Origin: a candidate division WOR-1 bacterium RIFOXYB2_FULL_36_35 | Lineage (GTDB): Bacteria > Margulisbacteria > WOR-1 > XYC2-FULL-46-14 > XYC2-FULL-37-10 | DNA length: 64,000 nt | Direction: 5' to 3' | Assembly: GCA_001771505.1 (NCBI GenBank) | Contig: MEUA01000005.1 | Coordinates: 10,808-74,807, forward strand | Shown: piece by piece, positions 1 through 64,000 of the stretch | How the letters are laid out: each line of letters opens with the position of its first letter | How positions within the stretch are numbered: the first letter of the stretch is position 1 | Notes under the pieces: generated by a model | Seen by the model: the letters and a program-made list of their open reading frames with translations, nothing else | Told to the model about the DNA's origin: nothing | Database searches by the model: none | Position numbers and translations under genes: made by a program

Positions 1-1046
1 ACAAAGAAAAAGTAAAAGGAACACTGGTATAGACGGTTAATATCGTCCAAATCAATATACGAAAAACCCAAGCGGCAGAATAATATTTATGACCGAAAAC
101 AAGCAAAACTATTGATTCACTTAAAATCATCCCTCCAATTGCAATAGGAATTCCCAAAAATAAATTGAAATTATATATTGCCGAAACTAATCTCTTCATT
201 TTTTCCATGTTGTTATTATATAAACGCGAGAGAACGGGAAAAATTGATTTACCCAGAACGGTCGAAAAGAGAAGCAAAGCAAATATAATTTTATAGGCGG
301 CATTATACAACCCCACACTTTCCACATTACGCATTATTCCTAACATAACAGTGTCTATAGTAAAATATACTTGGAGTAAAATGTAAGAAATCCCGAGAGG
401 CGCCGCTTCAATAAAATATTGTTTCCATTTGTGAACGTTAATTTCATTAACCTTAAAAGGAATAAAACGCAAAAAGAGCGCCAGAATCAAAATCAAGGCA
501 ACAGTTATACTGATTACAAATTCAAGAAAAGGGACTTTTATAAGATCGTTCGCACTTTTTACAAATAAAACAATAAATAACATAAGCAACAATCTATTTA
601 TGATCTTCTCCAATCCAACACACTCAAACTTTTCAATGCCTTGAAAAATCCATTCGGGCGATATATTCTTTGAAATAATAAGCAAAAACGTCACTACAAA
701 CAGCACTTTCAATTCAAACGGCATGGGAAGCAGCAAAACAATAATTATTGACAACAAATAAACCACTATTCCCCAAGTAATTCTTAACAATGCTATATTT
801 ATAGACAAGTGTTCAATCTTTATTTTATCTTTGGCCGTTTCTCTCGTGCCATATGTTGAAAATCCAGCATCGACAATTAATAAAAGATATATAAATATAG
901 CTTGAACAAAGTTGAGTAGACCAAAGGCTTTGACCCCTAAAACTCGGGCCAAATATATTACAATGATCAAGCTAAGGACTCCACTTGCAAGTTCACTAAA
1001 AAACAACCAAAAAAAATTTCTAGTAATCTGTCTGGCTATTCCCATC
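1..1046 (-). CDS. Wzx-like polysaccharide/O-antigen flippase (Polysacc_synt-type multi-TM protein). 3' end runs off the window edge (partial)
   Basis: The reverse complement from 1046 translates MGIARQITRNFFWLFFSELASGVLSLIIVIYLARVLG..., a run of hydrophobic helices typical of the Wzx/MATE-like flippase family. The ORF track shows no competing ORFs between 1 and 1050, which fits one long frame leaving the window. Confidence 0.55.
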
Positions 1047-1052
1047 TTATAA

Positions 1053-1739
1053 TTAATTATCCTTTTTAAGCAAAAACAGGAATTGATTCCCAAACATTTC
1101 CTTGAAAAATCGCTTAAATATTTTATCCATTTTTAAATAATAGACCAGTTTATTTAATCCTTTAGGCAAACTTATAAAAACATCGTATTTTTCTATCTTA
1201 TATCCCGCACTAATTATCATCCTCACCGCACTATTAAAAGTAAAGAACCTGATATGCCCGTCATCTAATAATCCTGATTCTTCATAGTTAAATCTTCCAA
1301 GCAACAACTTAAACCTTATAGACCAATGAGCAATATTCGGAAGAGAGACTATTAAGAGCCCATCATCTTTAATATATTTATGAAGTTTTTTTAATATCTT
1401 AATGGGCTGAAAAAGATGTTCCAAAACATCCGCACAAACAATTACATCAAATTGTTTTTCAGAATAAGGCAAAACAATATCTTCTATATTTCCAATAATG
1501 ACATGATCAAGAACCTTTTTTGCGCTTTGTGCCGCAACATCAGATATCTCTATGCCAAAAACTTTGTTGTTGTTTTTCTTAAGTTCTGCGCCCAAATATC
1601 CTGTCGCGCAACCAACATCCAAAACAGTCTTCTCTTTCCCCACAAAATCAATAATAGATTGATGTACCCCTCCCGGGCATAAAAACAACTTATAATTATT
1701 CGCTTTACTTTTATAATACTCTTGAGCTTGCGCTACCAT
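1053..1739 (-). CDS. class I SAM-dependent methyltransferase
   Basis: Motif I VLDVGCATGYLG plus an acidic motif II, in the Methyltransf_11/12-like layout. Confidence 0.7.
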   Translation of the reverse strand: MVAQAQEYYKSKANNYKLFLCPGGVHQSIIDFVGKEKTVLDVGCATGYLGAELKKNNNKVFGIEISDVAAQSAKKVLDHVIIGNIEDIVLPYSEKQFDVIVCADVLEHLFQPIKILKKLHKYIKDDGLLIVSLPNIAHWSIRFKLLLGRFNYEESGLLDDGHIRFFTFNSAVRMIISAGYKIEKYDVFISLPKGLNKLVYYLKMDKIFKRFFKEMFGNQFLFLLKKDN

Positions 1740-1743
1740 TAAC

Positions 1744-2664
1744 TTACTCCCAATCCTTTTTCCTCGAAAACAAAGAAAAAATCATCTTATATAAAACAGC
1801 CATCATAAAAAAAGAAACTTCTCTGAAAAAAGAAAGAAGAAACCGCTGATACAGAGGCATTTTTAAATAATTAATCTGAAAATATCTTTCACTCTCCAAA
1901 TAGCTCTTTTTTCTTTTATGAAGCGGTATCAATGCGCTATCCTTTGTAACTTTGTGAAAAATCACGCTTTTTGGAACTACATATGTAGCATATTGATATT
2001 TTAATAATTTTTCTGCAATAATACACTCTTCCCAGCCTAAAAATGTGTTTTCATCAAACATTCCTATTTTTGCAAGAATATCTGAACTAAACAACATACA
2101 ACAACCCGGAATAGCATATACTTTAAAAGGCTTTTCTCCTTTTTGCAAAACAGGTTCTACCGCCATTTTAGTCTTTACAAAAATCTCCCTTAAAGGAGTT
2201 AAAAAAGCAATGTATGAAAAAAAATTAATCCTTTTTAAAAAATATCCCTGCCAATGAAGGCGTTTATTATCTTCTATTATTTTAGGGCCAACCAATGCAA
2301 CATTTGAATTATTAAAGACTTCCAGCAATAAAGGGAGAAAATCAGGACTAACAAGCGTATCATTATTTAAGGCTAATATATATTTACTTTTATATTTTGA
2401 CAGAGCAAACCTTATTCCTATATTATTCCCGCGGGCAAAACCTAAATTCTCTTTATTTTCAATAATATCAACCCTATCCTCAAATTCGCTGTTCTGTTTG
2501 AGCCATTCTTTTATTTTTAAGATTGAATCATTAAAAGAGCCATTATCCACTAATACTATTTTATAATCACTAAAGTCCATTTTAAAAAGCGATTCCATGC
2601 AATAAATAGTATCTTGGTACCCGTTATAATTTAATATAATTATAGAAATATCTGAACTATTCAT
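1744..2664 (-). CDS. family 2 glycosyltransferase (GT-A fold)
   Basis: N-terminal SIIILNYNGYQDTIYCMESL ... VLVDNGSFNDS, the typical GT2 start with a DxD-type region. Confidence 0.7.
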   Translation of the reverse strand: MNSSDISIIILNYNGYQDTIYCMESLFKMDFSDYKIVLVDNGSFNDSILKIKEWLKQNSEFEDRVDIIENKENLGFARGNNIGIRFALSKYKSKYILALNNDTLVSPDFLPLLLEVFNNSNVALVGPKIIEDNKRLHWQGYFLKRINFFSYIAFLTPLREIFVKTKMAVEPVLQKGEKPFKVYAIPGCCMLFSSDILAKIGMFDENTFLGWEECIIAEKLLKYQYATYVVPKSVIFHKVTKDSALIPLHKRKKSYLESERYFQINYLKMPLYQRFLLSFFREVSFFMMAVLYKMIFSLFSRKKDWE

Positions 2665-3796
2665 TTTTATTTTTCAATATACGCTGATAAGCCTTTAGTG
2701 TAGAGGCTGCCGCCTTATCCCACGTATAATTTTTGAGGATATGTTCTTTAAGCTTTGGGTTTAAGGGGGCATTATAAGCTTTTAAAACAGCATCTCTTAT
2801 GGAAGATATATCAGAAGGATCACAATAATAAGCCATATCAAGAAAATATTCTTTCGTGTATCCACGATTGGTTATTACAACATTGCAATCAGCCAAAGCT
2901 CCTTCCAAACAAGACAGACCGGTTGTTTCTCCCCAACTCGGCAAAACAATTGTTTTTGCTCCCCAATAAATTGAAACAAGTTCTTCCTGAGTAGTTTTAT
3001 CAAGCAAAAACATTTTCCCTTTATTTTGATCACACATCTGTTTTAATCTTCTGTAATAACCTATATGAGTATTGGCAACACTGCCAATCATAATCAAAGG
3101 GATTTCGGTATCTTGAATTGCTTTTATAAGGTCATACTGATTTTTTCTGACAATATAGTTAGCAACACACAGAATATAATCTTTTACGCCAAACTTTTCA
3201 ACAAAAGAATCATCTCTTTTTGTAAAAATAAGATCTACGGCATTAGGCACTATTTCAAAATCTTTTATCTCTTCATACTTTTCTTTGATTTTTTCAAGTT
3301 CCATATAAGAATTGGGTAAAATGATATCTGCTCCCATAATTACACTCTTTTGCTGCTCAATAAATCCCATCGTCAACTGTTTCCACATAGCTTTTAATTG
3401 TCTAAAATCCATTATTGTTCTATATATACATTTTATTTTTTCCCTATTATCTTTATTGAATCTTTTTAAAATAACTCCCTTGATTCCATATGTAGCCTTG
3501 GTATCAAGTTCATTATAATCAGAATAAATAGTAGAAAGAGCAATCGGCTTATTTTGCCTTCTCGCGTTAATATATTGAAGATAGGTTTCATGCACTCTGG
3601 TAACATTAAAAAGATGGACAAGATCATATTTATCAAGATTAGGTTCAAGATCAAGAGAAATATCGACAGAAAGCTCAAGCTTCTCCAAAAATTCTTTTGT
3701 CTTTTTCATTTGGATGGTATCTCCACCAGGCGCGGAAAAAGCATCAACTCGATTTTGCATTAAGACTTTCATTTTATCTCTAATCACTCCAAGCAT
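2657..3796 (-). CDS. GT4-type (GT-B fold) glycosyltransferase
   Basis: C-terminal LPSWGETTGLSCLEGALADCNVVITNRG, the E-x7-E signature of the GT1/GT4 superfamily. Confidence 0.7.
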   Translation of the reverse strand: MLGVIRDKMKVLMQNRVDAFSAPGGDTIQMKKTKEFLEKLELSVDISLDLEPNLDKYDLVHLFNVTRVHETYLQYINARRQNKPIALSTIYSDYNELDTKATYGIKGVILKRFNKDNREKIKCIYRTIMDFRQLKAMWKQLTMGFIEQQKSVIMGADIILPNSYMELEKIKEKYEEIKDFEIVPNAVDLIFTKRDDSFVEKFGVKDYILCVANYIVRKNQYDLIKAIQDTEIPLIMIGSVANTHIGYYRRLKQMCDQNKGKMFLLDKTTQEELVSIYWGAKTIVLPSWGETTGLSCLEGALADCNVVITNRGYTKEYFLDMAYYCDPSDISSIRDAVLKAYNAPLNPKLKEHILKNYTWDKAAASTLKAYQRILKNKNE

Positions 3797-4613
3797 GTAG
3801 CATGACAGGCTTCCCCCATTTTTCTTCTATCCCTTTTGTCAATATTTTATATCCAGGATTTATTTTCAGGAGAAAGGATGAAATCATCTCTGCATCTTCT
3901 TTTTTATGATAAGTTGTAATTGCTATTTTTGGTCTGTTTTTCTCTATTGTACGAACAGCCCCTTCAAGCATTTGAAGCTCAAACCCTTCAAGATCCGCTT
4001 TTAAATAATTTACATCAATCTCCTTTTCAAAAAACAGACTATCAATAGTAGAAATAGATATTCGATTTGATAAGTTATTTTTATTATCTTTTGACAAAGT
4101 TATAGATGAAAAAATCCCATTATTTGATATTACCCCTTCCCCTGTTTTATTAGACACAGCAACAGGCAAAAGAACAATATTGTCAATATTTTTAAAGCTC
4201 AATCTCATGGATTCAATAAATTCAGGTAATGGTTCAATCGCATAAACTCTTTTGCATCTGTCAGCTATCAACATGCCAAATAATCCTTCGGCAGCTCCAC
4301 AATCCACAACTATATCTTCCTTAGAAACCTTTGTTTCATCAACCTCATAATAATGCCAATCATTTGGATAAAACAGTTCAGCAATTACCTGATATAACAT
4401 TTTAAGGCTTGCGTTTTTAGGGTAATAAAAAGGTTTTTCAAAATTATTAAAATATATTTCAATGTCATTTTCTCTAATGTTTAAGCTTTTAATGACCTTT
4501 TTTGCTTTTCTCACATATGGCAGACCAAAGATTCTTTCAAGTAATGCAAAAAACGAAACTCCATTTTTGTTACCATCAAGCCACTGTTTTAAGATTGTAA
4601 AGCGTCCGAACAT
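3780..4613 (-). CDS. FkbM-family methyltransferase
   Basis: VVDCGAAEGLFGMLIADRCKRVYAIEPLPEF, the characteristic FkbM MTase core. It overlaps its neighbours (coupled translation). Confidence 0.6.
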   Translation of the reverse strand: MFGRFTILKQWLDGNKNGVSFFALLERIFGLPYVRKAKKVIKSLNIRENDIEIYFNNFEKPFYYPKNASLKMLYQVIAELFYPNDWHYYEVDETKVSKEDIVVDCGAAEGLFGMLIADRCKRVYAIEPLPEFIESMRLSFKNIDNIVLLPVAVSNKTGEGVISNNGIFSSITLSKDNKNNLSNRISISTIDSLFFEKEIDVNYLKADLEGFELQMLEGAVRTIEKNRPKIAITTYHKKEDAEMISSFLLKINPGYKILTKGIEEKWGKPVMLHAWSD

Positions 4614-5959
4614 AATATTTTATCTCCCAATGAGTCATGACGTTTAGTTTCTTTATAAATTTTACCAGAAAAATAATATAAAAAGATAAAGAAAAACATT
4701 CCATCAACAAAATAATTACCATACCTAATAAGCCTTAATAGAATCAGGACAAAAATACCATTATTGATGATTGACATGCGATTATAATAATCAAAATTAT
4801 TATCTGTTTTTTTGCTACTGTTTTTTGGAAAAATAAAAAATTTAATCAAAAAATAAAGAAGAATGATTACTCCAAAAAGCCCTGTTTCTGTTAATAACCT
4901 TAAAAACATTGAATTTGCATCATTTTTTGATACAAACAAGCCCCAGCCATGCACCAAAAAATCCCTATTATTTTTAAAAATCTCAGGGCCGATAAATTGC
5001 TCAACATATTTATCAAAAGCCTCAGGATAAGTGCCAAGTCCTGTGCCAAATAATGGAGTATTTTTTAATGACTCTATGGTAACTCCAAAATTTGCATACC
5101 AAATAAAGACACTTGCATCAACCAACATATTTGATGATTGCAATAATGAAGTTACTCCGTCAACCCTATTCTTAAAATCGGGAATTTTTGAATAAAAATT
5201 AGAAGCCAATATTGAAATTAAGATCAACGCTATAGGCAAATAAAAAATCCGTTTATTTTTCAAGCTAAAAAATCGATTTCTATATAAAATAAGAATCAAC
5301 GCAAAAAACAACCCCATATAACCAGTTGATGAAAATGTCAAGACAAAAGTCGACAAAATAATTATACTTCTAAAGAAATTCATATAAATTGAACTCCGTG
5401 TAAGAATATTATTCAACGCAACAAACATTGCAGGTGACAGTATAATTGACAAAACTGAAGGCTCTTGCATAATTGAATCTATTCTTACAAGACCGGACAA
5501 TCCATAAATAACGCGCTTCCCAGGGATAAAAAAACTCCAGTCATATCCATAACGGAATTTGATTAAAAAAGAAAATTCCTGAATCAGACCTAAAAGACAA
5601 ACAAAAAAAACCACATTTAAATATATACGAAAGAGATAATCAACATCATAATCATTTATTTTAATAAGCAGATAATAAGCTGATGCAGAAAAAAGGATTC
5701 CTAGCTGCTTCAAAACAAGAAGAACGGAAAAACCGCTAAAAGAAATATTAATAATAGAAAGAAAAAAAACAACAGAAAACAAAACAAAAAAAGTTGTATT
5801 GATAATTTCTACTCTATTCAAAAAAGCAATAACTAAAAAAACAAAAAATATTATATAAAATAGATAAAAGTCAAAAGCCCCTCGCAATAGAACAAAACTC
5901 CCCAAAAACATTGTCAAAACCATAATATAATTAACAATCACCTTAAATTCTAAACGCAC
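4589..5959 (-). CDS. O-antigen ligase / Wzy-like polymerase family integral membrane protein
   Basis: About 10-12 predicted TM helices and a large loop containing PLFGTGLGTYPEAF, which resembles the Wzy_C/O-antigen ligase loop motif. Confidence 0.5.
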   Translation of the reverse strand: MRLEFKVIVNYIMVLTMFLGSFVLLRGAFDFYLFYIIFFVFLVIAFLNRVEIINTTFFVLFSVVFFLSIINISFSGFSVLLVLKQLGILFSASAYYLLIKINDYDVDYLFRIYLNVVFFVCLLGLIQEFSFLIKFRYGYDWSFFIPGKRVIYGLSGLVRIDSIMQEPSVLSIILSPAMFVALNNILTRSSIYMNFFRSIIILSTFVLTFSSTGYMGLFFALILILYRNRFFSLKNKRIFYLPIALILISILASNFYSKIPDFKNRVDGVTSLLQSSNMLVDASVFIWYANFGVTIESLKNTPLFGTGLGTYPEAFDKYVEQFIGPEIFKNNRDFLVHGWGLFVSKNDANSMFLRLLTETGLFGVIILLYFLIKFFIFPKNSSKKTDNNFDYYNRMSIINNGIFVLILLRLIRYGNYFVDGMFFFIFLYYFSGKIYKETKRHDSLGDKILCSDALQS

Positions 5960-6777
5960 AAAATATCCTTCATTCTAGAAAAATACACTTTTAAATTCAG
6001 CAGTTTAAACTTAAATAATATTAACAAAGAATAAAACAATCTATGGCCTTTTTTTTTAAAAAATCGATATTTCTCCTGAATCTGCTTCCTCTCTTCTATT
6101 GCCTGCTTTTCCTTAGATTCAGACAATCTTTTTTTATGAAATCTAAACTTTGTTATCGGATACTTTAATCTCTTAGCTTTATATCTATCCCCTAATCTCA
6201 AAAAAAAGTCATAGTCTGCAGATAGTTTATATCTATCATCAAGATGTCCCACCTGATTAAAAACTTCTTTCCTAAAGAATGTTGTTGGATGAGGAATATA
6301 ACAATAGTTAGAAAATAATAGCATTTTCCAGTTATAGTTAGGGATTCTATAAATATTTTTTATTTTGGAATTTTCATCAATAGAACAAAAATCACCATAA
6401 ACCCAATACAACTCATTGTCTTTCATAAACTCATCAACAACTCTTTTCACTACATTATTATAAAAATACAAATCATCAGAATGCAAAGAGGCAATTATTT
6501 CACCTTTCGCAACACTTATTCCTTTATTTATTGCATCATATAATCCGTGATCCGGTTCACTTACCCAATAATCAATATTTTTTTCATATTTTTTGATTAT
6601 ATCTAATGTACTATCTGTTGATCCTCCATCAATTATGATATATTCGATATTTGGATAATTTTGATTTATAACGCTTTGTATGGTTTCCTCGAAATATTTT
6701 TCACCGTTTAAGACAACTGTGATAATGCTTACAAATGGAGGTTTGTCTATTCTTTTGTATTTTTTATTACTAAACAT
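5950..6777 (-). CDS. family 2 glycosyltransferase
   Basis: VSIITVVLNGEKYFEETIQSVINQNYPNIEYIIIDGGSTDST. Confidence 0.7.
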   Translation of the reverse strand: MFSNKKYKRIDKPPFVSIITVVLNGEKYFEETIQSVINQNYPNIEYIIIDGGSTDSTLDIIKKYEKNIDYWVSEPDHGLYDAINKGISVAKGEIIASLHSDDLYFYNNVVKRVVDEFMKDNELYWVYGDFCSIDENSKIKNIYRIPNYNWKMLLFSNYCYIPHPTTFFRKEVFNQVGHLDDRYKLSADYDFFLRLGDRYKAKRLKYPITKFRFHKKRLSESKEKQAIEERKQIQEKYRFFKKKGHRLFYSLLILFKFKLLNLKVYFSRMKDILCV

Positions 6778-7882
6778 TATATTTAGTTTTTAATATTAAT
6801 TTTATGTTTTCACAAATATATTTGATTTCAGATTTTTTCAGGCCTGGATAAGAAGGAAGATTTATTCCTCTCTGATATATTTTATGGGTAATCGGGGTAT
6901 GTGCCTTATCATACATTGGCATATCAGAAACAGGATAAAAATAAGGTCTACTATCTATCCCATTCTTTCTTAATTCCAAAACAAGCTTATCTCTTTGATC
7001 TTTAACAAAACCTTCTATTTCAAGAGAAATCATCCAATAAACATTTTTTGCCCACTTAGAAGTATAATTCAATTTTAATTTATCATGACCGGATAATTGT
7101 GCATGGTACAGTTTAAATATTTCTCTTTTGTATTCCAACAACTCATCAATCCTCTCAAGCTGTGCAAAACCTAATGCTGCCTGAAGATTGGTAATGCGAT
7201 AATTATATCCGATCATACAATGCCAATATCTCTGCTTTTTGCTCATTGCATGATCTCTTAAGTTTTTTGACTTTTCATAAAAAACACTATCATTAGTGGT
7301 AATCATGCCACCTTCACCTGAAGTTATTATTTTATTACCATAAAAACTAAATATCGCAGCATCTCCAATGGATCCAACCTTTTTAGTATTGATTTCGGCG
7401 CCATGCGCTTCAGCCGCATCCTCAATCACTAAAAGATCATATTTCTTGGCAATTTTTATAACCTCAGACATATTTGCAGGATGACCATACAAGTGAACAG
7501 GAATGATAGCCTTAGTCTTTTTGTTTATAGCCCTTGTTATGCTTTTTGGATCAATACATAAGTTATTTTCATCTATATCAACAGTTACAACTTTTGCGCC
7601 AGTATAAGTTATAGCATTGGCTGTAGCAATAAAGGTTAGATCAGGAATTATCACTTCATCCCCAGGTTTAATCCCGTAAGCTATCAATGATAAATGCAAT
7701 GCAGTTGTACCATTAGATACAGCTAAAGCATGCTTTACCCCACAAAACTCAGCAAAATTATTTTCAAATTTATCTATAAATTCGCCACTTGAGGATACCC
7801 ATCCTGATTTTATCGCTTTGTTAACATATTCAATTTCTTTTTTTGTAATCGAGGGTCTAGAAATTGGTATAAACTTTTCCAT
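6770..7882 (-). CDS. DegT/DnrJ/EryC1/StrS-family PLP-dependent sugar aminotransferase
   Basis: ALAVSNGTTALHLSL ... EDAAEAHGA ... GDAAIFSFYGNKIITSGEGG, the typical fold-type I sugar aminotransferase motifs. Confidence 0.8.
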   Translation of the reverse strand: MEKFIPISRPSITKKEIEYVNKAIKSGWVSSSGEFIDKFENNFAEFCGVKHALAVSNGTTALHLSLIAYGIKPGDEVIIPDLTFIATANAITYTGAKVVTVDIDENNLCIDPKSITRAINKKTKAIIPVHLYGHPANMSEVIKIAKKYDLLVIEDAAEAHGAEINTKKVGSIGDAAIFSFYGNKIITSGEGGMITTNDSVFYEKSKNLRDHAMSKKQRYWHCMIGYNYRITNLQAALGFAQLERIDELLEYKREIFKLYHAQLSGHDKLKLNYTSKWAKNVYWMISLEIEGFVKDQRDKLVLELRKNGIDSRPYFYPVSDMPMYDKAHTPITHKIYQRGINLPSYPGLKKSEIKYICENIKLILKTKYNV

Positions 7883-7934
7883 TATTCACCTCCAAACAAA
7901 CTTAAACCGACTAATTTTCGATAAACTCTGTTAT

Positions 7935-8918
7935 CTACAAAATACTTTTATATACATCAAGATATGCCTGGCTAACTTCTTTCCATGTGGGTACTAGATA
8001 TTTTTTATTTATTCTATCAGGACAATTATAAAAAGATTGTATTTGGCATTGCAATTTACTCATATCTTTTAAATCCCCAAATTCAGCATATCCATCATAT
8101 AATCCCCTTGCCCATCCCAAATCAGGCAAAAAGACCGGACACCCTAATGCAAAAGCCTCCAAAGTTGCGTAATTAAAAGACTCTGTCTTGCTCAAGAGAA
8201 TAAAACCTCTCGCTCTTTTCAAATATTCAATTTTTTCTGCTTCTCCTACAAATCCTTTATAAATAACATTTTTATTATCAACAAGAGATAAAAATTCAAG
8301 ATAATAAGGATCATTCTTCCCATATGGTTTTCCAAGAAATATTATTGGTAAATTTAACTTCTTTGCTATTTTGCCTAAAAGAACGTTATTTTTCCTTTCA
8401 TGAATTGTACTAATACTGATTAAATAATTAGATCGTACAGGGAGGTTCTTTTCTATAAAATATTTATCATCAATTCCATGCGAAATAACATAAGACTTAT
8501 CTAACTCCGCATTAAAAAGATAATTTCCCATTAGTTTATCAGGGTTTGAAGGATAAATATAAGCGTCTGCAATAATGGGATACTTAAAGCCTAGACTGGT
8601 TGCATAGTTAGCAAATACTCTATTAAAAGCTTTTATGAACAATTTTCTGCCGAATAATTCTTTTTTCCCTTTAGAAGTATATCCATCAAGATAAACATAA
8701 CTAACAATTTTAATGCCTTTTATCTTTGCAAATTTAGCAGCATTACTTGGCAAATAAAACATATTTATTATATCTCCATGCTGCTTTTCATCCCACCATT
8801 TTAAAGGCTCCACTTCAACACCCAACTCAGGCAAATGCGTCATTAACCCCTCAACCAGAACCTGCTCTCCCCCATGCGCCCAAGCAAACGGATACTCAAC
8901 ATCAAATAATATTTTCAA
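7935..8918 (-). CDS. GT4-type (GT-B) glycosyltransferase
   Basis: C-terminal KTESFNYATLEAFALGCPV, the E-x7-E motif. Confidence 0.55.
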   Translation of the reverse strand: MKILFDVEYPFAWAHGGEQVLVEGLMTHLPELGVEVEPLKWWDEKQHGDIINMFYLPSNAAKFAKIKGIKIVSYVYLDGYTSKGKKELFGRKLFIKAFNRVFANYATSLGFKYPIIADAYIYPSNPDKLMGNYLFNAELDKSYVISHGIDDKYFIEKNLPVRSNYLISISTIHERKNNVLLGKIAKKLNLPIIFLGKPYGKNDPYYLEFLSLVDNKNVIYKGFVGEAEKIEYLKRARGFILLSKTESFNYATLEAFALGCPVFLPDLGWARGLYDGYAEFGDLKDMSKLQCQIQSFYNCPDRINKKYLVPTWKEVSQAYLDVYKSIL

Positions 8919-8945
8919 ATTAATCCCCTTTATAATATTTGCTAA

Positions 8946-9791
8946 CTAATCCATGCGTTTTTGGCAAACACAAACAATCATATGATAAAACAAATTAGGA
9001 AATAGTTTTAATAAGATTCTTGCAAGCAAACTTAACTCTGCACGACCATTTTCATAATCCCATTTACCACCAAAAGGAGTAATGTCATGAAAAACTGCAT
9101 CAGTCTTGAAGGCCGGAAAGATTTCAAGAACTTTAAAACCCGCATTTCTCACATATCTATCAAACGTTTTTAGTGGAATTCTATATTCAAAAAAATAATA
9201 ACCTTTGTCATTTATTCCGTGCATAAGCTGTAATCCATTTATCTGCTTTTTTAAGAGTGTTATCAAATCATTAAATTTATCTCCGTTTTTTCGCTTTAAC
9301 ATAAAAGATTTTATAAGCTGAAAAGGTTTTTTTATTGTGTAAACTAATTTCCGTACCGGGGTTACTATGGGAACAGTGATTATCAACGTTCCGTCATTTT
9401 TAAGTGTTCGATAAGCTTCTTTCAGCGCCAACTCCGGACCATCAACAGAATGTTCTACTGTTCCTAAGGATAAAATCATATCATATTCTTCATCGTTTAT
9501 TTTTGTGTCCCGAGCATCACCTTGAATTATTTTAATATTTCCATCGTATGTTTTAATTCTGTCAACAGTCTGTTGACTCCAATCTAATCCGGTAATATCA
9601 TATCCCTTTCTGTGGAAATAGAATACCCATTTGCCAGAACCGCAACCGGACTCCAGTATTTTCATTCCTTTTTTAATATATTTTTCAAATATTGAAAATA
9701 TTTCAGTAGATGGGCAATCTTTGATATGTTTTTCGATATCCTGGGATGCCCATTGAGTATCAAATTTTTCCTTAATTGGATTAATGTTCAT
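8946..9791 (-). CDS. class I SAM-dependent methyltransferase
   Basis: ILESGCGSGKWVFYF motif I. Confidence 0.65.
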   Translation of the reverse strand: MNINPIKEKFDTQWASQDIEKHIKDCPSTEIFSIFEKYIKKGMKILESGCGSGKWVFYFHRKGYDITGLDWSQQTVDRIKTYDGNIKIIQGDARDTKINDEEYDMILSLGTVEHSVDGPELALKEAYRTLKNDGTLIITVPIVTPVRKLVYTIKKPFQLIKSFMLKRKNGDKFNDLITLLKKQINGLQLMHGINDKGYYFFEYRIPLKTFDRYVRNAGFKVLEIFPAFKTDAVFHDITPFGGKWDYENGRAELSLLARILLKLFPNLFYHMIVCVCQKRMD

Positions 9792-11014
9792 GTAATTAGT
9801 AACTCCTTATTATTTAGTAAACTTTTATATATCTGTGCAATTTTTACCCCATATTCACTTATGTCACACATTGCACGTACTTTTAGATAACCTTGTTTAC
9901 CTAAATCATTTCTCAAACTTGAATCATTAATCAGATCAATAACTTTTTCTGCAATCTTCTCAGGATGCCCCGAAGGAATAAGATACCCGGACAAACCATC
10001 TTTGATAAAAAAATCTGATGTTCCTGTTGCAACAATTGGTTTAGAGCAAGCCATTGATTCAATGATATCCCGTCCCCAAGGGTCTCCTGCCAAAGAAGGT
10101 CTAACAATAATATCTATAGCTTCAAGAATATTAAATACTTCATATGAATAAGGTACCATCATTACATGTTCTCCAATATTATTATCTTTAATATATTTTA
10201 ACACTTCTTGTCTATAATTACTTCTAAAAACAAGCCTCTTTACAACTCTCTTCCATATTGGCAATTGAGGATAAATACCCAATAGTACAAATAAAAAAGG
10301 ATATTTTGTCTCTTTTCTATCAATTATTATTTTCAAAGCTTTTAAAAAATCAAAATGCCCTTTTGATTTATGAAATTGTCCCATCATACCAACAAGAACA
10401 GTTTCATTTTTAATCTGATTATCTTCCCTAAACGTACTTTGTATTTTATCGATCTTAGAAAAATCAAAGGGATTAGGAATAATATGAAGGTTCGGATGCC
10501 CGATAAAATTTTGGGCTTCATTATCACTAATTGTAATAATAGCATCGGAATATTTCATGATTTGATTTATCATATATTTCTGAACTATTCCAAAGCCATA
10601 TTTTGGAATCATTTCTCTAACATGTGTAACAATTTTTATATTGGAATGTTTCTTAATAAATTTATGAACATGAGGAAAAACACTGCTGTTAACATGTAAA
10701 ATATCTATTTCTTCTTTTTTTAAAAGCCCAACAAGAGCCTTAGGTTTGTACAATTTTTTAAGATAAAAACTCAAAAGAGAAGTTCTTCCTCCTGCCTGAT
10801 CGTTATATATATGAGGCATTTTAATCAGCTCTATCTTCTCACAATGTTTAAGAAAATCCTTTTTCATTTGTTCTGATTTACAGGAAGTAATATAAAGATT
10901 TTTTTCATATTCATTGTTATCTATAGATTTTATAAGAAGATACAAACTCGTGGTCGCACCCCCATAATATAGGCCATGTCCTAAGTATGCAATTTTCTTT
11001 CTGTTTTTTTTCAT
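9788..11014 (-). CDS. GT4-type (GT-B) glycosyltransferase
   Basis: RPSLAGDPWGRDIIESMACSKPIVATG, an E-x7-E-like C-terminal motif, and a length typical of GT4. Confidence 0.65.
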   Translation of the reverse strand: MKKNRKKIAYLGHGLYYGGATTSLYLLIKSIDNNEYEKNLYITSCKSEQMKKDFLKHCEKIELIKMPHIYNDQAGGRTSLLSFYLKKLYKPKALVGLLKKEEIDILHVNSSVFPHVHKFIKKHSNIKIVTHVREMIPKYGFGIVQKYMINQIMKYSDAIITISDNEAQNFIGHPNLHIIPNPFDFSKIDKIQSTFREDNQIKNETVLVGMMGQFHKSKGHFDFLKALKIIIDRKETKYPFLFVLLGIYPQLPIWKRVVKRLVFRSNYRQEVLKYIKDNNIGEHVMMVPYSYEVFNILEAIDIIVRPSLAGDPWGRDIIESMACSKPIVATGTSDFFIKDGLSGYLIPSGHPEKIAEKVIDLINDSSLRNDLGKQGYLKVRAMCDISEYGVKIAQIYKSLLNNKELLIT

Positions 11015-11048
11015 GTCTTATATCTTAAATATATCAAAAACAAAAAAC

Positions 11049-12182
11049 TTATTTACTGAACAAATTTATAATTTTTTTGCCAAATGCTACTATTTTTTTG
11101 TGCCAATAATCATAAGAAGGATAATCATAATGCGATTTTTTCTTGAGATCCATGATTTCTTCAAATACAGTTTCAGAAAACCCCATTTTTTTAAGAAAAA
11201 AATCCTTATCTTCTTTTAGTTTTTCGCGCGAATACAATTCTTTAGTTACTTTTTCTAGGGCTTCATCACGAGAAATTTGACCAGAAGAAATCAAGCAAGA
11301 AAGAAATGCACGTCGTTTATCCACATTATATTTAGTCGGTAAAATATAAGATTGATAAAACTGTGTTATTTTTGATTCACCATGTTTCCCTCCATAATCA
11401 CGCCAATCTAATTTATTTTTTAAAATATCAATAGCTTCTTCTTTTTTATAGGAAACATAATTTAAAATAGATATTACTTTGACACTATTAAAATATCTAT
11501 ATCTTATATATTCAAAAAAATTTAACAATGGAAACGTTTTAAGTTTCATACCACTTCCAAATCTTTTATATATTGATTTTATGTTTAAACTGTCATATTT
11601 TATATTAAAAAACCAACTTGGAGGCATTATAGATTCAGTTGCAAGATTAGTTCCAGCTAAAAAATATTTTATTTTCTCCCCTCTTGCTATCCTGTCAATT
11701 GCTACAACAATTGCATTATCTGAAAGCATTTCAAGATCAACGATAGATGCTCTTAAAAAAGAGATTTGTAAATCTTTAAATTCCTCCCAATCTATAACAT
11801 ACGTATACAAATCAATACCAAGTTTCCTCACGATGTTTTCTATGTTTTTAATTGCTAATTCTGAATTCCATCCATTATCAACATGTACGGCAAGAGGTCT
11901 AAGCCCCATATTTTTGACAAGGTAAGCAACATATGAACTATCAACCCCTCCACTTAAGCCAATGATACAATCATATTCTCTACCTTTTCCTGCCTTTTTC
12001 ATCTCAGAAAGCAGGTGTTTTAATGCTTCATCTTTAAGTTTCTCATCATTAAGGCCTATCTCTCTAAAAAGTTTTTGGTTGTTGTTGCAATAGTTACATA
12101 TGCCTCTCTCATCAAATTTTATATCAGGATCAGTTGTATCCATAATACACTTTTTGCAAATTTGATAATGACTAGTCTTCAT
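11049..12182 (-). CDS. N-acetyl sugar amidotransferase (WbpG/WbuX/PseA-like PP-loop enzyme, forms acetamidino groups)
   Basis: An N-terminal Cys-rich ribbon (CKKC ... CNYC) and a PP-loop GLSGGVDSS. It sits next to HisH/HisF paralogs, as in the WbuXYZ and Cj1314c-1316c arrangements. Confidence 0.75.
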   Translation of the reverse strand: MKTSHYQICKKCIMDTTDPDIKFDERGICNYCNNNQKLFREIGLNDEKLKDEALKHLLSEMKKAGKGREYDCIIGLSGGVDSSYVAYLVKNMGLRPLAVHVDNGWNSELAIKNIENIVRKLGIDLYTYVIDWEEFKDLQISFLRASIVDLEMLSDNAIVVAIDRIARGEKIKYFLAGTNLATESIMPPSWFFNIKYDSLNIKSIYKRFGSGMKLKTFPLLNFFEYIRYRYFNSVKVISILNYVSYKKEEAIDILKNKLDWRDYGGKHGESKITQFYQSYILPTKYNVDKRRAFLSCLISSGQISRDEALEKVTKELYSREKLKEDKDFFLKKMGFSETVFEEIMDLKKKSHYDYPSYDYWHKKIVAFGKKIINLFSK

Positions 12183-12191
12183 ATGTTTTAT

Positions 12192-12959
12192 TTATATATC
12201 CTTAAAAATATTTTCCAACTCATCTATTAATGGATAAGTAATTAATACCGCTCGATGCTTACCCTGAAAAACAAATATACTTCCAGCAGCAACAGCAGAA
12301 GCGCCCCCATCTTTAATAGCTAATTTAAAATCCTCAGTTTTTGAAGCTCCTCCACAAGCAACAACTGGAATTCGAACTACCTCACTAATAGATTTTATTA
12401 ATTTTATATCATAACCTTGTCCTGTCCCATCTCTATCTATGGAATTAATAAATAGTTCTCCAGCACCCAAACTTTCTACCTGTTTTGCATGTGTTACAGG
12501 ATCTAATCCTGTTTTCTGTTTCCCTCCCCTAATGTAGACTTCATGTTTTCCCCACAGATTACTTTTTACATCAATGGAAACAACAACACTTTGGCTTCCA
12601 AATATATTAGAAACGGATCTAATAAACTCTTGATTTTCTACTGCATAGCTATTTATAACAACTTTTTCAATGCCTAGATTAAATAATTTTCTTACGTCTT
12701 CAATGCTATTGACTCCCCCTCCATACCCTAAGGGCATAAAACATTCGCTTGCTATATCAGACAATAATGAATAATTTGGCTTTTTCCCTTCAATTGTAGC
12801 TGTAATATCAAGTATTATCAATTCATCAACTTCTTTGTCATTAAATATATTTACAGCATTTATGGGATCTCCAACATATTTAGGATTGGAAAATTTTATT
12901 GTTTTAACTAGTCCATTATTTTTTAATAACAGACAGGGAATAACCCGATTTTTCAACAT
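12192..12959 (-). CDS. HisF-like imidazole glycerol phosphate synthase cyclase-subunit paralog (WbuZ-like)
   Basis: NAVNIFNDKEVDELIILDITA ... GGASKTEDF, a HisF (beta/alpha)8 barrel signature. Confidence 0.8.
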   Translation of the reverse strand: MLKNRVIPCLLLKNNGLVKTIKFSNPKYVGDPINAVNIFNDKEVDELIILDITATIEGKKPNYSLLSDIASECFMPLGYGGGVNSIEDVRKLFNLGIEKVVINSYAVENQEFIRSVSNIFGSQSVVVSIDVKSNLWGKHEVYIRGGKQKTGLDPVTHAKQVESLGAGELFINSIDRDGTGQGYDIKLIKSISEVVRIPVVACGGASKTEDFKLAIKDGGASAVAAGSIFVFQGKHRAVLITYPLIDELENIFKDI

Positions 12960-13570
12960 AATTCAACAAAATTCCTTAATAATTTCATGCCAAACTTATG
13001 ACTCTTTTCCGGGTGAAATTGAACGCCATAAATATTTTCCTTTTGGACGCTTGAAACAAAATCATAGCCATAAAATGTTTTAGTTAATTCAGCACTAATA
13101 TCATTACATATAAGGTGATATGAATGCACAAAATAGAACTTGGGATCGCTAAACATTTCACTGAAAAGCAAACTTTTTTTCTGTGGAACAATCTGATTCC
13201 ATCCCATATGAGGAATTTTTAAGTTTTGGTCATGATCTTTTAAATTAAATCTAACTGTCTCAGCATCAATCCAGCCAAGTCCCGGCAATTCACCTTCTTC
13301 ACTTTTTTTGGTAAACAACTGCATGCCTAAACAGATGCCTAATATTGGACTTTTTTCTTTAAGAACTTTTTCTTCAAGAATCTCTATCAATCCTAATTGC
13401 TTAATCTTCCTCATCCCATTATCAAAAGAACCAACACCTGGAAATATAAACTTGCTCGCTTTTGCAATCACTGAAAGATCAGAAGATATTTGAGCCTCTA
13501 CCCCGATTTTTTTCAACATATTAAGGATTGAACCAAGATTTCCCATTCCATAATCAATAATAACTATCAT
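12953..13570 (-). CDS. HisH-like class I glutamine amidotransferase paralog (WbuY-like)
   Basis: MIVIIDYGMGNLGSILNMLKKIG ... GICLGMQLF ... FHPE, the Cys-His-Glu triad of a HisH-type GATase. Confidence 0.8.
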   Translation of the reverse strand: MIVIIDYGMGNLGSILNMLKKIGVEAQISSDLSVIAKASKFIFPGVGSFDNGMRKIKQLGLIEILEEKVLKEKSPILGICLGMQLFTKKSEEGELPGLGWIDAETVRFNLKDHDQNLKIPHMGWNQIVPQKKSLLFSEMFSDPKFYFVHSYHLICNDISAELTKTFYGYDFVSSVQKENIYGVQFHPEKSHKFGMKLLRNFVELC

Positions 13571-15051
13571 TCAATAATTCCTTTAACAGATAAACGTCCA
13601 TAATAATTCTTCATGAAGGTATTCATGGCTATTAATTTCAAAGGATTTTTAATTAATTTCAGTAAAAATCCTTTGAATAGTAAAAAGAACAGTTTAACCC
13701 ATAGAAACACTTTAAACATTCGTTTAAACTTATTTGACTCTAATTTTATTAAAGTATTAAAATTTAATGAATAGAAAAATAAAGATAACTTAGATAAATT
13801 TGGATGTTTTATTACAATATTTTCATAATAATTCGTATTTGGCTCCGCAATAATTAGTTTTTTGTCTTGATACCATTCAAATATTGGCGTTTTTTTAAAC
13901 GGCATAAAAATTGTACAAGCAGCAGAATCAACCTTTGCTTTGATATTTAAATCAATTCCTTCCCAAATAGTTTTTTCTGTATCCCCTGGCAAGCCAATCA
14001 TATTAAATGAATTAGTTCGAATATTATATTTTTTTAATATATGAAAAGCTTTTATAATTTGATCGTTTTTCATTTTACGATTCAGATATTTTTCTCTTAT
14101 ATACTCATTGCCAGATTCAATCCCTAAAGTAATGCTTTCACAACCAGAATTTGTTAATTCTTTAGCAATATCATCATTTATCGCTTCAACTCTTGTTTGA
14201 CATTCGAATGGAAGATTTACCTTGCTCTTATATAATTCTAAAAGTTTAAAAAGATTGTTTTTATTCATTGTAAAGGTTTCATCTGAAAAAATCACTTTTT
14301 TCAATTCAAACTTTGCCTTTACCTCTATAATCTCATCAATAACATTTCCCGGGCTTCTGAACCGCAGATATCCTTTATTTTGATTAAGCATAGCAGCATT
14401 ACAATAAAAACAATTATAAGGGCACCCTCTTCCAGTTATAAAATTAGCAGAATCCAAGACACCTTCTCTATAATAATATTTTAAAGGTTCTCTATCAGGA
14501 AAAGGATATTCATCTAAAGATAAAAAGACTTGTTCTTTCTTACTATTAATAATTTTGCCTTTTAACTTATAAGTTATATTTAGAGAATTTTCTTGAGTTA
14601 ATTTATTATTTAATATTAATTCAAGATACTGAGGCAACGAAAATTCTCCTTCACCAAGACAGACAGCATCAACATAATCCAACTTAATTATATTCTCCCC
14701 TTCTATCATAGAATGAATTCCGCCAAAGATTATGTGAGTTGTATTAAAGTTGGTTTTAATGTATTCTGCCCATGACTTAGATAAATTATAATTCGTACTT
14801 AATACCGAAAAGGTTACTACTTCTGGCCGAATTTGCTTCATAATATAATCTAGTTGATGCTGTATAAAATCATATTTTATCGGAAAGTGCATTATCAAAG
14901 ACAAATCAGGGAAAAAAACAACGCTATCAAATCCAGCTTTTTTGAGGGCTGATGAAATATACAAAGGCCCCAAACTAACCTCTCCACTACCTATTGATAT
15001 AGGAACAATGTTTAGTATTCTAGGCTTATTTGTTTTTTTGTAACTTTCCAT
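13567..15051 (-). CDS. B12-binding-domain radical SAM enzyme (class B radical SAM, probable methyltransferase/modifying enzyme)
   Basis: CxxxCxxC present as GRGCPYNCFYCNAAM. The N-terminal region matches the cobalamin-binding domain layout of this family. Confidence 0.65.
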   Translation of the reverse strand: MESYKKTNKPRILNIVPISIGSGEVSLGPLYISSALKKAGFDSVVFFPDLSLIMHFPIKYDFIQHQLDYIMKQIRPEVVTFSVLSTNYNLSKSWAEYIKTNFNTTHIIFGGIHSMIEGENIIKLDYVDAVCLGEGEFSLPQYLELILNNKLTQENSLNITYKLKGKIINSKKEQVFLSLDEYPFPDREPLKYYYREGVLDSANFITGRGCPYNCFYCNAAMLNQNKGYLRFRSPGNVIDEIIEVKAKFELKKVIFSDETFTMNKNNLFKLLELYKSKVNLPFECQTRVEAINDDIAKELTNSGCESITLGIESGNEYIREKYLNRKMKNDQIIKAFHILKKYNIRTNSFNMIGLPGDTEKTIWEGIDLNIKAKVDSAACTIFMPFKKTPIFEWYQDKKLIIAEPNTNYYENIVIKHPNLSKLSLFFYSLNFNTLIKLESNKFKRMFKVFLWVKLFFLLFKGFLLKLIKNPLKLIAMNTFMKNYYGRLSVKGIIE

Positions 15052-16180
15052 AAATTAATTCCAGTTTTCTATAATTAATATCCCAATTGGCTCTTTCTTG
15101 AGCAATTAAAAAATTTCTATGTCCCATTTTTATCCTAAGATTATGATTTGATAATAAATTTATCACTTTTGCAGAAATATCATTTGGACTTCTTGTCGGT
15201 ACAATGTATCCATTTTCACCATCATTTATCCACTCTAAATAAGAAGGAATATCTGTCGTAACAACAGGCAAAGAACAAGCCATTGCTTCTAAGAGAGATA
15301 AAGAAGTTCCATCGCTAAGAGAACAAGAAAGATATATATCTGCACTGTTGAAATACTCAGGCATTTTATCGTTAGGAATTGACTCCGCAAAATAAACATA
15401 GTCTCTTATGCCTAAATTAACCGTTAATTGTTCTAACTCCGAACGTAGTGGGCCATCCCCCACTAAAATAATACGAGTATTTGGATATGCTTTTATAATT
15501 TTTGGTATGGCTTTTATAAAATCATCCACAGCATAGATAGGGAAAAAAGATCTCGTCATTAATAAAATTTTTTTATCCTCCCAGCCTAAGGCTTTTCTTA
15601 TAAGGTTGTTTTTTTTATTTGGTTTAAATAAATCCAAATCTATTCCCCAAGGAAAAACTATTATTTTTTCGGAATCATAGTTTGAAAATTCAATAATTTT
15701 TTTCTTAACTATTTCACAATCACAAGTAATCATATCTGCTTTTGATAAAACATATTTTGTTTTACTCATCGTTCTTTTACTCTTCTCAGGAAAAACTAAT
15801 ATATCAGACCCCCAAGGCATTAATAAAAATGGATGAAAATCAGAAACTGCAGCTAAGAACCCATCTCCTTGCACCCAACCGGCATGAACAATATCAGGTT
15901 TTATTTTTTTTAGTTCTCTTTTAAACTTAATATAGCTTTGCATAAATGCTAACCAACATCTTATTTTTCTGGTAAAAATCGAATATTTTTCTGTCCCCAA
16001 TAAAACGGCATTAGGATTATAACGAATTATTTTTAGGCCTCTAAGGCCAGAAATATCTTGAGGCAAATCCTTTCCAGCAAAATGAGTAACAAGGTAAACA
16101 TCATGATCAAATTCACAAAGTTTTTTTAAGAATCTATAATCATGGACAATTAAATCTGAACTAATATAAAGAATACGCAT
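15026..16180 (-). CDS. GT4-type (GT-B) glycosyltransferase
   Basis: CSLSDGTSLSLLEAMACSLPVVTTD, the E-x7-E motif. Confidence 0.65.
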   Translation of the reverse strand: MRILYISSDLIVHDYRFLKKLCEFDHDVYLVTHFAGKDLPQDISGLRGLKIIRYNPNAVLLGTEKYSIFTRKIRCWLAFMQSYIKFKRELKKIKPDIVHAGWVQGDGFLAAVSDFHPFLLMPWGSDILVFPEKSKRTMSKTKYVLSKADMITCDCEIVKKKIIEFSNYDSEKIIVFPWGIDLDLFKPNKKNNLIRKALGWEDKKILLMTRSFFPIYAVDDFIKAIPKIIKAYPNTRIILVGDGPLRSELEQLTVNLGIRDYVYFAESIPNDKMPEYFNSADIYLSCSLSDGTSLSLLEAMACSLPVVTTDIPSYLEWINDGENGYIVPTRSPNDISAKVINLLSNHNLRIKMGHRNFLIAQERANWDINYRKLELIYGKLQKNK

Positions 16181-17280
16181 TAATAAAAATCCTTACCACT
16201 AACATTTTCCATGATTTCTTTAAACTTTGGAATAAAAATTTGAGAATATTTTTCCATTCCATCTGGAGACAAATGAGTTTCATCTATAAAAAATTCTCGA
16301 TCAAACTGAAAGTTTTTTTCGATGTCTATAATTGGAACATGACATTTATCTGCAGTTCTTCGAATATTTACATTTTCAATCAAAACACCTTTTTTAAGTT
16401 TTTTATATGTTGGTTTATTTTTTATTTCATCATAAACATAATATAAATAGGTAGTTAGTATGGGTAAAATGTTGTGTTCTTTGCATATTCCAATCATGGA
16501 TCTAATATTTTGATTTTCAACTGTAAGATTAAAATTATTAGAAAATAAGGGATAAGACTTTCTAATTAATCTGTTCAAGTCATAATTTATATTTCCAGTT
16601 CCCATATACTTATCTAACAAGTATTCATACAAATGCCAAAATTTAATTTTGGGTAATATATCTCTTGTTATCCTAATCAATTTAGATTCAGATAAATTTC
16701 GAAATAAATGGCTATAATCACTTTTAAACTCTGGCGCTAACGCAGGAATAAGATCATTAAGACCAAATCCAAATACAATAGCTTTAGGCTTAAGCTTAAC
16801 AAGAGTTGTGTAAAGATAAAATATAATATCCATGCTCGTCCATCCACCCCTTGCAACAGGTATAAAAGTATAATTGTCGCCAATCTTTTTATTTAAATAA
16901 TAAGGCAAAGAATAAAAAACTTCTTTATAATAATATCCTGTGCCAAAAGTGCAGTTACCTAAAAAAATAATTAAATTGTTTTTACTAACTAATTTCTCAT
17001 CAAACAATAAACCATATGAATTTGTTTTCATCGATGGATATATTAATTTATCATGAGTAATTGGTGATTCAACCTTTTCTTCTGGAATTGTACAATTTGT
17101 TTTATATGCGACTGGCAAGTATGGATGAGAAATAAAATGACTTTTATTAAATTCAATCTTATCAACCGGCTCATAAAATCTTCGATTTTTTAGTTTAAAA
17201 ACTATCCTAAAAACAATTTCACCTAAAACAATTAATAGTAAAATTATTGAAACCATTATATACAACACAATGTAAACCAA
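16180..17280 (-). CDS. membrane-anchored SGNH/GDSL-like hydrolase or O-acyltransferase-associated protein
   Basis: N-terminal TM helix. SGNH-like blocks FLGNCTFG (Cys where the Ser nucleophile sits), GFGLNDL (GxND) and DETHLSPDG (DxxH). Confidence 0.4.
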   Translation of the reverse strand: MVYIVLYIMVSIILLLIVLGEIVFRIVFKLKNRRFYEPVDKIEFNKSHFISHPYLPVAYKTNCTIPEEKVESPITHDKLIYPSMKTNSYGLLFDEKLVSKNNLIIFLGNCTFGTGYYYKEVFYSLPYYLNKKIGDNYTFIPVARGGWTSMDIIFYLYTTLVKLKPKAIVFGFGLNDLIPALAPEFKSDYSHLFRNLSESKLIRITRDILPKIKFWHLYEYLLDKYMGTGNINYDLNRLIRKSYPLFSNNFNLTVENQNIRSMIGICKEHNILPILTTYLYYVYDEIKNKPTYKKLKKGVLIENVNIRRTADKCHVPIIDIEKNFQFDREFFIDETHLSPDGMEKYSQIFIPKFKEIMENVSGKDFY

Positions 17281-17282
17281 TT

Positions 17283-18176
17283 TTATCTCCTTAACAATAA
17301 ATGTTCGCTTTTGTTTTTTAATTGTCTCAATATCAAGAGGATTAATTTTATTGGATTAAGCAATAATAAACTCCATGACTCCTTAATAACTTCTATTAGT
17401 CTACCATTTTTATAATATCCAAGCATAGTTGCTAAATGTATATTGTAAAAAGCTTCTTTTTTTAAGGTGGCAGGTAATAAGGGATTTCTTGCATATGCTT
17501 TTGCAATGACCGCTAAACTATCTTTTTTGTAATCTTCAGTGTGTGCCACTAAATAGTCTCTAACAATTCGATACTTTGATAATGTTTCGGCTATATGTTT
17601 TATTTGATAATGTTCTGAAATTCTAAGCCACATATCCCAATCAGCAGCACAAAACATTTTTTCATCAAAAAACCCAACAGAAGAAAAACACTCTTTTTTA
17701 ACAATAACAGTAGGGTTATTAATAAAATTCGATAATAACAATCTTTTAGAAACATATCCTGAGAAACCTGAACATTTATTTTCTGAAATTATTTCTCCTG
17801 CGAAATCTATTAAAAATATGTTTGTATAAACCAATCCAACATCCTCATCCATAAAACCTTTTAAACTTTCTTCCAATTTATTTGACAACCATAAATCATC
17901 ACAATCCAAAAAAGCAATGTATTTGCCCTTCGCTACTTTAATTCCTAAATTTCTTGCACTTGATACTCCACCATTTTCTTTATAAATGTAATAAATTTTA
18001 TCGCCAAAATTTCTCATGGCATCTCTTGTTCCATCAGTTGAGCCATCATCAACAACAATTATTTCAAAATCACAAAATGTCTGGGCTAAAACACTTTCTA
18101 CCGCCTGAGCTGTATAAGTTGCATAATTGTATGCAGGGATGACAACACTTACTTCAGACATTTCCTCTCCAATCAT
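17283..18176 (-). CDS. family 2 glycosyltransferase
   Basis: VSVVIPAYNYATYTAQAVESVLAQTFCDFEIIVVDDGSTDGT. Confidence 0.7.
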   Translation of the reverse strand: MIGEEMSEVSVVIPAYNYATYTAQAVESVLAQTFCDFEIIVVDDGSTDGTRDAMRNFGDKIYYIYKENGGVSSARNLGIKVAKGKYIAFLDCDDLWLSNKLEESLKGFMDEDVGLVYTNIFLIDFAGEIISENKCSGFSGYVSKRLLLSNFINNPTVIVKKECFSSVGFFDEKMFCAADWDMWLRISEHYQIKHIAETLSKYRIVRDYLVAHTEDYKKDSLAVIAKAYARNPLLPATLKKEAFYNIHLATMLGYYKNGRLIEVIKESWSLLLLNPIKLILLILRQLKNKSEHLLLRR

Positions 18177-19032
18177 TTATATACTCTTTTAAAGCTTCTT
18201 CCCAGTCTCTCATTATATTCATTTCCATAAGCTCCAATTTATAGTTTCTAATTCCTTCAGATTCAGCACGAGGAGCAGGCAATGGAAATTCTTCTGAAGA
18301 AACAGGTATTACTTTAATATTCTTTCCTATTATTTCTACAATTTTACAGGCAATATCATATCGACTGCAACAACCATTATTTCCAAGATGATATAATCCA
18401 TAACTACCTGTTTTAATAATTTTTTTAATACCTTCAACCAAATCTTTTGCGAAAGTTGGAGTACCATATTTATCATTTACCGCTTTAATTTCTTTTCTAC
18501 CTTCCAGGCAAAACTGGATAATTTTCCCAACAAATTTTTTATCCTTTTCTCTTCCGCCACCAATCATCCATCCAGCACGAAAAATATAATATCTGTTCAA
18601 TAAATTTTGAACAATTTTTTCCCCTTCATACTTCGATTTAGCATAAAAGCTTAGAGGCTCAGGAGAAGAAAATTCTGTCTGTATTTCCATTTTTTTGCCA
18701 TTAAAAACGCCACCTGTACTTACATAAACCATTTCACAATCAAATTTCTGACAGGCTAAAGCAATATTTTGAGTACCTAAAGTATTAGTTCGATAAGCAT
18801 GATCAATTTCTGTCTCACATTTATCAACATCTGTTTCTGCCGCAAGATGAAGAACAATATCCGGCTTATTCTTTTTAAAAAGACCAAAAACGTTATCTTT
18901 ATCTTTAATATCCATTTCAGGCAAATCAGTTAAAACCAAGGCTTCATCACTGAAAACTGCTCCAACATAACTTCCTACCATTCCATTTGCGCCGGTTACT
19001 AAAATCATGTATTCCCTCCAATAAATTATCAA
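18154..19032 (-). CDS. RmlD-like NAD(P)H-dependent 4-keto-6-deoxy-sugar reductase (dTDP-4-dehydrorhamnose reductase family)
   Basis: MILVTGANGMVGSYV ... LHLAAETDVDKCE. Length 292 aa, matching the RmlD substrate-binding fold. Confidence 0.6.
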   Translation of the reverse strand: MIIYWREYMILVTGANGMVGSYVGAVFSDEALVLTDLPEMDIKDKDNVFGLFKKNKPDIVLHLAAETDVDKCETEIDHAYRTNTLGTQNIALACQKFDCEMVYVSTGGVFNGKKMEIQTEFSSPEPLSFYAKSKYEGEKIVQNLLNRYYIFRAGWMIGGGREKDKKFVGKIIQFCLEGRKEIKAVNDKYGTPTFAKDLVEGIKKIIKTGSYGLYHLGNNGCCSRYDIACKIVEIIGKNIKVIPVSSEEFPLPAPRAESEGIRNYKLELMEMNIMRDWEEALKEYINDWRGNV

Positions 19033-20865
19033 TTAAGTATAAAAAGGCAATAAAGTTTGTTCTGTTAATGGCGAAAAAAAACTCTCCATCAACTGTCGTC
19101 CCCGAATTTTTATTTGATCAAGCTGCTTGTTAGTAAGCGTCAAAATCTTTTTTATTTCTCTTCCAATGTCTTCTGACGTTCGAGCTACAAACTGAGTTTC
19201 ATCCATTGAGATCCAATCCATAGGATCAAGAGTTAAATCAATATCGCTTCGCACTCTAATTACAGGCAATCCATAAGCGATAGCATCTAAAATTGTAGCT
19301 GAGGCTGTTGCAATCAACAACTTAGATTGTGCCATAAGATCATTAATATTTCCTTCTGTAATCTCAAATTTAAAAAAAGAATCAAACGTAACATTTAAAA
19401 TATCTTGCAATTCTTTCCTAGGCATCATTGGATGAGGCTTTATCAAGACTTTTAAATCCGAAATACTTTTTAATATTTTATAAGATTTTGATAATAATTC
19501 AAGAGCTGTAGATCGTAATAATGGAAGAGTTATCAAAATATAGAATTTCTCAATAGAATTACTAATATTTGCCTTTAATAAATATTGATAGCGCAAAGCT
19601 GGCCCCTCTGCCAAAACATTTGAAGGATATCCTTCTTTCAAAAGAATCTCTTTGAAAAACTTTCCTGAACAAATTACTTTATCCGGCAATGGTAGAACTT
19701 TCAGTTCATTAAATGAGGTATAGCAAGACAATAAAAGAGGAGGAATAGATGTATGTTGAAATCCAAGTAGCTTTGTTTTGGAATAATATTTTAATTTACC
19801 CATTATCAAGGGCTTCTCAGATATCATATTCTCAAAAGGTATAATGATTTTTTTTATTATAATTCCATTTTTTCTTAATTTCTCAACAAGAAAATAGTGC
19901 ATTATAAGACTTGACAAAGACCCTTCAAAAAAATCTCTTTTAAATGCTTGACGAAATATTAGCTTGAGGTTCCAGTCGTTGAATACAAAATCTTTTTTAA
20001 ACAAATGCCTTGATTTTAATATAATAAAAATAGTTTTTAAATAATCCGCTAAAGAATAAAAATCTTCAGGGATAATAAATTGAGCCTTTGCTTTTCTAAA
20101 CCACAAGATTGCTTCTTTATATGAACGTTTTATATTGTAAATTATTGGAATAATAGCAACAGTTTCTCCTTTTCTTTTTAAGTTTTCATGGAGGTCAACA
20201 AAATAAGAATCTTTAAATAGGCCCTCATCTCCCAAATTTCTTTCTCCTACCCAAGTTCTCAAAATTGTCAATGGTATATTTTTATTAATATGTTTTACAC
20301 CATAAATACGTGAATATATAACATATATTTTCTCTATAAAACTTCTTTTTGCAAAGCGGATTAAACTTATACAAGATTTCAAATAAAAACTCATCAATGC
20401 TTCTTTTTTATAGAATTTTGACACAGTATATTCTTTAAATAACTCAGATTCATAAATTGTCTCCAACAATTCAGGACTTTCAGAGAAAATACAAATGTTT
20501 TTATTTCTAATTTCATTTCCTTTTAATTGCTTAATAATATCCAAATAACAAACATACAGAAAAACGGGACTATCCATAACATTTTTTTCTGCTATTTTAG
20601 ATACCCACCAGTAAAAAGAAGAAAATCGACAGCTCAAATTGCCAATGAAATCAATATATTGTCTACGAAGTTTATATGATGTTGCGTATAAAAAGTCCCC
20701 TATGTCAATATAATGAAAATTTGAAGGCAAAGTTTTTTTTAGCTTTAATAATTTCTCATAGTCTCTACCCAAAAAAAAACAGTAAAAATCTCTATCCATA
20801 TCTTCTTTAGGAAAAGAAGCCTCCTCAGAAATTAATATTAACTTTTTTTTCTTTGAATTAGACAT
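19033..20865 (-). CDS. large (610 aa) GT-B-like transferase of uncertain specificity (capsule/teichoic-acid-type or CMP-sugar-dependent transferase)
   Basis: The C-terminal half, KVLIKPHPMM...LLIATASATILDAIAYGLPVIRV, matches the donor-binding half of GT-B enzymes. It lies directly upstream of a cytidylyltransferase. It is a paralog of the N-terminal region of the 32615-35122 ORF. Confidence 0.35.
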   Translation of the reverse strand: MSNSKKKKLILISEEASFPKEDMDRDFYCFFLGRDYEKLLKLKKTLPSNFHYIDIGDFLYATSYKLRRQYIDFIGNLSCRFSSFYWWVSKIAEKNVMDSPVFLYVCYLDIIKQLKGNEIRNKNICIFSESPELLETIYESELFKEYTVSKFYKKEALMSFYLKSCISLIRFAKRSFIEKIYVIYSRIYGVKHINKNIPLTILRTWVGERNLGDEGLFKDSYFVDLHENLKRKGETVAIIPIIYNIKRSYKEAILWFRKAKAQFIIPEDFYSLADYLKTIFIILKSRHLFKKDFVFNDWNLKLIFRQAFKRDFFEGSLSSLIMHYFLVEKLRKNGIIIKKIIIPFENMISEKPLIMGKLKYYSKTKLLGFQHTSIPPLLLSCYTSFNELKVLPLPDKVICSGKFFKEILLKEGYPSNVLAEGPALRYQYLLKANISNSIEKFYILITLPLLRSTALELLSKSYKILKSISDLKVLIKPHPMMPRKELQDILNVTFDSFFKFEITEGNINDLMAQSKLLIATASATILDAIAYGLPVIRVRSDIDLTLDPMDWISMDETQFVARTSEDIGREIKKILTLTNKQLDQIKIRGRQLMESFFSPLTEQTLLPFYT

Positions 20866-21595
20866 ACAGATTTTTTATTTTGTCTTTTTTCATAACATCT
20901 CTTACAATTGCCAGGTCTTCTGGTGTATCAACACTGATTTTTGCATCTTTAATTACAACTGCCCTTATTTTAATCCCGTGTTCCAAAATTCTTAAGTATT
21001 CATTATACTCTATAACTTCAAGAGGAGTTGGATCCCAAGAAGAATACTGCAACAAAAATTCTTTCCTAAATGGAACAATAAAACACATTTTCAACATTTC
21101 TCTTACATTTGTCCTGGCATTGCTTGGCAAATCTGCCCTAGAACAGTATAAAATATTTCCTTCCAAATCCAGTACTGCCTTTATATCAGAAGAACTTTCT
21201 TTTTTTGCATAAGATGTAACTCCTACTGAAATGTTAAGAGAAGAGTCTTCTATTAGTGGAGTAATAACCAAATCGATATGATCAGGGCTAACCAAAGGCT
21301 CATCACCCTGAACGTTAACAACAATATCACATTCTATTTGTTGACAAGCCTCGGCAAGACGATCAGATCCTGTTTTATGATGTTTTCCTGTCATGATAAC
21401 TTTAACACCATATTTCTCTCCTGCAACCTTTATCTCGTCACTATCTGTCACCAAATAAACTTCAGAAAGAAGTTTTGACCTTTGAGCTCGTTTGCAAGTA
21501 TGTATCACCATGGGAATTCCTTCTATGTCTATTAAAGCCTTCCTTGGCAACCTGCTTGATTCAAGCCTTGCCGGAACCATACCTACAATTTTCAT
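20858..21595 (-). CDS. KdsB/NeuA-family CMP-ulosonate cytidylyltransferase
   Basis: MKIVGMVPARLESSRLPRKAL, the signature N-terminal motif of the CMP-Kdo / CMP-NeuAc synthetase family. Confidence 0.75.
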   Translation of the reverse strand: MKIVGMVPARLESSRLPRKALIDIEGIPMVIHTCKRAQRSKLLSEVYLVTDSDEIKVAGEKYGVKVIMTGKHHKTGSDRLAEACQQIECDIVVNVQGDEPLVSPDHIDLVITPLIEDSSLNISVGVTSYAKKESSSDIKAVLDLEGNILYCSRADLPSNARTNVREMLKMCFIVPFRKEFLLQYSSWDPTPLEVIEYNEYLRILEHGIKIRAVVIKDAKISVDTPEDLAIVRDVMKKDKIKNLYV

Positions 21596-21602
21596 TTATC
21601 TC

Positions 21603-22373
21603 TTACACTCCCTTAAAATCTTGAATTATTTTTTTAAAAATCCTAAAAAGCTCGGTTACTTCCAAAGAATAAGTTATAAACTGTATTCCAATTTCCTTAA
21701 ACCATTTAAGCTGTTCTTGATTGTCAGTAAAAGCTCCAACAGAAATTCCTTTCTCTCTCACCTTAGCAACAGCTCTTAAAACGGCATCTTTTACTTTTGG
21801 GTGAGTTATTTGTCCTGGCAAACCAATTGATTGGGAAATATCACAAAGCCCTAAGTAAATAACATCAATATCTTTATCCTCAATAATAGAATCAAGGTTT
21901 TCTAGTCCATTTTTACCTTCTACAATAAAAATACTCATAGTCTCTTCATTGGCTTTTTTAGTATGAAGAGTAAGATCAGAGGGTGAATAACCTGCAGAAC
22001 GAGTGAAAGGAGAAAAGCCACGATTTCCTATGGGAAAATATTTAATAGACTGTAATGCCTTTTCTTTATCTGCCCTGTTTTCAATATGTGGAACCACAAC
22101 TCCATACGCCCCAATGTCTAAAGCTCGCAGTATATCTGATTCATCGTTTTTTGGGACACGAATAAAAGGTGTACAGCCCTCAACTTCAGATGCTCGAATC
22201 ATACCCTCTGCAGTTTCAAAACTAATAGGCCCATGTTCCATATCTATTATTACAAAATCCAAGCCCGAAGCTCCCAAAACATTAACAGAAGATTCTGAAG
22301 GTAAAATACACCAAGTACCTAAAAGAATTTCTCCTTTTTTTAATTTTTCCTTAATAATATTCTTTCTTATCAT
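21603..22373 (-). CDS. HpcH/HpaI-family class II (pyruvate-specific) aldolase
   Basis: A TIM-barrel pattern, EHGPISFETAEGMIRA ... PFIRVP ... VEGKNGLENLD, typical of 2-keto-3-deoxy-acid aldolases. Confidence 0.7.
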   Translation of the reverse strand: MIRKNIIKEKLKKGEILLGTWCILPSESSVNVLGASGLDFVIIDMEHGPISFETAEGMIRASEVEGCTPFIRVPKNDESDILRALDIGAYGVVVPHIENRADKEKALQSIKYFPIGNRGFSPFTRSAGYSPSDLTLHTKKANEETMSIFIVEGKNGLENLDSIIEDKDIDVIYLGLCDISQSIGLPGQITHPKVKDAVLRAVAKVREKGISVGAFTDNQEQLKWFKEIGIQFITYSLEVTELFRIFKKIIQDFKGV

Positions 22374-22388
22374 ATATTTATTTTCTCC

Positions 22389-23144
22389 TTAAAAAACTTC
22401 TATTTTAGAAACATCATCAATTAAGAATTTAGTTAAAGCGCCTAACTGTTCTTTTGGAGTTATCCCAGAAGAAACAGCAATAGATGCTTTTACTTTTGCA
22501 TTATCACCCATTTTTATATCTGTTATGGCATCCCCGATCATCACACTTTCTTCTTTTTTAATATTCAATTTCTTTGTAATATAATCAATCATGTCTGAAG
22601 CAGGCTTAGGATTGTCAACTGCATCACAACCAATAATACAGGCAAATTTATCAGTTAATTTTAAGTAATCCATAGACAACTCAGCCCTTGATGTTTTATC
22701 TGTAGTTGCAATGGCTAGTTTGCAAGATTTTGAATGTAAAGAATCAATTAAACTCAACATTCCATTTATTGGTTTTATCAAACCATCCAACTTGTTTTCT
22801 GTTTGAACATCAATATCTTTAAAACAATCCAAACAAACTTCATAAGCTTTTTTATACCCTTTTGCCTCTAAATAATCAACAGCCGCCTGCATAACTATTT
22901 CTCTCTTTTTGATCCCAACGGGTCCTTCTGGACGAAGACAATTATTTTCTTGGTCAACCCCCATCTCAAAAACAATCCGGTTTGTATCATCTTTTGATAA
23001 AAAAAACTTTTCTGATATAAGATAAGCCCGCATCTTTATCATTTGAGACCAATAATGATACAAATCAATTAATGTACCATCCCTGTCAAAAATGACTAAA
23101 TTAATATTATTAATAATTTCGTTATTAACTTTTAAATTAACCAC
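22389..23144 (-). CDS. HAD-superfamily hydrolase (phosphatase)
   Basis: Motif I VIFDRDGTLID (DxD), plus later K and DD motifs. Confidence 0.65.
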   Translation of the reverse strand: MVNLKVNNEIINNINLVIFDRDGTLIDLYHYWSQMIKMRAYLISEKFFLSKDDTNRIVFEMGVDQENNCLRPEGPVGIKKREIVMQAAVDYLEAKGYKKAYEVCLDCFKDIDVQTENKLDGLIKPINGMLSLIDSLHSKSCKLAIATTDKTSRAELSMDYLKLTDKFACIIGCDAVDNPKPASDMIDYITKKLNIKKEESVMIGDAITDIKMGDNAKVKASIAVSSGITPKEQLGALTKFLIDDVSKIEVF

Positions 23145-24141
23145 TAATTGCCTCCAAATTTTGATCGACTAATTTTTTTGCAATCACAAGCCCTTTTTTT
23201 AAAATCCTCAAATCACTGTCAAAATCTTTATGATTTATAAATTCAGCAACCAGTTTACGGGCATAAGTCCCAATGGAAACCCCATTAACTTTAACCCCAC
23301 AAAGATGACAAAGTTCACCTGTTCTACTATTAGTACCACCTGAAGCCAAAATAATAACCGGCAATTTACTTTTTCTTACAATATCAGAAATTGCAACTGC
23401 CTGAAGAGTAGTATTGTAATCATCGCTTCCCCCACTCATTGGAACGCCATCTGCTTGAATAATCATTCTATCAGGAGCAAAAGCCAAAGCATCCTTTATT
23501 CTCTTCAAAAGATGTATATCAGACAATTGTGAACGATCTAAACACATACTAATATAATTATTTTTTAAATACTTATTCACCAATTTCCAATCCTGCATGA
23601 CAGAATCATCATCGGAAATAATTGCATGCAATTCAAATGTTTCCACTCCATTTACTAAACAAGCAGGGAGTATTTTATCTAATTCTCTCCTTTTATCAAA
23701 AAACTGAACTGCGCTTGAAGGGCAAATTTTTGAACATTCACCACAACCGATACAACGTTTTTCTATTATTTGATGCTCATTACTAATTGCATTTTGAACA
23801 CACACAGACAAACAAGCCCCGCAATGGAGACACTTGGCCTGGGCAACATTCGCTTTCCTAATATGAGGATCACCACGCATACCAATGCTAACATTAATAA
23901 ATGGTCTTGTTCTAAGCTCTATTCCAAGTTTTGGCGCAATCTCGTAGGCTTGATTAACTCCAAGGACAGAACTTTTTACTACATCAAGATTTGCTGAAAT
24001 ATCAATACCAAGTGCGCCAGCTAAAGTATAAAGAAGAGACAACTTTCGAACCTCTTCTGCATCTTCATTTCCAGCTCCACACACAATTTTAAAGTATTGA
24101 CTCTTCTCAAAAATCGATTTTAACTCTTCAAATCTATTCAT
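23137..24141 (-). CDS. 4Fe-4S dicluster (ferredoxin-type) domain protein with an additional uncharacterised domain
   Basis: Two CxxCxxCxxxCP motifs, CLHCGACLSVC and CIGCGECSKICP. The flanking ~250 aa are unrecognised. Confidence 0.6.
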   Translation of the reverse strand: MNRFEELKSIFEKSQYFKIVCGAGNEDAEEVRKLSLLYTLAGALGIDISANLDVVKSSVLGVNQAYEIAPKLGIELRTRPFINVSIGMRGDPHIRKANVAQAKCLHCGACLSVCVQNAISNEHQIIEKRCIGCGECSKICPSSAVQFFDKRRELDKILPACLVNGVETFELHAIISDDDSVMQDWKLVNKYLKNNYISMCLDRSQLSDIHLLKRIKDALAFAPDRMIIQADGVPMSGGSDDYNTTLQAVAISDIVRKSKLPVIILASGGTNSRTGELCHLCGVKVNGVSIGTYARKLVAEFINHKDFDSDLRILKKGLVIAKKLVDQNLEAISG

Positions 24142-25853
24142 AAGTAATTATTTATCCCTTTGTAAAACTTCCTATAATTTGTAGGAGTAATAATGTGAAT
24201 CCCTTCCCCTCCCTTACCACACAGATATTCCTCAATTTCCTCCAAATGCTTTAAATTTCCAAAATGTTTATCCAAAATCACATCTCTATCCCCAGTTTCA
24301 TCATTTTCTTTATAAAAATGAACATCCCCATCAGCAGTAGCGCGCATATAACCATCAAGTCCTGCGACAAAAATACGTTTTGCTCCAAAAACCCATGATA
24401 AAGCAATTAAGAAGATAGAAACAGTTCTGCAATTTGAACTAATTAATCCATCTTTGATATCAAAGGCAACATCATCTAGATCATTATAATAAATAAGTTC
24501 ATACTCGCGTCTTACATAATCATCAATCATCTCCTTTGGAATATGTTGACCAATTAAAAGCTTAGATTTGAGAGAAACAGTATCCACATAGTCAACAAAC
24601 CGACGCTTATTGGTAAATAAGTGATAATCAGGAACAAAAAGCCCTCCTAAGTAATTAGCCCCTAAAACTATTGGTTTGTACTTTTCAATAAAAAGAGAAA
24701 TTAAGTCTTTATACTTTTTTAAACTTGGTCCATTTGCCAAAACCAAAAAATCTGACCCATTATGTCTATTAACATAAGAAATTTTGTCACTGTTTTCGTT
24801 TATCCCTTTTTGTTCATTTTCAGCAGGTTTTAAAGCCTTTTTCTTGCCAAATAGTCCATCACGAATAATTTGATCAACAATGTCTTTTTTAAAGCCTATT
24901 GGTTTCTTGGCTTTTATGACTTCAAAAATATTCCAGATATCTTCAATGTCATACTCTTTTCGCTCAACCAAATTTTTAGCATAGTTTGGATGACATTCAT
25001 TAATACCTGAAAGCATATAGGGTAAATTATATCCCCAAAAGTTTTTTTCTTTTAGTTCAACAAAAAATCGATCAATCAAATTTAATACTGGGATTACGTT
25101 ATACTTGCCTGGCATCATTTGATGAAAATAGGAAAGTAAAATTTCTGTTGGTAAATTACCAGCACCACGCCCCATACCAAAAACAGAAGAATCAACAATA
25201 TCTACTCCAGCATCAATTGCAGCAAAAGTATTAGCAAAAGACATTAGTAAATTATTATGTGGATGAAATCCTAATTTAAAGTTTCTATCCTTTAACAAAG
25301 GGGTAAACAACTCTTTTATTTCATGAGGAAACATGGACCCATAGCTATCAGCTATATATACGTAATCTATCCCCTCTTGATTAATTAAAAAAACTAATTC
25401 ATTTAACTCGTCAGTAGAATAACTAATGTATCCCATCAAATTTACAGACACTAAAAAGCCAAGTCTTTTTATTTGTCCCGCAATATTAACTGCTTCCTTT
25501 GCTTTATCTTTATGAAAGGCCAACCTAATTAATGAAACATTGGTACCAAGATATTGGTTTAAATCATTTAAATCAAACTTACCATAATCAACCATTAAAG
25601 CAATTTTTGCCCCATTTATTCCTCCTGTAACACTTTTTATATCTTCAAAAGAAGTAAAACGAAATCTCCCAAACTTTTTAGGATCAAAAAAATGTTCTAC
25701 TCCATGATAGCCCAATTCTATATAATCAATACCAGCTTTTGAGAGTGCTCGATAGGTTTCACGTACTAATTTGAGATCAAAATCCCAATTGTTAACATAT
25801 CCCCCATCACGAATGGTACAATCAAGAATTTCTATTTTATTCTTATCCTTCAC
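24138..25853 (-). CDS. fusion protein: N-terminal HMGL-like (DRE-TIM metallolyase / pyruvate carboxyltransferase) aldolase domain + C-terminal CstII/Maf (DUF115)-like sialyltransferase-like domain
   Basis: N-terminal ILDCTIRDGGY ... FHPHNN (DRE-TIM family). C-terminal VLANGPSLKKY ... VAGLDGY resembles the GNGPSL and SGIDFY regions of GT42 sialyltransferases and Maf proteins. Confidence 0.45.
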   Translation of the reverse strand: MKDKNKIEILDCTIRDGGYVNNWDFDLKLVRETYRALSKAGIDYIELGYHGVEHFFDPKKFGRFRFTSFEDIKSVTGGINGAKIALMVDYGKFDLNDLNQYLGTNVSLIRLAFHKDKAKEAVNIAGQIKRLGFLVSVNLMGYISYSTDELNELVFLINQEGIDYVYIADSYGSMFPHEIKELFTPLLKDRNFKLGFHPHNNLLMSFANTFAAIDAGVDIVDSSVFGMGRGAGNLPTEILLSYFHQMMPGKYNVIPVLNLIDRFFVELKEKNFWGYNLPYMLSGINECHPNYAKNLVERKEYDIEDIWNIFEVIKAKKPIGFKKDIVDQIIRDGLFGKKKALKPAENEQKGINENSDKISYVNRHNGSDFLVLANGPSLKKYKDLISLFIEKYKPIVLGANYLGGLFVPDYHLFTNKRRFVDYVDTVSLKSKLLIGQHIPKEMIDDYVRREYELIYYNDLDDVAFDIKDGLISSNCRTVSIFLIALSWVFGAKRIFVAGLDGYMRATADGDVHFYKENDETGDRDVILDKHFGNLKHLEEIEEYLCGKGGEGIHIITPTNYRKFYKGINNYL

Positions 25854-27681
25854 AGGCTACCTCTTTTCGAACAAACTGGTTCGACAAACTACTTCTTTCT
25901 TTATTATATATTGCCCAATAAAACCCTTTCATTGAAAGAAGCTCTTCATGTTTTCCCTCCTCAACAACCTCTCCCTTTTCAAGCACAATAATTTTGTCAG
26001 AATCAATCACTGTAGAAAGCCGATGAGCTATAACAATAACAGTTCTATTTCTAGAAATATTATTTATTGCTTTTTGAACTATTGCTTCTGAAATGTTGTC
26101 TAAAGAACTTGTAGCTTCATCTAAAATAAGTATTTCAGGTTTATGAACCAAAGCTCTAGCAATTGCAATACGCTGCCTCTGCCCTCCAGATAATTTCATT
26201 CCCCTATCTCCAACAACAGTTTCATATCCGTCAGCAAGAGATGCTACAAAGTCATGAACATTCGCATCTTTTGCAGCTTGAATAATCTCATTCATATCAA
26301 CATTTAGACCAAAAGCAATATTCTCTGCAAGTGACGCATTAAATATAAAGGTATCTTGAGTAACAAATCCTATTTTTGAAAGCCAGGAACTTATTTTACA
26401 ATCTTTAATATCTATGCCATCAATTAAAATTCTGCCATAATTAACATCAAAAAGCCTTATAATTAAATCTGCAATCGTAGACTTGCCCGCGCCAGAATGA
26501 CCAACAATAGCAGTCATTTTCCCCTTTTCAAAAGAAAGCTTCAATCCCTTCAACACTCCTTTACGCCCAGGATAAGAAAAACTTACATCCTCAAATTTTA
26601 TCTCTTTCTTAAATTCTTTTATCTCCTCGGGCCCATCCTTAATTTGCTTAATATTCTTATTTAAAAGTGAGTAAAGAATTTCTACAATAGGCAAAGTTCC
26701 CATAATTTGAATTCTCAAATTCCCAAGTTGTGAAAGAGAAGGCATTATTTTTTGAAAAGCATACGCAAATGTCCCAAGTATTGGCAAAATAACTGCAAAA
26801 TCAGCAGAATATAAAACTTTGGCTAAAATCAGCAATAACGATAAAAGCACGATAGTCATCGTATCCAATAAATACCCTGGTATAAGTGAGAACTCCCTAT
26901 CTTTTTTTGCCAATTTAAAATAGTCCTGCATAGCTGCAAAAAAGTTCTTTATCCAACGATTTTCAGAAGAAAACACTTTTATTTGTCTTATCCCGCTTAT
27001 TGTTTCACCAAGTAAAACATTTTGTTTCTCACAAGCCACCACTCGCCCCTTCCCCATGTTGTAAGAAATATTACTTGCTATATACTTAGTTAAATAATAA
27101 TATAAAACACCGACCAAAATTATCGCGCCTGATGCATAAGGTGAAATCCCGATCAAAATAAACCCAACTGCCAATAATTTAGCAAACTCTGAAAGAGCTT
27201 GAGGTAAATAAGTAAGAATACTGCCAAGGGACGATGGCGCAGAATAAACCCGATATATAATTTCTCCTTGTTTATGATCAAGGAAATACTGATAATCTGC
27301 AGAAATACATTTTACAAATACTTTTTCTTGAATGTCCTGCCAAACTTTAAAGCCAGCAACAGAACTAACAATGCTCTGTAAATATCCAAACCCATTCTTA
27401 AAAATTACTGAAAAAATAAGCAATAGACAAGAGCTAATAAGTTTGTCTTTTATAGGAAAAAAATTTAAAATAAAAGTTATTATCTTGGCAATTCCTCCTG
27501 CATCAGCATTAATTCCAACCGCAGAATTTAATATTGAGAATAATATCAATACATTGATACCATCAAAAAAAGAACTCGCAAAAGTTAATATAGTAATTCC
27601 AAAAATATAATGCGGATACGGCTTTAAAAAATACCAACATATTTTCAAGCGAGGATTATTTATAAAATTTAAGAATTTCAT
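25843..27681 (-). CDS. ABC exporter, fused TMD-NBD (MsbA/PglK-like lipid-linked glycan or lipid flippase type)
   Basis: Six predicted N-terminal TM helices. Walker A GHSGAGKST, signature LSGGQRQRIAIARAL, Walker B ILILDEATSSLD. Confidence 0.85.
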   Translation of the reverse strand: MKFLNFINNPRLKICWYFLKPYPHYIFGITILTFASSFFDGINVLILFSILNSAVGINADAGGIAKIITFILNFFPIKDKLISSCLLLIFSVIFKNGFGYLQSIVSSVAGFKVWQDIQEKVFVKCISADYQYFLDHKQGEIIYRVYSAPSSLGSILTYLPQALSEFAKLLAVGFILIGISPYASGAIILVGVLYYYLTKYIASNISYNMGKGRVVACEKQNVLLGETISGIRQIKVFSSENRWIKNFFAAMQDYFKLAKKDREFSLIPGYLLDTMTIVLLSLLLILAKVLYSADFAVILPILGTFAYAFQKIMPSLSQLGNLRIQIMGTLPIVEILYSLLNKNIKQIKDGPEEIKEFKKEIKFEDVSFSYPGRKGVLKGLKLSFEKGKMTAIVGHSGAGKSTIADLIIRLFDVNYGRILIDGIDIKDCKISSWLSKIGFVTQDTFIFNASLAENIAFGLNVDMNEIIQAAKDANVHDFVASLADGYETVVGDRGMKLSGGQRQRIAIARALVHKPEILILDEATSSLDNISEAIVQKAINNISRNRTVIVIAHRLSTVIDSDKIIVLEKGEVVEEGKHEELLSMKGFYWAIYNKERSSLSNQFVRKEVACEG

Positions 27682-27691
27682 TATTTAATTG

Positions 27692-28702
27692 CTAATTCCT
27701 TTTCCTGGCTAACATTGTCATATTGCTACTAAGGTTGTTATCAGATAAAAATTCCTGAAATTTTTTCTTAATATTATCTTTAGCATTCAAAATAAATTCC
27801 GTAAATTTATCAATATTAAGACCAATTTTCTCTTTGTACTTATTTTCCAAAATATTAACATCCAACTGTCCAGGAGTTTGAACTTCTATCACATCAAAAC
27901 CACACGCATTTAATAATATAGACAAAGAAAAAATATTAAAATAATTCAAATGATTTGGAGCATTAATATTATCAGACAACCTTCCTAAAAGTAATAGATC
28001 AAATCCCAAAATATTAGGAGTTGTAAGATAAAGCAATCCATTTGGCCTTAAATGACTATAAGCCTTTAAAATAAATTCTTTAGGCGAAAACAGGTGTTCT
28101 ATTAATTCAAAGGCCACAATAACATCCGCCTCAGCTTCATATCCAGAAAATTCCTCAAAGACACCTTCGTAAACATCTATTCCGCGATTTACACACAATT
28201 TACAAGCTTGAGTAGACGGCTCAATGTTTAAATGTTTTTTAAAATTACCACTTTTTTCTTTAAGTTTTTCTAAAAAAAGCCCGTTTCCGCCTCCAATCTC
28301 AATAATCATTTCTCTATTATCACAATATCTATCCAATAAATTTAAAAACATATTGACCCGGGGTAGGAAAATTTTTTCTTTTCTAATTTCCGCTGTTTTT
28401 TCTAGAACTTCTGACATGAATAAACTTATAGATTCTGCTTCAGAATAAAATTTGGCCAAAACTTCTTTTTTGGGCCTTGGGTTCACAAATAATGTATTGC
28501 AATCACATCTAAAAAAACTAAAAGATTCTTTTTTAAATTCAATCGTTGCTTTTGTTTCCCCGCATGCAGGACAATCAATATAAACCATTCTATCAATATC
28601 AAGTTCATTAGAGTCATTCATAAAGAACTTTTTGATATCTAAATTATGTTTTTCTGTAATCATTTTAAGTGTATCTTTAGGTCTTATTTCTTCTTCTTTC
28701 AT
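27692..28702 (-). CDS. class I SAM-dependent methyltransferase with N-terminal zinc-ribbon
   Basis: CPACGE ... CDCN ribbon, then IIEIGGGNGLFLEKL motif I. Confidence 0.6.
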   Translation of the reverse strand: MKEEEIRPKDTLKMITEKHNLDIKKFFMNDSNELDIDRMVYIDCPACGETKATIEFKKESFSFFRCDCNTLFVNPRPKKEVLAKFYSEAESISLFMSEVLEKTAEIRKEKIFLPRVNMFLNLLDRYCDNREMIIEIGGGNGLFLEKLKEKSGNFKKHLNIEPSTQACKLCVNRGIDVYEGVFEEFSGYEAEADVIVAFELIEHLFSPKEFILKAYSHLRPNGLLYLTTPNILGFDLLLLGRLSDNINAPNHLNYFNIFSLSILLNACGFDVIEVQTPGQLDVNILENKYKEKIGLNIDKFTEFILNAKDNIKKKFQEFLSDNNLSSNMTMLARKRN

Positions 28703-28763
28703 TCATTTCTTCCTTTGATTTTTATATAGTAAACATTAATATAAAATAATTTATTTTTTTGTT

Positions 28764-29813
28764 TTACTCAATTACAAGATCCCAAGTTATCGGGGTTCCT
28801 TTCTTTGTATTTTTAGAAATTTTTTTACCCAATAAATCATTTATATGTTTTGGAGAAATTCCGCCAGCAGGTCTAATAGATTTTAAATTATCTAAAGTGA
28901 ATAGATCTCCTGCTTTCATATCATTTACAACATAAAGTGAACGCCTAAATCTCATTGTTTTTTTCTCTTCGGCAGTAGGGATATAATTAACCGTCCCCAA
29001 TGCTTGCCATGCACGTTCAGACTCAATCACTAAATCATGCATCTCTTGTGGCTCCATTGAAAAGGCTGAATCAATTCCTCCATCAACTCGTGATAACGTA
29101 AAGTGCTTCTCAATAACTGTTGCACCTAAAGCAACACTAGCAACAGAAACACCTAGGCCTAAAGTGTGATCAGATATTCCAACAGAACAATTAAATCTAG
29201 CCATCATGTCTGGAATTGTTAATAAATTAGAGCTAGATGGAATTGCAGGATAAGAACTTGTACATTTAAGAAGAACAATCTTGTCATTCCCTTCATTTTT
29301 ACAAGCATCAATAGCTTCTTGAATTTCTTCTATTGTTGCCATCCCTGTAGACATAATTATAGGCTTTCCTGTTGAAGCTATTTTTTTAATTAATGGAATA
29401 TCAACAATTTCAAAAGAAGCTATTTTATAACAAGGAACATTTAAAGATTCCAAAAAGTTAACTGCAGGTTCATCAAACGGAGTGCTAAACCCAATAATTC
29501 CTAATTCTTTACATTTATCAAAAATAGGCTTATGCCATTCCCATGGGGTATAAGCTTCTTTGTATAAATCGTAAAGTTTTTTTCCCTTCCACAGACTATT
29601 AGAGTCATTAATAATAAACCCTTCCGCATTTGAATCAAGTGTCATTAAATCTAACGAAAATGTTTGAAGTTTAAGCGCATCTACTTTACACTTTGCGGCT
29701 GCTTCAACAATATGCAAAGCTCTTTCAATCGACTGATTGTGATTGCCAGACATTTCAGCAATAATGAAAGGTTTAATTTTTTCCCCAATCTTTATATTAA
29801 TACGTTCTTTCAT
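28764..29813 (-). CDS. NeuB-family nonulosonic acid synthase (PseI/LegI/NeuB-like, PEP-dependent), copy 1
   Basis: PFIIAEMSGNHNQSIERALHIVEAAAKCKVDALKLQTF (NeuB N-terminal TIM-barrel motif) and a C-terminal SAF/antifreeze-like domain. Confidence 0.8.
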   Translation of the reverse strand: MKERINIKIGEKIKPFIIAEMSGNHNQSIERALHIVEAAAKCKVDALKLQTFSLDLMTLDSNAEGFIINDSNSLWKGKKLYDLYKEAYTPWEWHKPIFDKCKELGIIGFSTPFDEPAVNFLESLNVPCYKIASFEIVDIPLIKKIASTGKPIIMSTGMATIEEIQEAIDACKNEGNDKIVLLKCTSSYPAIPSSSNLLTIPDMMARFNCSVGISDHTLGLGVSVASVALGATVIEKHFTLSRVDGGIDSAFSMEPQEMHDLVIESERAWQALGTVNYIPTAEEKKTMRFRRSLYVVNDMKAGDLFTLDNLKSIRPAGGISPKHINDLLGKKISKNTKKGTPITWDLVIE

Positions 29814-30520
29814 AGATTAATGCTCCTCACTAGCTCAAAGGCTTCTGCATATGCCAAGCCAACTTCACACCCACGTTTTTCAGCAAGGATTTCAATCCCT
29901 TTAATTGATCTAGGATGTGGCCATTCTTTCAATTCATTTTTATAGGCTTTCATAGCGTCTATTTTTTTCTCAATAGTTTTAGAAATATCCACATAAACAT
30001 TTGGCTTAAATGTATTAGGCCAGCTCCACTCAGTTGAAGATAATGTTTCAAAACAGTATATTTGCTTCACCATTTCTCCTGCAATTGCTCTACAAGCGGT
30101 CAAAACAGCATTAAAGGTTATCTGATGATCTATATTCAAATCCTCCCCGTGATGAGTAAAAATGACATCGGGGATAAACTTGTTTTTTACATTTTCTATA
30201 ACTTTTACTAAATCTAAAAGTGGAACGGAATCAAAACGATTATCAGGAAAATTTAAAACAAAATTCTTTTTAACTTTTAATATCTTTGCCGCATCATTAA
30301 TATGATTTTTTAACTCTTTCATTTGTTCAATATCCATGGCCTTTTCTCTGTTTTCATATCTCGAAGTAATTCCTTCTCCTAAAATTAATATGGCAACGTC
30401 TATTCCTTTTTTCAGTAATTTTGAAATTGTTCCCCCACAACCTAAAACCTCATCATCAGGGTGTGCAGCTACAACTAAAACATTCTTCATATTAGAAAAC
30501 ATCATTATCCCCCAATTCAA
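29810..30520 (-). CDS. PIG-L/LmbE-family N-acetylglucosaminyl deacetylase-like protein
   Basis: VLVVAAHPDDEVLGCGG ... HQITF (a Zn-dependent PIG-L motif). Confidence 0.75.
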   Translation of the reverse strand: MNWGIMMFSNMKNVLVVAAHPDDEVLGCGGTISKLLKKGIDVAILILGEGITSRYENREKAMDIEQMKELKNHINDAAKILKVKKNFVLNFPDNRFDSVPLLDLVKVIENVKNKFIPDVIFTHHGEDLNIDHQITFNAVLTACRAIAGEMVKQIYCFETLSSTEWSWPNTFKPNVYVDISKTIEKKIDAMKAYKNELKEWPHPRSIKGIEILAEKRGCEVGLAYAEAFELVRSINL

Positions 30521-31343
30521 ATTTATAATTATTTACATTTTCTAGTAATTGCATATTTGTGTATAGAATAAATTCATTAAACAATATAGGAGAAAATCCC
30601 TTTGACCGGAGTTTTTCATTATTTTCTGAGTTTTTGAATGCCCATACATCAACAACACCATTAAATCCTTCCAATAAATTACAATCTGACAACTCAAGAA
30701 TCTGCTTTTTATTATTATATTCTTTCCAAATAATATAATTATATTCATCAATAATACTTTGATAATAAATTGTTTGAGGCTTAGAGTATCTCCATTTAAT
30801 AAAATCCAAATTCTTTTGTATCTTAAAATAAATATCTTTTTTAGATTCAATATATTTAAACTGATTAATATCTAATTTTTCATATCCTTCACCTGAAACA
30901 AAGCCACTTAATAATTCTAAGCCTCCATAGCTTTTCCACCCTATCCTCTTATGCCCTTTTACAGCTTTAGAATTAGGAACACCAATAACTAAAGGGAACT
31001 TAGAATCATTAAGAGAAAATTCTCCCATAGCTTGGAACAAACCTGTCCCTTGAAATCGAGGAATAACTCCCACGTTATTACATAAGGCGCCTTTTATAAT
31101 TACTCCATCAACTTTTATCAAAATAGGAAGCAATCCATACATAGCAACAGGTTCATCATTTTTGAAAGCTGCATACCATAAATTCGCCCCTATCGGACAG
31201 GAAGAGAACCAATCAATCAAATCTTTTTTAAATTCTCTGTTAAAAATCAACTTAAACAGAAGCAATATGTCTGAGCTTTTATTTAATTTTCCAAATTTCA
31301 TTTTTGATTTATCAAATAAAATAGGGTATTTGTTTTGATTCAT
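30492..31343 (-). CDS. putative acyl-CoA N-acyltransferase (GNAT-like) protein, 283 aa
   Basis: VGVIPRFQGTGLFQAMG resembles GNAT motif A. Otherwise unrecognised. Confidence 0.3.
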   Translation of the reverse strand: MNQNKYPILFDKSKMKFGKLNKSSDILLLFKLIFNREFKKDLIDWFSSCPIGANLWYAAFKNDEPVAMYGLLPILIKVDGVIIKGALCNNVGVIPRFQGTGLFQAMGEFSLNDSKFPLVIGVPNSKAVKGHKRIGWKSYGGLELLSGFVSGEGYEKLDINQFKYIESKKDIYFKIQKNLDFIKWRYSKPQTIYYQSIIDEYNYIIWKEYNNKKQILELSDCNLLEGFNGVVDVWAFKNSENNEKLRSKGFSPILFNEFILYTNMQLLENVNNYKFELGDNDVF

Positions 31344-31858
31344 AAATTTATCTCTCTTGATTTACGCATAAACTTCTTACAATTCATTGCCATTTTAACA
31401 AATGCAACTATTTCTCCATGTTTTACATCAACACAATTAAATAATTCAAAGAAACCAGCATTTCTAAATGATTTAATAGAAGCTAAATTACTACTTTTTA
31501 TCCTTGCAATAAAAATATCCACATTATTTTCTTCTAAAAATATTTCACAAGACAATTCAATCATCTGTCTTGCATACCCATTTCCTCTCATTTTTGGGAC
31601 TACATTAATATCAAATTCAGCAACATGATTATTTAATTTATCAAGTCTAACTATTCCAATTTTATTTTTTTCCCCATCTTCTGCAATATAAATAAATCTA
31701 TTAGGATTTTTCAATGAATCATTAAACCAAATCTTATGATCTTCATAAGATATTATCCCTGAGCAAAAATTAGCGTTTCTTGTTTTTTCGTCGTTTCGCC
31801 AAGAAAAAACATCATTACAATCTTCATCTAATACAGTTCTTAAATAAATTTTATTCAT
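31340..31858 (-). CDS. GNAT-family N-acetyltransferase (PseH-like aminosugar N-acetyltransferase)
   Basis: 172 aa. IGIVRLDKLNNHVAEFDINVVPKMRGNGYARQMIEL (GNAT motif A). It lies inside the pse-like gene set. Confidence 0.6.
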   Translation of the reverse strand: MNKIYLRTVLDEDCNDVFSWRNDEKTRNANFCSGIISYEDHKIWFNDSLKNPNRFIYIAEDGEKNKIGIVRLDKLNNHVAEFDINVVPKMRGNGYARQMIELSCEIFLEENNVDIFIARIKSSNLASIKSFRNAGFFELFNCVDVKHGEIVAFVKMAMNCKKFMRKSREINL

Positions 31859-32618
31859 AAATATTCTTCAAATTTCTGATATCTCCTACAAAATCATTTA
31901 AATTCTTCATTGATGATTTCAATGTTTCTATTGTTAGCATAGATCCATTTTGTATAAAAGACAAAGTAAATTTCATATCGAAGCTCCCCTCTCCGATATG
32001 CAAATGTTTATCATAAATTCCTTGAATATCTCCATCTGTTAAATGGTACATTGTAGGTTTTAAAGAAATAAAATTTTTAATGTAGTGGGAGCTATCAATA
32101 TTATGCGCATTTGCAGAACAGATAGCATGGCCAATATCCAAACAAAATCCAATTTGAACCTCTTTGATTAAAAACTCGATTTCTTCAGGTGTGGTTCCAT
32201 TGCAGATTAATCCATTATCTAAAGCATAATAAGGCTTATTCTCTATTAATATCCTAGAATCATTAATATATTTCAATTGACTAGCCGTTTCTTTAATATT
32301 TCCATCAATTCCAGGATGGAATATTATCCAATGAGCATTTAATTTATCTGCAAAATGCTGAGCTTCATGAGCTAATTCCATGTTTTTATAAAACTTATTT
32401 TTTTCAGCTAAATTAAGCCCATCTCTAAAATGAGGAGCATGAATAATAAATGGTATATTTAATTCCTGCCAAACTTTTATATAATTTTCATAAGAATCAG
32501 GAATTACATAAAGTTCAATGTAATCATATGTGCTATTCTTATAAAGCTTTATTGCTTCTTCTATATAATTATTATTCGTCGACCATAGTTTCAAACCAAA
32601 CTTAAATTTCTTCATCAT
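31851..32618 (-). CDS. xylose-isomerase-like TIM-barrel protein (sugar phosphate isomerase/epimerase family)
   Basis: IELYV ... IIHAPH ... IIFHPG ... LIENKP ... CLDIGH, a metal-binding pattern of the AP-endonuclease-2/xylose-isomerase TIM barrel. Confidence 0.45.
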   Translation of the reverse strand: MMKKFKFGLKLWSTNNNYIEEAIKLYKNSTYDYIELYVIPDSYENYIKVWQELNIPFIIHAPHFRDGLNLAEKNKFYKNMELAHEAQHFADKLNAHWIIFHPGIDGNIKETASQLKYINDSRILIENKPYYALDNGLICNGTTPEEIEFLIKEVQIGFCLDIGHAICSANAHNIDSSHYIKNFISLKPTMYHLTDGDIQGIYDKHLHIGEGSFDMKFTLSFIQNGSMLTIETLKSSMKNLNDFVGDIRNLKNIYE

Positions 32619-35122
32619 ATTGCTAGTCCCTTCTGAACTATATGTGAATTTAACATGGTAAGATGATCATGTTGTTTTAAAAACCTCAACACATCATTTA
32701 GTGTAAAATAATTATTTACTGGATAAATCCCATCATATATTTCCCTAATCAACTCAAAATCCTCTTGTGTATCTAACGTAAGCCTATATTTTGAATCGTC
32801 TCCATTTCCTATAAATTGTTTTATCTTGAATTTTTCTTCATTCTGATAAATATATGGAGTAACATGCTCTCGCTGGCAGTTCTCTTTGGCAAAATTAAAA
32901 GCTTTTTTAAGAGAAGAAAAATTCATGATTTCAACATCAAGGCCTCTTGGAAAAGTACGCTTTATGGTATTAGATAAATAATCTACGGATGGATCCTTTA
33001 AAAAGGTTGCTACCATGCTATCAATTATATCCGCATCTACAAAAGGACAATCTGAAGTAATCCGAATTATCACATCAAGATTGTTTTCTTTTGCTGCATA
33101 ATAGTATCTCGAAAGAACGTCTTCCTCGCTTCCTCTAAAATATTTCAGATTATTTGATTTAGCCAGAGAAACGATAAGATCATCTCTTGCATCAATAGTA
33201 GTTGCAATGATTATTTCATGGACATTTTTACAGCCTTTTAATCTGTCAATAATATGTTCAAGAACAGGTTTATTTTGAACAGGAAGCATAATTTTACCCG
33301 GCAATCTAGTAGATCCCATTCTTGCCTGAATTATTATTCCAACTTTTCTCTGATTTATATAACCATTAATTAAAAATTCTTGCAATAACTCTATGGAACG
33401 ATCATCAGGACATTCATCGTATTCTCTTAATAAGTAATAAGGAATATCTTTTAAAGGAGATACTTCACCCAAAATAATCTTATGAGTCATTTCAATTAAC
33501 TTATCGGGATCATCAAACACTAGTTTATCTTTAAAGATTTTAGAAAAAGGATGATTATAGTGTACTTGATCAAAATAAAGTCCTTCGACACCAGAAATAA
33601 TGGCAATTGTGGAAGAACTGGTCATACCCTGTGTAACAACAATATCTGAAATGCCTATTACCTTTACATAAGACCAGTCCTTTGGATTTAAGATATAAAC
33701 ATTATTGAGATTATTTAGCTGTGCTATTATTTTATCAAGTTTCTCTCTACAACCATCAGAAAAGCTATGGGTTTGAATTGGAACCTTAGGTTTTAACAAA
33801 ATTGTAAGATCATTATTCAATAAAGCCATTTTTAATGCTATTTCATAAAAAATGACAAAATGATCTTCTGTCATTTTGCATTCTATCCCAAATGACTCAT
33901 CAAAAAAACTAACTACTTTTCTTGATACGTCAATCCCTGCATCTGCAAGTATTTTATGCCTAAAAGCCCTTGATTCTTTAATATATCTTTTATTGAAAAA
34001 TCCTATAGGCAACAACATCTCCTCAGGGCCTTCAACGCCCTTTACATGCGCTTTTCCCCATAAAAAATATTTATCACATCCTAAGAAAGAAAGAACTGAT
34101 TTATTCAAATCAACAGATAAATCAGACCAGTGAAACAAATAATACTTAGATCCGTAATTCTGGCAAACAATAGACTCTGCAATATGACTAAAACTATAAA
34201 AAGAATATCCGAGTTCAGAAGTAATTTTATAATTAGAAAATATTTTTTCATATTGTAAAGCAGAAGCTTTGAAATGATAAAAAACACTGTAAAACAACGT
34301 ATAGTAGTTAGAATTTATTAAATTAATTAAAATTCTAACGCCAGAAAACACATATTTGGGCAAAACCCTAAAAATAAATTGTTTTAACCCCATTGGCAAC
34401 GAATTAAACACAAAATGTTCATAATCAGAGTTTATAGCATCATTATATCCGACCAACCTACATCCCTCCAAATAAATACCTCTTGAATAAAGCAATAAAT
34501 CTTCTTTTTTTATATTTTTATCATCTACAAAAAAATCATCTCCACAACAATGATCTATTCCTGTGTGCAAACCACTAACAGCTTCAGTCATAACCTTAAA
34601 TTTTTTAACTTTCAAAAAAAGTTTTATTCCGCGAAACAAACTAACACAAAATACAGAATAAACAATTATTAACAAATTAAGAAGTTTTATTACTGTTGAT
34701 GGTTGATTTTTCCATTTAATTGGCGGTATCGTTTTAAATTTAATTAAGTATTTCTCTGCTGCAAAACGATTTAGAGGATTATCTTCTAAGACTATAACAT
34801 TATTAATATTATTTTTATATGACATTTCATCTAAACACCTAAGAGCAATAGATAAATATTCAACTATCCATTTTTTCAGCAATGGATTAAAACGGTCAGT
34901 ATCAAATAATTTATTCATTGATTTTGTAAAATATGAATCTAATAAGGCATTTTTTTCAACAAACTCATTTGTCAATTCTACTAGATCTGAATAAATCCAA
35001 TTTAAATATTCAATTCTTCGTTTCCCATTAAAACTTCCCAACAAATTTACTTCTGCAAGCAAATCAATTTGAATGGCTTTCCTTATATTTCTAATTTTTC
35101 CTCTTATAGTTTCAAGCATCAA
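32615..35122 (-). CDS. bifunctional fusion: N-terminal ~600-aa GT-B-like domain + C-terminal CMP-nonulosonate cytidylyltransferase (PseF/NeuA-like)
   Basis: C-terminal VGIIIQARMGSTRLPGKIMLPV (cytidylyltransferase). Upstream of it, LLKPKVP...ISDIVVTQGMTSSSTIAIISGVEGLYFDQ (the GT-B donor half). Immediately downstream of the PseB/PseC homologs. Confidence 0.55.
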   Translation of the reverse strand: MMLETIRGKIRNIRKAIQIDLLAEVNLLGSFNGKRRIEYLNWIYSDLVELTNEFVEKNALLDSYFTKSMNKLFDTDRFNPLLKKWIVEYLSIALRCLDEMSYKNNINNVIVLEDNPLNRFAAEKYLIKFKTIPPIKWKNQPSTVIKLLNLLIIVYSVFCVSLFRGIKLFLKVKKFKVMTEAVSGLHTGIDHCCGDDFFVDDKNIKKEDLLLYSRGIYLEGCRLVGYNDAINSDYEHFVFNSLPMGLKQFIFRVLPKYVFSGVRILINLINSNYYTLFYSVFYHFKASALQYEKIFSNYKITSELGYSFYSFSHIAESIVCQNYGSKYYLFHWSDLSVDLNKSVLSFLGCDKYFLWGKAHVKGVEGPEEMLLPIGFFNKRYIKESRAFRHKILADAGIDVSRKVVSFFDESFGIECKMTEDHFVIFYEIALKMALLNNDLTILLKPKVPIQTHSFSDGCREKLDKIIAQLNNLNNVYILNPKDWSYVKVIGISDIVVTQGMTSSSTIAIISGVEGLYFDQVHYNHPFSKIFKDKLVFDDPDKLIEMTHKIILGEVSPLKDIPYYLLREYDECPDDRSIELLQEFLINGYINQRKVGIIIQARMGSTRLPGKIMLPVQNKPVLEHIIDRLKGCKNVHEIIIATTIDARDDLIVSLAKSNNLKYFRGSEEDVLSRYYYAAKENNLDVIIRITSDCPFVDADIIDSMVATFLKDPSVDYLSNTIKRTFPRGLDVEIMNFSSLKKAFNFAKENCQREHVTPYIYQNEEKFKIKQFIGNGDDSKYRLTLDTQEDFELIREIYDGIYPVNNYFTLNDVLRFLKQHDHLTMLNSHIVQKGLAI

Positions 35123-36288
35123 AATATCTCTCTTATTTTAAATTTTTCAACAATTTTTTTTGTAACTTTAACAACTCTTTTGATGTCACAATCAGACATT
35201 TTAGGATAAAGAGGCAAAGTTATCGAGCACTCATAATATTTTTCCGCATTAAGACAAAGTCCCTTTTTATAACCTATTTTTTTGTAATAAGGCTGATAAT
35301 ATACAGGAATATAATGGACATTTACGCAAATCCCATACTTGAGATACTCATTAAATATTTCTCTTCTAGTAGCGGATAATTTATCAAGATTAAATTTCAA
35401 AATATAAAGATGATGTACATGGTCAATATAAGGTTTAATGCTTAAAGGCTGAAGCTCTTCATATCTACAAAAAACCTTATCATACTCATTTGTTATTTGT
35501 TTTCTGCGTTTAATAAAAACTGAAAGTCTTTTAAATTGACTAATCCCCAAAGCACTTTGAATATCTGTCAATCTATAATTAAAACCTAGAGCCTGCATCT
35601 CATAAAACCATGGTTCTGGATTTATTTTTAATAAATTTGGATCTCTTATTATTCCGTGACTTCTGAACAATTTCAATTTTTTATAAAAATCTTTATTATT
35701 AGTTAATACCATTCCCCCTTCACCGGTGGTAATATGTTTTACAGCATGAAAGCTTAAAATCGTAAAATCAGCATATTTCCCTGAGCCAACAATTTCCCCT
35801 TTATATTTAGCCCCCAAAGCATGTGCAGCATCTTCAATAATTATAATATTTTTTCTATTTGCAATGCTTCGTATTTCTGACAAATCAGCAGGCTGTCCTG
35901 CAAAATCTATAGGTATAATTGCTTTAGTCTTTTTTGATATTTTTTTTTCTATCTCTTTTGGATTTATATTAATAGTATCTTCAAGCACATCAGCAAATAT
36001 AGGCTTAGCCCCACAATACAATATACAATTAGCAGAAGCAACAAAAGTAATCGGAGACGTTATAACTTCATCTCCCCTTTTGATACCTGCAGCTAAACAA
36101 GCAATATGAAGGGCAGATGTCCCGCTATTTACGGCTACAACATATTTTGCTCCGCAATGTTCAGCAACTATTTTTTCAAATTTTTCAATTAAAGGGCCTT
36201 GAGTCAAATAAGAAGACTCTAAAGCCAACTTAACAGCTTCAATATCTTGAGCATCTATCCATTGTGTTGCATAAGGAATTTTTTTCAC
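35119..36288 (-). CDS. pseC: DegT-family aminotransferase, PseC-like (UDP-4-keto-6-deoxy-sugar 4-aminotransferase)
   Basis: AVNSGTSALHIACLAAGI ... EDAAHALGA ... FHAVKHITTGEGG. Directly follows the PseB homolog. Symbol assigned from gene context only. Confidence 0.65.
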   Translation of the reverse strand: MKKIPYATQWIDAQDIEAVKLALESSYLTQGPLIEKFEKIVAEHCGAKYVVAVNSGTSALHIACLAAGIKRGDEVITSPITFVASANCILYCGAKPIFADVLEDTININPKEIEKKISKKTKAIIPIDFAGQPADLSEIRSIANRKNIIIIEDAAHALGAKYKGEIVGSGKYADFTILSFHAVKHITTGEGGMVLTNNKDFYKKLKLFRSHGIIRDPNLLKINPEPWFYEMQALGFNYRLTDIQSALGISQFKRLSVFIKRRKQITNEYDKVFCRYEELQPLSIKPYIDHVHHLYILKFNLDKLSATRREIFNEYLKYGICVNVHYIPVYYQPYYKKIGYKKGLCLNAEKYYECSITLPLYPKMSDCDIKRVVKVTKKIVEKFKIREIF

Positions 36289-37266
36289 TTAAATATTCGC
36301 CATCTCCTGAACTTCTTGAATGCTTAACCACCTATCATTTTTATCACTTGAATACCTAAATCCGTCTGAAACATTTCTGCCTAAAATATGATTATCTTTA
36401 TCCCACCAATTAAATGCCGGCTGAATAACATAGCAATCATCCAATTCTTTAGTATTTCTAGAATCATCTTCAGAAATCATCACCTCATGCAATTTTTCTC
36501 CAGGACGAATTCCAACTATTTTTGTCTTGCAATCTGGAGCAATAGCTTTTGCTATATCTAAAATTTTTACACTTGGAATTTTTGGAATGAAAATTTCTCC
36601 ACCGCTCATCCGCTCAAATCCACTTACAACAAATCGAACTCCCTGTTCCAAGGTTATAAAAAATCGTGTCATTTCCGCATGAGTAATTGGCAAAACGCCT
36701 TCTTCTCTCTTCTTTTTGAAAAAAGGGATAACACTGCCACGACTTCCCACAACATTTCCATAACGAACAACCGCAAATTTTGTACCATCTTTCCCAGCAT
36801 ATGAATTAGCAGCAACAAACAGCTTATCAGAACATAATTTGGTAGCACCATATAAATTAATTGGATTGCAAGCTTTGTCAGTACTTAGAGCTATTACTTT
36901 TTTTACCTTTGAATCAAGGGAAGCTTCAATTACATTCATTGCCCCTAAAATATTTGTTTTTATTGCTTCTGTAGGATTGTATTCCATGGCAGGGACCTGC
37001 TTTAAAGCTGCTGCATGCACAATATAATCAACTCCATGTAAAGCACGCATTAAACGTTCTCTATCGCGAACGTCTCCAATAAAAAACCTGATATTCTCAT
37101 ATTTATCATATTCCTGTTGCATCTCAAATTGTTTTAGCTCATCACGGCTATAAATTATCAATTTTGCCGGGTCAAATTCATCCAAAACAATTTTTGCAAA
37201 TTTTTTACCAAAAGAACCTGTTCCTCCCGTAATTAATATGACCTTATCTTTAAATATATTCATCAT
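36289..37266 (-). CDS. pseB: UDP-GlcNAc 4,6-dehydratase (inverting), PseB/FlaA1-like short CapD-family SDR
   Basis: MNIFKDKVILITGGTGSFGKKF ... YSRDELKQFEM ... FFIGDVRDRERL ... ALSTDKACNPINLYGATKLCSDKLF. This is very close to Helicobacter/Campylobacter PseB as I recall it. Confidence 0.7.
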   Translation of the reverse strand: MMNIFKDKVILITGGTGSFGKKFAKIVLDEFDPAKLIIYSRDELKQFEMQQEYDKYENIRFFIGDVRDRERLMRALHGVDYIVHAAALKQVPAMEYNPTEAIKTNILGAMNVIEASLDSKVKKVIALSTDKACNPINLYGATKLCSDKLFVAANSYAGKDGTKFAVVRYGNVVGSRGSVIPFFKKKREEGVLPITHAEMTRFFITLEQGVRFVVSGFERMSGGEIFIPKIPSVKILDIAKAIAPDCKTKIVGIRPGEKLHEVMISEDDSRNTKELDDCYVIQPAFNWWDKDNHILGRNVSDGFRYSSDKNDRWLSIQEVQEMANI

Positions 37267-37296
37267 TTTTCTCCTTATATTAAACTATTTGTTTAA

Positions 37297-39066
37297 TCAA
37301 TTTTTAATTAAACGCTCAAATTCTTCAATCCATTTCTCATCAGATTCTGATGATACACGTGCAAAATAATTGCAAAATTTTTTGCGCGCGGCTTGTCTTT
37401 TTGAATCATTCCACCAGGTTTCAACATCAATATAAATAGAATTAATAGCCATAGCCGCATCTTTCGGCGAATCATAAAGTATTCCTACATTACGCAATTC
37501 ATCAAAAATAACCCGTGCTTCAGATTTCAACTGATAAGTTTTCGCAAATGAAATTACTGGTTTATTTAAAGCCATTACTTCCATAAAAGAAGTAAAAAGA
37601 TGATCAAGCACAACAAGACGACAATTATTAATTCTTTCTAAAAATGGAACCGTCATATCTTCTAAAATTATTTCAGGGAACATATCTTTCAAGCGATCAG
37701 AACACCCCCAATCAAAATCAATAAAATATAAACGAACACGTAAGTTATGTTTCCTATTTGAATCAAGCATATCCACAAAGCTAAATTGTTCATTTATATA
37801 ATTTATAAAAGCATCACTATTGAAATATTGAAATCTAAAAAAATATCTGGGCATACTTGTTACCATAAAAAGAATATCTTCTTTTTTATTATTAGCGGAC
37901 ATTTCTTTTACACCTGCCATCTTATTGGCAAAAAAAGGTATGACTTTAGCAGCACAGTCCAATTGCTCCCAACCCCAAGAATAATATTGATCTGTTATTG
38001 CTAATTCATGCTTCTCAACTGCCATATAGTTATGAATTCCATATATTCCTCCATGTTGAGTGCCTATTAAAATAGTTTCTTTTTCAGAAGATATAGCGGC
38101 CAACTGCTTAAAATATTCATTAGAATACCAGGCGTTTGCACTAAATATCGCTTTCGGATTCACAGGATAATCTTTCTCGACTTCCTTTTTAAGCTTTGGA
38201 TAACCTTCAAGATAAATTAATGGCAAATCAAATGGAAGCATACCATTAAAAATCGGCTCAAATCCTTCCAAGTTGCAATCAAAAGTTTTTAATTTTTTCC
38301 GCATTTCCAGATCAATTAAAATTGATTTACAATCAACTTTCTTATCAACCAAAAGCCTAACATTCTCTCTTTCTTTTTCAAGAATTTTTTTCCCGAAATC
38401 AGAAGTAAAATATGGATTAAAGATAAGAAGTGTTTTTTTATTGACGAAAAATTCATGGAAAAACTTTTTTATAAATTGATAAAGGTAAGATTTAAAAGAT
38501 CTTTTATCCTCTTTTTCAGATTCAATGTATTTTTGGGTTACTTTATAACTTTTTTTTTGGGATTTTTCACCCAATAAATCAAGAATTTTTGTATATAATT
38601 GAAGATTATAGGAATCATCACTAATTAATTTAATAAATTCATTGTAATCTTGAGGAATAACAAAAGATTCTTCAGATAATCCAATAGTTACAAGATTTGG
38701 ATATTTATTTAAGGCTCCCTTTAAAGAAAGGTAACGGTCATAAAGCACATGTACATAATGAAAAAGCCATGGGCCGATTAGAATCCTCCAATATTTTTTA
38801 CCAAAATTCACCCCATGAATAGTATTTAATTTATCAGCTAGGATTGGAAGCATACACTCATAAAAATCATCAACATATTTAAAAGCAGCATAAAGTCGCT
38901 CTTTATCTTCCCAAGGACTTGGCAAAACAACCCCTTTAAGAGGCTCCCAAAAGGATCGACGACGATACAATCGGCATCTCTCCCCCAAAAACACAATTGG
39001 TTTTGAAGTATCCCAAAATTCTTCAATTGCTGTAGTTGCTAAAAATTTTTTTTCTTCTGAATTCAT
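37297..39066 (-). CDS. 589-aa putative transferase of unknown specificity (GT-B-like C-terminal half)
   Basis: WRILIGPWLFHYV near the N-terminus. The C-terminal CRLVVLDHLFTSFMEVMALNKPVISF is GT-B donor-half-like. No confident family assignment. Confidence 0.3.
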   Translation of the reverse strand: MNSEEKKFLATTAIEEFWDTSKPIVFLGERCRLYRRRSFWEPLKGVVLPSPWEDKERLYAAFKYVDDFYECMLPILADKLNTIHGVNFGKKYWRILIGPWLFHYVHVLYDRYLSLKGALNKYPNLVTIGLSEESFVIPQDYNEFIKLISDDSYNLQLYTKILDLLGEKSQKKSYKVTQKYIESEKEDKRSFKSYLYQFIKKFFHEFFVNKKTLLIFNPYFTSDFGKKILEKERENVRLLVDKKVDCKSILIDLEMRKKLKTFDCNLEGFEPIFNGMLPFDLPLIYLEGYPKLKKEVEKDYPVNPKAIFSANAWYSNEYFKQLAAISSEKETILIGTQHGGIYGIHNYMAVEKHELAITDQYYSWGWEQLDCAAKVIPFFANKMAGVKEMSANNKKEDILFMVTSMPRYFFRFQYFNSDAFINYINEQFSFVDMLDSNRKHNLRVRLYFIDFDWGCSDRLKDMFPEIILEDMTVPFLERINNCRLVVLDHLFTSFMEVMALNKPVISFAKTYQLKSEARVIFDELRNVGILYDSPKDAAMAINSIYIDVETWWNDSKRQAARKKFCNYFARVSSESDEKWIEEFERLIKN

Positions 39067-39074
39067 TATATTAT

Positions 39075-39824
39075 CTAATTAATAATTAACTGTATTAATT
39101 TCCAATTCAATATTACGTTTCCGTTTATTTCTAAACGATCTCCTGATTTGGTTGAAACTGTATATGTTTGAAGATCATTCATATTATTGGATTCAGGCAG
39201 ATCAAAATCCAACTTCATATTAATTGAATTTATTTCTTTTACATCTATAGATTCACAATATTTTTTAAACTTAGGAAAAGAATAAGTGTTTAAATAGGTA
39301 TAATTATCAGCCGTCCCTTTAGATGCATTTGAGTAAATTTTAGTTATAAAATCAACATCCCCATCATAAAAAAGTGAAGTTATATAAATTTTATTTTTTG
39401 TTGCTTTAATCAATTCAGTAAGAATAGTTTTATAATAAGGCAACCAAGATAATGTTTTGTAATTAATTGTTATATCAAATGCCTTATGATATTTATCGGA
39501 AAGCTTCATAATGTCATAAACCTCAAAGTCAATATTTTTATTATTAGTAAAATGCTTTTTCCCTTGATTAATTAGCTCGTCAACATAATCAACACCTGTA
39601 TAAAATTGATTAGTGTCAAATTCATTAAGAAAATGTATTAATCTTCCATATCCACAACATGCATCCAAAATTTTTTGATTTTTCTTCTCGAAATCTTCCT
39701 TAAGCAGAGAGAATAAATAATCCATTTGTTTCTCTTTTCTTAAAGGACAAAAATCATCTTTGTTGTCATACAAAGTTGCTTTAATTACATCTTTATAAAT
39801 CAGATTTTCAGATCTTTCGTTCAT
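39075..39824 (-). CDS. class I SAM-dependent methyltransferase
   Basis: ILDACCGYGRLIHFL motif I. Confidence 0.6.
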   Translation of the reverse strand: MNERSENLIYKDVIKATLYDNKDDFCPLRKEKQMDYLFSLLKEDFEKKNQKILDACCGYGRLIHFLNEFDTNQFYTGVDYVDELINQGKKHFTNNKNIDFEVYDIMKLSDKYHKAFDITINYKTLSWLPYYKTILTELIKATKNKIYITSLFYDGDVDFITKIYSNASKGTADNYTYLNTYSFPKFKKYCESIDVKEINSINMKLDFDLPESNNMNDLQTYTVSTKSGDRLEINGNVILNWKLIQLIIN

Positions 39825-39839
39825 ATTAAATACTAAACA

Positions 39840-41138
39840 TCACTTTGCGATACATTTTTTAATTGCCTCAGCTATATCATAAACATCATTAATACTATGA
39901 GGGAAACGAACGTGTTCATTGATCAACATTTCATTAAAATAAAGCCTTTCCGCATTTGGACATGTTCCAGAAGAATAATGCATAAAACATTCTTTATTTT
40001 CTGTGGCACTAAAAGGATAGCCATTCTTAAATAAATGCTTATTTTGATAAACCGGTTGAAGGTATAATGGCTTTGTATACCCTTGATAAAAGTTGATTCC
40101 TTCAGCATTAACTACTTTCACAAACTCACTTCGAGAAACTTTGGCAACTTCTGGCAAGAATCTTACTGGATAAACATAATATGTGCTCTTGCAATCTTTT
40201 CGACCTTGAAAAGGAGATAAAAAATCAATCTCTTTTAATTCATTAGTCAAATACTCGACCATTTCTAATCTTTTATCATTTAAATCATCAAGTTTTTTAA
40301 GCTGTTCTTTAGCGATTGCAGCTTGAATTTCAGTTAGACGATAATTGAATCCAGCAATATTTGTAATCTTTGCATATTGAGCCGGTCCAACAACCGCTTC
40401 ACCATGGTTTCTAATTAAGGCTAATCTGTATCTTAATTCTTCACTGTTTGTTACACAAACCCCTCCTTCACCAGTTTGAATGGTCTTATTAACATTCAGG
40501 CTAAATACACCAATATCCCCTATCGTTCCCACAAATTTATCTTTGTATTTTGCTCCGTGAGCTTGGGCGCAATCCTCTATTACGCGAAAATCATTTTCTT
40601 TTGCTATATTCATTATTTTATCCATATTCGCAGGTATACCAAATTGATGAACCACAAGAATCGCTTTTGTTCTCTTAGTTATAAGCTTTTCTATAGACTT
40701 AGGATCAAGAGATCCTGTATCTAATTCAACATCAGCAAAAACAGGAATTGCACCATAAATCATCGGAGCCATTGCACAGGCAGACATAGTATATGGAGAA
40801 ACAATAACTTCATCACCATAGCCAAGTTCTAAGGCTCCGACAGCTGCATAGAGTCCAGACGTTGCACTGTTAACTGCTACTGCGTAACCACACTTATAAT
40901 AATCACACCACATTTTTTCCAAAGATTGAACTTCCGTACCACCGTAAAAAGAAAAAGGAGGATCAGGAACATGTGATCCCTCAAAAAGTGATAAATAACC
41001 ACTATCTAACACTCTTAAAACTGCTTGTTTTTCTTCATTCCCAACCGTAAAGTTATCCATCCATGGTTTGGTTCTAACAGGCGTACCCCCATTAATTGCT
41101 AACTCTTCATTTTTTAAATCTAGATGCATATTTTTCAC
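39840..41138 (-). CDS. DegT/DnrJ/EryC1-family sugar aminotransferase
   Basis: AVNSATSGLYAAVGALEL ... EDCAQAHGA ... FSLNVNKTIQTGEGG. Confidence 0.75.
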   Translation of the reverse strand: MKNMHLDLKNEELAINGGTPVRTKPWMDNFTVGNEEKQAVLRVLDSGYLSLFEGSHVPDPPFSFYGGTEVQSLEKMWCDYYKCGYAVAVNSATSGLYAAVGALELGYGDEVIVSPYTMSACAMAPMIYGAIPVFADVELDTGSLDPKSIEKLITKRTKAILVVHQFGIPANMDKIMNIAKENDFRVIEDCAQAHGAKYKDKFVGTIGDIGVFSLNVNKTIQTGEGGVCVTNSEELRYRLALIRNHGEAVVGPAQYAKITNIAGFNYRLTEIQAAIAKEQLKKLDDLNDKRLEMVEYLTNELKEIDFLSPFQGRKDCKSTYYVYPVRFLPEVAKVSRSEFVKVVNAEGINFYQGYTKPLYLQPVYQNKHLFKNGYPFSATENKECFMHYSSGTCPNAERLYFNEMLINEHVRFPHSINDVYDIAEAIKKCIAK

Positions 41139-42096
41139 CTTTCCAAATAATATTCATCACTGTCTTTGCTTCATCGATAGAATAATCCTTGATCAAATTA
41201 GCTTTTTTCAATTTCAAATACCTGCTTATTACATTTATAGCATTTTGGATGCAAGATGAATTCTTTTTACCTAAGTTTAACCGTCGTGGAATCAACTCAC
41301 TTTCCATTTTAGAATTTGTAAATTTTTCATCAAAAATATACCTATTCTCGAAATTTTCAATTTTCAATCTTGCTTTCTCAAACTTAAAATCAAAATCAAA
41401 TAGCTGATAGTACTTTTCATCAAAAGCATGCAAATATATTTTTGCCTTGTTTTTATCAAATAATAGTTCTACGTCTAAAGTTAAATCATTTTGATATTGG
41501 GTAGTCATATATCCATAAATTTTTCTGATAAAAAGATTTTCATTAAACAAAAACAAAAGTGTATCTATTACATGTACGCCATTATGTTTCCACCCTCCAT
41601 AATAAAAGACATCAGCTCTTATCAACTTTCCGAAAACATTCCTTTGAATCATTTTTTTTAAATTGATATATTTTGGATTAAAACGTCTTGAATGATTTAT
41701 TAAAATAGCAACATTTTTACGTTTAGACAAAAGTTTAATTTTATTAAATTCGTTACTATTAGAACAAATAGGCTTTTCAACAAAAATCACTGAAGGAGTA
41801 ACCTTATTTATCAGCATCCTATTTATAATTTCAAAATGAGTATTATCAGGAGTACATACGGAAACTACATCAGGTCGATGTTTATTGATGAATGAAATAT
41901 AATCATTTCCATAACTATCACAATTATAAATTTTTGCCAGCTTTTGGGCTTTATCTAAATCTGTATCAATAAAAGCCACAACGTCAATGTTTGGCACATT
42001 ATCATAAGCACGGGCATGACTAGATACAGAAGAATCTAAGTCACTATCAAAATATCCAGCAATCTTGCCACAACCAATTATTATTGCTTTAAACAT
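41107..42096 (-). CDS. Gfo/Idh/MocA-family NAD(P)-dependent oxidoreductase
   Basis: MFKAIIIGCGKIAGYF Rossmann N-terminus ... EKP motif. Confidence 0.65.
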   Translation of the reverse strand: MFKAIIIGCGKIAGYFDSDLDSSVSSHARAYDNVPNIDVVAFIDTDLDKAQKLAKIYNCDSYGNDYISFINKHRPDVVSVCTPDNTHFEIINRMLINKVTPSVIFVEKPICSNSNEFNKIKLLSKRKNVAILINHSRRFNPKYINLKKMIQRNVFGKLIRADVFYYGGWKHNGVHVIDTLLFLFNENLFIRKIYGYMTTQYQNDLTLDVELLFDKNKAKIYLHAFDEKYYQLFDFDFKFEKARLKIENFENRYIFDEKFTNSKMESELIPRRLNLGKKNSSCIQNAINVISRYLKLKKANLIKDYSIDEAKTVMNIIWKGEKYASRFKK

Positions 42097-42859
42097 TTTC
42101 TCTAAACCTCTTCCATCTTCTCACTACTTTTTGATTTATTTTCTTCAATGCCTCATTCTGATCTAAATAATCCAAAATTTCAGCTAAAGAAAAATAATCC
42201 TTTCCTATACTGTTAAAATGTTTAAATATCCTAGATATAAGTTCAAAATCTTCACACGTATCGACTTCCAAATAAATATCTGGATGATAATAATGAGAAG
42301 GGGCTTCCAAATTACAAATTCTATATTTATGCTTATTTTGCGTAATGTGTATACTAACGTGCTCCCTTAATGGATCATTTCTTAAAACAAATTCATCGGC
42401 TTTTATTAATGCTTTTCCATTATATACTATTACTTCTTGCCCAGGAGGGTAAGTTGTTTTTAGTGAATTTGATACAAAATCATACACATTTTTATATTTT
42501 AGATAATAACCAATGAATTCATCAACGATTTGCGGATCTGGAAGAGGAGAATCCCCAAAAAACTCAACATGTACATCTACTTTAAATTTTTTTATTAAAG
42601 AAGCAATTCTATTTAAAACATCATTTTCGCTACCTCGGAAATATTTAATGTTATGATTATAACAAAGACTAACAATTTCATCATCGCTTGAACTAGTAGT
42701 TGTAGCAACTACTATATCATCTAATAATCTAGACTTTTTTATTCTCTCTATTTGCTGCAAAAGCATGGGTTTACCGGAAATTTCTTTTAAGACTTTTCCT
42801 GGCAAACGAGTCGAACCCATCCTTGCTTGAATAGAACCAATTATTCTTAATTTTTTCAA
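42089..42859 (-). CDS. NeuA/PseF/LegF-family CMP-nonulosonate cytidylyltransferase
   Basis: LRIIGSIQARMGSTRLPGKVL. Confidence 0.75.
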   Translation of the reverse strand: MKKLRIIGSIQARMGSTRLPGKVLKEISGKPMLLQQIERIKKSRLLDDIVVATTTSSSDDEIVSLCYNHNIKYFRGSENDVLNRIASLIKKFKVDVHVEFFGDSPLPDPQIVDEFIGYYLKYKNVYDFVSNSLKTTYPPGQEVIVYNGKALIKADEFVLRNDPLREHVSIHITQNKHKYRICNLEAPSHYYHPDIYLEVDTCEDFELISRIFKHFNSIGKDYFSLAEILDYLDQNEALKKINQKVVRRWKRFRENV

Positions 42860-43878
42860 TCTAAATATCCTTTTACAAAGTCAACAATTCTTTCTGTAGA
42901 CCCTTTAAATTTTTCTGCAAAGTTAGATTTGTCGAATTTTATTCCCTTTTCAAATATTTCATTTAAAGATTGTTTATCTTGGACAAGAATTGTAGCCCCT
43001 ATCCTATTTCCTATAAAACCTTTTTTATCATTAGGACGATAACTTATAACAACATCCCTAAGGACTGCGGCCTCCATAAGCAACATTGACCCCATTCCTA
43101 TAAAGATATCAGAATATATTATCAATGGATTTAAATCTATTCCGTAAAGTATTGATACATTTTTCCTCTTATATTTATCATACTTATCCATTTTTTCTGA
43201 AGGATGCAGTTTTATTAAGAGGTGTTCTTTTTCTCCTATTAGGTCAAGGATATCTTCCAATACTTGGTATTCATCAAAACCTTGGTAATAACTACTGTCC
43301 ATAGGAAAATCTTTTGCGTATTCTTCTGAAATAAATGTTATTATTTTTTTGTCAGCTAAATTCAAATTCTTCAGCCACTGGTCTTTTCCAATAATATTTG
43401 TTGCTTTTGTAACCTTATTTTCTAAAACCGGATTGCCTATTGCATAGATGATATTTCCATCCAAGCCTTCTTTTTTTGCTTCATCTCTGGCATATTCATC
43501 GTTTACTAATATAAAATTTGGCAAAACTAAAGCATTTTTTAGTAAAAATCTTTCTTTATACCATGACCAATGATCTATTATAGAAATAACATTAATATTT
43601 TTTTCTATTCCAAATTTAATAAAAGCTTTATCGATAGAATTTCCCCAACTTGTGCCGGTAATAATGAGTTTTATGGGTATTTCTTTAAAATTGGCTTCTA
43701 CAAACTTACCATATTCTTCTTGCGTACTAAAATCGATAACAGTACTTTTTATATTATTTACATCAAATATTTTTTGAGCAAAAGAAGAAGCAACACAGAT
43801 ATAAGGTTCATTTAAAACCTTTATAATTTCGCTTAAATAAGCTGCTGGCCCTGCATCCTTAGTTGAGAAAATTATCAC
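42856..43878 (-). CDS. 340-aa GT-B-like protein (possible PseG-type UDP-sugar hydrolase or glycosyl/glycerophospho-transferase)
   Basis: C-terminal SDIFIGMGSMLLMEAAVLRDVVIS, a GT-B donor-half pattern. It sits between a methyltransferase and a cytidylyltransferase. Confidence 0.3.
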   Translation of the reverse strand: MIIFSTKDAGPAAYLSEIIKVLNEPYICVASSFAQKIFDVNNIKSTVIDFSTQEEYGKFVEANFKEIPIKLIITGTSWGNSIDKAFIKFGIEKNINVISIIDHWSWYKERFLLKNALVLPNFILVNDEYARDEAKKEGLDGNIIYAIGNPVLENKVTKATNIIGKDQWLKNLNLADKKIITFISEEYAKDFPMDSSYYQGFDEYQVLEDILDLIGEKEHLLIKLHPSEKMDKYDKYKRKNVSILYGIDLNPLIIYSDIFIGMGSMLLMEAAVLRDVVISYRPNDKKGFIGNRIGATILVQDKQSLNEIFEKGIKFDKSNFAEKFKGSTERIVDFVKGYLD

Positions 43879-43879
43879 T

Positions 43880-44485
43880 TTATTTACGTTTGCTCCTTGC
43901 TAGTATCAATATGTTCTCATTGTTAAGTAATATTTCATGTTCAATTATATAATTATCTTTTACTTCATTTATCAGCTCATTTCGGCTCCTCACATAGCCA
44001 ATTGGGTTTTGCGGCAAAAACAAAGATATATATATTTTTTTTGTTTTTTTACGCGTTTTCCTCAAAATATCTTTCCAGTTTTTAATATAAGAAAGTATTT
44101 CCATCATTACAATTAAATCCCATTTTCTTTTTGTTTTAACAACTTCATCTACTGTTAATTGCAAAAATTCAATGTCAGGGTGTTTTTGCTTTGTCTTCAT
44201 TATCGCTGTTTTTGAAATATCAATTCCAACAACTTTATTTCTACCTCTTTTTAAAAATGAAGTAAATGTTCCTTTCCCACAACCAACATCAAGAATAGGA
44301 TTAAATTCATATTTATTGTTATTAATAATTAATAACGAAATTTGCTTATCTAAATGATTCATTTTCTCCTGAAACCAACTATCGTATCCAAATATATCTT
44401 CATTTTTATACATTTCTTCAAACTTGCCAATAAATTTTCTCTTTTTTGAATCAAATATATATTTATGATAAGGTTGACTATTCAT
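43880..44485 (-). CDS. class I SAM-dependent methyltransferase
   Basis: ILDVGCGKGTFTSFL motif I. Confidence 0.65.
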   Translation of the reverse strand: MNSQPYHKYIFDSKKRKFIGKFEEMYKNEDIFGYDSWFQEKMNHLDKQISLLIINNNKYEFNPILDVGCGKGTFTSFLKRGRNKVVGIDISKTAIMKTKQKHPDIEFLQLTVDEVVKTKRKWDLIVMMEILSYIKNWKDILRKTRKKTKKIYISLFLPQNPIGYVRSRNELINEVKDNYIIEHEILLNNENILILARSKRK

Positions 44486-44488
44486 AGG

Positions 44489-45568
44489 TTATTTACCTCC
44501 AAGCATTCCCCATGTAATTACTGTATCCTCATTGATATCAAGTTTAACTTTTTTATTCAATGCATCTACTAAGAACTTAGGTGAAATACCCGTTCCTGGC
44601 CTTTTACATACTATCATCTCTCTAGTTAAGACTGTCCCTTTTTTTATATCTCTGCTTGCAACCAAACTTCGACGTGCATAACTAACAGCATCATGTTCAG
44701 CAGCAACTGGGATTTTATCCGCTCTTCCTTTTGATAATTCTGCATTTCTTATATCTTGGACCATTCGCTTCAATTCAGGAGGATCAACTGACATAAAATG
44801 ATCTGTCGACATAGAAAGAGATTTATCAATAGTAAAATGCTTTTCAATAACTTTTGCACCAAGCATTACGGATAATGACGGGACTAATGTACCAAGCGAA
44901 TGATCTGATAATCCAATTGCAATATCAGGAAATTCTTTTTGTAAGGTTTGCATCATATTAAGATTTGCATCTTCATATTTTGTAGGATAACTCAAAATAC
45001 AATGCAAAATAATTATTTGTTTATTTCCTGTCTCTTCGATAATTTCAACAGCTTCTTTAACTTCATTAAGAGTTGATGCCCCTGTAGAAAGAATTATTGA
45101 TCTATTTTTTTTTGCAACATATCTTAAAAATTCATGATAAGTTATATCTGCAGAAGCTATTTTATACGCAGGAACATTCAATTCCTCCAGAAAATCAACA
45201 TTTTCTTTATCGAAAGGAGTTGACAAAAATATAATATTTAATTCTTTTGCTAATTTAACTAAGTTAAAATAAACCGATTTAGGAAGAGAATCAAGTTGCT
45301 TAAATTCATCTATTTGAAAACCTTTAGGCCTTGCATTGTTTAAAAACTCATCCATATTATCAACATAGTATTTTGGGGCTGTCTTTGTAACTAAGTTCTC
45401 AGCACTATAACTTTGAAATTTAATTGCATCTGCGCCTGATTCAGCAGCTTTGATTATAAGGTTTTCAGCTAATATTGGATCTGAGTTAGCATTTGCTCCA
45501 GCCTCAGCAATAATAAAACAAGGATCATTAGGACCAACCCATTTATTCCCGATATTAATTCTTCTCAT
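44489..45568 (-). CDS. NeuB-family nonulosonic acid synthase, copy 2
   Basis: CFIIAEAGANANSDPILAENLIIKAAESGADAIKFQSY, plus a C-terminal SAF domain. Confidence 0.8.
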   Translation of the reverse strand: MRRINIGNKWVGPNDPCFIIAEAGANANSDPILAENLIIKAAESGADAIKFQSYSAENLVTKTAPKYYVDNMDEFLNNARPKGFQIDEFKQLDSLPKSVYFNLVKLAKELNIIFLSTPFDKENVDFLEELNVPAYKIASADITYHEFLRYVAKKNRSIILSTGASTLNEVKEAVEIIEETGNKQIIILHCILSYPTKYEDANLNMMQTLQKEFPDIAIGLSDHSLGTLVPSLSVMLGAKVIEKHFTIDKSLSMSTDHFMSVDPPELKRMVQDIRNAELSKGRADKIPVAAEHDAVSYARRSLVASRDIKKGTVLTREMIVCKRPGTGISPKFLVDALNKKVKLDINEDTVITWGMLGGK

Positions 45569-46289
45569 AAATCCACTCTATATCAAAAGGAAAGGAGTAT
45601 TGTGGAAACTGTTTCTTTACATTGCCTAAAATAGCTGGACCATACTTATTAATAAGTTGTTTCAATCCGTTTTTCCATTCTTTCTCTTTATCAGTAAGAC
45701 TTTTGCCATGCTTGTAATATTTAAAAAGTGATTTATTTACATAAAGCCCTTTATACTTTTTAAATAACCTAAAATACAGATCATACTCTTCAAAATACAT
45801 ATCTTCATAATATCCGATTTTTTCAAAGCATTCTTTTCTAATTAAAATGTTAGTTCCTACCATCTTGAACAAATTGAAATCTTCTAAACTTATTCTGACT
45901 TGTTTATCAGATTTCTCATAAACAATCGCATAATCAAAATAAACATATCCTATTTGATTGTTTTTATCCAATAAAGGAACAGTTTCATACAATGCTTTAT
46001 CATCTAAAACATCATCTGCATCTAAACGCATAATATATTTGCCCTTTGAATTTTTTATGGCAATATTTATAGCCGATGACAAGCCTTTATGCTCTTGATG
46101 TATTAAATTAATGTGCTTTGAATGCTTTTTTAATAATTCCAAACTTTTATCGGTTGATCCATCATCGACAACTATTACTTCCATCAAATTCAAATCATAA
46201 GCTTGAGATATCGCGCTATTTACAGCACGTTCAATATAATTCTCATAATTGTAGTTAGTAATAATTATAGACGCATCAATCTCGCTCAC
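45555..46289 (-). CDS. family 2 glycosyltransferase
   Basis: ASIIITNYNYENYIERAVNSAISQ ... VVDDGSTDKS. Confidence 0.7.
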   Translation of the reverse strand: MSEIDASIIITNYNYENYIERAVNSAISQAYDLNLMEVIVVDDGSTDKSLELLKKHSKHINLIHQEHKGLSSAINIAIKNSKGKYIMRLDADDVLDDKALYETVPLLDKNNQIGYVYFDYAIVYEKSDKQVRISLEDFNLFKMVGTNILIRKECFEKIGYYEDMYFEEYDLYFRLFKKYKGLYVNKSLFKYYKHGKSLTDKEKEWKNGLKQLINKYGPAILGNVKKQFPQYSFPFDIEWIYEKN

Positions 46290-46291
46290 AC

Positions 46292-47686
46292 TTAATTCTC
46301 CCCAACATTATAATATCTCGGTTGTTTAACATCTTTTATTAAGCCACTATCTAAAGTTTTTTTGATCTCTTTTACTGCAAAAGGAATGGTTACATTTGTT
46401 GCAAAACCTAATTGTTTATTTATCTTTTTAAAAGAAACCAAATAATCTCGAGGATCTGACGAATCTTCATTAATTATAAGTTCAGCATCTTTAACAATAC
46501 TTTTAACTTTTTTTCCTATTTCAGAAATTCGATAATTCTGATCATCTGATCCCACATTAAATATTTGTCCTTTAATTTTATCTATTGGAGCTTTGAGGCA
46601 TTTTATATATGCATCTGCAGCATCAGAAGTATGTAATAATGGTCGAAATTGTTTTCCTCCAAAGACAGTTATCTTCCCTTCGGTTACTGCTTTCATAGTC
46701 ATGGTGTTAACCACCAAATCAAAACGCATTCTGGGAGATAAACCATATAATGTGCTCATTCTTAATATACAAGGAGAAAAATTTTCATCCATTAATGATA
46801 AAATAGCCTCTTCAGATTTAATTTTGGACCGCGCATATAATGAAACTGGGTTTAAAGCTGAATTTTCATCTAATTTACCATTACCTATGCCATAAACACT
46901 ACAAGTTGAAGCATAAACAAAGCGATTAATTTGGTGATATTTACATGCTTCAGCTAATAATTTATTAGCAAGATAATTGGTTTCTATCGCACTTTCAGGA
47001 TATTTTTGGCATGCTGGATCACCAACAATTGCCGCTAAATTTACAACAGCATTTATCCCCTTTAATGCGCTAACAACTGTCGTAATATTTCTCATATCTC
47101 CTTCTACCAATTCAAAACTCGGATGGCTTAAAAGCTCTTTAAGAGACTCCTTGCCAAACAATAATAAATCAAGGACTCGTACTTTATATCCAGCTTTAAT
47201 AAGCTTTCTACATAATATAGATCCAAGATATCCAGCTCCTCCTACAATTAATATACTTTTTGGCAAAGAATTTTTCAAACTATTACCTTTTTCAAATTTT
47301 ATCAGTTTGGAGCATAATATTAATTTAATTAAAACTTTGTCTTTATTTACTACAGGCATATAAAGGTTTGCTTCGGATCTATTCAATAGCTTACTTACTG
47401 CTTCAAAGACAATATGCGTACGCGATAAAGAATCCTCATATAAAAATACCGGATCAACATTCATAACACTTGAAATTTTGCTATTTATATCGGCACCCTT
47501 AAGAATTGCTTGACGAATATCTCCGTCTGTTACCGAACCAATTAATATGCTCTTTTCATTTATTACAAATGCAGTCCCTATTCCACCACGATCAATCACA
47601 CGCATTACATGTTTAATTGAATCTTCTTTCTTAACTAAAGTTGAATCTACTTCTGGTTTAAACATAAAATATTCTCCTTGAACCAT
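46292..47686 (-). CDS. CBS-pair domain fused to NAD-dependent epimerase/dehydratase (extended SDR)
   Basis: N-terminal tandem CBS-like segments (IGSVTDGDIRQA..., GTAFVINEKS...). C-terminal ILIVGGAGYLGSILCRKL Rossmann motif and a YxxxK region. Confidence 0.6.
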   Translation of the reverse strand: MVQGEYFMFKPEVDSTLVKKEDSIKHVMRVIDRGGIGTAFVINEKSILIGSVTDGDIRQAILKGADINSKISSVMNVDPVFLYEDSLSRTHIVFEAVSKLLNRSEANLYMPVVNKDKVLIKLILCSKLIKFEKGNSLKNSLPKSILIVGGAGYLGSILCRKLIKAGYKVRVLDLLLFGKESLKELLSHPSFELVEGDMRNITTVVSALKGINAVVNLAAIVGDPACQKYPESAIETNYLANKLLAEACKYHQINRFVYASTCSVYGIGNGKLDENSALNPVSLYARSKIKSEEAILSLMDENFSPCILRMSTLYGLSPRMRFDLVVNTMTMKAVTEGKITVFGGKQFRPLLHTSDAADAYIKCLKAPIDKIKGQIFNVGSDDQNYRISEIGKKVKSIVKDAELIINEDSSDPRDYLVSFKKINKQLGFATNVTIPFAVKEIKKTLDSGLIKDVKQPRYYNVGEN

Positions 47687-48573
47687 GGTATATATTTTTT
47701 CATAGCCTCTTCATAACTATGTTTCGGCTTCCAATTTAAAAGATTCAAAGCCTTAGATGAATCAACTAATCTACCTTTAAAATCACCTTCCCTGGCATCT
47801 AAGAAGTTTATTTTCACCTCTTTTTCAGGCAAAAGTTTTTTAATTGTTTCAGCAATTCTTTTTACGGAGACCTTTTCCGGTCCATTTAAATTAAATATCT
47901 CGTTTCGAGCATTATTATGCAAACAAGAAACACATCCTTCAGCAAGATCCTCAACATAAATAAATTGCCTAAATTGTTCGCCACTCCCATGGATCGTAAT
48001 GGGTTCTAAGTTAAAAGCTTTTGATAAAAATATATAAGTAACAGTAGCTGCTCGAGCACGAGGCCCAAATGGAATTCCAAAACGCATAACCGTAGAATCA
48101 ACGCCATAAAGTTTTTGGTAATTTGCTAAATACATTTCAGACGCAATTTTGCCTGCCATGTAAATATGATCAGGAGAAGGGGGATATAAAGATGTTTTCT
48201 CGTCAACATTCAAATCTTTTGTCCCACCATAAACCCAATCTGTAGAAGCAAATATTACTCTTTTACATTTATTTTTTCGCGCAGCTTCCAGAACATTAAT
48301 AGTCCCTATCGTATTAACCTGAGTAGAATATACCGGATTTTTTAAAATTATATCAACATTGGCTTCTGCAGCAAGATGATATATAACATCAATTCCTTGT
48401 GTAGCGTCAATTAATCTCCCCAAATCAAGAATATTTCCTTTTATATAGATGGCTTTACTTTTATAAATAGGATCATCTTTATCAAAGATTACAACCTCAT
48501 GTCCAGATAAAAACAATTTATCAACAAGATGGCTGCCTATAAAACCCGATCCCCCTGTAACCATTATCTTCAT
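47647..48573 (-). CDS. NAD-dependent nucleotide-sugar epimerase/dehydratase (extended SDR)
   Basis: MKIMVTGGSGFIGSHLVDKL ... YMAGKIASE (YxxxK). Confidence 0.75.
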   Translation of the reverse strand: MKIMVTGGSGFIGSHLVDKLFLSGHEVVIFDKDDPIYKSKAIYIKGNILDLGRLIDATQGIDVIYHLAAEANVDIILKNPVYSTQVNTIGTINVLEAARKNKCKRVIFASTDWVYGGTKDLNVDEKTSLYPPSPDHIYMAGKIASEMYLANYQKLYGVDSTVMRFGIPFGPRARAATVTYIFLSKAFNLEPITIHGSGEQFRQFIYVEDLAEGCVSCLHNNARNEIFNLNGPEKVSVKRIAETIKKLLPEKEVKINFLDAREGDFKGRLVDSSKALNLLNWKPKHSYEEAMKKYIPWFKENILCLNQK

Positions 48574-48582
48574 ATTTAGCTC

Positions 48583-49554
48583 CTATTCTCCCTTATAATA
48601 TAAAGGTAAACACCAATGATTTTTCGCAATCCAGTCAGTATTTGGAAGCTCATAATCTTTATTCAATATTTTGTGACATGGCTGATCATAAACTTTACCA
48701 GTTGATTTTTCAATTGGATCAAAAATTATATATTTATAGTATCCTGAAATCATCCCCTCGGGCAATTTAACTCGATTTTGATATTTGGGATCAAGATGTT
48801 TCTTTGCATAATCATTCTTCCATGCAACAATTTCATCAAGTCTATCTACCTGCAAACAGCCAATTGCGGCTCCAAACTCATTTATTCTAAAGTTTATTCC
48901 ATGTACATTATAATCAAATTTACCATAATTTCTATATTTTACTGCATATTCATAAATAGCTTTATCGCTTGAGACCAGCATACCCCCTTCACCAGTTGAA
49001 ATGGTCTTTGTAGAATAAAAGGAATAAGTACCTACATCTCCCCAAGTTCCAGCCTTTTTACCATTCCATGACGCACCGTGAGCATGAGCACAATCTTCTA
49101 AAAGAATTATTCCCTTATCTTTACAAAATCGAGAAATTTCATTTATTTGAAAAGCAATATGTCCTCCAATATGCACAACAAAAACAGCTTTAGGCTTGTA
49201 TTTTTCAACTTTTATTTTAAGATCATCAAAACTCATACAGAGATCACTTTTATTACAATCAACAAATTCAACTTTTCCTCCCGCTTTGATAACACTTAAG
49301 GGTGTAGCCATAAAAGTATTTGAAGGACATAAGACTGTTTCATCTTTTACATTATAATATTCCAAAGCAGCTATTGCTGCCCCTGCCCAGCTTGAAAAAG
49401 ATAAAGAATAATTCACCTTATTATATTGCATCCATTTTTCTTCAAACATTTTAGTAAACTTGCCCTCTGCCCACTTTTGTGTCTCTATAATTTCATCCCA
49501 ATAACCATGAAGCTTCTTAGTATCTTCTTTCTCAAATCCAATAGTAAATTTCAC
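48583..49554 (-). CDS. DegT-like PLP-dependent aminotransferase (short form)
   Basis: EDCAHAHGASWNGKKAGTWGDVGTYSFYSTKTISTGEGGMLVS. Confidence 0.55.
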   Translation of the reverse strand: MKFTIGFEKEDTKKLHGYWDEIIETQKWAEGKFTKMFEEKWMQYNKVNYSLSFSSWAGAAIAALEYYNVKDETVLCPSNTFMATPLSVIKAGGKVEFVDCNKSDLCMSFDDLKIKVEKYKPKAVFVVHIGGHIAFQINEISRFCKDKGIILLEDCAHAHGASWNGKKAGTWGDVGTYSFYSTKTISTGEGGMLVSSDKAIYEYAVKYRNYGKFDYNVHGINFRINEFGAAIGCLQVDRLDEIVAWKNDYAKKHLDPKYQNRVKLPEGMISGYYKYIIFDPIEKSTGKVYDQPCHKILNKDYELPNTDWIAKNHWCLPLYYKGE

Positions 49555-49566
49555 TGTTGCCCTCCT

Positions 49567-50664
49567 TTAAATAGTATTCAATATAGATACAATAAACTCA
49601 ACTTGTCCGGAAGTAAGCTCCGGATACATCGGCAGAGATAAAACCTCCTCCTGAGCCTTTTCAGCTTCCGGAAAATCACCTTTCTTATATCCTAAATTTT
49701 TATAAACCTCCTGCAAATGCAAACAAAGCGGATAATAAACCATATTGCCAATTCCGGCTTTATTTAGTCCCTCAATAATTGAAACCCTATTTTTTACGCG
49801 CACAGTATAATAATTAAAAGAATGTTTTATTCTATCTTCAACAACAGGAGTAAGAACTTCCTTATAATTTCCAAATAATTCAGCGTACAATTTTGCATTT
49901 TTTCTTCTCATTTCATTCCATTTATCAAGATATTTAAGCTTCACCCTCAAAATAGCGGCCTGAATAGTATCTAATCTGCTATTAAATCCATTTATAGAAT
50001 GATAATATTTCTTTTTTGAACCATGTTGCCTTAGCATTTTTGACATTTCATAAACTTTTTCATCATTCGTAACAACCATCCCACCATCCCCAAAACAGCC
50101 AAGATTTTTTCCCGGAAAAAAACTCAAACAGCCAACATCGCCGATTGCGCCAACCTTTTTCATATCATATTCTGCTCCAAGTGATTGGGCACAGTCCTCA
50201 ATTATTTTTAAATTATGTTTTTTCGCTAATGAAGCAATTTGATCCATTTCTACCGGATGACCGTAAAGATGAACAGGCAAAATAACCTTAGTTTTTTTAG
50301 TAATCGTGTCTTCAATTAAGCCAGGATTTATACAATATGTTTTTGGATCAATATCAACAAAGACAGGCTTTGCTCCAACATTAACAATAGCTTCCGTTGT
50401 TGCAATAAAAGTAAAAGGGGTTGTAATTACTTCATCTCCCGTTCCAATCCCTAAAGCCAAAAGAGCAATCTCCAAAGCATCTGTCCCTGACGCAACCCCC
50501 ACCGCGTATTTAACTCCCAGATAAGAACATACCTCATCTTCAAATAGTTTAACATCGGGACCAAGAATAAATTTGCCTTCTTTAATAACCCGCATTATAG
50601 CTTCATCTATTTCATTTTTAATAGATTCATATTGAATCCCAAGATCAATTAAAGGAACATTCAT
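49567..50664 (-). CDS. DegT-family aminotransferase, WbpE-like (UDP-3-keto-sugar 3-aminotransferase)
   Basis: [20 protein letters not shown] ... EDCAQSLGA. Adjacent to WbpD/WbpB/WbpA-like genes. Confidence 0.7.
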
Positions 50665-51236
50665 AAAGTTTTCTCAACCTTTTCCAGATTTTTTAAGTAT
50701 TTAAGTCCGCACTTGCCACATTTGGCAGAATTTTCCTGAAATTCAAGTTTTTGCCCACATTCACACATCCATCCCATAATTTTAGCAGGATTTCCATAAA
50801 CTAAAGCATAAGCAGGGATATCTTTTGTCACAACAGCGCCTGCTCCCACAAAAGCATTAATCCCTATTGTAACACCGCAAACAACAGTACAGTTTGCTCC
50901 TAAAGAAGCTCCTTCTTTTATTAGTGTTTTATAATATTTATCAGAAGTCTCTTGAGGATATTTGCAACGGGGATTTACAATATTTGTAAAAACCATCGAT
51001 GGACCACAAAAAACATAATCTTCAAGCTCAACCCCTCCATAAATTGAAACATTGTTTTGAATCTTGCAATTATTCCCGATTTTAACATTATTCTGGACAA
51101 ACACATTCTGGCCAAGTTTGCAATTTTTTCCAATTTTTACCCCCGAAGATATATGTGAAAAATGCCAGATCTTGGTCCCATCCCCTATTTCAACAGGAGT
51201 ATCAATAATTACTGTTTCATGTTTAAAATAATTCAT
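50661..51236 (-). CDS. left-handed beta-helix (hexapeptide-repeat) N-acetyltransferase, WbpD-like, with C-terminal Cys4 zinc-ribbon
   Basis: Hexapeptide repeats [32 protein letters not shown]-terminal CECGQK...CGKCG. Confidence 0.65.
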
Positions 51237-52227
51237 TTACTTTTCCATTTTCCAAAGATTTTTGAGCAGAAGTCAACACTTTTAATACATCTAAACCATT
51301 TTTTCCGTTACTCAAAGGTTCGCTGCCATTTTTTATTGATTCAATAAAATGTTCACATTCTAATTTTAACGGAGTCTCTTTATCTACCTCAATTACAAAC
51401 TTTCCAGAATCCCTTAAAGTAAGTTTGTTGTTTAATTCCACTCCTTTATCAAACAGAACCAATGTCTCCTTTTCTGAAACCTCATCAAAAACAGCCATTT
51501 TTCTGCTGCCAACAACCACTGTTTGCCTTTTCTTATTAGGATCAAGCCAGCTTACATGAACATGCCCAATTTTACCGGAAGAAAATTTCATACTCAGATA
51601 AACAACATCCTCTATCCCAGACTGAATAAAAGATGATCCCAAAGCAAAAACCGTTTGTGGATGTTCATCTAACAAGTGCAAAATAATTGATATGTCATGC
51701 GGAGCCAAACTCCACATGGCATTTTCTGCTTTTCTTATTGTGCCAAGATTTAGGCGATGAGTATATATGCAATAAATATCACCCAATTCACCGGTTTTTA
51801 TCAACTGTTTCAGCTTTATAATGGCAGGATGATAAAGCATAAGGTGCCCAACCATTATTTTTTTATTCACTTTTTGCGCTAATTCAACCAGCTCCTGCGC
51901 TTCAGAAAACTTTAAAGTTATAGGTTTTTCTATGAAAACATGTTTATTTCGCTCAAGAACCTTTTTAGCAACAGAATAGTGATCAACTGCCGGAATCGCA
52001 ACAACAATGGCAGAAACCTCTTTGTCCTCAAGAATTTCATCATAATTATCTGTAAAAATCACATCAGGATATATCTTTGAAAATTTTTCTGTTTTTGATC
52101 GGTCAAAATCACAAGCATATTTAAGCTTACAATCAGGCAACAAATAAAAGTTCTTTAAAAGATTCTGCCCCCAATTCCCAAGACCTATCTGACCAATTAT
52201 CGTTTTTTTATCGGCATCTTTTTTCAT
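51223..52227 (-). CDS. Gfo/Idh/MocA oxidoreductase, WbpB-like (UDP-GlcNAcA 3-dehydrogenase type)
   Basis: [17 protein letters not shown] ... EKP. Gene context. Confidence 0.65.
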
Positions 52228-53534
52228 AATTTTATTATATTTGCCCCAGATTTTTTTGAAACGCAGCTCATAGCATTGCGAGTATCAACTATCAAGACAG
52301 CTTTATTAAGTATCAATTTATAATCATAACTTGAATGAGCAGTTGCTATGACAACGCAATCATAATCCGAAATGGTTTTTCCATCCAGCTTTAAAGAAGA
52401 ATAATCTTTTCCGCAAATCTTAATTTTAGGAATAAAGGGGTCATTATAATCAACTTTTGCCCCTTTTTTATCAAGTATTTCTATGATTTTTAAAGAAGGC
52501 GACTCTCTGTAATCATCAATATCTTTTTTATAAGCAACACCCAAAACTAAAATTTTTGAGTTTTTTAAGCTCTTTTTGTCCTGATTTAGTCCATCTTGCA
52601 CAAGCTGCACAACATAATATGGCATTTGATCATTTAACTCACCTGCTAATTCGATGAAACGAGTATTCATATGATATTCTTTAGCTTTCCAAGAAAGATA
52701 AAACGGATCAAGCGGAATACAATGCCCTCCAAGACCTGGCCCGGGATAGAAAGGCATAAAACCATAAGGCTTTGTTTTGGCGGCATCTATTACTTCCCAT
52801 ATATCTATATCCATTTTTTTACAGAGAATAGCCAACTCATTAACTAATGCAATATTTACGCTTCTAAAAATATTTTCCAAAAGCTTTTCCATCTCCGCAA
52901 CTCTTGGAGTCGACACCAAATAAGTCTCCTTGATTATTTGAGAATAAAGTTTTCTTGTAAGCTCGCTGCATACAGGTGTCACTCCACCTATAACTTTGGT
53001 AATATTTTGGGTCCTAAATTTTTTATTGCCGGGATCTACTCTTTCAGGAGAAAAAGCCAAATAAAAATCTTTACCGACCTTCAATCCTGATTTCTCTAGC
53101 TTGGGAAGGACTACTTCTTCTGTTGTCCCAGGATAAGTTGTGCTTTCTAAAACCACAAGCTGGCCTTTTTTTAGTGTTTTTGAAATGTGAAAAGTCACTG
53201 ATTTAACATAAGATATATCCGGTTGTTTGTTCTTATCAAGGGGAGTAGGAACACAGATAATAATCGCATCAACAGCCTTAAGCTCGAAAAAATCATCTGT
53301 TATTTTTATTTTCTTATTTCTAACAGCTTTAAGCAAATCTTTTGAAGAGACATCAGAAATGTAGTTTTGCCCTCTATCAAGCATCTCCCTTCTTTTTGGG
53401 TTCTGCTCTATCCCAACAACACAAAAACCAGCTTTGCAAAACTCAACAGCTAAAGGAAGACCAACATAACCCAACCCAACAATGCCTATTTTTGCTTTTT
53501 TAGATCCTATTTTATCTAGTAAAACTTTATCCAT
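52224..53534 (-). CDS. UDP-N-acetyl-D-hexosamine 6-dehydrogenase (WbpA/WecC/Ugd-family nucleotide-sugar dehydrogenase)
   Basis: KIGIVGLGYVGLPLAVEF ... catalytic GGHCIPLDP (a Cys-containing motif). Confidence 0.8.
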   Translation of the reverse strand: MDKVLLDKIGSKKAKIGIVGLGYVGLPLAVEFCKAGFCVVGIEQNPKRREMLDRGQNYISDVSSKDLLKAVRNKKIKITDDFFELKAVDAIIICVPTPLDKNKQPDISYVKSVTFHISKTLKKGQLVVLESTTYPGTTEEVVLPKLEKSGLKVGKDFYLAFSPERVDPGNKKFRTQNITKVIGGVTPVCSELTRKLYSQIIKETYLVSTPRVAEMEKLLENIFRSVNIALVNELAILCKKMDIDIWEVIDAAKTKPYGFMPFYPGPGLGGHCIPLDPFYLSWKAKEYHMNTRFIELAGELNDQMPYYVVQLVQDGLNQDKKSLKNSKILVLGVAYKKDIDDYRESPSLKIIEILDKKGAKVDYNDPFIPKIKICGKDYSSLKLDGKTISDYDCVVIATAHSSYDYKLILNKAVLIVDTRNAMSCVSKKSGANIIKL

Positions 53535-53604
53535 TTTTAGATACTAAAAGATTTATTTATCGCCTATATATAACTTAAAATTAAGTATACCACTTACGAA
53601 AATT

Positions 53605-53641
53605 TTGTCTATAACTAATCAAGACCAGTCAACACCAGTCA
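53605..53641. repeat. ~37-nt direct repeat copy A, built from three 10-bp iterons (TGACTGGTNT-like)
   Basis: ttgtctataactaatcaagaccagtcaacaccagtca. Near-identical to 54759-54795. It overlaps the stop codon of the FAD oxidoreductase gene and sits ~70 nt upstream of the next gene start. Confidence 0.7.
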
Positions 53642-54748
53642 CAAGGAGATTATGCCGCCAACATGCTTCCCAATTGCCAAACAAGCTGTTAACCCTGGAG
53701 ATTCAATTCCTATCAAATTTACAAAGCCAGGAAACCCATTTTCAGTCTCCTCTTTTATCATAAAATCTCTAACCCCATCATTTAATCCTTGTAATTTTGG
53801 TCTCATTCCGGATGTATCCGGCATAAGTTGTTCCTCTCTTAAAAATGGCAAATAATGCTTTGCGGCTTTATAAAAAGCCTCTCTTTTACTGGAATCAACA
53901 TCATAATAAATATGATCAACATAAGTTGCATCAGGACCCAATTTTACACATCCTTCAAGATCAAGTGTCGCATGAACACCAAGCCCATATCCTTTTTCAT
54001 GAGGAACCGGATATACAAGATGATGCAGCATACCCGAGGCTCTAGATATCGAAAAATAGTCGCCTTTGCAATAATGGAGCCTGTACCCAAGCAAATCAAC
54101 ATCAAATCCCGTAATTTTAGCTATTTTATCCGAATAAAGACCCGCGGCATTCACAACTATTTCTGAAAGAATTTTTTCTCCTCTTAAAGTTTCAATAATA
54201 TATCCCTCAAAAGTTTTTACAATCTTTACAACCTCATTCTCAAAGGCAAACATTGTCCCATTATTTTGAGCTTCTTCATGCAAAATTTTCATTAAACCAT
54301 GAGAATCAATTATTCCAGTGGTAGAAGAAAATACGCCATTTAACGCGTAAACTTGGGGCTCTATCTTAAAGATTTCATCTTTGGTTAAAAGTGTAAGACC
54401 TGGAACACCAATTGAAGTTGATTTTTCATAAATAGATCTTATTTGTATTGCCTCTTGTTCATTTGTAGAAACTATAATTTTACCGCAATTTTTATGTCTA
54501 ATTCCTTTTAATTTACAAAACTCGTATAAGAGTTTATTGCCGAAAAGGCAAAGATTACTCTTTAAGGAATTTTTGGGATAATAAATACCAGCATGGATAA
54601 CCTCACTATTACGGCTGCTTATTTCCTGACCAAAATGCGCATTTTTTTCAAAAACAACAATATCTCCGCATATTTTCTCTGACAGTTCTCTTGCAATTGC
54701 AAGCCCAACAACTCCCGCACCAATTATTGAAACTTTAATTTTATCCAT
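53639..54748 (-). CDS. FAD-dependent oxidoreductase (DAO/LhgO-like)
   Basis: KVSIIGAGVVGLAIAREL (GxGxxG dinucleotide fold). Length 369 aa. Confidence 0.7.
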   Translation of the reverse strand: MDKIKVSIIGAGVVGLAIARELSEKICGDIVVFEKNAHFGQEISSRNSEVIHAGIYYPKNSLKSNLCLFGNKLLYEFCKLKGIRHKNCGKIIVSTNEQEAIQIRSIYEKSTSIGVPGLTLLTKDEIFKIEPQVYALNGVFSSTTGIIDSHGLMKILHEEAQNNGTMFAFENEVVKIVKTFEGYIIETLRGEKILSEIVVNAAGLYSDKIAKITGFDVDLLGYRLHYCKGDYFSISRASGMLHHLVYPVPHEKGYGLGVHATLDLEGCVKLGPDATYVDHIYYDVDSSKREAFYKAAKHYLPFLREEQLMPDTSGMRPKLQGLNDGVRDFMIKEETENGFPGFVNLIGIESPGLTACLAIGKHVGGIISL

Positions 54749-54758
54749 TTAAATTTTT

Positions 54759-54795
54759 TTGTCTACAACTAATCAAGACCAGTCAAAATTAGTCA
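54759..54795. repeat. ~37-nt direct repeat copy B (three 10-bp iterons)
   Basis: ttgtctacaactaatcaagaccagtcaaaattagtca. It lies in the 55-nt intergenic gap immediately upstream of the FAD oxidoreductase start codon. Confidence 0.7.
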
Positions 54796-54803
54796 TATCT
54801 TCT

Positions 54804-56369
54804 CTAATATTTCACTTTTTCCGTTACATTTATAAATTTATAAGGCCTAAAATAACTTGAAAAATAGCTTTTATCTTCCAATATCTGGAAATTACCTCCA
54901 AAATACCAATTAAATATTAGACGAAAAGTATTCACAGGACTTATGCTCGTATTTACAAACTCCACATCTGGCAAATAGTATGCATTTAAAATACGCATTT
55001 GACCTTTTAAGTTAGCATCGGAAAAGAGTTTTCCCATATGTTTTGGCTTATTTCTTATATCCGTAGGTTTGTTTTTTATATCCTGTTCAAATAAATAACC
55101 GGCGCCATGGTCACCCTGTATTATAATAATAGGTTTTACTTTTGACTTTGATAACAAAGAGTCAACCAACTGCATCACCTTTTTATTGATAAATCGAAGC
55201 TGAGGAACATATAAACTGTGATCAAACCACCCAGCAACCCCTTTAGGCAACTTTAACTTTGAACCATTCGAATTAAAAATAAAAGGAGGATGAGGGGATA
55301 ATATATGGGCAAATACAAATGTTGGATTTTTATTATTTGAAACCTCTTCTATCTCTTTAAACTGATCAATGACCCTACACCTTAAAACCGGAAAAGTAAT
55401 CTGTATGCTAAAAGGATGAAATATGCTACTTTCTAATAAAAGCATATTAAATTCATCAAGTAAGATCTTATCCATGAAAGAAGCTGTACTCGGAGTTGAA
55501 GAAGTAGCCTTCCACCACGAACCTATATTTATAATTTCATATCCGTTTTGTGCAAAAGTTTTTTCCACGACAGCATTTTTCATCATCTCTTGTAAATACG
55601 AAATATCATTAGATTCTTGCCCCATTATCCTTCCAACAAAATCCAAGTAAGTCATATTTAAAGACGAGGAAAGAGAGGCTAGAGTAAAAGCATAATTACT
55701 AAAACTTTTATCCGCGACATAAAAACCTCTTTTTTTTAAGGAGTTTGTAAAACTCGAATTATCATAACCAAATAAACCTTTTAAAACACTGTCAGACGAA
55801 TAAGCATCAAGAATTATATAATAAACATCTCTTTTCTTTGATTTTTCAGAAAAAATAAAACCCAAAGAATTCATCTTTTTAACACTTTTTAGGGCATTAA
55901 CATCAACCCTTTTATGAATATTATTTAATTTATAAGACAAAAAGTTAAACACTAATCCCAAAACCAAAACAAAAGCAACTACATTAAAAAAATAATTAAT
56001 CTTCTCCAATTGCTTATTTCTCCTAAAATAAATCATCAACGCAACAAACAAGCAAACTAGCACAAAAACCCAAAATGCCAATAAAAACCTTTCCCTAATA
56101 AATATATATTCAATTAAAAGATTTGAAAATAAAAAACAAAAACTCCCGTATAAAAAAATCCATAAAAAGAGAACAGAAGAAATTACAGAAGCTAGGTTTA
56201 AGTTCCTTAAAACAATAAATAAAACAACCCATAACAGAAAATAGATAAATATAAAAAATAATAATTTTGGAAAAACATCAAAAAAACCAAGTTCACCTAA
56301 ATTATTAAAAAACAAAAACAGAACAGGATATACGGCAAAAACAAAAGGATATATTATGATTTTTTTCAT
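54804..56369 (-). CDS. membrane-anchored sulfatase / alkaline-phosphatase-superfamily protein (LtaS / phosphoethanolamine- or phosphoglycerol-transferase-like)
   Basis: Five N-terminal TM helices. C-terminal domain with YYIILDAYSSD ... IIIIQGDHGAG (the GDHG motif of the sulfatase family). Confidence 0.6.
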   Translation of the reverse strand: MKKIIIYPFVFAVYPVLFLFFNNLGELGFFDVFPKLLFFIFIYFLLWVVLFIVLRNLNLASVISSVLFLWIFLYGSFCFLFSNLLIEYIFIRERFLLAFWVFVLVCLFVALMIYFRRNKQLEKINYFFNVVAFVLVLGLVFNFLSYKLNNIHKRVDVNALKSVKKMNSLGFIFSEKSKKRDVYYIILDAYSSDSVLKGLFGYDNSSFTNSLKKRGFYVADKSFSNYAFTLASLSSSLNMTYLDFVGRIMGQESNDISYLQEMMKNAVVEKTFAQNGYEIINIGSWWKATSSTPSTASFMDKILLDEFNMLLLESSIFHPFSIQITFPVLRCRVIDQFKEIEEVSNNKNPTFVFAHILSPHPPFIFNSNGSKLKLPKGVAGWFDHSLYVPQLRFINKKVMQLVDSLLSKSKVKPIIIIQGDHGAGYLFEQDIKNKPTDIRNKPKHMGKLFSDANLKGQMRILNAYYLPDVEFVNTSISPVNTFRLIFNWYFGGNFQILEDKSYFSSYFRPYKFINVTEKVKY

Positions 56370-57739
56370 TTTTTCGCTCTCATAAGATATAGTGTTCTAT
56401 GAGAACCGGGTATTTCAACCGTTTTCTCAGTAATAAATTTTTTTTCAAATGTCGCCTTAAAATTTTCAGAATTATAATGAGGAAATATATCCTTTCTTGA
56501 ATTGAAAAGTTTCTGTGCCATAGAATCCTCTTTTTCCACAAATTCTATTATAAGCCAATTACAAATTTTGCTAAAAAAATCGGCAATCTTTATAAAAGGG
56601 ATATTGCAACTTATCGCTAAATGATGAATCAACGCCAAAGCCATAACCAAATCAGCAGGTCCCCTCTTTATTAAAGAATCTCTCTCTAAATTTGCCCAAC
56701 CTAAAGAGGGAGTAGGATTTAACAAATCCAAAAACAATGGCAATATCTTTTCAAACTTAGATTTATTGTAAATATCTTCAATACAAAAAAAATCATTGTC
56801 AAAGGCTATTGTTTCTATGTTTTTACTGGCTGCTATTTCAGAAAAACCACCTGTATTACAACCCAAATCCCAAACATTAAAAGGCTTCAGAATATCAATA
56901 AAATCTAAAATTACACTTTTTTTAAATTCAAAAGAGTGTGGAGAATAATTATTACTAACATAGTAATCTTTCCAATGACTATGTTTTTTGTTTAACTTTA
57001 ATTTTTCAACAACCGATTGAAGATTATCTATAAGCGCGTAAAAATGGGTTTTACTAAAAAACACCTTCTTTGAAAATATTCTTCTCTCCTCATATTTTTT
57101 TTGAGCTTTTGAATGCAAATGAATATGAATAAAAATACCAGGATTCAACCAACTTGTCTTTGGCAAAACAGAGCTAACCAAATCAAGGGGAATCCCATTT
57201 ATAAAAACCTTAAAAAGCTGAGAAAGCCTATAATCCTTAAAAGCCATTAACACTAAAGGCCCTAAAAAATGTTCGCAAAACTGCTTATACGCAATCCAAG
57301 GTTCACCTTCATCGTATTTTTCAAAAGATAGAGTATCTATTAATTTAGGATTCCCCTTCACAAACTGAATATTAAAAGCGCTAGCATCTTTAAGCGTCAT
57401 ATCAAAATCAAGCGCTGTTTTTTGTAAATTTAAAGTGAGCAATGCAGCATCTTTTAGTTGTCCAAAACACCACTCATATGGATAAGAAATAAAAGAAATA
57501 CGTTCCGGTTTAATTATCTTATATGCTATATTTGAATTTTGAGCTTCAACTGAAACTTCTTTGTGAGAAATTAGAGTGTTTGCCTCCACAAGCTTATCAT
57601 AAAGCCCGCAGCGCATAAACATTTCATAATTATTTTTATAGGTAAAATTTATCTGTCTATAAATCTCTCCGTCTTTACTGAAAACAAAACCTGAAGGGTC
57701 TTTAAAGGAACCACCTATTAACGAACTATCACTTTGCAT
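56366..57739 (-). CDS. hypothetical 457-aa protein with C-terminal SAM-methyltransferase-like motif
   Basis: VWDLGCNTGGFSEIAASKN resembles MTase motif I. The N-terminal ~280 aa are unrecognised. Confidence 0.35.
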   Translation of the reverse strand: MQSDSSLIGGSFKDPSGFVFSKDGEIYRQINFTYKNNYEMFMRCGLYDKLVEANTLISHKEVSVEAQNSNIAYKIIKPERISFISYPYEWCFGQLKDAALLTLNLQKTALDFDMTLKDASAFNIQFVKGNPKLIDTLSFEKYDEGEPWIAYKQFCEHFLGPLVLMAFKDYRLSQLFKVFINGIPLDLVSSVLPKTSWLNPGIFIHIHLHSKAQKKYEERRIFSKKVFFSKTHFYALIDNLQSVVEKLKLNKKHSHWKDYYVSNNYSPHSFEFKKSVILDFIDILKPFNVWDLGCNTGGFSEIAASKNIETIAFDNDFFCIEDIYNKSKFEKILPLFLDLLNPTPSLGWANLERDSLIKRGPADLVMALALIHHLAISCNIPFIKIADFFSKICNWLIIEFVEKEDSMAQKLFNSRKDIFPHYNSENFKATFEKKFITEKTVEIPGSHRTLYLMRAKK

Positions 57740-57944
57740 CTTTTTTTTCTTTAAAACGGGGGATTTTTTTTGATGCTTTAGAGATAAAAACTTTTATAGA
57801 ATAAATAGAGCCTATAAAAAAAGCTAGTAATATTTGAAAAATATAGCTCCCTGCTCCTGGATCAAGATAAGCAAAAGCTTGATTGGAAAATGAAGAACAA
57901 AAAAATAAAACTAAACAAAAAAAACAACTTGTATAAAGAAACAT
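57729..57944 (-). CDS. small (71 aa) hydrophobic protein, possible single-pass membrane peptide
   Basis: The ORF fits the 17-nt gap after the Wzz-like gene. It has a strongly hydrophobic core, LAFFIGSIYSIKVFI. No homology recognised. Confidence 0.3.
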   Translation of the reverse strand: MFLYTSCFFCLVLFFCSSFSNQAFAYLDPGAGSYIFQILLAFFIGSIYSIKVFISKASKKIPRFKEKKDAK

Positions 57945-57961
57945 CAGCTACTCCTTTTAAA

Positions 57962-58855
57962 TTAAATATTGCTCTTCTTCCAATACTCTCTAAAGAAAAC
58001 AACAAAAACACCCGTAAACAAACCAACAACAAAACCTATCATCAAATTCAGTTTGATTTTAGGTTTGCTGCGCCCCAAAGGCTTTTCCGCAGGATCTAAA
58101 ACAGAAAATGGGGAGAGCTCTTTTGAAGCTTCAAGTTTTGTGGCTTCAAGCTCTTTTTTAAGCATTGTGTAAACCGAATTATAAATCTCATAATCGCGTT
58201 GAATTCCACTCTGTCCTGAGAAAGAAAAACCAGTAGCGCCCCTTGGCACAAGCTTTAACTTATCTTCTATATTTTTTAATTCCTCTTCAACTCTAGGCAA
58301 TTCAGCTTTTATATAATCAAGCTTTTTATGCGCTTCTGTATAATTTAGCTCATTCCAATAATAGGACAAAGCATTAACAAATCCATTTGCGACATCTGCC
58401 GCAAGCTGAGGATCAAAAGCTGCTGCTTTTATCTGCAGAACATTTCCTGAAGAGTCAGGAGGTAACAACATCCCACTTACTGAAGAGATTAAAGTCCTCG
58501 TTTCTATTCCAGGGTCATCCCAACCCTTTATTCTGTGAACCAAGTCAAGATCCTTAAGCACTTTTGCCGCAACAGCTTTACTCTTTAATAATTCCTGTAA
58601 TTCTGCAATATTCCCTCCTCCACTTAAATTAATGCCTAATGCGCCAGCAATTCCGGCATACTGAGAAACAGAAGACTGGCTTCCACGAAGCAAGACAGTA
58701 GCTGAAGCTTCGTATACAGGCTTTTGCCTTACGCTTAAAAAGAAAGCAAATAAAACAAAAACAAAAGCTGTAAAAACAACTAACACCCAACGCTTCAGCA
58801 AAACATCTAAATATTCTCTCAAATTTATTTCATCGTCATCATAATTTTGATCCAC
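57962..58855 (-). CDS. Wzz-like polysaccharide co-polymerase (PCP, chain-length determinant), without kinase domain
   Basis: LREYLDVLLKRWVLVVFTAFVFVLF (N-terminal TM), a coiled periplasmic region, and a C-terminal TM LMIGFVVGLFTGVFVVFF. Confidence 0.6.
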   Translation of the reverse strand: MDQNYDDDEINLREYLDVLLKRWVLVVFTAFVFVLFAFFLSVRQKPVYEASATVLLRGSQSSVSQYAGIAGALGINLSGGGNIAELQELLKSKAVAAKVLKDLDLVHRIKGWDDPGIETRTLISSVSGMLLPPDSSGNVLQIKAAAFDPQLAADVANGFVNALSYYWNELNYTEAHKKLDYIKAELPRVEEELKNIEDKLKLVPRGATGFSFSGQSGIQRDYEIYNSVYTMLKKELEATKLEASKELSPFSVLDPAEKPLGRSKPKIKLNLMIGFVVGLFTGVFVVFFREYWKKSNI

Positions 58856-58901
58856 AGCTAAACTCCTATTAAAGCAACAACCTTTCTATGTCTGATTCTC
58901 C

Positions 58902-60002
58902 TCATTTAACCAACGAGCTATACAATGTCAAAGTAAGTAAAATTGTATTAGCAAAACTGGCAAAGTCTGAAAAATAGAAGAAATTCCCCGGAACATTTAT
59001 AACATCCCCGCCTAAAACCTCCATATCTTTCTGTGTATCACCGTTATATATAACGTCACCGACGCTAACAGAATATTTTTCTGATCTGTCACTTATTTTT
59101 CTTGTCAGTTGAACAGAGTTAAGAAGAGCTTTATCTTTAGGGCCTCCAGCATAACTTATATAATCAGAAACACTTTTGCCAGGAACATACTCAAACCTAC
59201 CGCTTCTTGATACCTCCCCATATACATAAACAAAAACCTCTTTTCCTTCAAAGATAAGTTTGTCCTTGGATTCGTCTATCTTAGTCTGACTTATACGAAT
59301 ATTGTCGACACTTGGAACTTCAATAATATCCCCCGAACGAACATAAATATCTTTTGACAAATCTTTGCCTCGATAAGCATCAAAAAGATCGGCTTTTATA
59401 ACCTTGCTCTCACTTCCATCAAAAGACCTACGTTTTATATAAATATATCGATTAGACCCGCCACTGGCAATTCCACCTGCCTGAGCAATTACTTCTGAAA
59501 CTCTTAATCCGTCATAAATAGCCAAAGGTCCTGGATTTTTAACCATCCCAATCAAATAAATCTTAACTTTTTTGGGCTGAGTCAGCAATACAAAAATCTC
59601 AAATTTCTCCTGATACATGTTTTTTATAGTAGAATTTATCTTGTTTTTTGCTTGGCTTAAACTCAAACCGGAAAGATATATAGCTCCTATATTGGGGAAA
59701 AACACATTGCCGTCCGCACCGACAAAAAGATTATGGTTAATTGACAACTCTTCATCACCGACAATAATATGAACAGAAATATTATCCCCCGGCCCCAAAA
59801 TATAGGATTTGGCATCTATAGGACCCTCCATCGCCATATCTCCAAAACTTTTCGGAGCGGAATGTTCAGACGCCGGAACCTCTTGAATAGCAGGAACAGT
59901 CAATCCAAGAGAATTGATATCTACCGCGTAAACAAGTGTTATAGCGCCGAATATGCTAAAAAGCAAAAAAAGCGGAATTATTTTAAAAATCTTTTTCATC
60001 AA
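58902..60002 (-). CDS. Wza-like outer-membrane polysaccharide export protein (OPX; Poly_export + SLBB domains)
   Basis: N-terminal signal peptide. YILGPGDNISVHI (Poly_export motif). Repeated soluble-ligand-binding beta-grasp-like segments. Confidence 0.65.
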   Translation of the reverse strand: MMKKIFKIIPLFLLFSIFGAITLVYAVDINSLGLTVPAIQEVPASEHSAPKSFGDMAMEGPIDAKSYILGPGDNISVHIIVGDEELSINHNLFVGADGNVFFPNIGAIYLSGLSLSQAKNKINSTIKNMYQEKFEIFVLLTQPKKVKIYLIGMVKNPGPLAIYDGLRVSEVIAQAGGIASGGSNRYIYIKRRSFDGSESKVIKADLFDAYRGKDLSKDIYVRSGDIIEVPSVDNIRISQTKIDESKDKLIFEGKEVFVYVYGEVSRSGRFEYVPGKSVSDYISYAGGPKDKALLNSVQLTRKISDRSEKYSVSVGDVIYNGDTQKDMEVLGGDVINVPGNFFYFSDFASFANTILLTLTLYSSLVK

Positions 60003-60027
60003 AAAACACTTAGTTGTTATTATAACA

Positions 60028-61467
60028 TCAATTTAATAAAAACGCTTTTACAACTTCCCTGTCATCCAAATAAACTTTTTCCCCATTAAAATCCTGATAT
60101 TTTTCATGTCCGCGACCCGCGATAACAACAATATCTCCCTTATTTGCTAATTCCAAGGCTTTTTGGATGGCCATTTTTCTGTCAATAATAAAGTAATTAG
60201 CTTTTTGAAATTCGATATTAGAAATCGGACATTGGTCATTGATCATTCCGCCCTTTATGTCATTTATTATGTTTTGAGGATCTTCAGCATGAGGATCATC
60301 AGTTGTTACAAAAACAAGATCAGCTGCTTCCGAGGCTATTCTCCCCATAATAGGCCTTTTAGTTTTATCTCGATCCCCCGGACAACCAAAAACCAAAATC
60401 AACCGCCCCTCAACAAAAGGCTTAACAGTCTTTAAAAGTTTCTTAAGCGCATCAGGAGAATGAGCAAAATCCACAATAACATAAAAACCATTCTTACTCT
60501 TAAAAAGCTCGAAACGACCCGGGACTTTGGCTTTTTCCAAACCATGCTTAATAATTTTCGGACTTAAATTAAAATAGAGTCCACACTGATAAGCAGCTAA
60601 AATATTATATACATTAAATTCTCCTATCAAACTTGTTTTAATCTCTTCTGAATCTATTTTAACTTGCATAGAATTAATATTATCGACTTTAAAGTCTTTT
60701 AATGTTCCGTCTAAATCACTGTGTTTAGCCGATCTAAGTTCATGCCTCCCCTCTTTAAAACCATAAAAAACAACCTCGGTTTCAACAACCGAGGCTATAT
60801 CCTTTGAATAAGGGTCATCAACGTTTATTATCGCCGCGCCACTTGGCTTTAACATTTTAAAAAGCTTCTTCTTCTCCTCTAAATAGCTATTCATATCTTT
60901 GTGAAAATCAAGATGGTCATGTGTCAAATTAGTATATATCGCAACATCAAAATCACAACCGTAAACTCTATACTGGGCTAAAGCGTGAGAAGAGACCTCC
61001 ATTACAACGTGGGTTACCCCAGCTCGTAACATTTCTGCAAGAAGTTCCTGAAGCTCAAGAGATTCCGGAGTTGTAAGCTTTGAGTCAATCGACTTCCCGC
61101 CTATTTTATTTTCAACCGTCCCTATTAATCCTACCCTAAACCCGGCTGCAGAAAGAATTGATTCTATAAGATAAGCTGTAGTAGTTTTTCCATTAGTCCC
61201 TGTAATTCCTATGATTTTTAACTTTTTAGAAGGACAATCATAGAATCTGTTTGAAAGTTCCGCCAAAGCTTTTCGGCTGTTATCAACAATAACTTTCTTC
61301 ACACTTGGGGGAGCGTCAAAATCTTTTTCCGCGACAATAGTAGATGCCCCAGCTTTAATCGCATGAGCTATAAAATCGTGGCCATCAACCTTTAATCCGG
61401 GGATTGCAACAAAGAGATCTCCGCTTTTTACTTTGCGGGAATCGTAGGCGATATTGTTTGTCTTCAT
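60028..61467 (-). CDS. murE: Mur ligase, MurE-like (UDP-MurNAc-L-Ala-D-Glu : diamino-acid ligase)
   Basis: YDSRKVKSGDLFVAIPG ... IIGITGTNGKTTTAYL (P-loop) ... VVMEVSSH ... GCPGDRDKTKRP ... VTTDDPHAEDP (the DNPR-equivalent position reads DDPH). Confidence 0.65.
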   Translation of the reverse strand: MKTNNIAYDSRKVKSGDLFVAIPGLKVDGHDFIAHAIKAGASTIVAEKDFDAPPSVKKVIVDNSRKALAELSNRFYDCPSKKLKIIGITGTNGKTTTAYLIESILSAAGFRVGLIGTVENKIGGKSIDSKLTTPESLELQELLAEMLRAGVTHVVMEVSSHALAQYRVYGCDFDVAIYTNLTHDHLDFHKDMNSYLEEKKKLFKMLKPSGAAIINVDDPYSKDIASVVETEVVFYGFKEGRHELRSAKHSDLDGTLKDFKVDNINSMQVKIDSEEIKTSLIGEFNVYNILAAYQCGLYFNLSPKIIKHGLEKAKVPGRFELFKSKNGFYVIVDFAHSPDALKKLLKTVKPFVEGRLILVFGCPGDRDKTKRPIMGRIASEAADLVFVTTDDPHAEDPQNIINDIKGGMINDQCPISNIEFQKANYFIIDRKMAIQKALELANKGDIVVIAGRGHEKYQDFNGEKVYLDDREVVKAFLLN

Positions 61468-61568
61468 CTCAAAAGTTCAAGATATTTTTTAAATTCTTTA
61501 GGCAGTTTTATATCTTTTATTTTCTTCTTCATAATCGTTATTTAACCAAATATTGGTTATTCCTATAA

Positions 61569-61582
61569 ATATGATATCATAT
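61569..61582. promoter_or_regulatory. perfect 14-bp palindrome ATATGATATCATAT in the divergent promoter region between murE-like and the plus-strand GT2 gene
   Basis: The sequence is its own reverse complement. It ends 12 nt before the ATG at 61594. Confidence 0.3.
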
Positions 61583-61593
61583 AAAATAATCAG

Positions 61594-62274
61594 ATGAAAT
61601 TATCAATTATTATTCCAGTTTTTAATGAGAAAAAAACATTAGAAGAGATTTTAAATCGCGTTTTGGCAGTTAACATTGAAAAAGAGATTTTAATAGTAGA
61701 TGATTTTTCCACAGACGGAACACGAGATCTTTATCCTTTATTTCAATCCGACGAGATAAAAGTAATCCTGCAAAAAAAAAATCAAGGAAAAGGATCCGCA
61801 GTTAAAACAGGCATTGCCGCCGCAAATGGCGATTATATTATTATCCAGGATGCAGACTTAGAATATGATCCTCAAGACTATAAAAAACTTTTAAATCCGA
61901 TAATTCAAGGCAAAGCTAAAGTGGTCTACGGTTCAAGGTTTTTAGGCGAACATAAGTTTTCTTCTTTTGCTCATTTTATAGGGAATAAAGTTCTTACCGT
62001 TATCACAAACATTTTATATGGGATTAAAATAACCGATATGGAAACCTGTTATAAACTGATACCTACAGATTTGGCAAAAACATTGGATATAAAATCAAAA
62101 AAATTTGACATGGAACCGGAAATAACAGCAAAAATATCAAAAAAGGGATACAAAATTCTAGAAGTCCCGATATCTTACAAAGGAAGAGCATTTGATGAAG
62201 GAAAAAAGATATCATGGAAAGACGCTTTTTCTGCAATTTGGACGTTGGTCAAATACAAGTTTACAAAGATATAA
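61594..62274 (+). CDS. family 2 glycosyltransferase (polyprenyl-phosphate sugar synthase, DPM1/ArnC-like)
   Basis: [18 protein letters not shown] ... [11 protein letters not shown] ... [11 protein letters not shown], the pattern of dolichyl-P-mannose synthase-like GT2 enzymes. Confidence 0.75.
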
Positions 62275-62297
62275 ACCCCGATTAGGATAATCGGGGT
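62275..62297. terminator. perfect stem-loop (8-9 bp GC-rich stem ccccgatt / aatcgggg) immediately after the GT2 stop codon
   Basis: accccgattaggataatcggggt. The same stem sequence recurs at 63193-63220. Confidence 0.5.
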
Positions 62298-62347
62298 AAA
62301 GAGCCATAAAGAGATAAAAAGGTAAAGAGAGTTAAGGATTCAAAAAC

Positions 62348-63196
62348 ATGAAACTTAGTGTCGTTATAGGAACTTATAATCAAAAAGAGAAGTTAAAAAA
62401 GGTTTTGGATTCTTTACTTAACCAAACGCTCTCAAAAGACCTTTATGAAATTATTGTTGTTGATAGCTCCTCAACAGACGGCACAGAACAAATGATAAAA
62501 GAATTAAAGATTAAAGGAGTAAGGTACATTAAACAAGAAAACCTCGGAAGGCCTGGAGCACGTAACCGCGGAATTAATGAAGCAGAAGGAGAGATTGTTT
62601 TTCTAACAGATGCCGATATGCTTGCCGACCCAAAACTGCTAGAAGAGCATTTAAAGGCGCACGAAGCAAAAACACATTCCTCTTTTGAAGGTTTAACTAT
62701 CAATCCTGACGGAAACCCATATATAAAAAAAGAGTTTAAAGACGGACAAAAACTTAAGTGGGCCTATTTTCTGACAGGAAATTTATCCATTTCAAAAAAT
62801 ATCATACAAAAGTCAGGTATGTTTGACATGGCATTCACAGGTTATGGCTGGGAAGATATAGAACTCGGATATCGTCTGTCAAAAATAAAAATCCCCTTAT
62901 TCTATCTGCCAAGCGCGATTAACCACCATTTACACCCCATAACACAAGAAGATATGCTCAAAAGAAAATACAATATGGGAATGTCCGCCAAAATTTTCCT
63001 TAATAAACATCCAAACTTTGAAATAAAGATGTTTTTAGGTTTTAATCCAATTGCCTATGGGATATATTTTTTAATAAAAAGAATATATCCTCTCAAAAAA
63101 ATCATAGAAGCAAAATCAAAGACTTCTAGATTCTTTCAATATCTATGGGAAGAATTCTTGTATAGGCAGGGTTTTGAAGAAAATATCAAAAATTAA
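62348..63196 (+). CDS. family 2 glycosyltransferase
   Basis: LSVVIGTYNQKEKLKKVLDSLLNQT ... VVDSSSTDGT ... DAD. Confidence 0.7.
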   Translation: MKLSVVIGTYNQKEKLKKVLDSLLNQTLSKDLYEIIVVDSSSTDGTEQMIKELKIKGVRYIKQENLGRPGARNRGINEAEGEIVFLTDADMLADPKLLEEHLKAHEAKTHSSFEGLTINPDGNPYIKKEFKDGQKLKWAYFLTGNLSISKNIIQKSGMFDMAFTGYGWEDIELGYRLSKIKIPLFYLPSAINHHLHPITQEDMLKRKYNMGMSAKIFLNKHPNFEIKMFLGFNPIAYGIYFLIKRIYPLKKIIEAKSKTSRFFQYLWEEFLYRQGFEENIKN

Positions 63197-63220
63197 CCCC
63201 GATTAGGAAATCGGGGTTAA
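63193..63220. terminator. bidirectional rho-independent-type terminator hairpin (12-bp stem ttaaccccgatt / aatcggggttaa) shared by convergent genes
   Basis: On the minus strand a T-rich tract follows the hairpin (TTAATTTTTGATATTTTC). It overlaps the stop codons of both the 62348-63196 (+) and 63203-63946 (-) ORFs. Confidence 0.6.
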
Positions 63221-63946
63221 TTGGTTGTCATATATATCGTCTACTAAAACATTTTTCTCGGAAGAAGCAAACAAAAGAATTTTTTCCCCGGCAAAACAAA
63301 ACTGCAGGCAATTTCTTGCATCCACATCCAACCCTTTGAGGAAGAAAGTCCGTCTTCTGAAATAAAATGATCCAAAAGGGATATCTTCGATCATAACAAA
63401 ATCAACATCATATTTGCCATTTCGAAGATTTTCACAAAAAATCTGAAAGCCTAATCCCGCAATTCCAAAGCTAAAAACTCCGCCCTTAGCCTCAAAAGAA
63501 GAGGCAATCCTCTTAGAAAAATAACCTGATTTATCACCGTGCACCCCAAAAATAAAAAAAGGTTCTTCTGTCTCAGGAGGAGGAGCTATTTTATATAAAC
63601 CTTCTATATAACAGGGCGTAACACTAAAAAAAGAATTCTCTTCATTCGTTGAATATTCAGAATATAATGACGATAAAGAAAATAGTATCTCTCCAATTTT
63701 TAAACGATAAGATTTATTTTCATCCAAATAACTTTCCAGCAATACTTTTCCTTCAATGCCGTAAGCTATCAATTTAGCTTCCCCTTTTTTAATAATAACC
63801 TTTAAAACAATTCTTTCATTACCAACATAAAGTTCGCTAAAATAATGACGCTCAATCCTGCCTGGGAGGCCGACAAAGGTTGCAAAATTCATGGGTCTTT
63901 CTATGCCATCTCTAACTAAAGACGGACAATATGAATCTGAAACCAT
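63203..63946 (-). CDS. hypothetical protein. The true start may lie upstream of the annotated Met, beyond 63946 or the window edge
   Basis: The ORF in the track has no recognisable family. The 54 nt upstream of the Met (to position 64000) contain no in-frame stop, so the gene may be 5'-extended or partial. Confidence 0.4.
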   Translation of the reverse strand: MVSDSYCPSLVRDGIERPMNFATFVGLPGRIERHYFSELYVGNERIVLKVIIKKGEAKLIAYGIEGKVLLESYLDENKSYRLKIGEILFSLSSLYSEYSTNEENSFFSVTPCYIEGLYKIAPPPETEEPFFIFGVHGDKSGYFSKRIASSFEAKGGVFSFGIAGLGFQIFCENLRNGKYDVDFVMIEDIPFGSFYFRRRTFFLKGLDVDARNCLQFCFAGEKILLFASSEKNVLVDDIYDNQLTPIS

Positions 63947-64000
63947 AAAATTATTTACAGAGGAAGATCCTTTCTGAGACTCAAGTAAAACCTTTTTTCT

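Follow-up and report, generated by a model that had tools for sequence, protein, structure and literature searches.

A predicted iron-sulfur TIM-barrel protein of the LdpA superfamily in a putative KdsA-independent sugar-acid cassette

What is a protein with the cysteine motifs of a bacterial ferredoxin doing among genes for nucleotide-sugar synthesis? The question is raised by an open reading frame at positions 23137..24141 (minus strand, 334 aa) of the window, i.e. the whole 64,000-nucleotide stretch of DNA that was analysed. The original prediction, which gave exact coordinates for this gene, described two CxxCxxCxxxCP motifs in a 334-aa protein. The length and the motifs are as described, except that the full CP ending is found in only one of the two. 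Motif 1 (C104-x2-C107-x2-C110-x3-C114, nt 23800-23832) is followed by V instead of P, and motif 2 (C130-x2-C133-x2-C136-x3-C140-P, nt 23719-23754) is complete. Judged against the Pfam gathering cutoffs, the dicluster ferredoxin families Fer4_7 (37.6 versus 27), Fer4 (33.4 versus 21.1) and Fer4_9 (34.5 versus 27) all match. By motif and by profile, the protein contains a bacterial-type 2x[4Fe-4S] ferredoxin domain, which is predicted to bind the clusters. The motifs are not due to chance: the Pfam scores are above cutoff, the protein has 1519 homologues (many at E<1e-120) and the eight cysteines are near-invariant in a 124-sequence superfamily alignment. For candidate division WOR-1 bacterium RIFOXYA2_FULL_36_21, an identical protein is on record as hypothetical protein A2230_08285. 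The window's other 334-aa open reading frame (51223-52227) is unrelated to the target.

Stand-alone ferredoxins are small, about 55-110 aa, and consist essentially of the cluster-binding fold. The target is ruled out as one of them, with its 334 aa and a module that takes up only residues ~97-150. The remainder, which had been left unplaced at about 250 aa, amounts to ~280 aa and is predicted to form a single TIM barrel that carries the dicluster module as an insertion. AlphaFold2 was unusable with a single sequence as input (pLDDT 38); with a 124-sequence alignment (pLDDT 96.7) it predicted one (βα)8 barrel of the LdpA/DUF561 superfamily, with the Fe-S module inserted between β3 and α3, in βα-loop 3. 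Because of this point of insertion, the 2x[4Fe-4S] module lies over the catalytic face of the barrel in the model. The parts of the gene are as follows.

23854..24141, minus strand: N-terminal part of the barrel, residues 1-96 (β1-β3), from AlphaFold2 secondary structure; conserved K18, D47, S85, D91, H93 and K96
23692..23853, minus strand: 2x[4Fe-4S] ferredoxin insert, residues 97-150, predicted βα-loop 3, from the translation, Fer4-family matches and AlphaFold2
23137..23691, minus strand: C-terminal part of the barrel, residues 151-334 (α3, β4-β8 and C-terminal helix), with E170, H172, S198, Q229, D231 and phosphate-type loops

The phosphate-type loops are S267-G-G-T-N271 and G287...G291 with R295, and they occupy the standard phosphate-gripping positions after β7 and β8. 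The barrel also carries a polar, metal-type set of residues: K18 (β1), D47 (β2), D91, H93 and K96 (after β3), E170 and H172 (β4), and Q229 and D231 (β6).

Remote-homology searches placed the rest of the protein in no housekeeping family but with TIM barrels of the LdpA_C/DUF561 type. Pfam LdpA_C matches at 6e-14 (52.5 versus a cutoff of 22.2) and LdpA_Fe-S-bd at 33.6 (versus 27.6). The match to DUF561, at residues 6-57, is weak and below the gathering score, and Pfam scans of barrel-only sequences with E up to 10 returned nothing besides these LdpA_C and DUF561 matches. Apart from LdpA, DUF561/Ycf23 (PF04481) is the one sequence family with a detectable relationship to the barrel; one relative, P0125, matches the C-terminal half of its model above cutoff (8.4e-8). 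To our knowledge, DUF561 proteins lack the ferredoxin insert and are themselves uncharacterised. Whether queried with the protein or with its family profile, the PDB gave sequence matches confined to the ferredoxin segment. A comparison of the family profile with the window's own HisF-like and HpcH barrels in hhalign showed no relation (probability 0.3), and no informative fusion domain was seen in the longer members of the family.

In the 124-sequence superfamily alignment, which includes genuine LdpA representatives, all eight ferredoxin cysteines are invariant or at least 90% conserved, and so are K18, D47, S85, D91, H93, E170, H172, Q229 and D231 and the loop residues G268, G269, N271, G287, G291 and R295. 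The target itself carries K18/D47/D91/H93/E170/H172/Q229/D231, GG-x-N, R295 and the eight cysteines. Three relatives (P0127, P0197 and P0233) have degenerate cysteine motifs and keep the barrel residues. Ferredoxin-less paralogues, found only directly downstream of a ferredoxin-containing copy, keep E170/H172/D231/GGTN. Four further cysteines, C21, C161, C200 and C281, are invariant only in the clade whose genes lie in the cassette described below; genuine LdpA has other residues in place of C161 and C200. These four may hold a third Fe-S cluster, an idea that our data neither back nor rule out. In the model C161 ends the helix that precedes β4, which by barrel topology would place it away from the catalytic face.

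By its sequence, the target belongs to the LdpA superfamily, that is, to the Fe-S barrels containing PF12617. The NCBIfam LdpA model (NF045992) aligns its positions 6-325 of 360 with residues 7-305 at 8.8e-47. LdpA (light-dependent period A) of Synechococcus elongatus PCC 7942 (NF045992, PF12617, PF25160), a clock protein defined by its effect on circadian period and on the abundance of CikA, is colinear with the target and has the same barrel with a two-cluster ferredoxin insert, the same conserved barrel residues and the same phosphate loops. However, the target is not an LdpA orthologue, as it scores 159.9 bits against an equivalog cutoff of 450 and is only 25-31% identical to genuine LdpA. 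Its host is a non-photosynthetic Margulisbacterium (candidate division WOR-1), and its close relatives (at least 49% identity) were found in archaea and in non-cyanobacterial bacteria. Furthermore, the target gene is part of a sugar-acid cassette; the neighbor of the one genuine ldpA that was examined is a DHH-type phosphoesterase gene, and no sugar genes accompany it. A survey from 2017 reported LdpA only in Cyanobacteria (PMC5520375). The S. elongatus protein is regarded as a clock input and redox sensor rather than an enzyme, and a 2026 review lists its mechanism of action as unknown (PMC13421787).

In the window, the gene is flanked by those of a HAD phosphatase and an aldolase/transferase-type fusion, in agreement with the original prediction, and the neighbors are all on the minus strand. 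The six genes of the cassette and the exporter next to it are listed below.

25843..27681, minus strand: HepA/MsbA-like ABC exporter; its gene and the start of the aldolase gene overlap
24138..25853, minus strand: DmpG-like class II aldolase with an MptE-like domain, 571 aa (Pfam HMGL-like 2.5e-27)
23137..24141, minus strand: the target, LdpA-superfamily Fe-S TIM-barrel protein, 334 aa (Pfam, NCBIfam LdpA, AlphaFold2)
22389..23144, minus strand: HAD-IA phosphatase, PpaX/phosphoglycolate-phosphatase-like (Pfam HAD_2 9.5e-27, NCBIfam)
21603..22373, minus strand: HpcH/HpaI-type class II pyruvate aldolase (Pfam 8.6e-27)
20858..21595, minus strand: KdsB-type CMP-ulosonic-acid synthetase (CTP_transf_3 1.2e-41)
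19033..20865, minus strand: putative transferase, 610 aa, outside any Pfam family (weak TIGR04326 match, weak GT1-like C-terminus)

The stop codon of the DmpG-like aldolase gene overlaps the start codon of the target (ATGA). At the other end, the GTG with which the HAD gene starts overlaps the target stop, and a GGAGG is found 6 nt upstream. Owing to these overlaps on both of its sides, the target gene is, on its nucleotide sequence, translationally coupled into the cassette. In the fusion protein, the HMGL-like aldolase (residues 6-240) resembles PDB 3dxi (1e-49) and DmpG 1nvm (1.5e-27), and its match to the NCBIfam 4-hydroxy-2-oxovalerate aldolase is below cutoff. The MptE-like (DUF115) match of its ~260-aa C-terminal domain (4.4e-4) is also below cutoff, and a PDB search with this domain gave no match. 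The second aldolase is similar to HpaI and GarL in the PDB (1e-33 to 1e-28), with NCBIfam HpaI/GarL scores below the equivalog cutoffs. The cytidylyltransferase scores 256.5 bits with PRK13368 (cutoff 255) and 160.1 with TIGR00466 kdsB (cutoff 155.2). TIGR04326, weakly matched by the 610-aa protein, denotes a 'surface carbohydrate biosynthesis protein'; the 610-aa protein has no PDB relative by sequence and is unrelated to the 589-aa LIC12162-family transferase. No recent transfer is visible in the base composition, as the G+C content is uniform (0.27-0.34 across 10-40 kb), and no match was obtained when collections of plasmids and phages were searched with tblastn.

Co-occurrence in other genomes strongly supports the idea that the target gene belongs with the neighboring sugar genes. 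The genome hits number 468. Among relatives with at least 49% identity to the target, a HAD phosphatase gene follows within 300 nt downstream in 45 of 46 loci. The DmpG-like aldolase with the MptE-like domain is present in 34/36 loci, the HpaI-type aldolase in 26/28, the KdsB-type cytidylyltransferase in 26/28 (49-76% identical across domains) and the ~600-aa putative transferase in 18/21. Among the hosts are Margulisbacteria, methanogens, Altiarchaeota, Desulfobacterota and Omnitrophota, and the same genes recur in Altiarchaeota, Methanobacteriota and Margulisbacteria as well as in about 45 other MAGs. Methanocalculus taiwanensis P2F9704a is one of the carriers (L021). The ABC exporter is a frequent, not constant, upstream neighbor (about 10 loci, e.g. 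L008, L011, L013, L027 and L038). In four variant cassettes (L074, L076, L084 and L087), the place of the KdsB-like gene after the aldolases is taken by one for a TPP-dependent enzyme, which counts toward the class of the product, since both enzymes act on 2-oxo acids. The cassette appears to make an activated sugar acid for the cell surface. Literature searches on LdpA, DUF561 and HpcH/KdsB/ulosonic acid found no description of it, and no paper in which the LdpA family is connected with glycan synthesis or with a TIM barrel.

The cassette can be compared with the pathways to Kdo (KdsA, KdsC, KdsB) and to Neu5Ac-9-P and Kdn-9-P, with which it shares the sequence of aldol-type synthase, phosphatase and CMP activation, and with the first of which it shares a cytidylyltransferase scoring above the KdsB model cutoffs. 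However, the KdsA or NeuB-type PEP-dependent synthase is absent: no KdsA match was found among the six genes, whose aldolases are of the HpcH_HpaI and HMGL-like families, and a pyruvate-dependent HpaI-type aldolase is present instead. The phosphatase is of the HAD-IA class (PpaX/PGP-like) and not the capless HAD-IIIA class of KdsC. The 25 best NCBIfam matches of the HAD protein do not include the KdsC model; they are PpaX, phosphoglycolate phosphatase and other HAD-IA types. Two proteins of the cassette, the Fe-S barrel and the DmpG-like/MptE-like fusion, have no counterpart in the Kdo pathway, and the cassette also occurs in archaea.

We propose, with roughly even confidence, that the target is a ferredoxin-linked Fe-S TIM-barrel enzyme of the LdpA superfamily, neither an electron-carrier ferredoxin nor a clock protein, and that it acts in a KdsA-independent route to a CMP-activated 3-deoxy-2-ulosonic acid. 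In such a route, whose order of steps follows gene order only, the DmpG-like aldolase with its MptE-like, kinase-like domain, the Fe-S barrel and the HAD phosphatase would yield a dephosphorylated carbonyl building block of an unusual kind, to be joined to pyruvate by the HpaI-type aldolase. The KdsB-type enzyme would activate the product with CTP, and the ~600-aa protein would transfer it. The MptE-like domain could alternatively be a Maf-type CMP-sugar transferase instead of a kinase. The Fe-S barrel would hold a phosphorylated intermediate by its phosphate loops, while low-potential electrons from cellular ferredoxin or flavodoxin would pass through the two all-cysteine clusters and drive a two-electron reduction. 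Most probably, a keto-sugar or 2-oxo-acid phosphate would pass through a ketyl-type intermediate and undergo either reductive deoxygenation or carbonyl reduction, after which the HAD enzyme would remove the phosphate. The redox step on a sugar acid put forward in the original prediction thus persists as our best reading, in the form of a step on a phosphorylated sugar or oxo-acid intermediate that we infer from sequence.

Several observations count against this reading. Both clusters are all-cysteine, so that neither offers an open iron site. No electron-accepting cofactor could be assigned to the barrel, which has no Pfam match to a flavin family. In addition, some relatives have degenerate cysteines and intact barrel residues, and the scheme does not explain the presence of two pyruvate aldolases. 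Among known redox barrels, IspG (GcpE) has a three-cysteine cluster with an open iron site, and dihydropyrimidine dehydrogenase/PreA and 2,4-dienoyl-CoA reductase FadH use flavin. Pfam and PDB searches revealed no sequence relation of the target to any of them. The two classical four-cysteine motifs speak against a reductive dehydroxylase of the IspG type, and barrel-only sequences did not match the flavin-barrel families DHO_dh, Oxidored_FMN, FMN_dh and NMO at E up to 10. The ferredoxin module is appended in Fe-S TIM-barrel reductases, but is inserted in loop 3 in the target model.

The barrel might instead work without redox chemistry and convert a phosphorylated sugar or oxo-acid as an isomerase, epimerase, aldolase or lyase, its clusters being structural or acting as a redox or O2 switch that gates the pathway. 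We consider this rather unlikely. The nearest folds all appear to be non-redox phosphate-binding barrels, and the layout of K(β1), H(β4), acid (β6) and phosphate loops is one that we take to resemble triosephosphate isomerase and class II aldolases. The relatives with lost cysteine ligands and the ferredoxin-less paralogues, both of which retain barrel residues, favor non-redox catalysis too, and a gating switch would echo the sensor role of LdpA, whose clusters are described as sensors of the redox state (PMC13421787). On the other hand, more than 95% of representatives keep the eight cysteines, every ferredoxin-less copy has a cluster-bearing partner, and an insert over the catalytic face, as modelled, would suit electron delivery better than remote regulation.

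It is very unlikely that the target serves mainly as a dedicated ferredoxin reducing nearby B12-dependent radical SAM enzymes, the electron supply that had originally been offered as an alternative. Genes for B12-binding radical SAM proteins do occur in about 26 of 49 cassette loci, sometimes within the cassette: between the target homologue and the HAD gene in L001/L010, and between the HAD and HpcH genes in L022, L024, L028, L029, L036, L054 and L061. However, the fetched flanks of about half of the loci contain none, including those of the closest relatives (Margulisbacteria L006-L008) and of L011, L012 and L019. In the window the nearest such gene (13567-15051) is 8 kb away from the target, and lone target homologues occur without any radical SAM partner. 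A donor role would also fail to explain the near-universal coupling to the HAD gene, and it would give no reason for the invariant polar residues and the phosphate loops of a barrel of 280 aa. Homology to LdpA over the full length, in a phylum that is the sister of Cyanobacteria, might also suggest a redox sensor that controls the expression or stability of the glycan machinery and has no catalytic role. We regard this as highly improbable in view of the low score and identity to genuine LdpA (~160 versus 450 bits), and Pfam found no DNA-binding or signalling domain in the target. Furthermore, the gene is embedded and, by its overlaps, translationally coupled between enzyme genes in archaea and in many bacterial phyla from which no LdpA has been reported (PMC5520375).

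The finding bears on LdpA itself, an orphan for more than 20 years. The cassette clade is a much larger, deeply related branch of its family, and in hundreds of species of bacteria and archaea it is firmly tied to a phosphatase, a pair of aldolases and an activating enzyme of the KdsB type. The barrel polar residues and phosphate loops are also kept in genuine LdpA, which suggests, at the level of sequence, an enzymatic origin of the clock protein. More tentatively, and with considerable doubt, the LdpA family may have begun as a ferredoxin-linked enzyme in the metabolism of phosphosugars or 2-oxo acids. The cassette would then lead to an undescribed CMP-ulosonic acid by a KdsA-independent pyruvate-aldolase route in which a TIM barrel lacking a cofactor carries out an Fe-S-dependent reduction that has no precedent, and LdpA would sense or convert a phosphorylated metabolite and not only 'the redox state'. 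The cassette, which dispenses with the canonical PEP-dependent synthase, points to an uncharacterised surface sugar acid common to methanogens, candidate phyla and marine picoplankton. The family also gains a testable biochemical context, namely a phosphorylated carbonyl substrate, ferredoxin electrons and a CMP-sugar read-out, which predicts the LdpA residues to mutate.

The target gene (23137-24141, minus strand, 334 aa) is real and under strong constraint. An identical protein has been deposited from candidate division WOR-1 bacterium RIFOXYA2_FULL_36_21 (hypothetical protein A2230_08285), which assigns the window to a Margulisbacterium MAG, and a set of 5.8 billion proteins holds 1519 homologues, the best 120 of which each have E<1e-121. 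Its translation contains two iron-sulfur motifs:

nt 23800-23832, minus strand, residues 104-115: motif 1, CLHCGACLSVC-V
nt 23719-23754, minus strand, residues 130-141: motif 2, CIGCGECSKICP

The protein scores above the cutoffs of several dicluster ferredoxin models in Pfam. The original prediction of two classical CxxCxxCxxxCP motifs was correct as to the four Cys in each, the full form with the CP ending being confined to motif 2.

The residues that could not be placed at that time, ~250 by the earlier count and ~280 by ours, are now recognized as an LdpA-type TIM barrel. Pfam LdpA_C matches residues 164-322 (6e-14), LdpA_Fe-S-bd is also matched, and the N-terminus gives a weak match to DUF561. 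The NCBIfam model of circadian LdpA aligns to residues 7-305 (E 8.8e-47) with 160 bits, below its 450-bit cutoff. In the AlphaFold2 model, built with a 124-sequence alignment (mean pLDDT 96.7, pTM 0.94), helices alternate with eight β-strands at the following residues:

β1 16-20; β2 45-49; β3 81-86; β4 168-172
β5 197-201; β6 226-231; β7 263-267; β8 287-290

The ferredoxin module (~97-150) is inserted between β3 and the helix 154-163, i.e. in βα-loop 3, a position on the catalytic face of TIM barrels. We found no close solved structure or characterized enzyme family for the target; LdpA and DUF561 are the only sequence families to which it is related. The family is already recognized in databases, some members being labeled 'LdpA C-terminal domain-containing' by NCBI, but no biosynthetic role, substrate or product has been described for it.

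When 1.84 billion cluster representatives were searched exhaustively with a profile, 180 of them matched at E<1e-30. In an alignment of 124 full-length members, including the genuine cyanobacterial LdpA representatives P0207, P0254, P0262 and P0265, all eight ferredoxin Cys are invariant or at least 90% kept, as are K18, D47, S85, D91, H93, E170, H172, Q229, D231, G232, G268, G269, N271, G287, G291 and R295. The 37 sequences of the cassette clade share four further invariant cysteines (C21, C161, C200 and C281), which vary in the rest of the family and in genuine LdpA; a metal site, a disulfide or a third cluster are candidate roles.

Judging by sequence identity, the target belongs to a separate branch, larger than that of genuine LdpA, because genuine LdpA representatives are 25-31% identical to each non-clock clade, whereas the non-clock clades share ~32-63% with each other (35-57% with two cassette exemplars). 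LdpA has been reported as confined to cyanobacteria (PMC5520375), and its mode of action is still listed as unknown (PMC13421787). None of the papers found in our literature searches ascribes a TIM barrel or an enzymatic role to the LdpA family, or places it in a glycan context. A genuine cyanobacterial ldpA (L090:1409-2395) has a 308-aa DHH/DHHA1-like phosphoesterase 10 nt upstream (472-1398); the cassette homologues have a HAD phosphatase downstream, so that the partner is a phosphoesterase in both cases.

In the window, the target has these neighbors on its own strand:

25843-27681, minus strand, HepA/MsbA-like ABC exporter
24138-25853, minus strand, DmpG-like aldolase with a weak MptE-like C-terminal domain
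22389-23144, minus strand, HAD-IA phosphatase
21603-22373, minus strand, HpaI-type aldolase
20858-21595, minus strand, KdsB-type cytidylyltransferase, above two KdsB model cutoffs
19033-20865, minus strand, 610-aa protein with a weak match to TIGR04326 'surface carbohydrate biosynthesis'

The stop of the DmpG-like aldolase gene overlaps the target ATG, and the target stop overlaps the GTG start of the HAD gene, which is preceded by GGAGG 6 nt upstream.

A relative occurs in 468 genomes of a set with one genome for each of 185,579 species. The best 80 loci include bacteria (Margulisbacteria, Omnitrophota, Syntrophales, Desulfobacterales, Nitrospiraceae, Planctomycetes including Scalindua, Chloroflexi, Elusimicrobia, Parcubacteria, Pelagibacteraceae and Prochlorococcus single cells) and archaea (Micrarchaeota, Hydrothermarchaeota and Methanomicrobia, including the cultured Methanocalculus taiwanensis). 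We compared the window neighbors with these loci by tblastn; the counts that follow are for relatives at least 49% identical, and each denominator counts loci with enough flank. HAD is located within 300 nt downstream of the target homologue in 45/46 loci, and nearby are the DmpG-like aldolase in 34/36, HpcH in 26/28, the KdsB-like gene in 26/28 and the ~600-aa protein in 18/21. The KdsB-like genes are 49-76% identical across cassette loci, and that of the window is 66-76% identical to those of methanogen or Desulfobacterota cassettes. Look-ups of diverse homologues found the same cassette in an Altiarchaeota MAG, a Methanobacteriota MAG and one more metagenome contig. Neither of the two outcomes that would have spoken against the original prediction was therefore seen: the regions outside the ferredoxin module do not fall into a housekeeping family, and the link to the sugar genes holds in other genomes. 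The original observation is genuine, and the target is a conserved core member of a widespread, uncharacterized cassette predicted to make a CMP-ulosonic acid.

In a more distant group (L074, L076, L084 and L087, e.g. L087:6001-11215), the gene order is LdpA-like, HAD, DmpG-like/MptE-like, (HpcH) and a TPP-dependent enzyme, and the KdsB-like gene is absent from these four cassettes. As both KdsB-type and TPP enzymes use 2-oxo acids, the swap fits a 4-hydroxy-2-oxo acid (a 3-deoxy-ulosonic acid) as the aldolase product, which would be either CMP-activated or decarboxylated. Beyond the fold, the insert position, the conservation pattern and the cassette itself, which these results show, we propose that the cassette works like the pathways to Kdo and sialic acids, with a synthase, a phosphatase and a cytidylyltransferase, except that their PEP-dependent synthase is replaced by a pyruvate-dependent HpaI-type aldolase. 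The additional three-part module (DmpG-like/MptE-like fusion, Fe-S barrel and HAD) may supply an unusual carbonyl partner.

In all variants the Fe-S barrel is most tightly coupled to HAD, which points to a phosphate ester as the product of the barrel. Two all-Cys clusters above the barrel mouth fit the delivery of electrons to a bound, phosphate-anchored carbonyl compound. The barrel would most plausibly catalyze a two-electron reduction, which could be a deoxygenation beside the carbonyl via a ketyl-type intermediate or a reduction of the carbonyl itself. We give roughly even chances to the target being a redox enzyme that acts on a phosphorylated pathway intermediate, and any one specific reaction is far less probable than that. 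The main rival makes the clusters structural or regulatory, with catalysis of a non-redox kind; we regard it as unlikely. Still more improbable is that the target donates electrons to radical SAM enzymes: ~26 of 49 cassette loci have B12-radical SAM genes, frequently within the cassette, and none was found in the closest Margulisbacteria loci. A purely regulatory function appears similarly remote.

The association of the LdpA family with HpcH is wider than the cassette, since a divergent HpcH/HpaI-family gene adjoins cassette-less homologues in Melainabacteria and rumen MAGs and in one Prochlorococcus cell:

L075:10990-11778, divergent HpcH/HpaI-family neighbor
L077:9091-9897, divergent HpcH/HpaI-family neighbor
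L080:10915-11640, divergent HpcH/HpaI-family neighbor

The homologues of Sericytochromatia and some of those of Melainabacteria have unrelated contexts. In ~17 loci, the cassette itself is flanked by dTDP-sugar genes (RmlA, FdtA-like). On one Melainabacteria contig (L088:6001-7799), the LdpA-like gene overlaps the start of RibF (FAD synthetase/flavokinase) by 4 nt, which may be chance; FolE2 and RpiB are near this pair. In Prochlorococcus and other marine loci, ferredoxin-less paralogues of 279-289 aa, which have no Pfam match, are always directly downstream of a ferredoxin-bearing LdpA-like copy:

L071:11038-11877, ferredoxin-less LdpA-like paralogue
L093:6001-6870, ferredoxin-less LdpA-like paralogue
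L095:2170-3024, ferredoxin-less LdpA-like paralogue

This arrangement points to a tandem pair, which might form a heteromer.

Around the cassette, the window forms a large surface-glycan island of uniform G+C. The island contains PseB, PseC and PseI equivalogs and two CTP_transf_3 genes beyond the cassette's own, and therefore encodes three CMP-sugar synthetases. The pseudaminic-acid pathway spans 28764-37266 (PseB 36289-37266, PseC 35119-36288, PseI 28764-29813) and includes an 835-aa protein that ends in a CTP_transf_3 domain (32615-35122), a xylose-isomerase-like barrel (31851-32618), two GNATs and a PIG-L deacetylase. The third CTP_transf_3 gene (42089-42859) has GFO/IDH/MocA and DegT neighbors, and a full-length LIC12162-family transferase (526 bits) is located at 37297-39066. 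Downstream of the cassette are a WbuX-type N-acetyl-sugar amidotransferase with HisH- and HisF-like partners (11049-13570) and a B12-binding radical SAM enzyme (13567-15051).

Follow-up and report, generated by a model that had tools for sequence, protein, structure and literature searches.

The window, a 64,000-nucleotide stretch of contig MEUA01000005.1 from a candidate division WOR-1 bacterium, carries on its minus strand an open reading frame that joins an aldolase to a sialyltransferase-like domain. This fusion heads a conserved, uncharacterised gene cassette, which we find in many bacteria and in at least one archaeon. The features at the locus are as follows.

24138–25853, minus strand: fusion open reading frame, 571 residues, GTG start
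24852–25853, minus strand: fusion residues 1–334, DRE-TIM (HMGL-like) class II pyruvate-aldolase barrel with helical extension (PF00682)
24789–24851, minus strand: fusion residues 335–355, interdomain linker, rich in Lys, Glu and Asn and of varying length
24141–24788, minus strand: fusion residues 356–571, sialyltransferase-like domain (MptE-like/Maf/GT42 superfamily)
23137–24141, minus strand: cassette gene 2, LdpA-like/DUF561-like protein with two 4Fe-4S motifs, 334 residues (PF12617 LdpA_C, E = 6e-14; Fer4 families)
22389–23144, minus strand: cassette gene 3, HAD-superfamily phosphatase, 251 residues (PF13419, E = 9.5e-27)
21603–22373, minus strand: cassette gene 4, HpcH/HpaI-type class II pyruvate aldolase, 256 residues (PF03328, E = 8.6e-27)
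20858–21595, minus strand: cassette gene 5, KdsB-type (CMP-Kdo-synthetase-like) cytidylyltransferase, 245 residues (PF02348, E = 1.2e-41)
19033–20865, minus strand: cassette gene 6, soluble 610-residue protein with a GT-B-like C-terminal half and the pair His478-Pro479 (no Pfam family)
25843–27681, minus strand: upstream ABC exporter (MsbA/HepA/PglK-like), 612 residues (PF00005, PF00664)

The GTG start of the fusion gene has AGAGG 6 nt upstream; the gene overlaps the end of the upstream ABC gene by 11 nt, and its stop overlaps the start of the LdpA-like gene by 4 nt. An earlier note on this DNA had placed a joined aldolase and sialyltransferase-like frame at exactly these coordinates, and both of its domain assignments were right. 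The four motifs that it quoted lie in the expected halves of the protein: ILDCTIRDGGY (residues 9–19) and FHPHNN (196–201) in the first, VLANGPSLKKY (371–381) and VAGLDGY (496–502) in the second. Full-length homologues (50–62% identity, 99–100% coverage) are found in many phyla and the architecture is kept among them, so that misassembly as the origin of the fusion is ruled out. More than 1,900 database proteins match the fusion; of the best 120 almost every one is full-length, they span many phyla and bear generic names only, and about half of these 120 already carry precomputed PF00682 and PF01973 labels. The architecture, which the earlier note did not know to be described, is thus neither rare nor unseen; what is missing is a functional description, and literature searches for the fusion or the cassette found none. 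What is new is the gene context.

The N-terminal half gives a clear match to PF00682 (HMGL-like; residues 6–240, E = 2.5e-27, 96.3 bits, gathering score 29), in agreement with the DRE-TIM assignment made from the motifs. The barrel (residues 6 to ∼250) is followed by a conserved helical extension with the motif WGYNLPYMLSG (273–283), His288 and Tyr291. The metal-binding residues Asp16, His197 and His199, which the earlier note had singled out for checking, are retained together with the catalytic Arg15 in 36 of 36 fused proteins, and Asn200, Arg229, Asn233, Trp273, Gly274 and His288 are invariant in the same set. Among solved structures the best matches are PDB entry 3DXI, a ‘putative aldolase’ (E = 3e-50), and DmpG (PDB entry 1NVM; E = 5e-28). 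Entry 3DXI, possibly the N-terminal domain of BVU_2661, is a structural-genomics entry that carries no assigned function, and our literature searches found no description of it. It has the family-specific LDCT.RDGGY and WG.NLPYMLSG motifs in common with the fusion and is 33–36% identical to fused and stand-alone members alike. DmpG/BphI share the DRE-TIM barrel with its R-D and H-x-H metal/enolate site; RDGGY aligns with RDGSH of DmpG and FHPHNN with MHAHHN. The top-scoring NCBIfam models are 4-hydroxy-2-oxovalerate aldolases, all under their cut-offs (TIGR03217, 126.4 versus 286; NF006049, 137.7 versus 229). Where DmpG has its catalytic His21 the window fusion has Tyr19 (Tyr in 32, Phe in two and His in two of the 36 fused proteins), a Pfam search of the fusion protein found no DmpG_comm domain and there is no DmpF-type aldehyde dehydrogenase partner among the annotated neighbouring genes. 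On these grounds we rejected identity with the DmpG/BphI equivalog, and since Tyr19 replaces the catalytic His the chemistry of the aldolase may be different. We set aside as a different subfamily the stand-alone aldolases of Paenibacillus and Cohnella (37–41% identity), whose neighbour is a radical-SAM gene and whose surroundings are not those of a glycan locus.

The C-terminal domain is marked by the motifs ANGPS (373–377), Asn400, YH (410–411), NKRR (415–418), NCRT (474–477), GLDGY (498–502), FY.E (513–516) and TPT (556–558). The PF01973 model (MptE-like, formerly DUF115/MAF_flag10), which had been put forward as a check, scores the window protein at 18.2–20.8 bits, below its gathering score of 34.6, but all of the 22 close homologues tested match it at E ≤ 1 (best E = 5e-9). 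PF06002 (CST-I) gave no match in a search of the window protein and matched two of the 22 homologues (E = 0.004). Structure comparison with a confident predicted model of the domain returned Maf, Cst-I and GT29 sialyltransferases, as expected if the proposed sialyltransferase/Maf-like fold is correct; the domain is thus predicted to share its fold with the solved structures of Maf (PDB entry 5MU5), MptE (8SD5) and the GT-A-variant sialyltransferases CstII/Cst-I. Three independent profiles rank GT42 CMP-sialic-acid transferases above every other solved protein, over the donor-site segment T/N-S-G...G-x-D-x-Y. A profile of the close C-terminal homologues found no match among PDB sequences at E ≤ 10; only broader C-terminal profiles reached GT42, MptE and SteA there, and Maf was absent from all of the sequence-profile searches. 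Identity to CstII/Cst-I of Campylobacter jejuni (PDB entries 1RO7 and 2P2V/2P56) and to entry 9C08 is about 15%. The window domain (∼215 residues) differs from CstII/Cst-I in being fused to an aldolase and in lacking their C-terminal membrane-association region, and its donor is probably the KdsB-type product whereas theirs is CMP-Neu5Ac. Maf is a protein of ∼630 residues with three domains (N-terminal Rossmann-like, central MAF_flag10 and C-terminal helical flagellin-binding), the outer two of which are implicated in flagellin handling; the fusion has a domain of the central type only. Neither the Maf flagellin-glycosyltransferase architecture nor a flagellar context is seen in the annotated parts of the window, where no flagellin was found and the surrounding genes are for polysaccharides and ABC export.

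Asp500 aligns with Asp154 of CstII and is invariant in 36 of 36 fused proteins. In Maf, two acidic residues are essential by mutagenesis (Glu324 and Asp415 in M. magneticum; Asp272 and Asp357 in CbMaf). Going by residue spacing rather than by alignment or residue-level superposition, Asp500 lies at the same distance from the conserved Ser/Thr as CbMaf Asp357, to which we estimate that it corresponds, and the first acidic position appears to be Asn415, not Asp or Glu. Asp500 is the one acidic residue that is invariant within the domain, which fits the metal-independent chemistry of GT42 better than a Mg-ATP pyrophosphokinase. The earlier note had suggested looking for equivalents of the catalytic His and Tyr, which in CstII are the base His188 and the phosphate-binding Tyr156 and Tyr162. 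Tyr502 aligns with Tyr156 (Phe in 11 of 36 proteins); no residue could be assigned as the counterpart of His188. His530 precedes a long C-terminal helix, as His188 does; it is His in 30 of 32 close homologues, with Asn in its place in distant ones, and alignments of the lid region are unreliable. Tyr514 is invariant in the close subfamily only, Arg476 is subfamily-specific, and a low-confidence loop (505–519) is located where CstII has its CMP-ordered lid. An argument from CstII Arg129 as a donor-carboxylate ligand was dropped, as a review has this residue bind the sialylated acceptor.

The fused domain is not necessarily the transferase, since the cassette holds another plausible one, the HP-motif 610-residue protein. 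If that protein were the sole transferase, the C-terminal domain could be an MptE-like ATP-dependent kinase or pyrophosphokinase acting on the substrate or product of the aldolase, with the HAD enzyme removing the phosphate later. We regard this as unlikely. MptE, an archaeal 6-hydroxymethyl-7,8-dihydropterin pyrophosphokinase, was reached at E = 0.045 over profile positions 5–54 only, so the likeness is limited to the N-terminal GxGPS loop, compared with local GT42 matches that cover the catalytic segment at E = 2e-4 to 1e-3. The domain also offers Mg-ATP a single invariant acidic residue, its most constant neighbour is a cytidylyltransferase, and there is no pterin-pathway context; every locus examined is one of glycan biosynthesis.

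Alternatively, the domain might be a non-catalytic sensor of CMP or of a CMP-ulosonate, exerting feedback on the fused aldolase while the HP-motif protein performs the transfer. The same-fold SteA has been described as a regulator and not an enzyme, no catalytic base could be identified (His530 varies) and a separate glycosyltransferase candidate is at hand. Isopropylmalate and citramalate synthases (LeuA/CimA), also DRE-TIM proteins, have C-terminal regulatory domains, which we count for this reading. The invariant G-x-D-G-[YF], Asn415 and Arg418, and a mean column identity of 66% in close homologues, nevertheless look like an active site. The linker block is variable and gap-filled in the homologue alignment, with pLDDT below 50 at residues 335–355, and the full-length predicted model (pTM 0.51) has no confident domain interface, which does not suggest allosteric coupling. 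Moreover, the domain is widespread as a stand-alone protein of ∼210–260 residues beside cytidylyltransferase or ABC exporter genes, with no aldolase to regulate (several stand-alone relatives sit on contigs too short to show their context). A sensor role is therefore improbable in our view.

The order of the six genes is the same in WOR-1, in Brocadiaceae and in a Euryarchaeota MAG, and only the HpcH gene has moved in one metagenome contig. The KdsB-type cytidylyltransferase scores above the curated cut-offs for NF009905 (256.5 versus 255), NF003952 (231.6 versus 193) and TIGR00466 kdsB (160.1 versus 155.2); its gene adjoins the fusion in more than 12 loci and is 58–74% identical to those in the cassettes of other phyla. 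A CTP_transf_3 gene still adjoins the fusion in gut versions of 28–36% identity and lies near versions of the stand-alone domain. The LdpA-like gene is conserved beside the fusion gene in loci from other phyla too; its product scores 160 bits with the NCBIfam LdpA model (cut-off 450) and matches solved structures through its ferredoxin insert only. The HAD protein is of the small-phosphoacid rather than the KdsC type (its nearest NCBIfam models, PpaX and phosphoglycolate phosphatase, are both under their cut-offs), and the HpcH/HpaI-type protein falls under the equivalog cut-offs of the HpaI and GarL models that it matches (E = 1e-39 to 2e-44); co-occurrence across loci supports both genes as cassette members. 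The 610-residue protein, whose gene is found in most close fusion loci, gave no match in a Pfam search, and we found no solved or named relatives of it. It weakly matches TIGR04326 and TIGR04396 (‘surface carbohydrate biosynthesis protein’), and its relatives weakly match the putative glycosyltransferase family DUF6716 and Capsule_synth. Seven residues, including the HP pair, are invariant across the window protein and ten orthologues, and we consider it a candidate second CMP-sugar glycosyltransferase. The ABC protein is under the cut-offs of the HepA, MsbA and PglK-like models; a homologous gene is found upstream of the fusion at loci L007, L008, L009 and L019, and at L091 one is upstream of a homologue of the C-terminal domain that stands alone. 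The fusion loci are polysaccharide clusters with glycosyltransferases, Wzy or ABC exporters.

The island around the fusion in the window contains genes for PseB, PseC, a GNAT protein and PseI (the last at equivalog level, 492.7 versus 340) and a second NeuB pathway. As Maf enzymes use CMP-Pse and CMP-Leg, the fusion might serve this pathway, the C-terminal domain transferring one of these donors and the aldolase remodelling the nonulosonate. The cassette, however, occurs with or without pseudaminic-acid genes: PseB, PseC and PseI are not nearby in the Brocadiaceae, metagenome-contig, Euryarchaeota and deltaproteobacterial loci, yet the KdsB-type gene is always there. The Pse block comes with candidate transferases of its own, an LIC12162-family protein (525 bits) and a PFTS-motif/cytidylyltransferase fusion, and with C2 blocked a CMP-linked nonulosonate would be a chemically implausible substrate for a retro-aldol reaction. 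This role is very improbable, and because the cassette is found in genomes without Pse genes its own KdsB-type product is a likelier donor than the CMP-Pse or CMP-Leg that had been suggested; CMP-Kdo is accepted by Maf enzymes.

Taken together, the genes suggest that the cassette probably builds, CMP-activates and attaches a Kdo-like acidic sugar, the fusion being a two-enzyme protein within what may be a self-contained, horizontally mobile ‘ulosonic-acid module’. The chemistry of each step, the sugar and the acceptor are what we infer from the domains and their neighbours. The DRE-TIM domain would be a divalent-metal pyruvate aldolase which, acting with the separate HpcH/HpaI aldolase, would condense pyruvate and an aldehyde, which may be a phosphorylated sugar, into a 4-hydroxy-2-oxo acid, that is, a Kdo-type 3-deoxy-2-ulosonic acid formed without the usual PEP-dependent NeuB/KdsA synthase. 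The HAD enzyme would strip the phosphate, the LdpA-like Fe-S protein would perform redox tailoring and the KdsB-type enzyme would yield the CMP-activated sugar. The GT42/Maf-like domain, probably with the HP-motif protein, would then move the sugar onto a glycan acceptor, and the adjacent ABC transporter would export the finished glycan. The core of this scheme, aldolases building the 3-deoxy-2-ulosonic acid, a KdsB-like enzyme activating it and the C-terminal domain transferring it, we hold tentatively, at a little under an even chance.

The logic is that of KdsA-KdsC-KdsB and NeuB-phosphatase-NeuA: a condensing enzyme, a HAD phosphatase, a CTP_transf_3 cytidylyltransferase and a transferase. 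The cassette differs in having two pyruvate-type class II aldolases in place of a PEP-dependent synthase, in its obligatory LdpA-like Fe-S protein and in the fusion of the synthase to the transferase-like domain. To our knowledge, all known routes to acidic ulosonic sugars use PEP-dependent synthases. A more doubtful extension is that the cassette makes a CMP-activated 3-deoxy-2-ulosonic acid independently of PEP, by a route not described before, in which the two class II aldolases replace KdsA/NeuB, the LdpA-like enzyme tailors the product and one polypeptide, the synthase fused to a minimal GT42/Maf-type transferase, brackets activation; such a route would have spread horizontally to a dozen or more bacterial phyla and to Archaea and would supply a new surface-glycan sugar. 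Acidic ulosonic sugars, Kdo and the sialic, pseudaminic and legionaminic acids among them, influence bacterial surfaces as well as host or phage recognition. If correct, the scheme, with its pyruvate aldolases, KdsB-type activator and minimal sialyltransferase-like domain, would be a new biosynthetic logic, probably with a new sugar, and would give a function to more than 1,000 hypothetical ‘aldolase catalytic domain-containing’ proteins and to the stand-alone ∼230-residue relatives. Glycoengineering might gain from it a CMP-sugar transferase scaffold of very small size, and the MptE/Maf/GT42 fold would have a concrete test case for switching between kinase and glycosyltransferase chemistry. 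An LdpA-type Fe-S protein, a kind whose other known setting is the cyanobacterial clock, would then belong to a carbohydrate pathway. One locus (L092) has a split version of the fusion with the order of the two parts swapped.

The fusion gene (24138..25853, minus strand) encodes a protein of 571 residues that is annotated as hypothetical in the source MAG. It starts with GTG, with AGAGG six bases 5' of this codon; overlaps of 11 nt with the end of the ABC-exporter gene before it, and of 4 nt between its stop and the start of the gene after it, make the three genes look translationally coupled. The fusion is real: the four motifs quoted in the earlier note were all located (residues 9–19, 196–201, 371–381 and 496–502), and its two domain calls, an aldolase followed by a sialyltransferase-like domain, are largely right according to Pfam, profile and fold comparisons.

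The main new result is the context. The whole window forms a single long glycan island with its genes on one strand; all 35 ORFs of at least 120 aa between 8 and 45 kb (those inside a longer ORF set aside) are on the minus strand. The island contains PseB-like and PseC-like genes, GNATs, an equivalog-level PseI, a second NeuB pathway, GTs, the ABC exporter and four CTP_transf_3 cytidylyltransferase genes (the KdsB-like gene and an 835-aa fusion included). Within it lies a cassette of six genes:

Gene 1: the fusion
Gene 2: LdpA-like 2x[4Fe-4S] protein
Gene 3: HAD phosphatase
Gene 4: HpcH/HpaI aldolase
Gene 5: cytidylyltransferase, passing the KdsB model cut-offs
Gene 6: ~610-aa protein without a Pfam family

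The cassette also occurs in a Brocadiaceae genome, a metagenome contig and a Euryarchaeota MAG, with no Pse genes nearby; the only change of gene order among these loci is an upstream shift of the HpcH gene in the metagenome contig. That the fusion serves the neighbouring Pse/Leg pathway, with which it shares the island and whose CMP-sugars the earlier note had in mind, is very unlikely. By local tblastn the complete cassette is present in at least 12 of 86 loci, and its cytidylyltransferase is 58–74% identical across phyla. Even the distant gut-type fusions have a CTP_transf_3 gene as direct neighbour, and in Proteocatella the fusion is flanked by a cytidylyltransferase and a PfkB kinase within a Wzy-type cluster. 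Stand-alone domains of the C-terminal type adjoin a cytidylyltransferase in one locus (L088) and an ABC exporter like that of the window in another (L091); in a third (L092) the domain gene directly precedes a separate aldolase gene, a split and order-swapped fusion. Together these loci support the view of the cassette as a self-contained module.

Residues 6–240 of the fusion match Pfam HMGL-like well over threshold (E 2.5e-27); among curated families this half comes closest to the 4-hydroxy-2-oxovalerate aldolases, reaching about half of their cut-off scores. The top solved structure is 3DXI, a structural-genomics 'putative aldolase' (E 3e-50), which shares the family-specific motifs LDCT.RDGGY and WG.NLPYMLSG, followed by DmpG (E 5e-28), whose metal-binding MHAHHN aligns with FHPHNN and whose RDGSH aligns with RDGGY. 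The metal site, whose loss had been named beforehand as counting against the aldolase call, is intact: R15, D16, H197 and H199 are invariant in all 36 fused proteins compared (identity down to 28%). The position of the catalytic His of DmpG and BphI is, however, Tyr19 in the fusion, so the domain belongs to an aldolase subfamily of its own and is not a hydroxy-oxovalerate aldolase. Stand-alone relatives of ~327 aa, 37–41% identical, are found in Paenibacillus naphthalenovorans (L044, 7974–9894) and similar Paenibacillus and Cohnella loci, where the gene overlaps a radical-SAM (SPL-like) gene with no glycan genes around; these look like a separate, likewise uncharacterised, use of this subfamily.

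For the C-terminal domain, PF01973 (MptE-like, formerly DUF115/MAF_flag10) gave a sub-threshold match to the window protein (18–21 bits versus 34.6); 22 of 22 close homologues match it and two of the 22 match the CST-I sialyltransferase family. The claim of a sialyltransferase-like fold was correct, as Maf, Cst-I and GT29 enzymes are all among the fold matches, although the fold by itself cannot tell a transferase from a kinase.

Fold comparison of the C-terminal domain (match, score)
Maf 5MU5 (185 residues aligned), 15.4
MptE HPPK 8SD5, 13.5
SteA, 11.9
GT42 Cst-I 2P56, 11.8
Mammalian GT29 sialyltransferases (n = 4), 8.7–10.8
Thiamine pyrophosphokinases, 6.3–8.4

At the sequence level the domain lies close to GT42, whose enzymes rank top among solved proteins in the profile comparisons. 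The profile of close homologues matched CstII (a sequence identical to 1RO7 chain A) at E 4.8e-4 in hhalign; that of divergent fused members matched, among PDB sequences, 9C08 at 2e-4 and CstII at 0.004–0.011; and that of the window domain with 40 stand-alone relatives matched, among solved proteins, Cst-I at 6e-4 and CstII at ~1e-3. In all three, N-Q-R129-I-T131-S...G-I-D154-F-Y156 of CstII stands opposite N-C-R476-T477...G498-x-D500-G-Y502 of the family. MptE appears at E 0.045 only, with the last profile, in a match confined to the N-terminal GxGPS loop. In the 36 fused proteins, G375, S/T377, N400, N415, K/R417, R418, G498, D500, G501, Y/F502 and T556 are invariant or nearly so, whereas invariance of R476, H411, Y514 and E516 is limited to the close subfamily. 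An MptE-like kinase role for the domain is unlikely; D500 is its sole invariant acidic residue, which is mild evidence against an Mg-ATP pyrophosphokinase. In CstII the catalytic base is His188, Arg129 has a role in binding sialylated acceptors and a lid is ordered upon CMP binding (review). H530 is the best positional candidate for the role of His188, yet it varies across the family (30 of 32 close homologues; Asn in distant members).

The 610-aa protein is a second candidate transferase. It and ten orthologues share just seven invariant residues, H478-P479 among them, and its relatives match DUF6716 'putative glycosyltransferase', Capsule_synth and further GT-B families at scores just sub-threshold. 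The HP motif is typical of GT-B bacterial sialyltransferases and contributes to CMP-sialic-acid binding (review). The fused domain is therefore not necessarily the sole transferase, or any transferase; a regulatory, CMP-sugar-binding role for it is unlikely. Paralogues of 638–646 aa without a Pfam family sit just upstream of the fusion in the Brocadiaceae locus (L001, 7901–9817) and the metagenome contig (L003, 1135–3075), adjoining a GT2/CTP_transf_3 fusion gene.

The best-supported reading, which we hold tentatively, is a pathway whose chemistry, sugar and acceptor we infer: the DRE-TIM domain and the HpcH aldolase would join pyruvate and an aldehyde into a 3-deoxy-2-ulosonic acid, the HAD enzyme and the Fe-S protein would process it, the KdsB-type enzyme would activate it with CMP, the GT42/Maf-like domain, with the HP-motif protein, would transfer it and the ABC transporter would export the glycan. 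If true, such a module, which would make an ulosonic acid by aldolases and without PEP, would be new to biochemistry, and it lends itself to direct testing. As at least one defining test goes against each assignment, the fusion in the strict sense belongs to none of the four families DmpG, Maf, GT42 and MptE; it is best described as an assembly of known kinds of enzyme.

The architecture had been thought undescribed. It is abundant in databases under generic annotation, although a literature search for the fusion, the cassette and 3DXI found no functional description. A word-indexed search gave 1,913 matches; of the top 120, almost every protein is full-length (567–638 aa). These 120 are from Margulisbacteria/Saganbacteria, anammox Planctomycetes, Syntrophorhabdaceae, Omnitrophota, Chloroflexota and a Euryarchaeota MAG, go by names like 'aldolase catalytic domain-containing protein' and in about half of cases carry precomputed PF00682+PF01973 labels. 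One-genome-per-species data hold at least 594 relatives; among the best 80 loci, close fusions are from Omnitrophota, deltaproteobacteria, Clostridia, Bdellovibrionales and Solirubrobacterales, fusions of 28–36% identity from gut Clostridia, Bacteroidales and the cultured Proteocatella sphenisci, and stand-alone aldolases from Paenibacillus and Cohnella. An exhaustive search placed the C-terminal domain in a family of 651 clusters (E ≤ 1e-3), with top matches mostly stand-alone (205–265 aa).

LdpA is a redox sensor of the cyanobacterial circadian clock. The LdpA-like protein (23137–24141, minus strand), with a short N-terminal DUF561 match (residues 6–57), two 4Fe-4S motifs and an LdpA_C domain, here belongs to a carbohydrate cassette as an obligatory component, as also in L001, L003 and a further locus, L005. 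B12-binding radical-SAM genes recur beside the cassette and beside stand-alone sialyltransferase-like genes (window 13567–15051; L001 17024–18574 and 20537–end; L003 7625–9157; L088 140–1645), which hints at methylation or other radical tailoring of the same sugar.

GC skew is strongly negative throughout the window (1–64000; about -0.2 to -0.3, GC ~30%), and the cumulative skew has no turn within it. Beside the Pse block lies the second nonulosonic-acid pathway (39075–45568, minus strand), which also has a GFO_IDH_MocA oxidoreductase, a DegT aminotransferase and two methyltransferases:

44489–45568, minus strand, second NeuB+SAF synthase
42856–43878, minus strand, DUF354 epimerase-like gene
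42089–42859, minus strand, CTP_transf_3 gene

The 835-aa protein (32615–35122, minus strand) has a C-terminal CTP_transf_3 cytidylyltransferase, and the sole match of its N-terminal ~590 aa, below cut-off, is 'PFTS motif polysaccharide biosynthesis protein' TIGR04417; it may be another activation-plus-transfer fusion, in the Pse block. A 589-aa protein without a Pfam family (37297–39066, minus strand) directly adjoins the PseB-like gene and is a strong member of the uncharacterised 'LIC12162 family transferase' (525.7 bits versus 225). At 11049–13570 (minus strand) a PP-loop ATPase (NAD_synthase/QueC-like) adjoins HisH-like and HisF-like genes, a trio that resembles the set by which amino sugars and nonulosonates receive acetamidino groups.

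Follow-up and report, generated by a model that had tools for sequence, protein, structure and literature searches.

The region 28764 to 45568 of the window (the whole stretch of DNA analysed, 64 kb in length) likely encodes, judging from its gene content, two distinct nonulosonic acids (NulOs). It consists of three functional blocks: a pseudaminic acid (Pse) cassette (block 1, 39066 to 27692), a cassette around a second synthase, NeuB2 (block 2, 49554 to 43880), and an accessory module (block 3, 43878 to 39075). To the overall reading of the three blocks, in which a TIM barrel protein replaces PseG in the Pse cassette, we assign a probability of roughly 0.55.

The DNA stems from an uncultured candidate division WOR-1 (Saganbacteria) bacterium from aquifer/groundwater metagenomes. 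It forms the central part of a surface-polysaccharide locus of about 60 kb, all on one strand. The analysed region is flanked by Wza, Wzz, a Wzy-like protein, ABC exporters and numerous glycosyltransferases. The genes named in the first-pass annotation are intact minus-strand ORFs at the coordinates it gave, and its domain assignments were upheld by family matches (E-values 1e-83 to 1e-162, which excludes chance). It had also proposed a single operon. The genes are indeed co-directional and either overlap or are separated by short gaps, but consensus promoter and terminator matches across the array do not exceed the shuffle expectation, so that the operon is not confirmed. Of the three cytidylyltransferases attributed to the region, all exist, but only two such domains lie within 28764 to 45568. 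The third falls outside:

20858..21595 (-), third cytidylyltransferase, KdsB-like (CTP_transf_3, 143 bits; TIGR00466, 160 bits against a cutoff of 155)

The pseudaminic acid cassette and its PseG slot

Block 1 comprises the following genes:

37297..39066 (-), LIC12162-family transferase, 589 aa (TIGR04331, 526 bits)
36289..37266 (-), PseB, UDP-GlcNAc inverting 4,6-dehydratase (TIGR03589, 537 bits, above the cutoff of 408)
35119..36288 (-), PseC, aminotransferase (TIGR03588, 494 bits, above the cutoff of 423)
32615..35122 (-), bifunctional 835-aa protein, N-terminal TagF-like GT-B (PFTS family) and C-terminal CTP_transf_3
31851..32618 (-), endonuclease-IV-like TIM barrel, 255 aa (AP_endonuc_2), in the PseG slot
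31340..31858 (-), PseH-like GNAT N-acetyltransferase, 172 aa (PseH model, 44 bits, below the cutoff of 93)
30492..31343 (-), second GNAT-like protein, 283 aa (Acetyltransf_9, 27 bits)
29810..30520 (-), PIG-L family de-N-acetylase, 236 aa, accessory
28764..29813 (-), PseI, pseudaminic acid synthase (TIGR03586, 493 bits, above the cutoff of 340)
27692..28702 (-), methyltransferase, 336 aa, downstream of PseI

Judged by the NCBIfam equivalog cutoffs, PseB, PseC and PseI are bona fide family members, which bears out the pseudaminic gene set proposed earlier. The NCBIfam model search of the cassette returned no PseF equivalog, and PseH and PseF are assigned tentatively, from position and domain alone. 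In the 835-aa protein, residues 1-590 form the GT-B domain and residues 596-796 the cytidylyltransferase. The GT-B fold of the N-terminal part, already recognized in the first pass, is confirmed by an AF2 model (pLDDT 90); by structure it resembles the polymerases TagF, TarL and Bcs3, not PseG. This protein may unite a CMP-Pse synthetase and a CMP-sugar transferase in one chain. The LIC12162-family protein is a candidate pseudaminic acid transferase: all nine of its homologs in the fetched loci (9/9) lie within PseI loci, several begin directly after PseI, and hhalign relates it to the PFTS/TagF-like domain (probability 79%, E = 1.6e-5). The 283-aa GNAT-like protein has a single homolog among the fetched loci and is possibly an alternative N-acyl transferase. 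PIG-L was found in 7/81 PseI loci, and homologs of the 336-aa methyltransferase in 6/81.

As had been noticed earlier, a separate PseG is missing from the window. All ORFs and six-frame segments of the window were searched with an HMM made from 57 PseG sequences that adjoin PseI relatives, and the best match, with HMMER filters off, had E = 0.098 and 3.5 bits; the 835-aa fusion protein was not matched. The first-pass annotation had suggested that the fused GT-B domain or PIG-L substitutes for PseG, which would leave the TIM barrel unrelated to this step. PseG itself is a GT-B-fold hydrolase, the N-terminal domain of the fusion also has a GT-B fold, and a PseF-PseG fusion exists in H. pylori. 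However, one locus (L088) carries the fusion plus a separate PseG, and in another (L093) PIG-L and PseG are both present. Because each occurs together with PseG elsewhere, neither is taken to be its replacement. PIG-L enzymes are, moreover, metal-dependent de-N-acetylases and not glycosyl hydrolases. We thus consider this explanation very improbable.

The TIM barrel is, in our best reading of the sequence comparisons, a non-orthologous PseG replacement and a proposed UDP-sugar hydrolase. Among 32 complete PseB+PseC+PseI metagenome loci, which were sampled through PseI and are thus an unbiased sample, 30 have PseG without the TIM barrel, one has the TIM barrel without PseG, one has neither and none has both. 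The two proteins are strictly exclusive among the loci examined. Including the window, there are six TIM-positive clusters with a synthase, most of them found via searches for TIM or fusion homologs and hence a biased sample for exclusivity. Four of the seven contexts sampled in this way (L089, L171, L172, L174) have the arrangement PseB-PseC-...-TIM-(GNAT)-synthase without PseG. Another (L176) has PseB, a DegT protein, a cytidylyltransferase and a TIM-GNAT fusion on a contig that stops before any synthase. The gene order is PseB-PseC-fusion-PseG-synthase in L088 and PseB-PseC-fusion-TIM-GNAT-synthase in L089, L091 and the window. The synthases of two TIM contexts (L089 and L174) are placed outside the strict PseI clade in the neighbour-joining tree. 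TIM-GNAT fusions of about 410 aa parallel PseG-GNAT fusions of about 500 aa, the C-terminal half being the same PseH-like GNAT, and the GNAT of the window (31340-31858) is homologous to this half in both types of fusion. The TIM barrel of the window retains all nine metal ligands of E. coli Nfo (9/9), and the aligned residues are invariant in 42-43 of 43 TIM family members. The closest structures are MJ1311, TTHB071 and Endo IV.

It is somewhat unlikely that the TIM barrel instead plays an accessory part, as a phosphatase, an epimerase or a tailoring enzyme, with PseG encoded elsewhere in the genome or dispensable. In Leptospira, a NulO synthase carries a fused domain resembling an endonuclease, for which a phosphatase role was proposed (Ricaldi et al. 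2012, PMC3438082); this speaks for such a role in the related window protein. The closest protein of solved structure carries a D-tagatose-3-epimerase-like annotation, and in L170 and L173, the other two of the seven contexts, a close TIM homolog sits in surroundings unrelated to NulOs. The window covers 64 kb of a MAG, which leaves room for a PseG gene in another part of the genome. Both PseG and the TIM barrel are missing from one complete Pse locus (L158), which may mean a third solution or a gene located far away. Against an accessory role stand the exclusivity of the two proteins in the examined loci, the location of the TIM barrel at the exact position of PseG and the parallel between the two fusion types. 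Pse precursors are 6-deoxy sugars; a 6- or 9-phosphate is therefore absent and a phosphatase would have nothing to remove. The complete tri-metal ligand set of Endo IV favours phosphoester chemistry over sugar epimerisation.

Two nonulosonic acid synthases

The first-pass annotation had described two NeuB-family synthases, and both were found intact. The second lies in block 2:

49554 to 43880, block 2:
48583..49554 (-), short aminotransferase of the DegT family, 323 aa, opening the cassette (Pfam DegT, 217 bits)
47647..48573 (-), extended SDR, 308 aa, RmlB/GalE/LegB-like, with STDW replacing the dehydratase motif STDE
46292..47686 (-), fusion of a CBS pair with an SDR, 464 aa, epimerase/reductase-like (STCS, YxxxK)
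45555..46289 (-), small GT2, 244 aa, 14-nt overlap with the NeuB2 start
44489..45568 (-), NeuB2, intact NeuB+SAF nonulosonic acid synthase
43880..44485 (-), class I SAM methyltransferase, 201 aa

It is extremely improbable that the two synthases are redundant, be it by recent duplication or as isozymes for one sugar. They do share the NeuB+SAF architecture and the residues assigned to catalysis or metal binding in NeuB of N. meningitidis (E25, K53, K129, Y186, S213, H215, E234, H236, R314), and these are kept in both. The sole change is E134D in NeuB2, which is common to 35/59 aligned homologs. Both are full length and neither is a pseudogene. The two proteins are, however, only 36% identical. 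PseI is inside a clade with the crystallised PseI from C. jejuni (8H2C; bootstrap 100%), while NeuB2 is in a separate, uncharacterised clade (bootstrap 89), mainly of DPANN archaea, CPR bacteria and metagenomes. This is a neighbour-joining tree without resolution at its deep nodes, built without any characterised LegI sequence. In other organisms, each synthase has its own conserved and differing gene neighbourhood.

The second cassette and the accessory module

The second gene set had been thought to start at 47686. Its genes are present, but the start lies upstream, adding the SDR (47647-48573) and the short DegT protein (48583-49554). The latter has kept the PLP-lysine and the EDxAHAxGA motif when aligned with PseC, WbpE and LegC-like proteins, and a 337-aa DegT protein is found at the equivalent position on the P0019 contig. 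The block 2 cassette, from the short DegT protein to the methyltransferase, is conserved in metagenomes. Orthologs of the SDR (309-410 bits) occur beside NeuB2 relatives in L086 and L087, the latter also with an ortholog of the CBS-SDR fusion (469 bits). The adjacency of the small GT2 (top PDB match 6p61) and NeuB2 is kept in L002, L086, L087 and the P0019 contig. In this cassette we found no enzyme that could be recognised as sugar-releasing, no N-acetyltransferase dedicated to it and no dehydratase motif of the canonical form. Block 3 follows:

42856..43878 (-), DUF354-like small GT-B, 340 aa; relatives match Glyphos_transf (TagF-like)
42089..42859 (-), cytidylyltransferase, 256 aa (CTP_transf_3)
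41107..42096 (-), Gfo/Idh/MocA oxidoreductase, 329 aa
39840..41138 (-), long DegT aminotransferase, 432 aa, paired with the Gfo/Idh/MocA oxidoreductase
39075..39824 (-), class I SAM methyltransferase, 249 aa

Block 3 is a portable accessory module. Its Gfo/Idh/MocA enzyme, 432-aa DegT protein and DUF354/TagF-like GT-B directly follow PseI in at least 10 of the 81 sampled single-synthase Pse loci. The Gfo/Idh/MocA gene is located after PseI in the single-synthase loci L119, L120, L128, L143 and L172, and orthologs of the long DegT protein occur beside PseI loci (290-382 bits) and in L003 and L004 (343-357 bits). Its cytidylyltransferase may activate the product of NeuB2.

The first-pass annotation had likened the set from 47686 to 39840 to a legionaminic acid (Leg) or Campylobacter ptm-type pathway, in which the CBS-SDR fusion, SDR, 432-aa DegT protein, Gfo/Idh/MocA enzyme, NeuB2 and second cytidylyltransferase would together yield CMP-Leg or something closely derived from it. 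The NeuB/LegI-type model NeuB_NnaB gives NeuB2 a higher score (335 bits, cutoff 400) than the PseI model does (292 bits, cutoff 340). Among proteins of solved structure, NeuB2 is closest to SpsE of B. subtilis (39.5% identity), a protein on which Leg synthesis depends genetically (PMC7439481). Several NeuB2 homologs (54-57% identity) are annotated as N,N'-diacetyllegionaminate synthase by JGI, and relatives from methanogens and Clostridium (41-45% identity) are in classical Leg-type contexts (dehydratase, aminotransferase, hexapeptide acetyltransferase, cytidylyltransferase). NeuB2 is, however, below every curated cutoff, and its clade is separate from the Leg-context synthases and SpsE. No gene attains the cutoff for LegB (121 and 96 bits, cutoff 475) or for LegC (196 bits, cutoff 420). 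A NeuC/LegG-type epimerase, a CBS-nucleotidyltransferase and a NeuD-type acetyltransferase were not found in the second cassette; the CBS pair found there is joined to an SDR, not to a nucleotidyltransferase. The DUF354-like protein is not counted as a NeuC/LegG, its family matching TagF-type Glyphos_transf and not convincingly Epimerase_2. Because block 3 genes follow PseI in single-synthase loci, the Gfo/Idh/MocA enzyme and the 432-aa DegT protein, taken earlier as Leg markers, are not evidence for a Leg pathway. We consider the Leg or ptm-type assignment unlikely; of the proposed pair of acids, one Pse-like and one Leg or other, the distinctness is likely to hold, while the Leg identity is not supported. 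From its genes we infer that block 2 makes a second, different NulO, either Leg-like or new.

Proposed pathway

PseB and PseC would convert UDP-GlcNAc to UDP-4-amino-4,6-dideoxy-L-AltNAc, which the PseH-like GNAT would then N-acetylate. The tri-metal TIM barrel, in place of PseG, would free 2,4-diacetamido-2,4,6-trideoxy-L-altrose from UDP, presumably by attack on the phosphate and not on the anomeric carbon. PseI would condense the free sugar with PEP, and the cytidylyltransferase domain at the C-terminus of the 835-aa protein would produce the CMP-sugar. The putative transferases that would attach it to the glycan are the TagF-like GT-B domain of that same protein and/or the LIC12162-family member. 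PIG-L, the second GNAT and the methyltransferase may tailor N-acyl or O-substituents. Block 2 would add the synthesis of the second acid. Multi-NulO loci were already known before this locus.

A pseudaminic acid cassette with an endonuclease-IV-like protein in the PseG slot

Pseudaminic acid (Pse), a bacterial sugar linked to virulence, is made by a six-step pathway that is regarded as canonical and as a drug target. The window (G+C ~31%) has nearly all of its genes on the minus strand. A continuous polysaccharide locus runs from MurE (60028-61467) downstream through the window, with genes that overlap or follow one another at short distance. A single operon for the whole array is plausible; a consensus promoter and terminator scan of the window gave no more matches than expected from shuffling and does not delimit the operon. 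The Pse part of the locus comprises the following genes:

37297-39066, minus strand: LIC12162-family protein
36289-37266, minus strand: PseB, inverting UDP-GlcNAc 4,6-dehydratase
35119-36288, minus strand: PseC, PLP aminotransferase
32615-35122, minus strand: 835-aa fusion of an N-terminal TagF-like GT-B domain (PFTS family) and a C-terminal cytidylyltransferase
31851-32618, minus strand: endonuclease-IV-like TIM barrel (AP_endonuc_2; 255 aa)
31340-31858, minus strand: GNAT protein at the PseH position
28764-29813, minus strand: PseI, the first NeuB-family synthase

As in the PseB-PseC-PseH-PseG-PseI-PseF pathway of C. jejuni and H. pylori, PseB (TIGR03589, 537 bits, cutoff 408), PseC (TIGR03588, 494 bits, cutoff 423) and PseI (TIGR03586, 493 bits, cutoff 340) are found at equivalog level, and a GNAT protein and a CTP_transf_3 domain occupy the positions of PseH and PseF. 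The GNAT protein scores below the cutoff of TIGR03585 (44 bits, cutoff 93) and is homologous to the GNAT half of PseI-adjacent PseG-GNAT fusions. The CTP_transf_3 domain (residues 596-796 of the fusion, 115 bits) does not match TIGR03584; the same domain type fills the PseF slot of the canonical loci L093 and L094. The window differs from the Campylobacter/Helicobacter pathway in three respects. PseG is lacking and the TIM barrel is in its slot; the cytidylyltransferase resembles SpsF and KdsB instead of a TIGR03584-type PseF and is fused to the TagF-like domain; and a PIG-L deacetylase, a second GNAT protein and methyltransferases are added.

The first-pass annotation had pointed to the missing PseG, and this is borne out. 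NCBIfam PseG has no match in the window. An HMM made from 57 PseG sequences adjoining PseI relatives (restricted to the PseG columns; many PseG proteins are fused to PseH) found nothing in the ORFs or six-frame segments of this 64 kb of genome. Two substitutes that had been considered, the GT-B domain of the fusion and the PIG-L enzyme, are discarded. In the Omnitrophota locus L088, an orthologous 820-aa fusion is followed by a separate PseG, so the GT-B domain is not a PseG replacement; beside a cytidylyltransferase, this domain also commonly forms a protein of its own (~590 aa). PIG-L is not a replacement because it coexists with PseG in L093.

The best candidate for a PseG replacement is, as judged from sequence comparison, the TIM barrel. 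Six reasons speak for it: mutual exclusivity with PseG, the contexts sampled via the family itself, the gene slot, the fusions, the size of the family and the active site. Among the 32 complete PseB+PseC+PseI loci of the unbiased sample, drawn via PseI, PseG occurs without a TIM homolog in 30 and a TIM homolog without PseG in one; one further locus lacks both, and the two never occur together. Over all samples, loci with a TIM homolog are few, and part of them were found by way of the TIM barrel itself. Seven contexts were sampled via homologs of the TIM barrel or the fusion, and four of these (L089, L171, L172 and L174) are Pse-type clusters that have a synthase but no PseG. A fifth, L176, carries a TIM-GNAT fusion in a Pse-type cluster and was excluded from the synthase-bearing count, as its contig ends before the synthase. 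The gene occupies exactly the position of pseG. TIM-GNAT fusions (~400-420 aa; among others proteins P0225, P0242 and P0313, L171 8001-9230, L176 8001-9233) parallel the PseG-PseH fusions (~500 aa), with the same N-to-C order and the same PseH-like GNAT, and about one-third of the best 150 family representatives are as long as such a fusion. Compact and conserved, the family comprises 257 clusters at 50% identity with E <= 1e-30 among 1.84 billion representatives. The predicted structure (AF2, pLDDT 94.7) has MJ1311, TTHB071 and Endo IV as its nearest Foldseek structures. Nine residues which we take to be the metal ligands of E. coli endonuclease IV (Nfo), namely H69, H109, E145, D179, H182, H216, D229, H231 and E261, align to residues that are invariant in 42-43 of 43 family members.

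The TIM barrel shares with Nfo the fold and all nine ligands of the tri-metal site. It differs in that sequence identity is ~15%, the setting is sugar biosynthesis rather than DNA repair, and the family is often fused to GNAT. The Pse-type setting of five of the seven TIM-sampled contexts and the frequency of GNAT fusions argue against a repair role. The remaining two contexts hold close TIM homologs (L170 8001-8756 and L173 8001-8768; 52-57% identity) that lie outside a nonulosonic acid (NulO) context; their neighbors are a ROK kinase plus a PD-(D/E)XK protein in one case and IS elements in the other. Either the family may serve in further roles, or a partner cluster may be encoded in another part of these genomes. 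In Leptospira interrogans, an endonuclease-like domain is fused to a NulO synthase and was interpreted as a phosphatase of a Neu5Ac route (Ricaldi et al. 2012, PMC3438082). The L. interrogans NulO cluster resembles the window in that several NulO synthases, aminotransferases and CMP-NulO synthetases are combined in one locus and an AP_endonuc_2-type domain is tied to a synthase. In Leptospira, however, the clusters are of the Leg/Neu type and the domain is synthase-fused, whereas the TIM barrel of the window is free-standing (GNAT-fused in relatives) in a Pse cassette devoid of PseG. Pse intermediates are 6-deoxy sugars, and thus a 9-phosphate phosphatase role is inapplicable here.

For the TIM barrel as PseG replacement, the most economical mechanism is that it would hydrolyze the UDP-sugar at the phosphate. 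We tentatively propose, with a probability of about 0.4, that endonuclease-IV-like tri-metal TIM barrels are a new, non-orthologous class of nucleotide-sugar hydrolases which, in pseudaminic acid biosynthesis, takes over from the GT-B enzyme PseG among Saganbacteria, Omnitrophota, CPR, Planctomycetota and others, using phosphoester rather than glycosyl-transfer chemistry, and that the cassette of the second synthase leads to a structurally new NulO. No description of a TIM barrel replacing PseG was found in the literature searched.

The second synthase and the question of legionaminic acid

The second NeuB-family synthase (NeuB2) is embedded in its own cassette, which is followed by an accessory module:

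48583-49554, minus strand: aminotransferase DegT323
47647-48573, minus strand: SDR protein
46292-47686, minus strand: CBS-SDR protein
45555-46289, minus strand: small GT2 (244 aa)
44489-45568, minus strand: NeuB2
39075-43878, minus strand: accessory module with a DUF354-like GT-B protein (42856-43878), a cytidylyltransferase (42089-42859), a Gfo/Idh/MocA oxidoreductase, a 432-aa DegT aminotransferase (DegT432, 39840-41138) and a methyltransferase

The two synthases have NeuB (278 and 293 bits) and SAF (46 and 43 bits) domains. Both retain the equivalents of E25, K53, K129, Y186, H215, E234, H236 and R314, which we take to be catalytic or metal-binding in N. meningitidis NeuB numbering. NeuB2 carries E134D, which it shares with most aligned homologs. 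This exchange was ruled out as a marker for a phosphorylated substrate, because Asp occurs there in 176 of 213 aligned synthases from many contexts. NeuB2 misses the cutoffs of both NeuB_NnaB (335 bits, cutoff 400) and PseI (292 bits, cutoff 340) and is 36% identical to the PseI of the window. A neighbor-joining (distance-based) tree was computed from 59 sequences (343 columns, 100 bootstraps). The window PseI and the crystallized C. jejuni PseI (8H2C) form one clade (100% bootstrap). NeuB2 groups in a separate clade (89%) with DPANN archaeal, CPR bacterial and metagenomic sequences; the tree does not resolve the deep nodes. In this tree, which is devoid of a characterized LegI, the NeuB2 clade is apart from N. 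meningitidis NeuB, B. subtilis SpsE and the synthases from classical Leg-type neighborhoods (Clostridium, methanogens and the L088 Leg set). The synthases are thus distinct, as initially noted, and neither is a pseudogene. In species-representative genomes, no NeuB2 relative exceeds 49% identity, and relatives from metagenomes reach 54-64%. Unusually long NeuB-family ORFs (567-876 aa) occur in Methanosarcinales (L013 9992-11713 and 12566-15193, L023 10016-11716), where the TIM family is absent; their length suggests synthase fusions.

The contexts of the closest NeuB2 relatives (L086, L087, L002 and the P0019 contig) have in common a short or LegC-like DegT, an ortholog of the SDR protein (309-410 bits), sometimes a CBS-SDR (469 bits), a small GT2 that directly precedes the synthase, and a cytidylyltransferase. 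In the window, the small GT2 overlaps the start of NeuB2 by 14 nt and is translationally coupled, a pairing that is kept in the relatives. Its best solved homolog is a 228-aa glycosyltransferase (6p61, 90 bits). Given this overlap and the conservation of the cassette, its start is set at DegT323, which retains the PLP lysine.

The first-pass annotation had likened the second gene set to legionaminic acid pathways, a label that is not upheld. No LegB- or LegC-cutoff protein, NeuC/LegG-type enzyme, PseG or dedicated N-acetyltransferase was found in the NeuB2 cassette. The best LegB scores (TIGR04180) are 121 bits for the SDR protein and 96 bits for the CBS-SDR protein (cutoff 475), and the LegC scores (TIGR04181) are 196 bits for DegT432 and 131 bits for DegT323 (cutoff 420). 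An RmlB-type TDE dehydratase pair is absent from the cassette, the motifs being STDW and STCS. None of the ORFs in the window matches Epimerase_2 or NeuC. A PtmE-type CBS-nucleotidyltransferase was not found in the window, where the CBS pair is fused to an SDR rather than to an NTP-transferase. A NeuD-type LegH acetyltransferase was not found either, as the sole hexapeptide acetyltransferase (50661-51236) is part of a WbpA/B/D/E-like set. Because these enzymes are lacking from the cassette, its NulO product cannot be given a Leg identity. The best match in the window to the aminotransferases of classical Leg-type loci is a LegC-like aminotransferase at 6770-7882, which scores just below the TIGR04181 cutoff (382 bits) and is 37 kb from NeuB2.

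The legionaminic acid pathway of Bacillus subtilis comprises SpsM/C/D/G/E/F (Dubois et al. 2020, PMC7439481). Among solved structures, SpsE is closest to NeuB2 (194 bits, 39.5% identity), and SpsF-type cytidylyltransferases resemble those of the window. In contrast to the sps pathway, the NeuB2 cassette has no SpsM/PglF-type dehydratase, SpsD acetyltransferase or SpsG hydrolase, and NeuB2 is outside the SpsE clade. By inference only, the small GT2 is a candidate for the enzyme that frees the hexose in this cassette.

The accessory module had also been cited in favor of legionaminic acid. Its Gfo/Idh/MocA-long DegT pair occurs in 10 of 81 metagenomic loci sampled via PseI, usually directly after PseI and with a DUF354-like gene, and none of these ten has a second synthase within 10 kb. 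A Beckwithbacteria locus has the same arrangement of PseI and module. The trio of Gfo/Idh/MocA, long DegT (430-450 aa) and DUF354/TagF-like protein, often with a cytidylyltransferase, is located immediately downstream of PseI in the single-synthase Pse loci L094, L115, L119, L120, L126, L128, L143, L155 and L172, and module genes also adjoin NeuB2-clade synthases in L003 and L004. As it recurs beside both types of synthase, the module is portable and gives no basis for choosing between Leg and Pse. Relatives of the DUF354-like protein match Pfam Glyphos_transf (TagF-type) above the cutoff. Equivalence of this protein to NeuC/LegG was considered and is not supported: it has no PDB sequence match, its relatives match Glyphos_transf, and it accompanies PseI in loci where PseG is already present.

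Transferase candidates and further modules of the locus

Besides the synthases, the polysaccharide locus codes for a Wza-like exporter, a Wzz-like protein, a Wzy_C protein, an ABC exporter and many GT2/GT4 glycosyltransferases. Additional modules are:

54804-57739 and 63203-63946: three ORFs (521, 457 and 247 aa) at the upstream end of the locus, lacking a significant family match and with weak sulfatase or methyltransferase hints
49567-53534: WbpA/WbpB/WbpD/WbpE-like set (nucleotide-sugar dehydrogenase, Gfo/Idh/MocA, hexapeptide acetyltransferase, aminotransferase), directly upstream of the NeuB2 cassette
19033-27681: third module, of ulosonic type
11049-15051: WbuX/WbuZ(HisF-like)/HisH amidotransferase trio and a B12-radical SAM enzyme

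The product of the WbpA/B/D/E-like set would be a 2,3-diacetamido-2,3-dideoxy-uronic acid. The ulosonic-type module codes for an ABC exporter, an HMGL-like protein (C-terminal half weakly MptE-like), an LdpA-like 4Fe-4S protein, a HAD phosphatase, an HpcH/HpaI aldolase, a KdsB-like cytidylyltransferase and a TIGR04326/LIC13510-like protein. A syntenic ABC-HpaI-HMGL-4Fe4S-HAD block follows the Pse cassette of L088, and the module may provide a third CMP-activated keto-deoxy acid via an aldolase route. The amidotransferase trio also occurs beside PseI in L089, L091, L105 and L115, which suggests an acetamidino-modified pseudaminic acid.

The LIC12162-family protein has nine homologs in the fetched loci, all of them in PseI loci, several starting directly after PseI. 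Profile-profile comparison reveals a weak link to the TagF-like PFTS domain (probability 79%, E = 1.6e-5). The N-terminal domain of the fusion has a GT-B fold closest to TagF, TarL and Bcs3. It differs from these CDP- or CMP-dependent polymerases by its low identity (7-10%) and by being joined to a CMP-sugar-type cytidylyltransferase. Judging from this fusion, or from adjacency to a cytidylyltransferase, the TagF-like domain would use a cytidine-nucleotide donor. The LIC12162-family protein and the fusion are, from their sequence relationships, candidate CMP-Pse transferases. BLASTP detected no pairwise similarity among the N-terminal domain of the fusion, the LIC12162-family protein and the protein encoded at 19033-20865, and the latter has no homologs among the fetched loci. 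The LIC12162, PFTS and LIC13510 families, all represented in the window, are named from Leptospira O-antigen genes. Matches to LIC12162 and PFTS had raised the idea of a Leptospira origin, which was discarded, since the identical proteins (for example OGC08518.1 and OGC08507.1) belong to candidate division WOR-1 (Saganbacteria) MAGs assembled from aquifer metagenomes.

Relation to known loci and implications

Every gene and domain named in the first-pass annotation is present in the window; its observations largely hold, and its interpretation is supported in part. The three cytidylyltransferases exist, but only two CTP_transf_3 domains lie in the region 28764-45568 to which all had been attributed (one in the fusion, one at 42089-42859), the third being the KdsB-like enzyme at 20858-21595. 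Two NulOs in one locus are not new in kind. In L088 (Gorgyraea atricola), a canonical Leg-type set (1-6847; PglD-like acetyltransferase, NeuB, Epimerase_2, CBS-nucleotidyltransferase and cytidylyltransferase) is directly followed by the Pse-type set with the 820-aa fusion and PseG (6879-13900), and this is an independent case of tandem NulO cassettes. The window deviates from known systems in the PseG-less Pse cassette with its endonuclease-IV-like enzyme, the cytidylyltransferase-TagF-like fusion and the NeuB2/GT2 cassette.

If our proposal is true, a widespread PseG-less variant would alter how the Pse pathway is recognized in genomes, since PseG-based rules would call TIM-type clusters incomplete. 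It would also represent a new chemistry for the release of sugars from nucleotides and suggests a different reading of the endonuclease-like domain that is joined to a NulO synthase in Leptospira. The LIC12162, PFTS/TagF-like and DUF354/TagF-like families are nominated as the missing CMP-nonulosonate transferases for polysaccharides. The NeuB2 clade, with its conserved GT2 partner, is common in DPANN archaea and CPR bacteria, organisms whose surface chemistry is little known.
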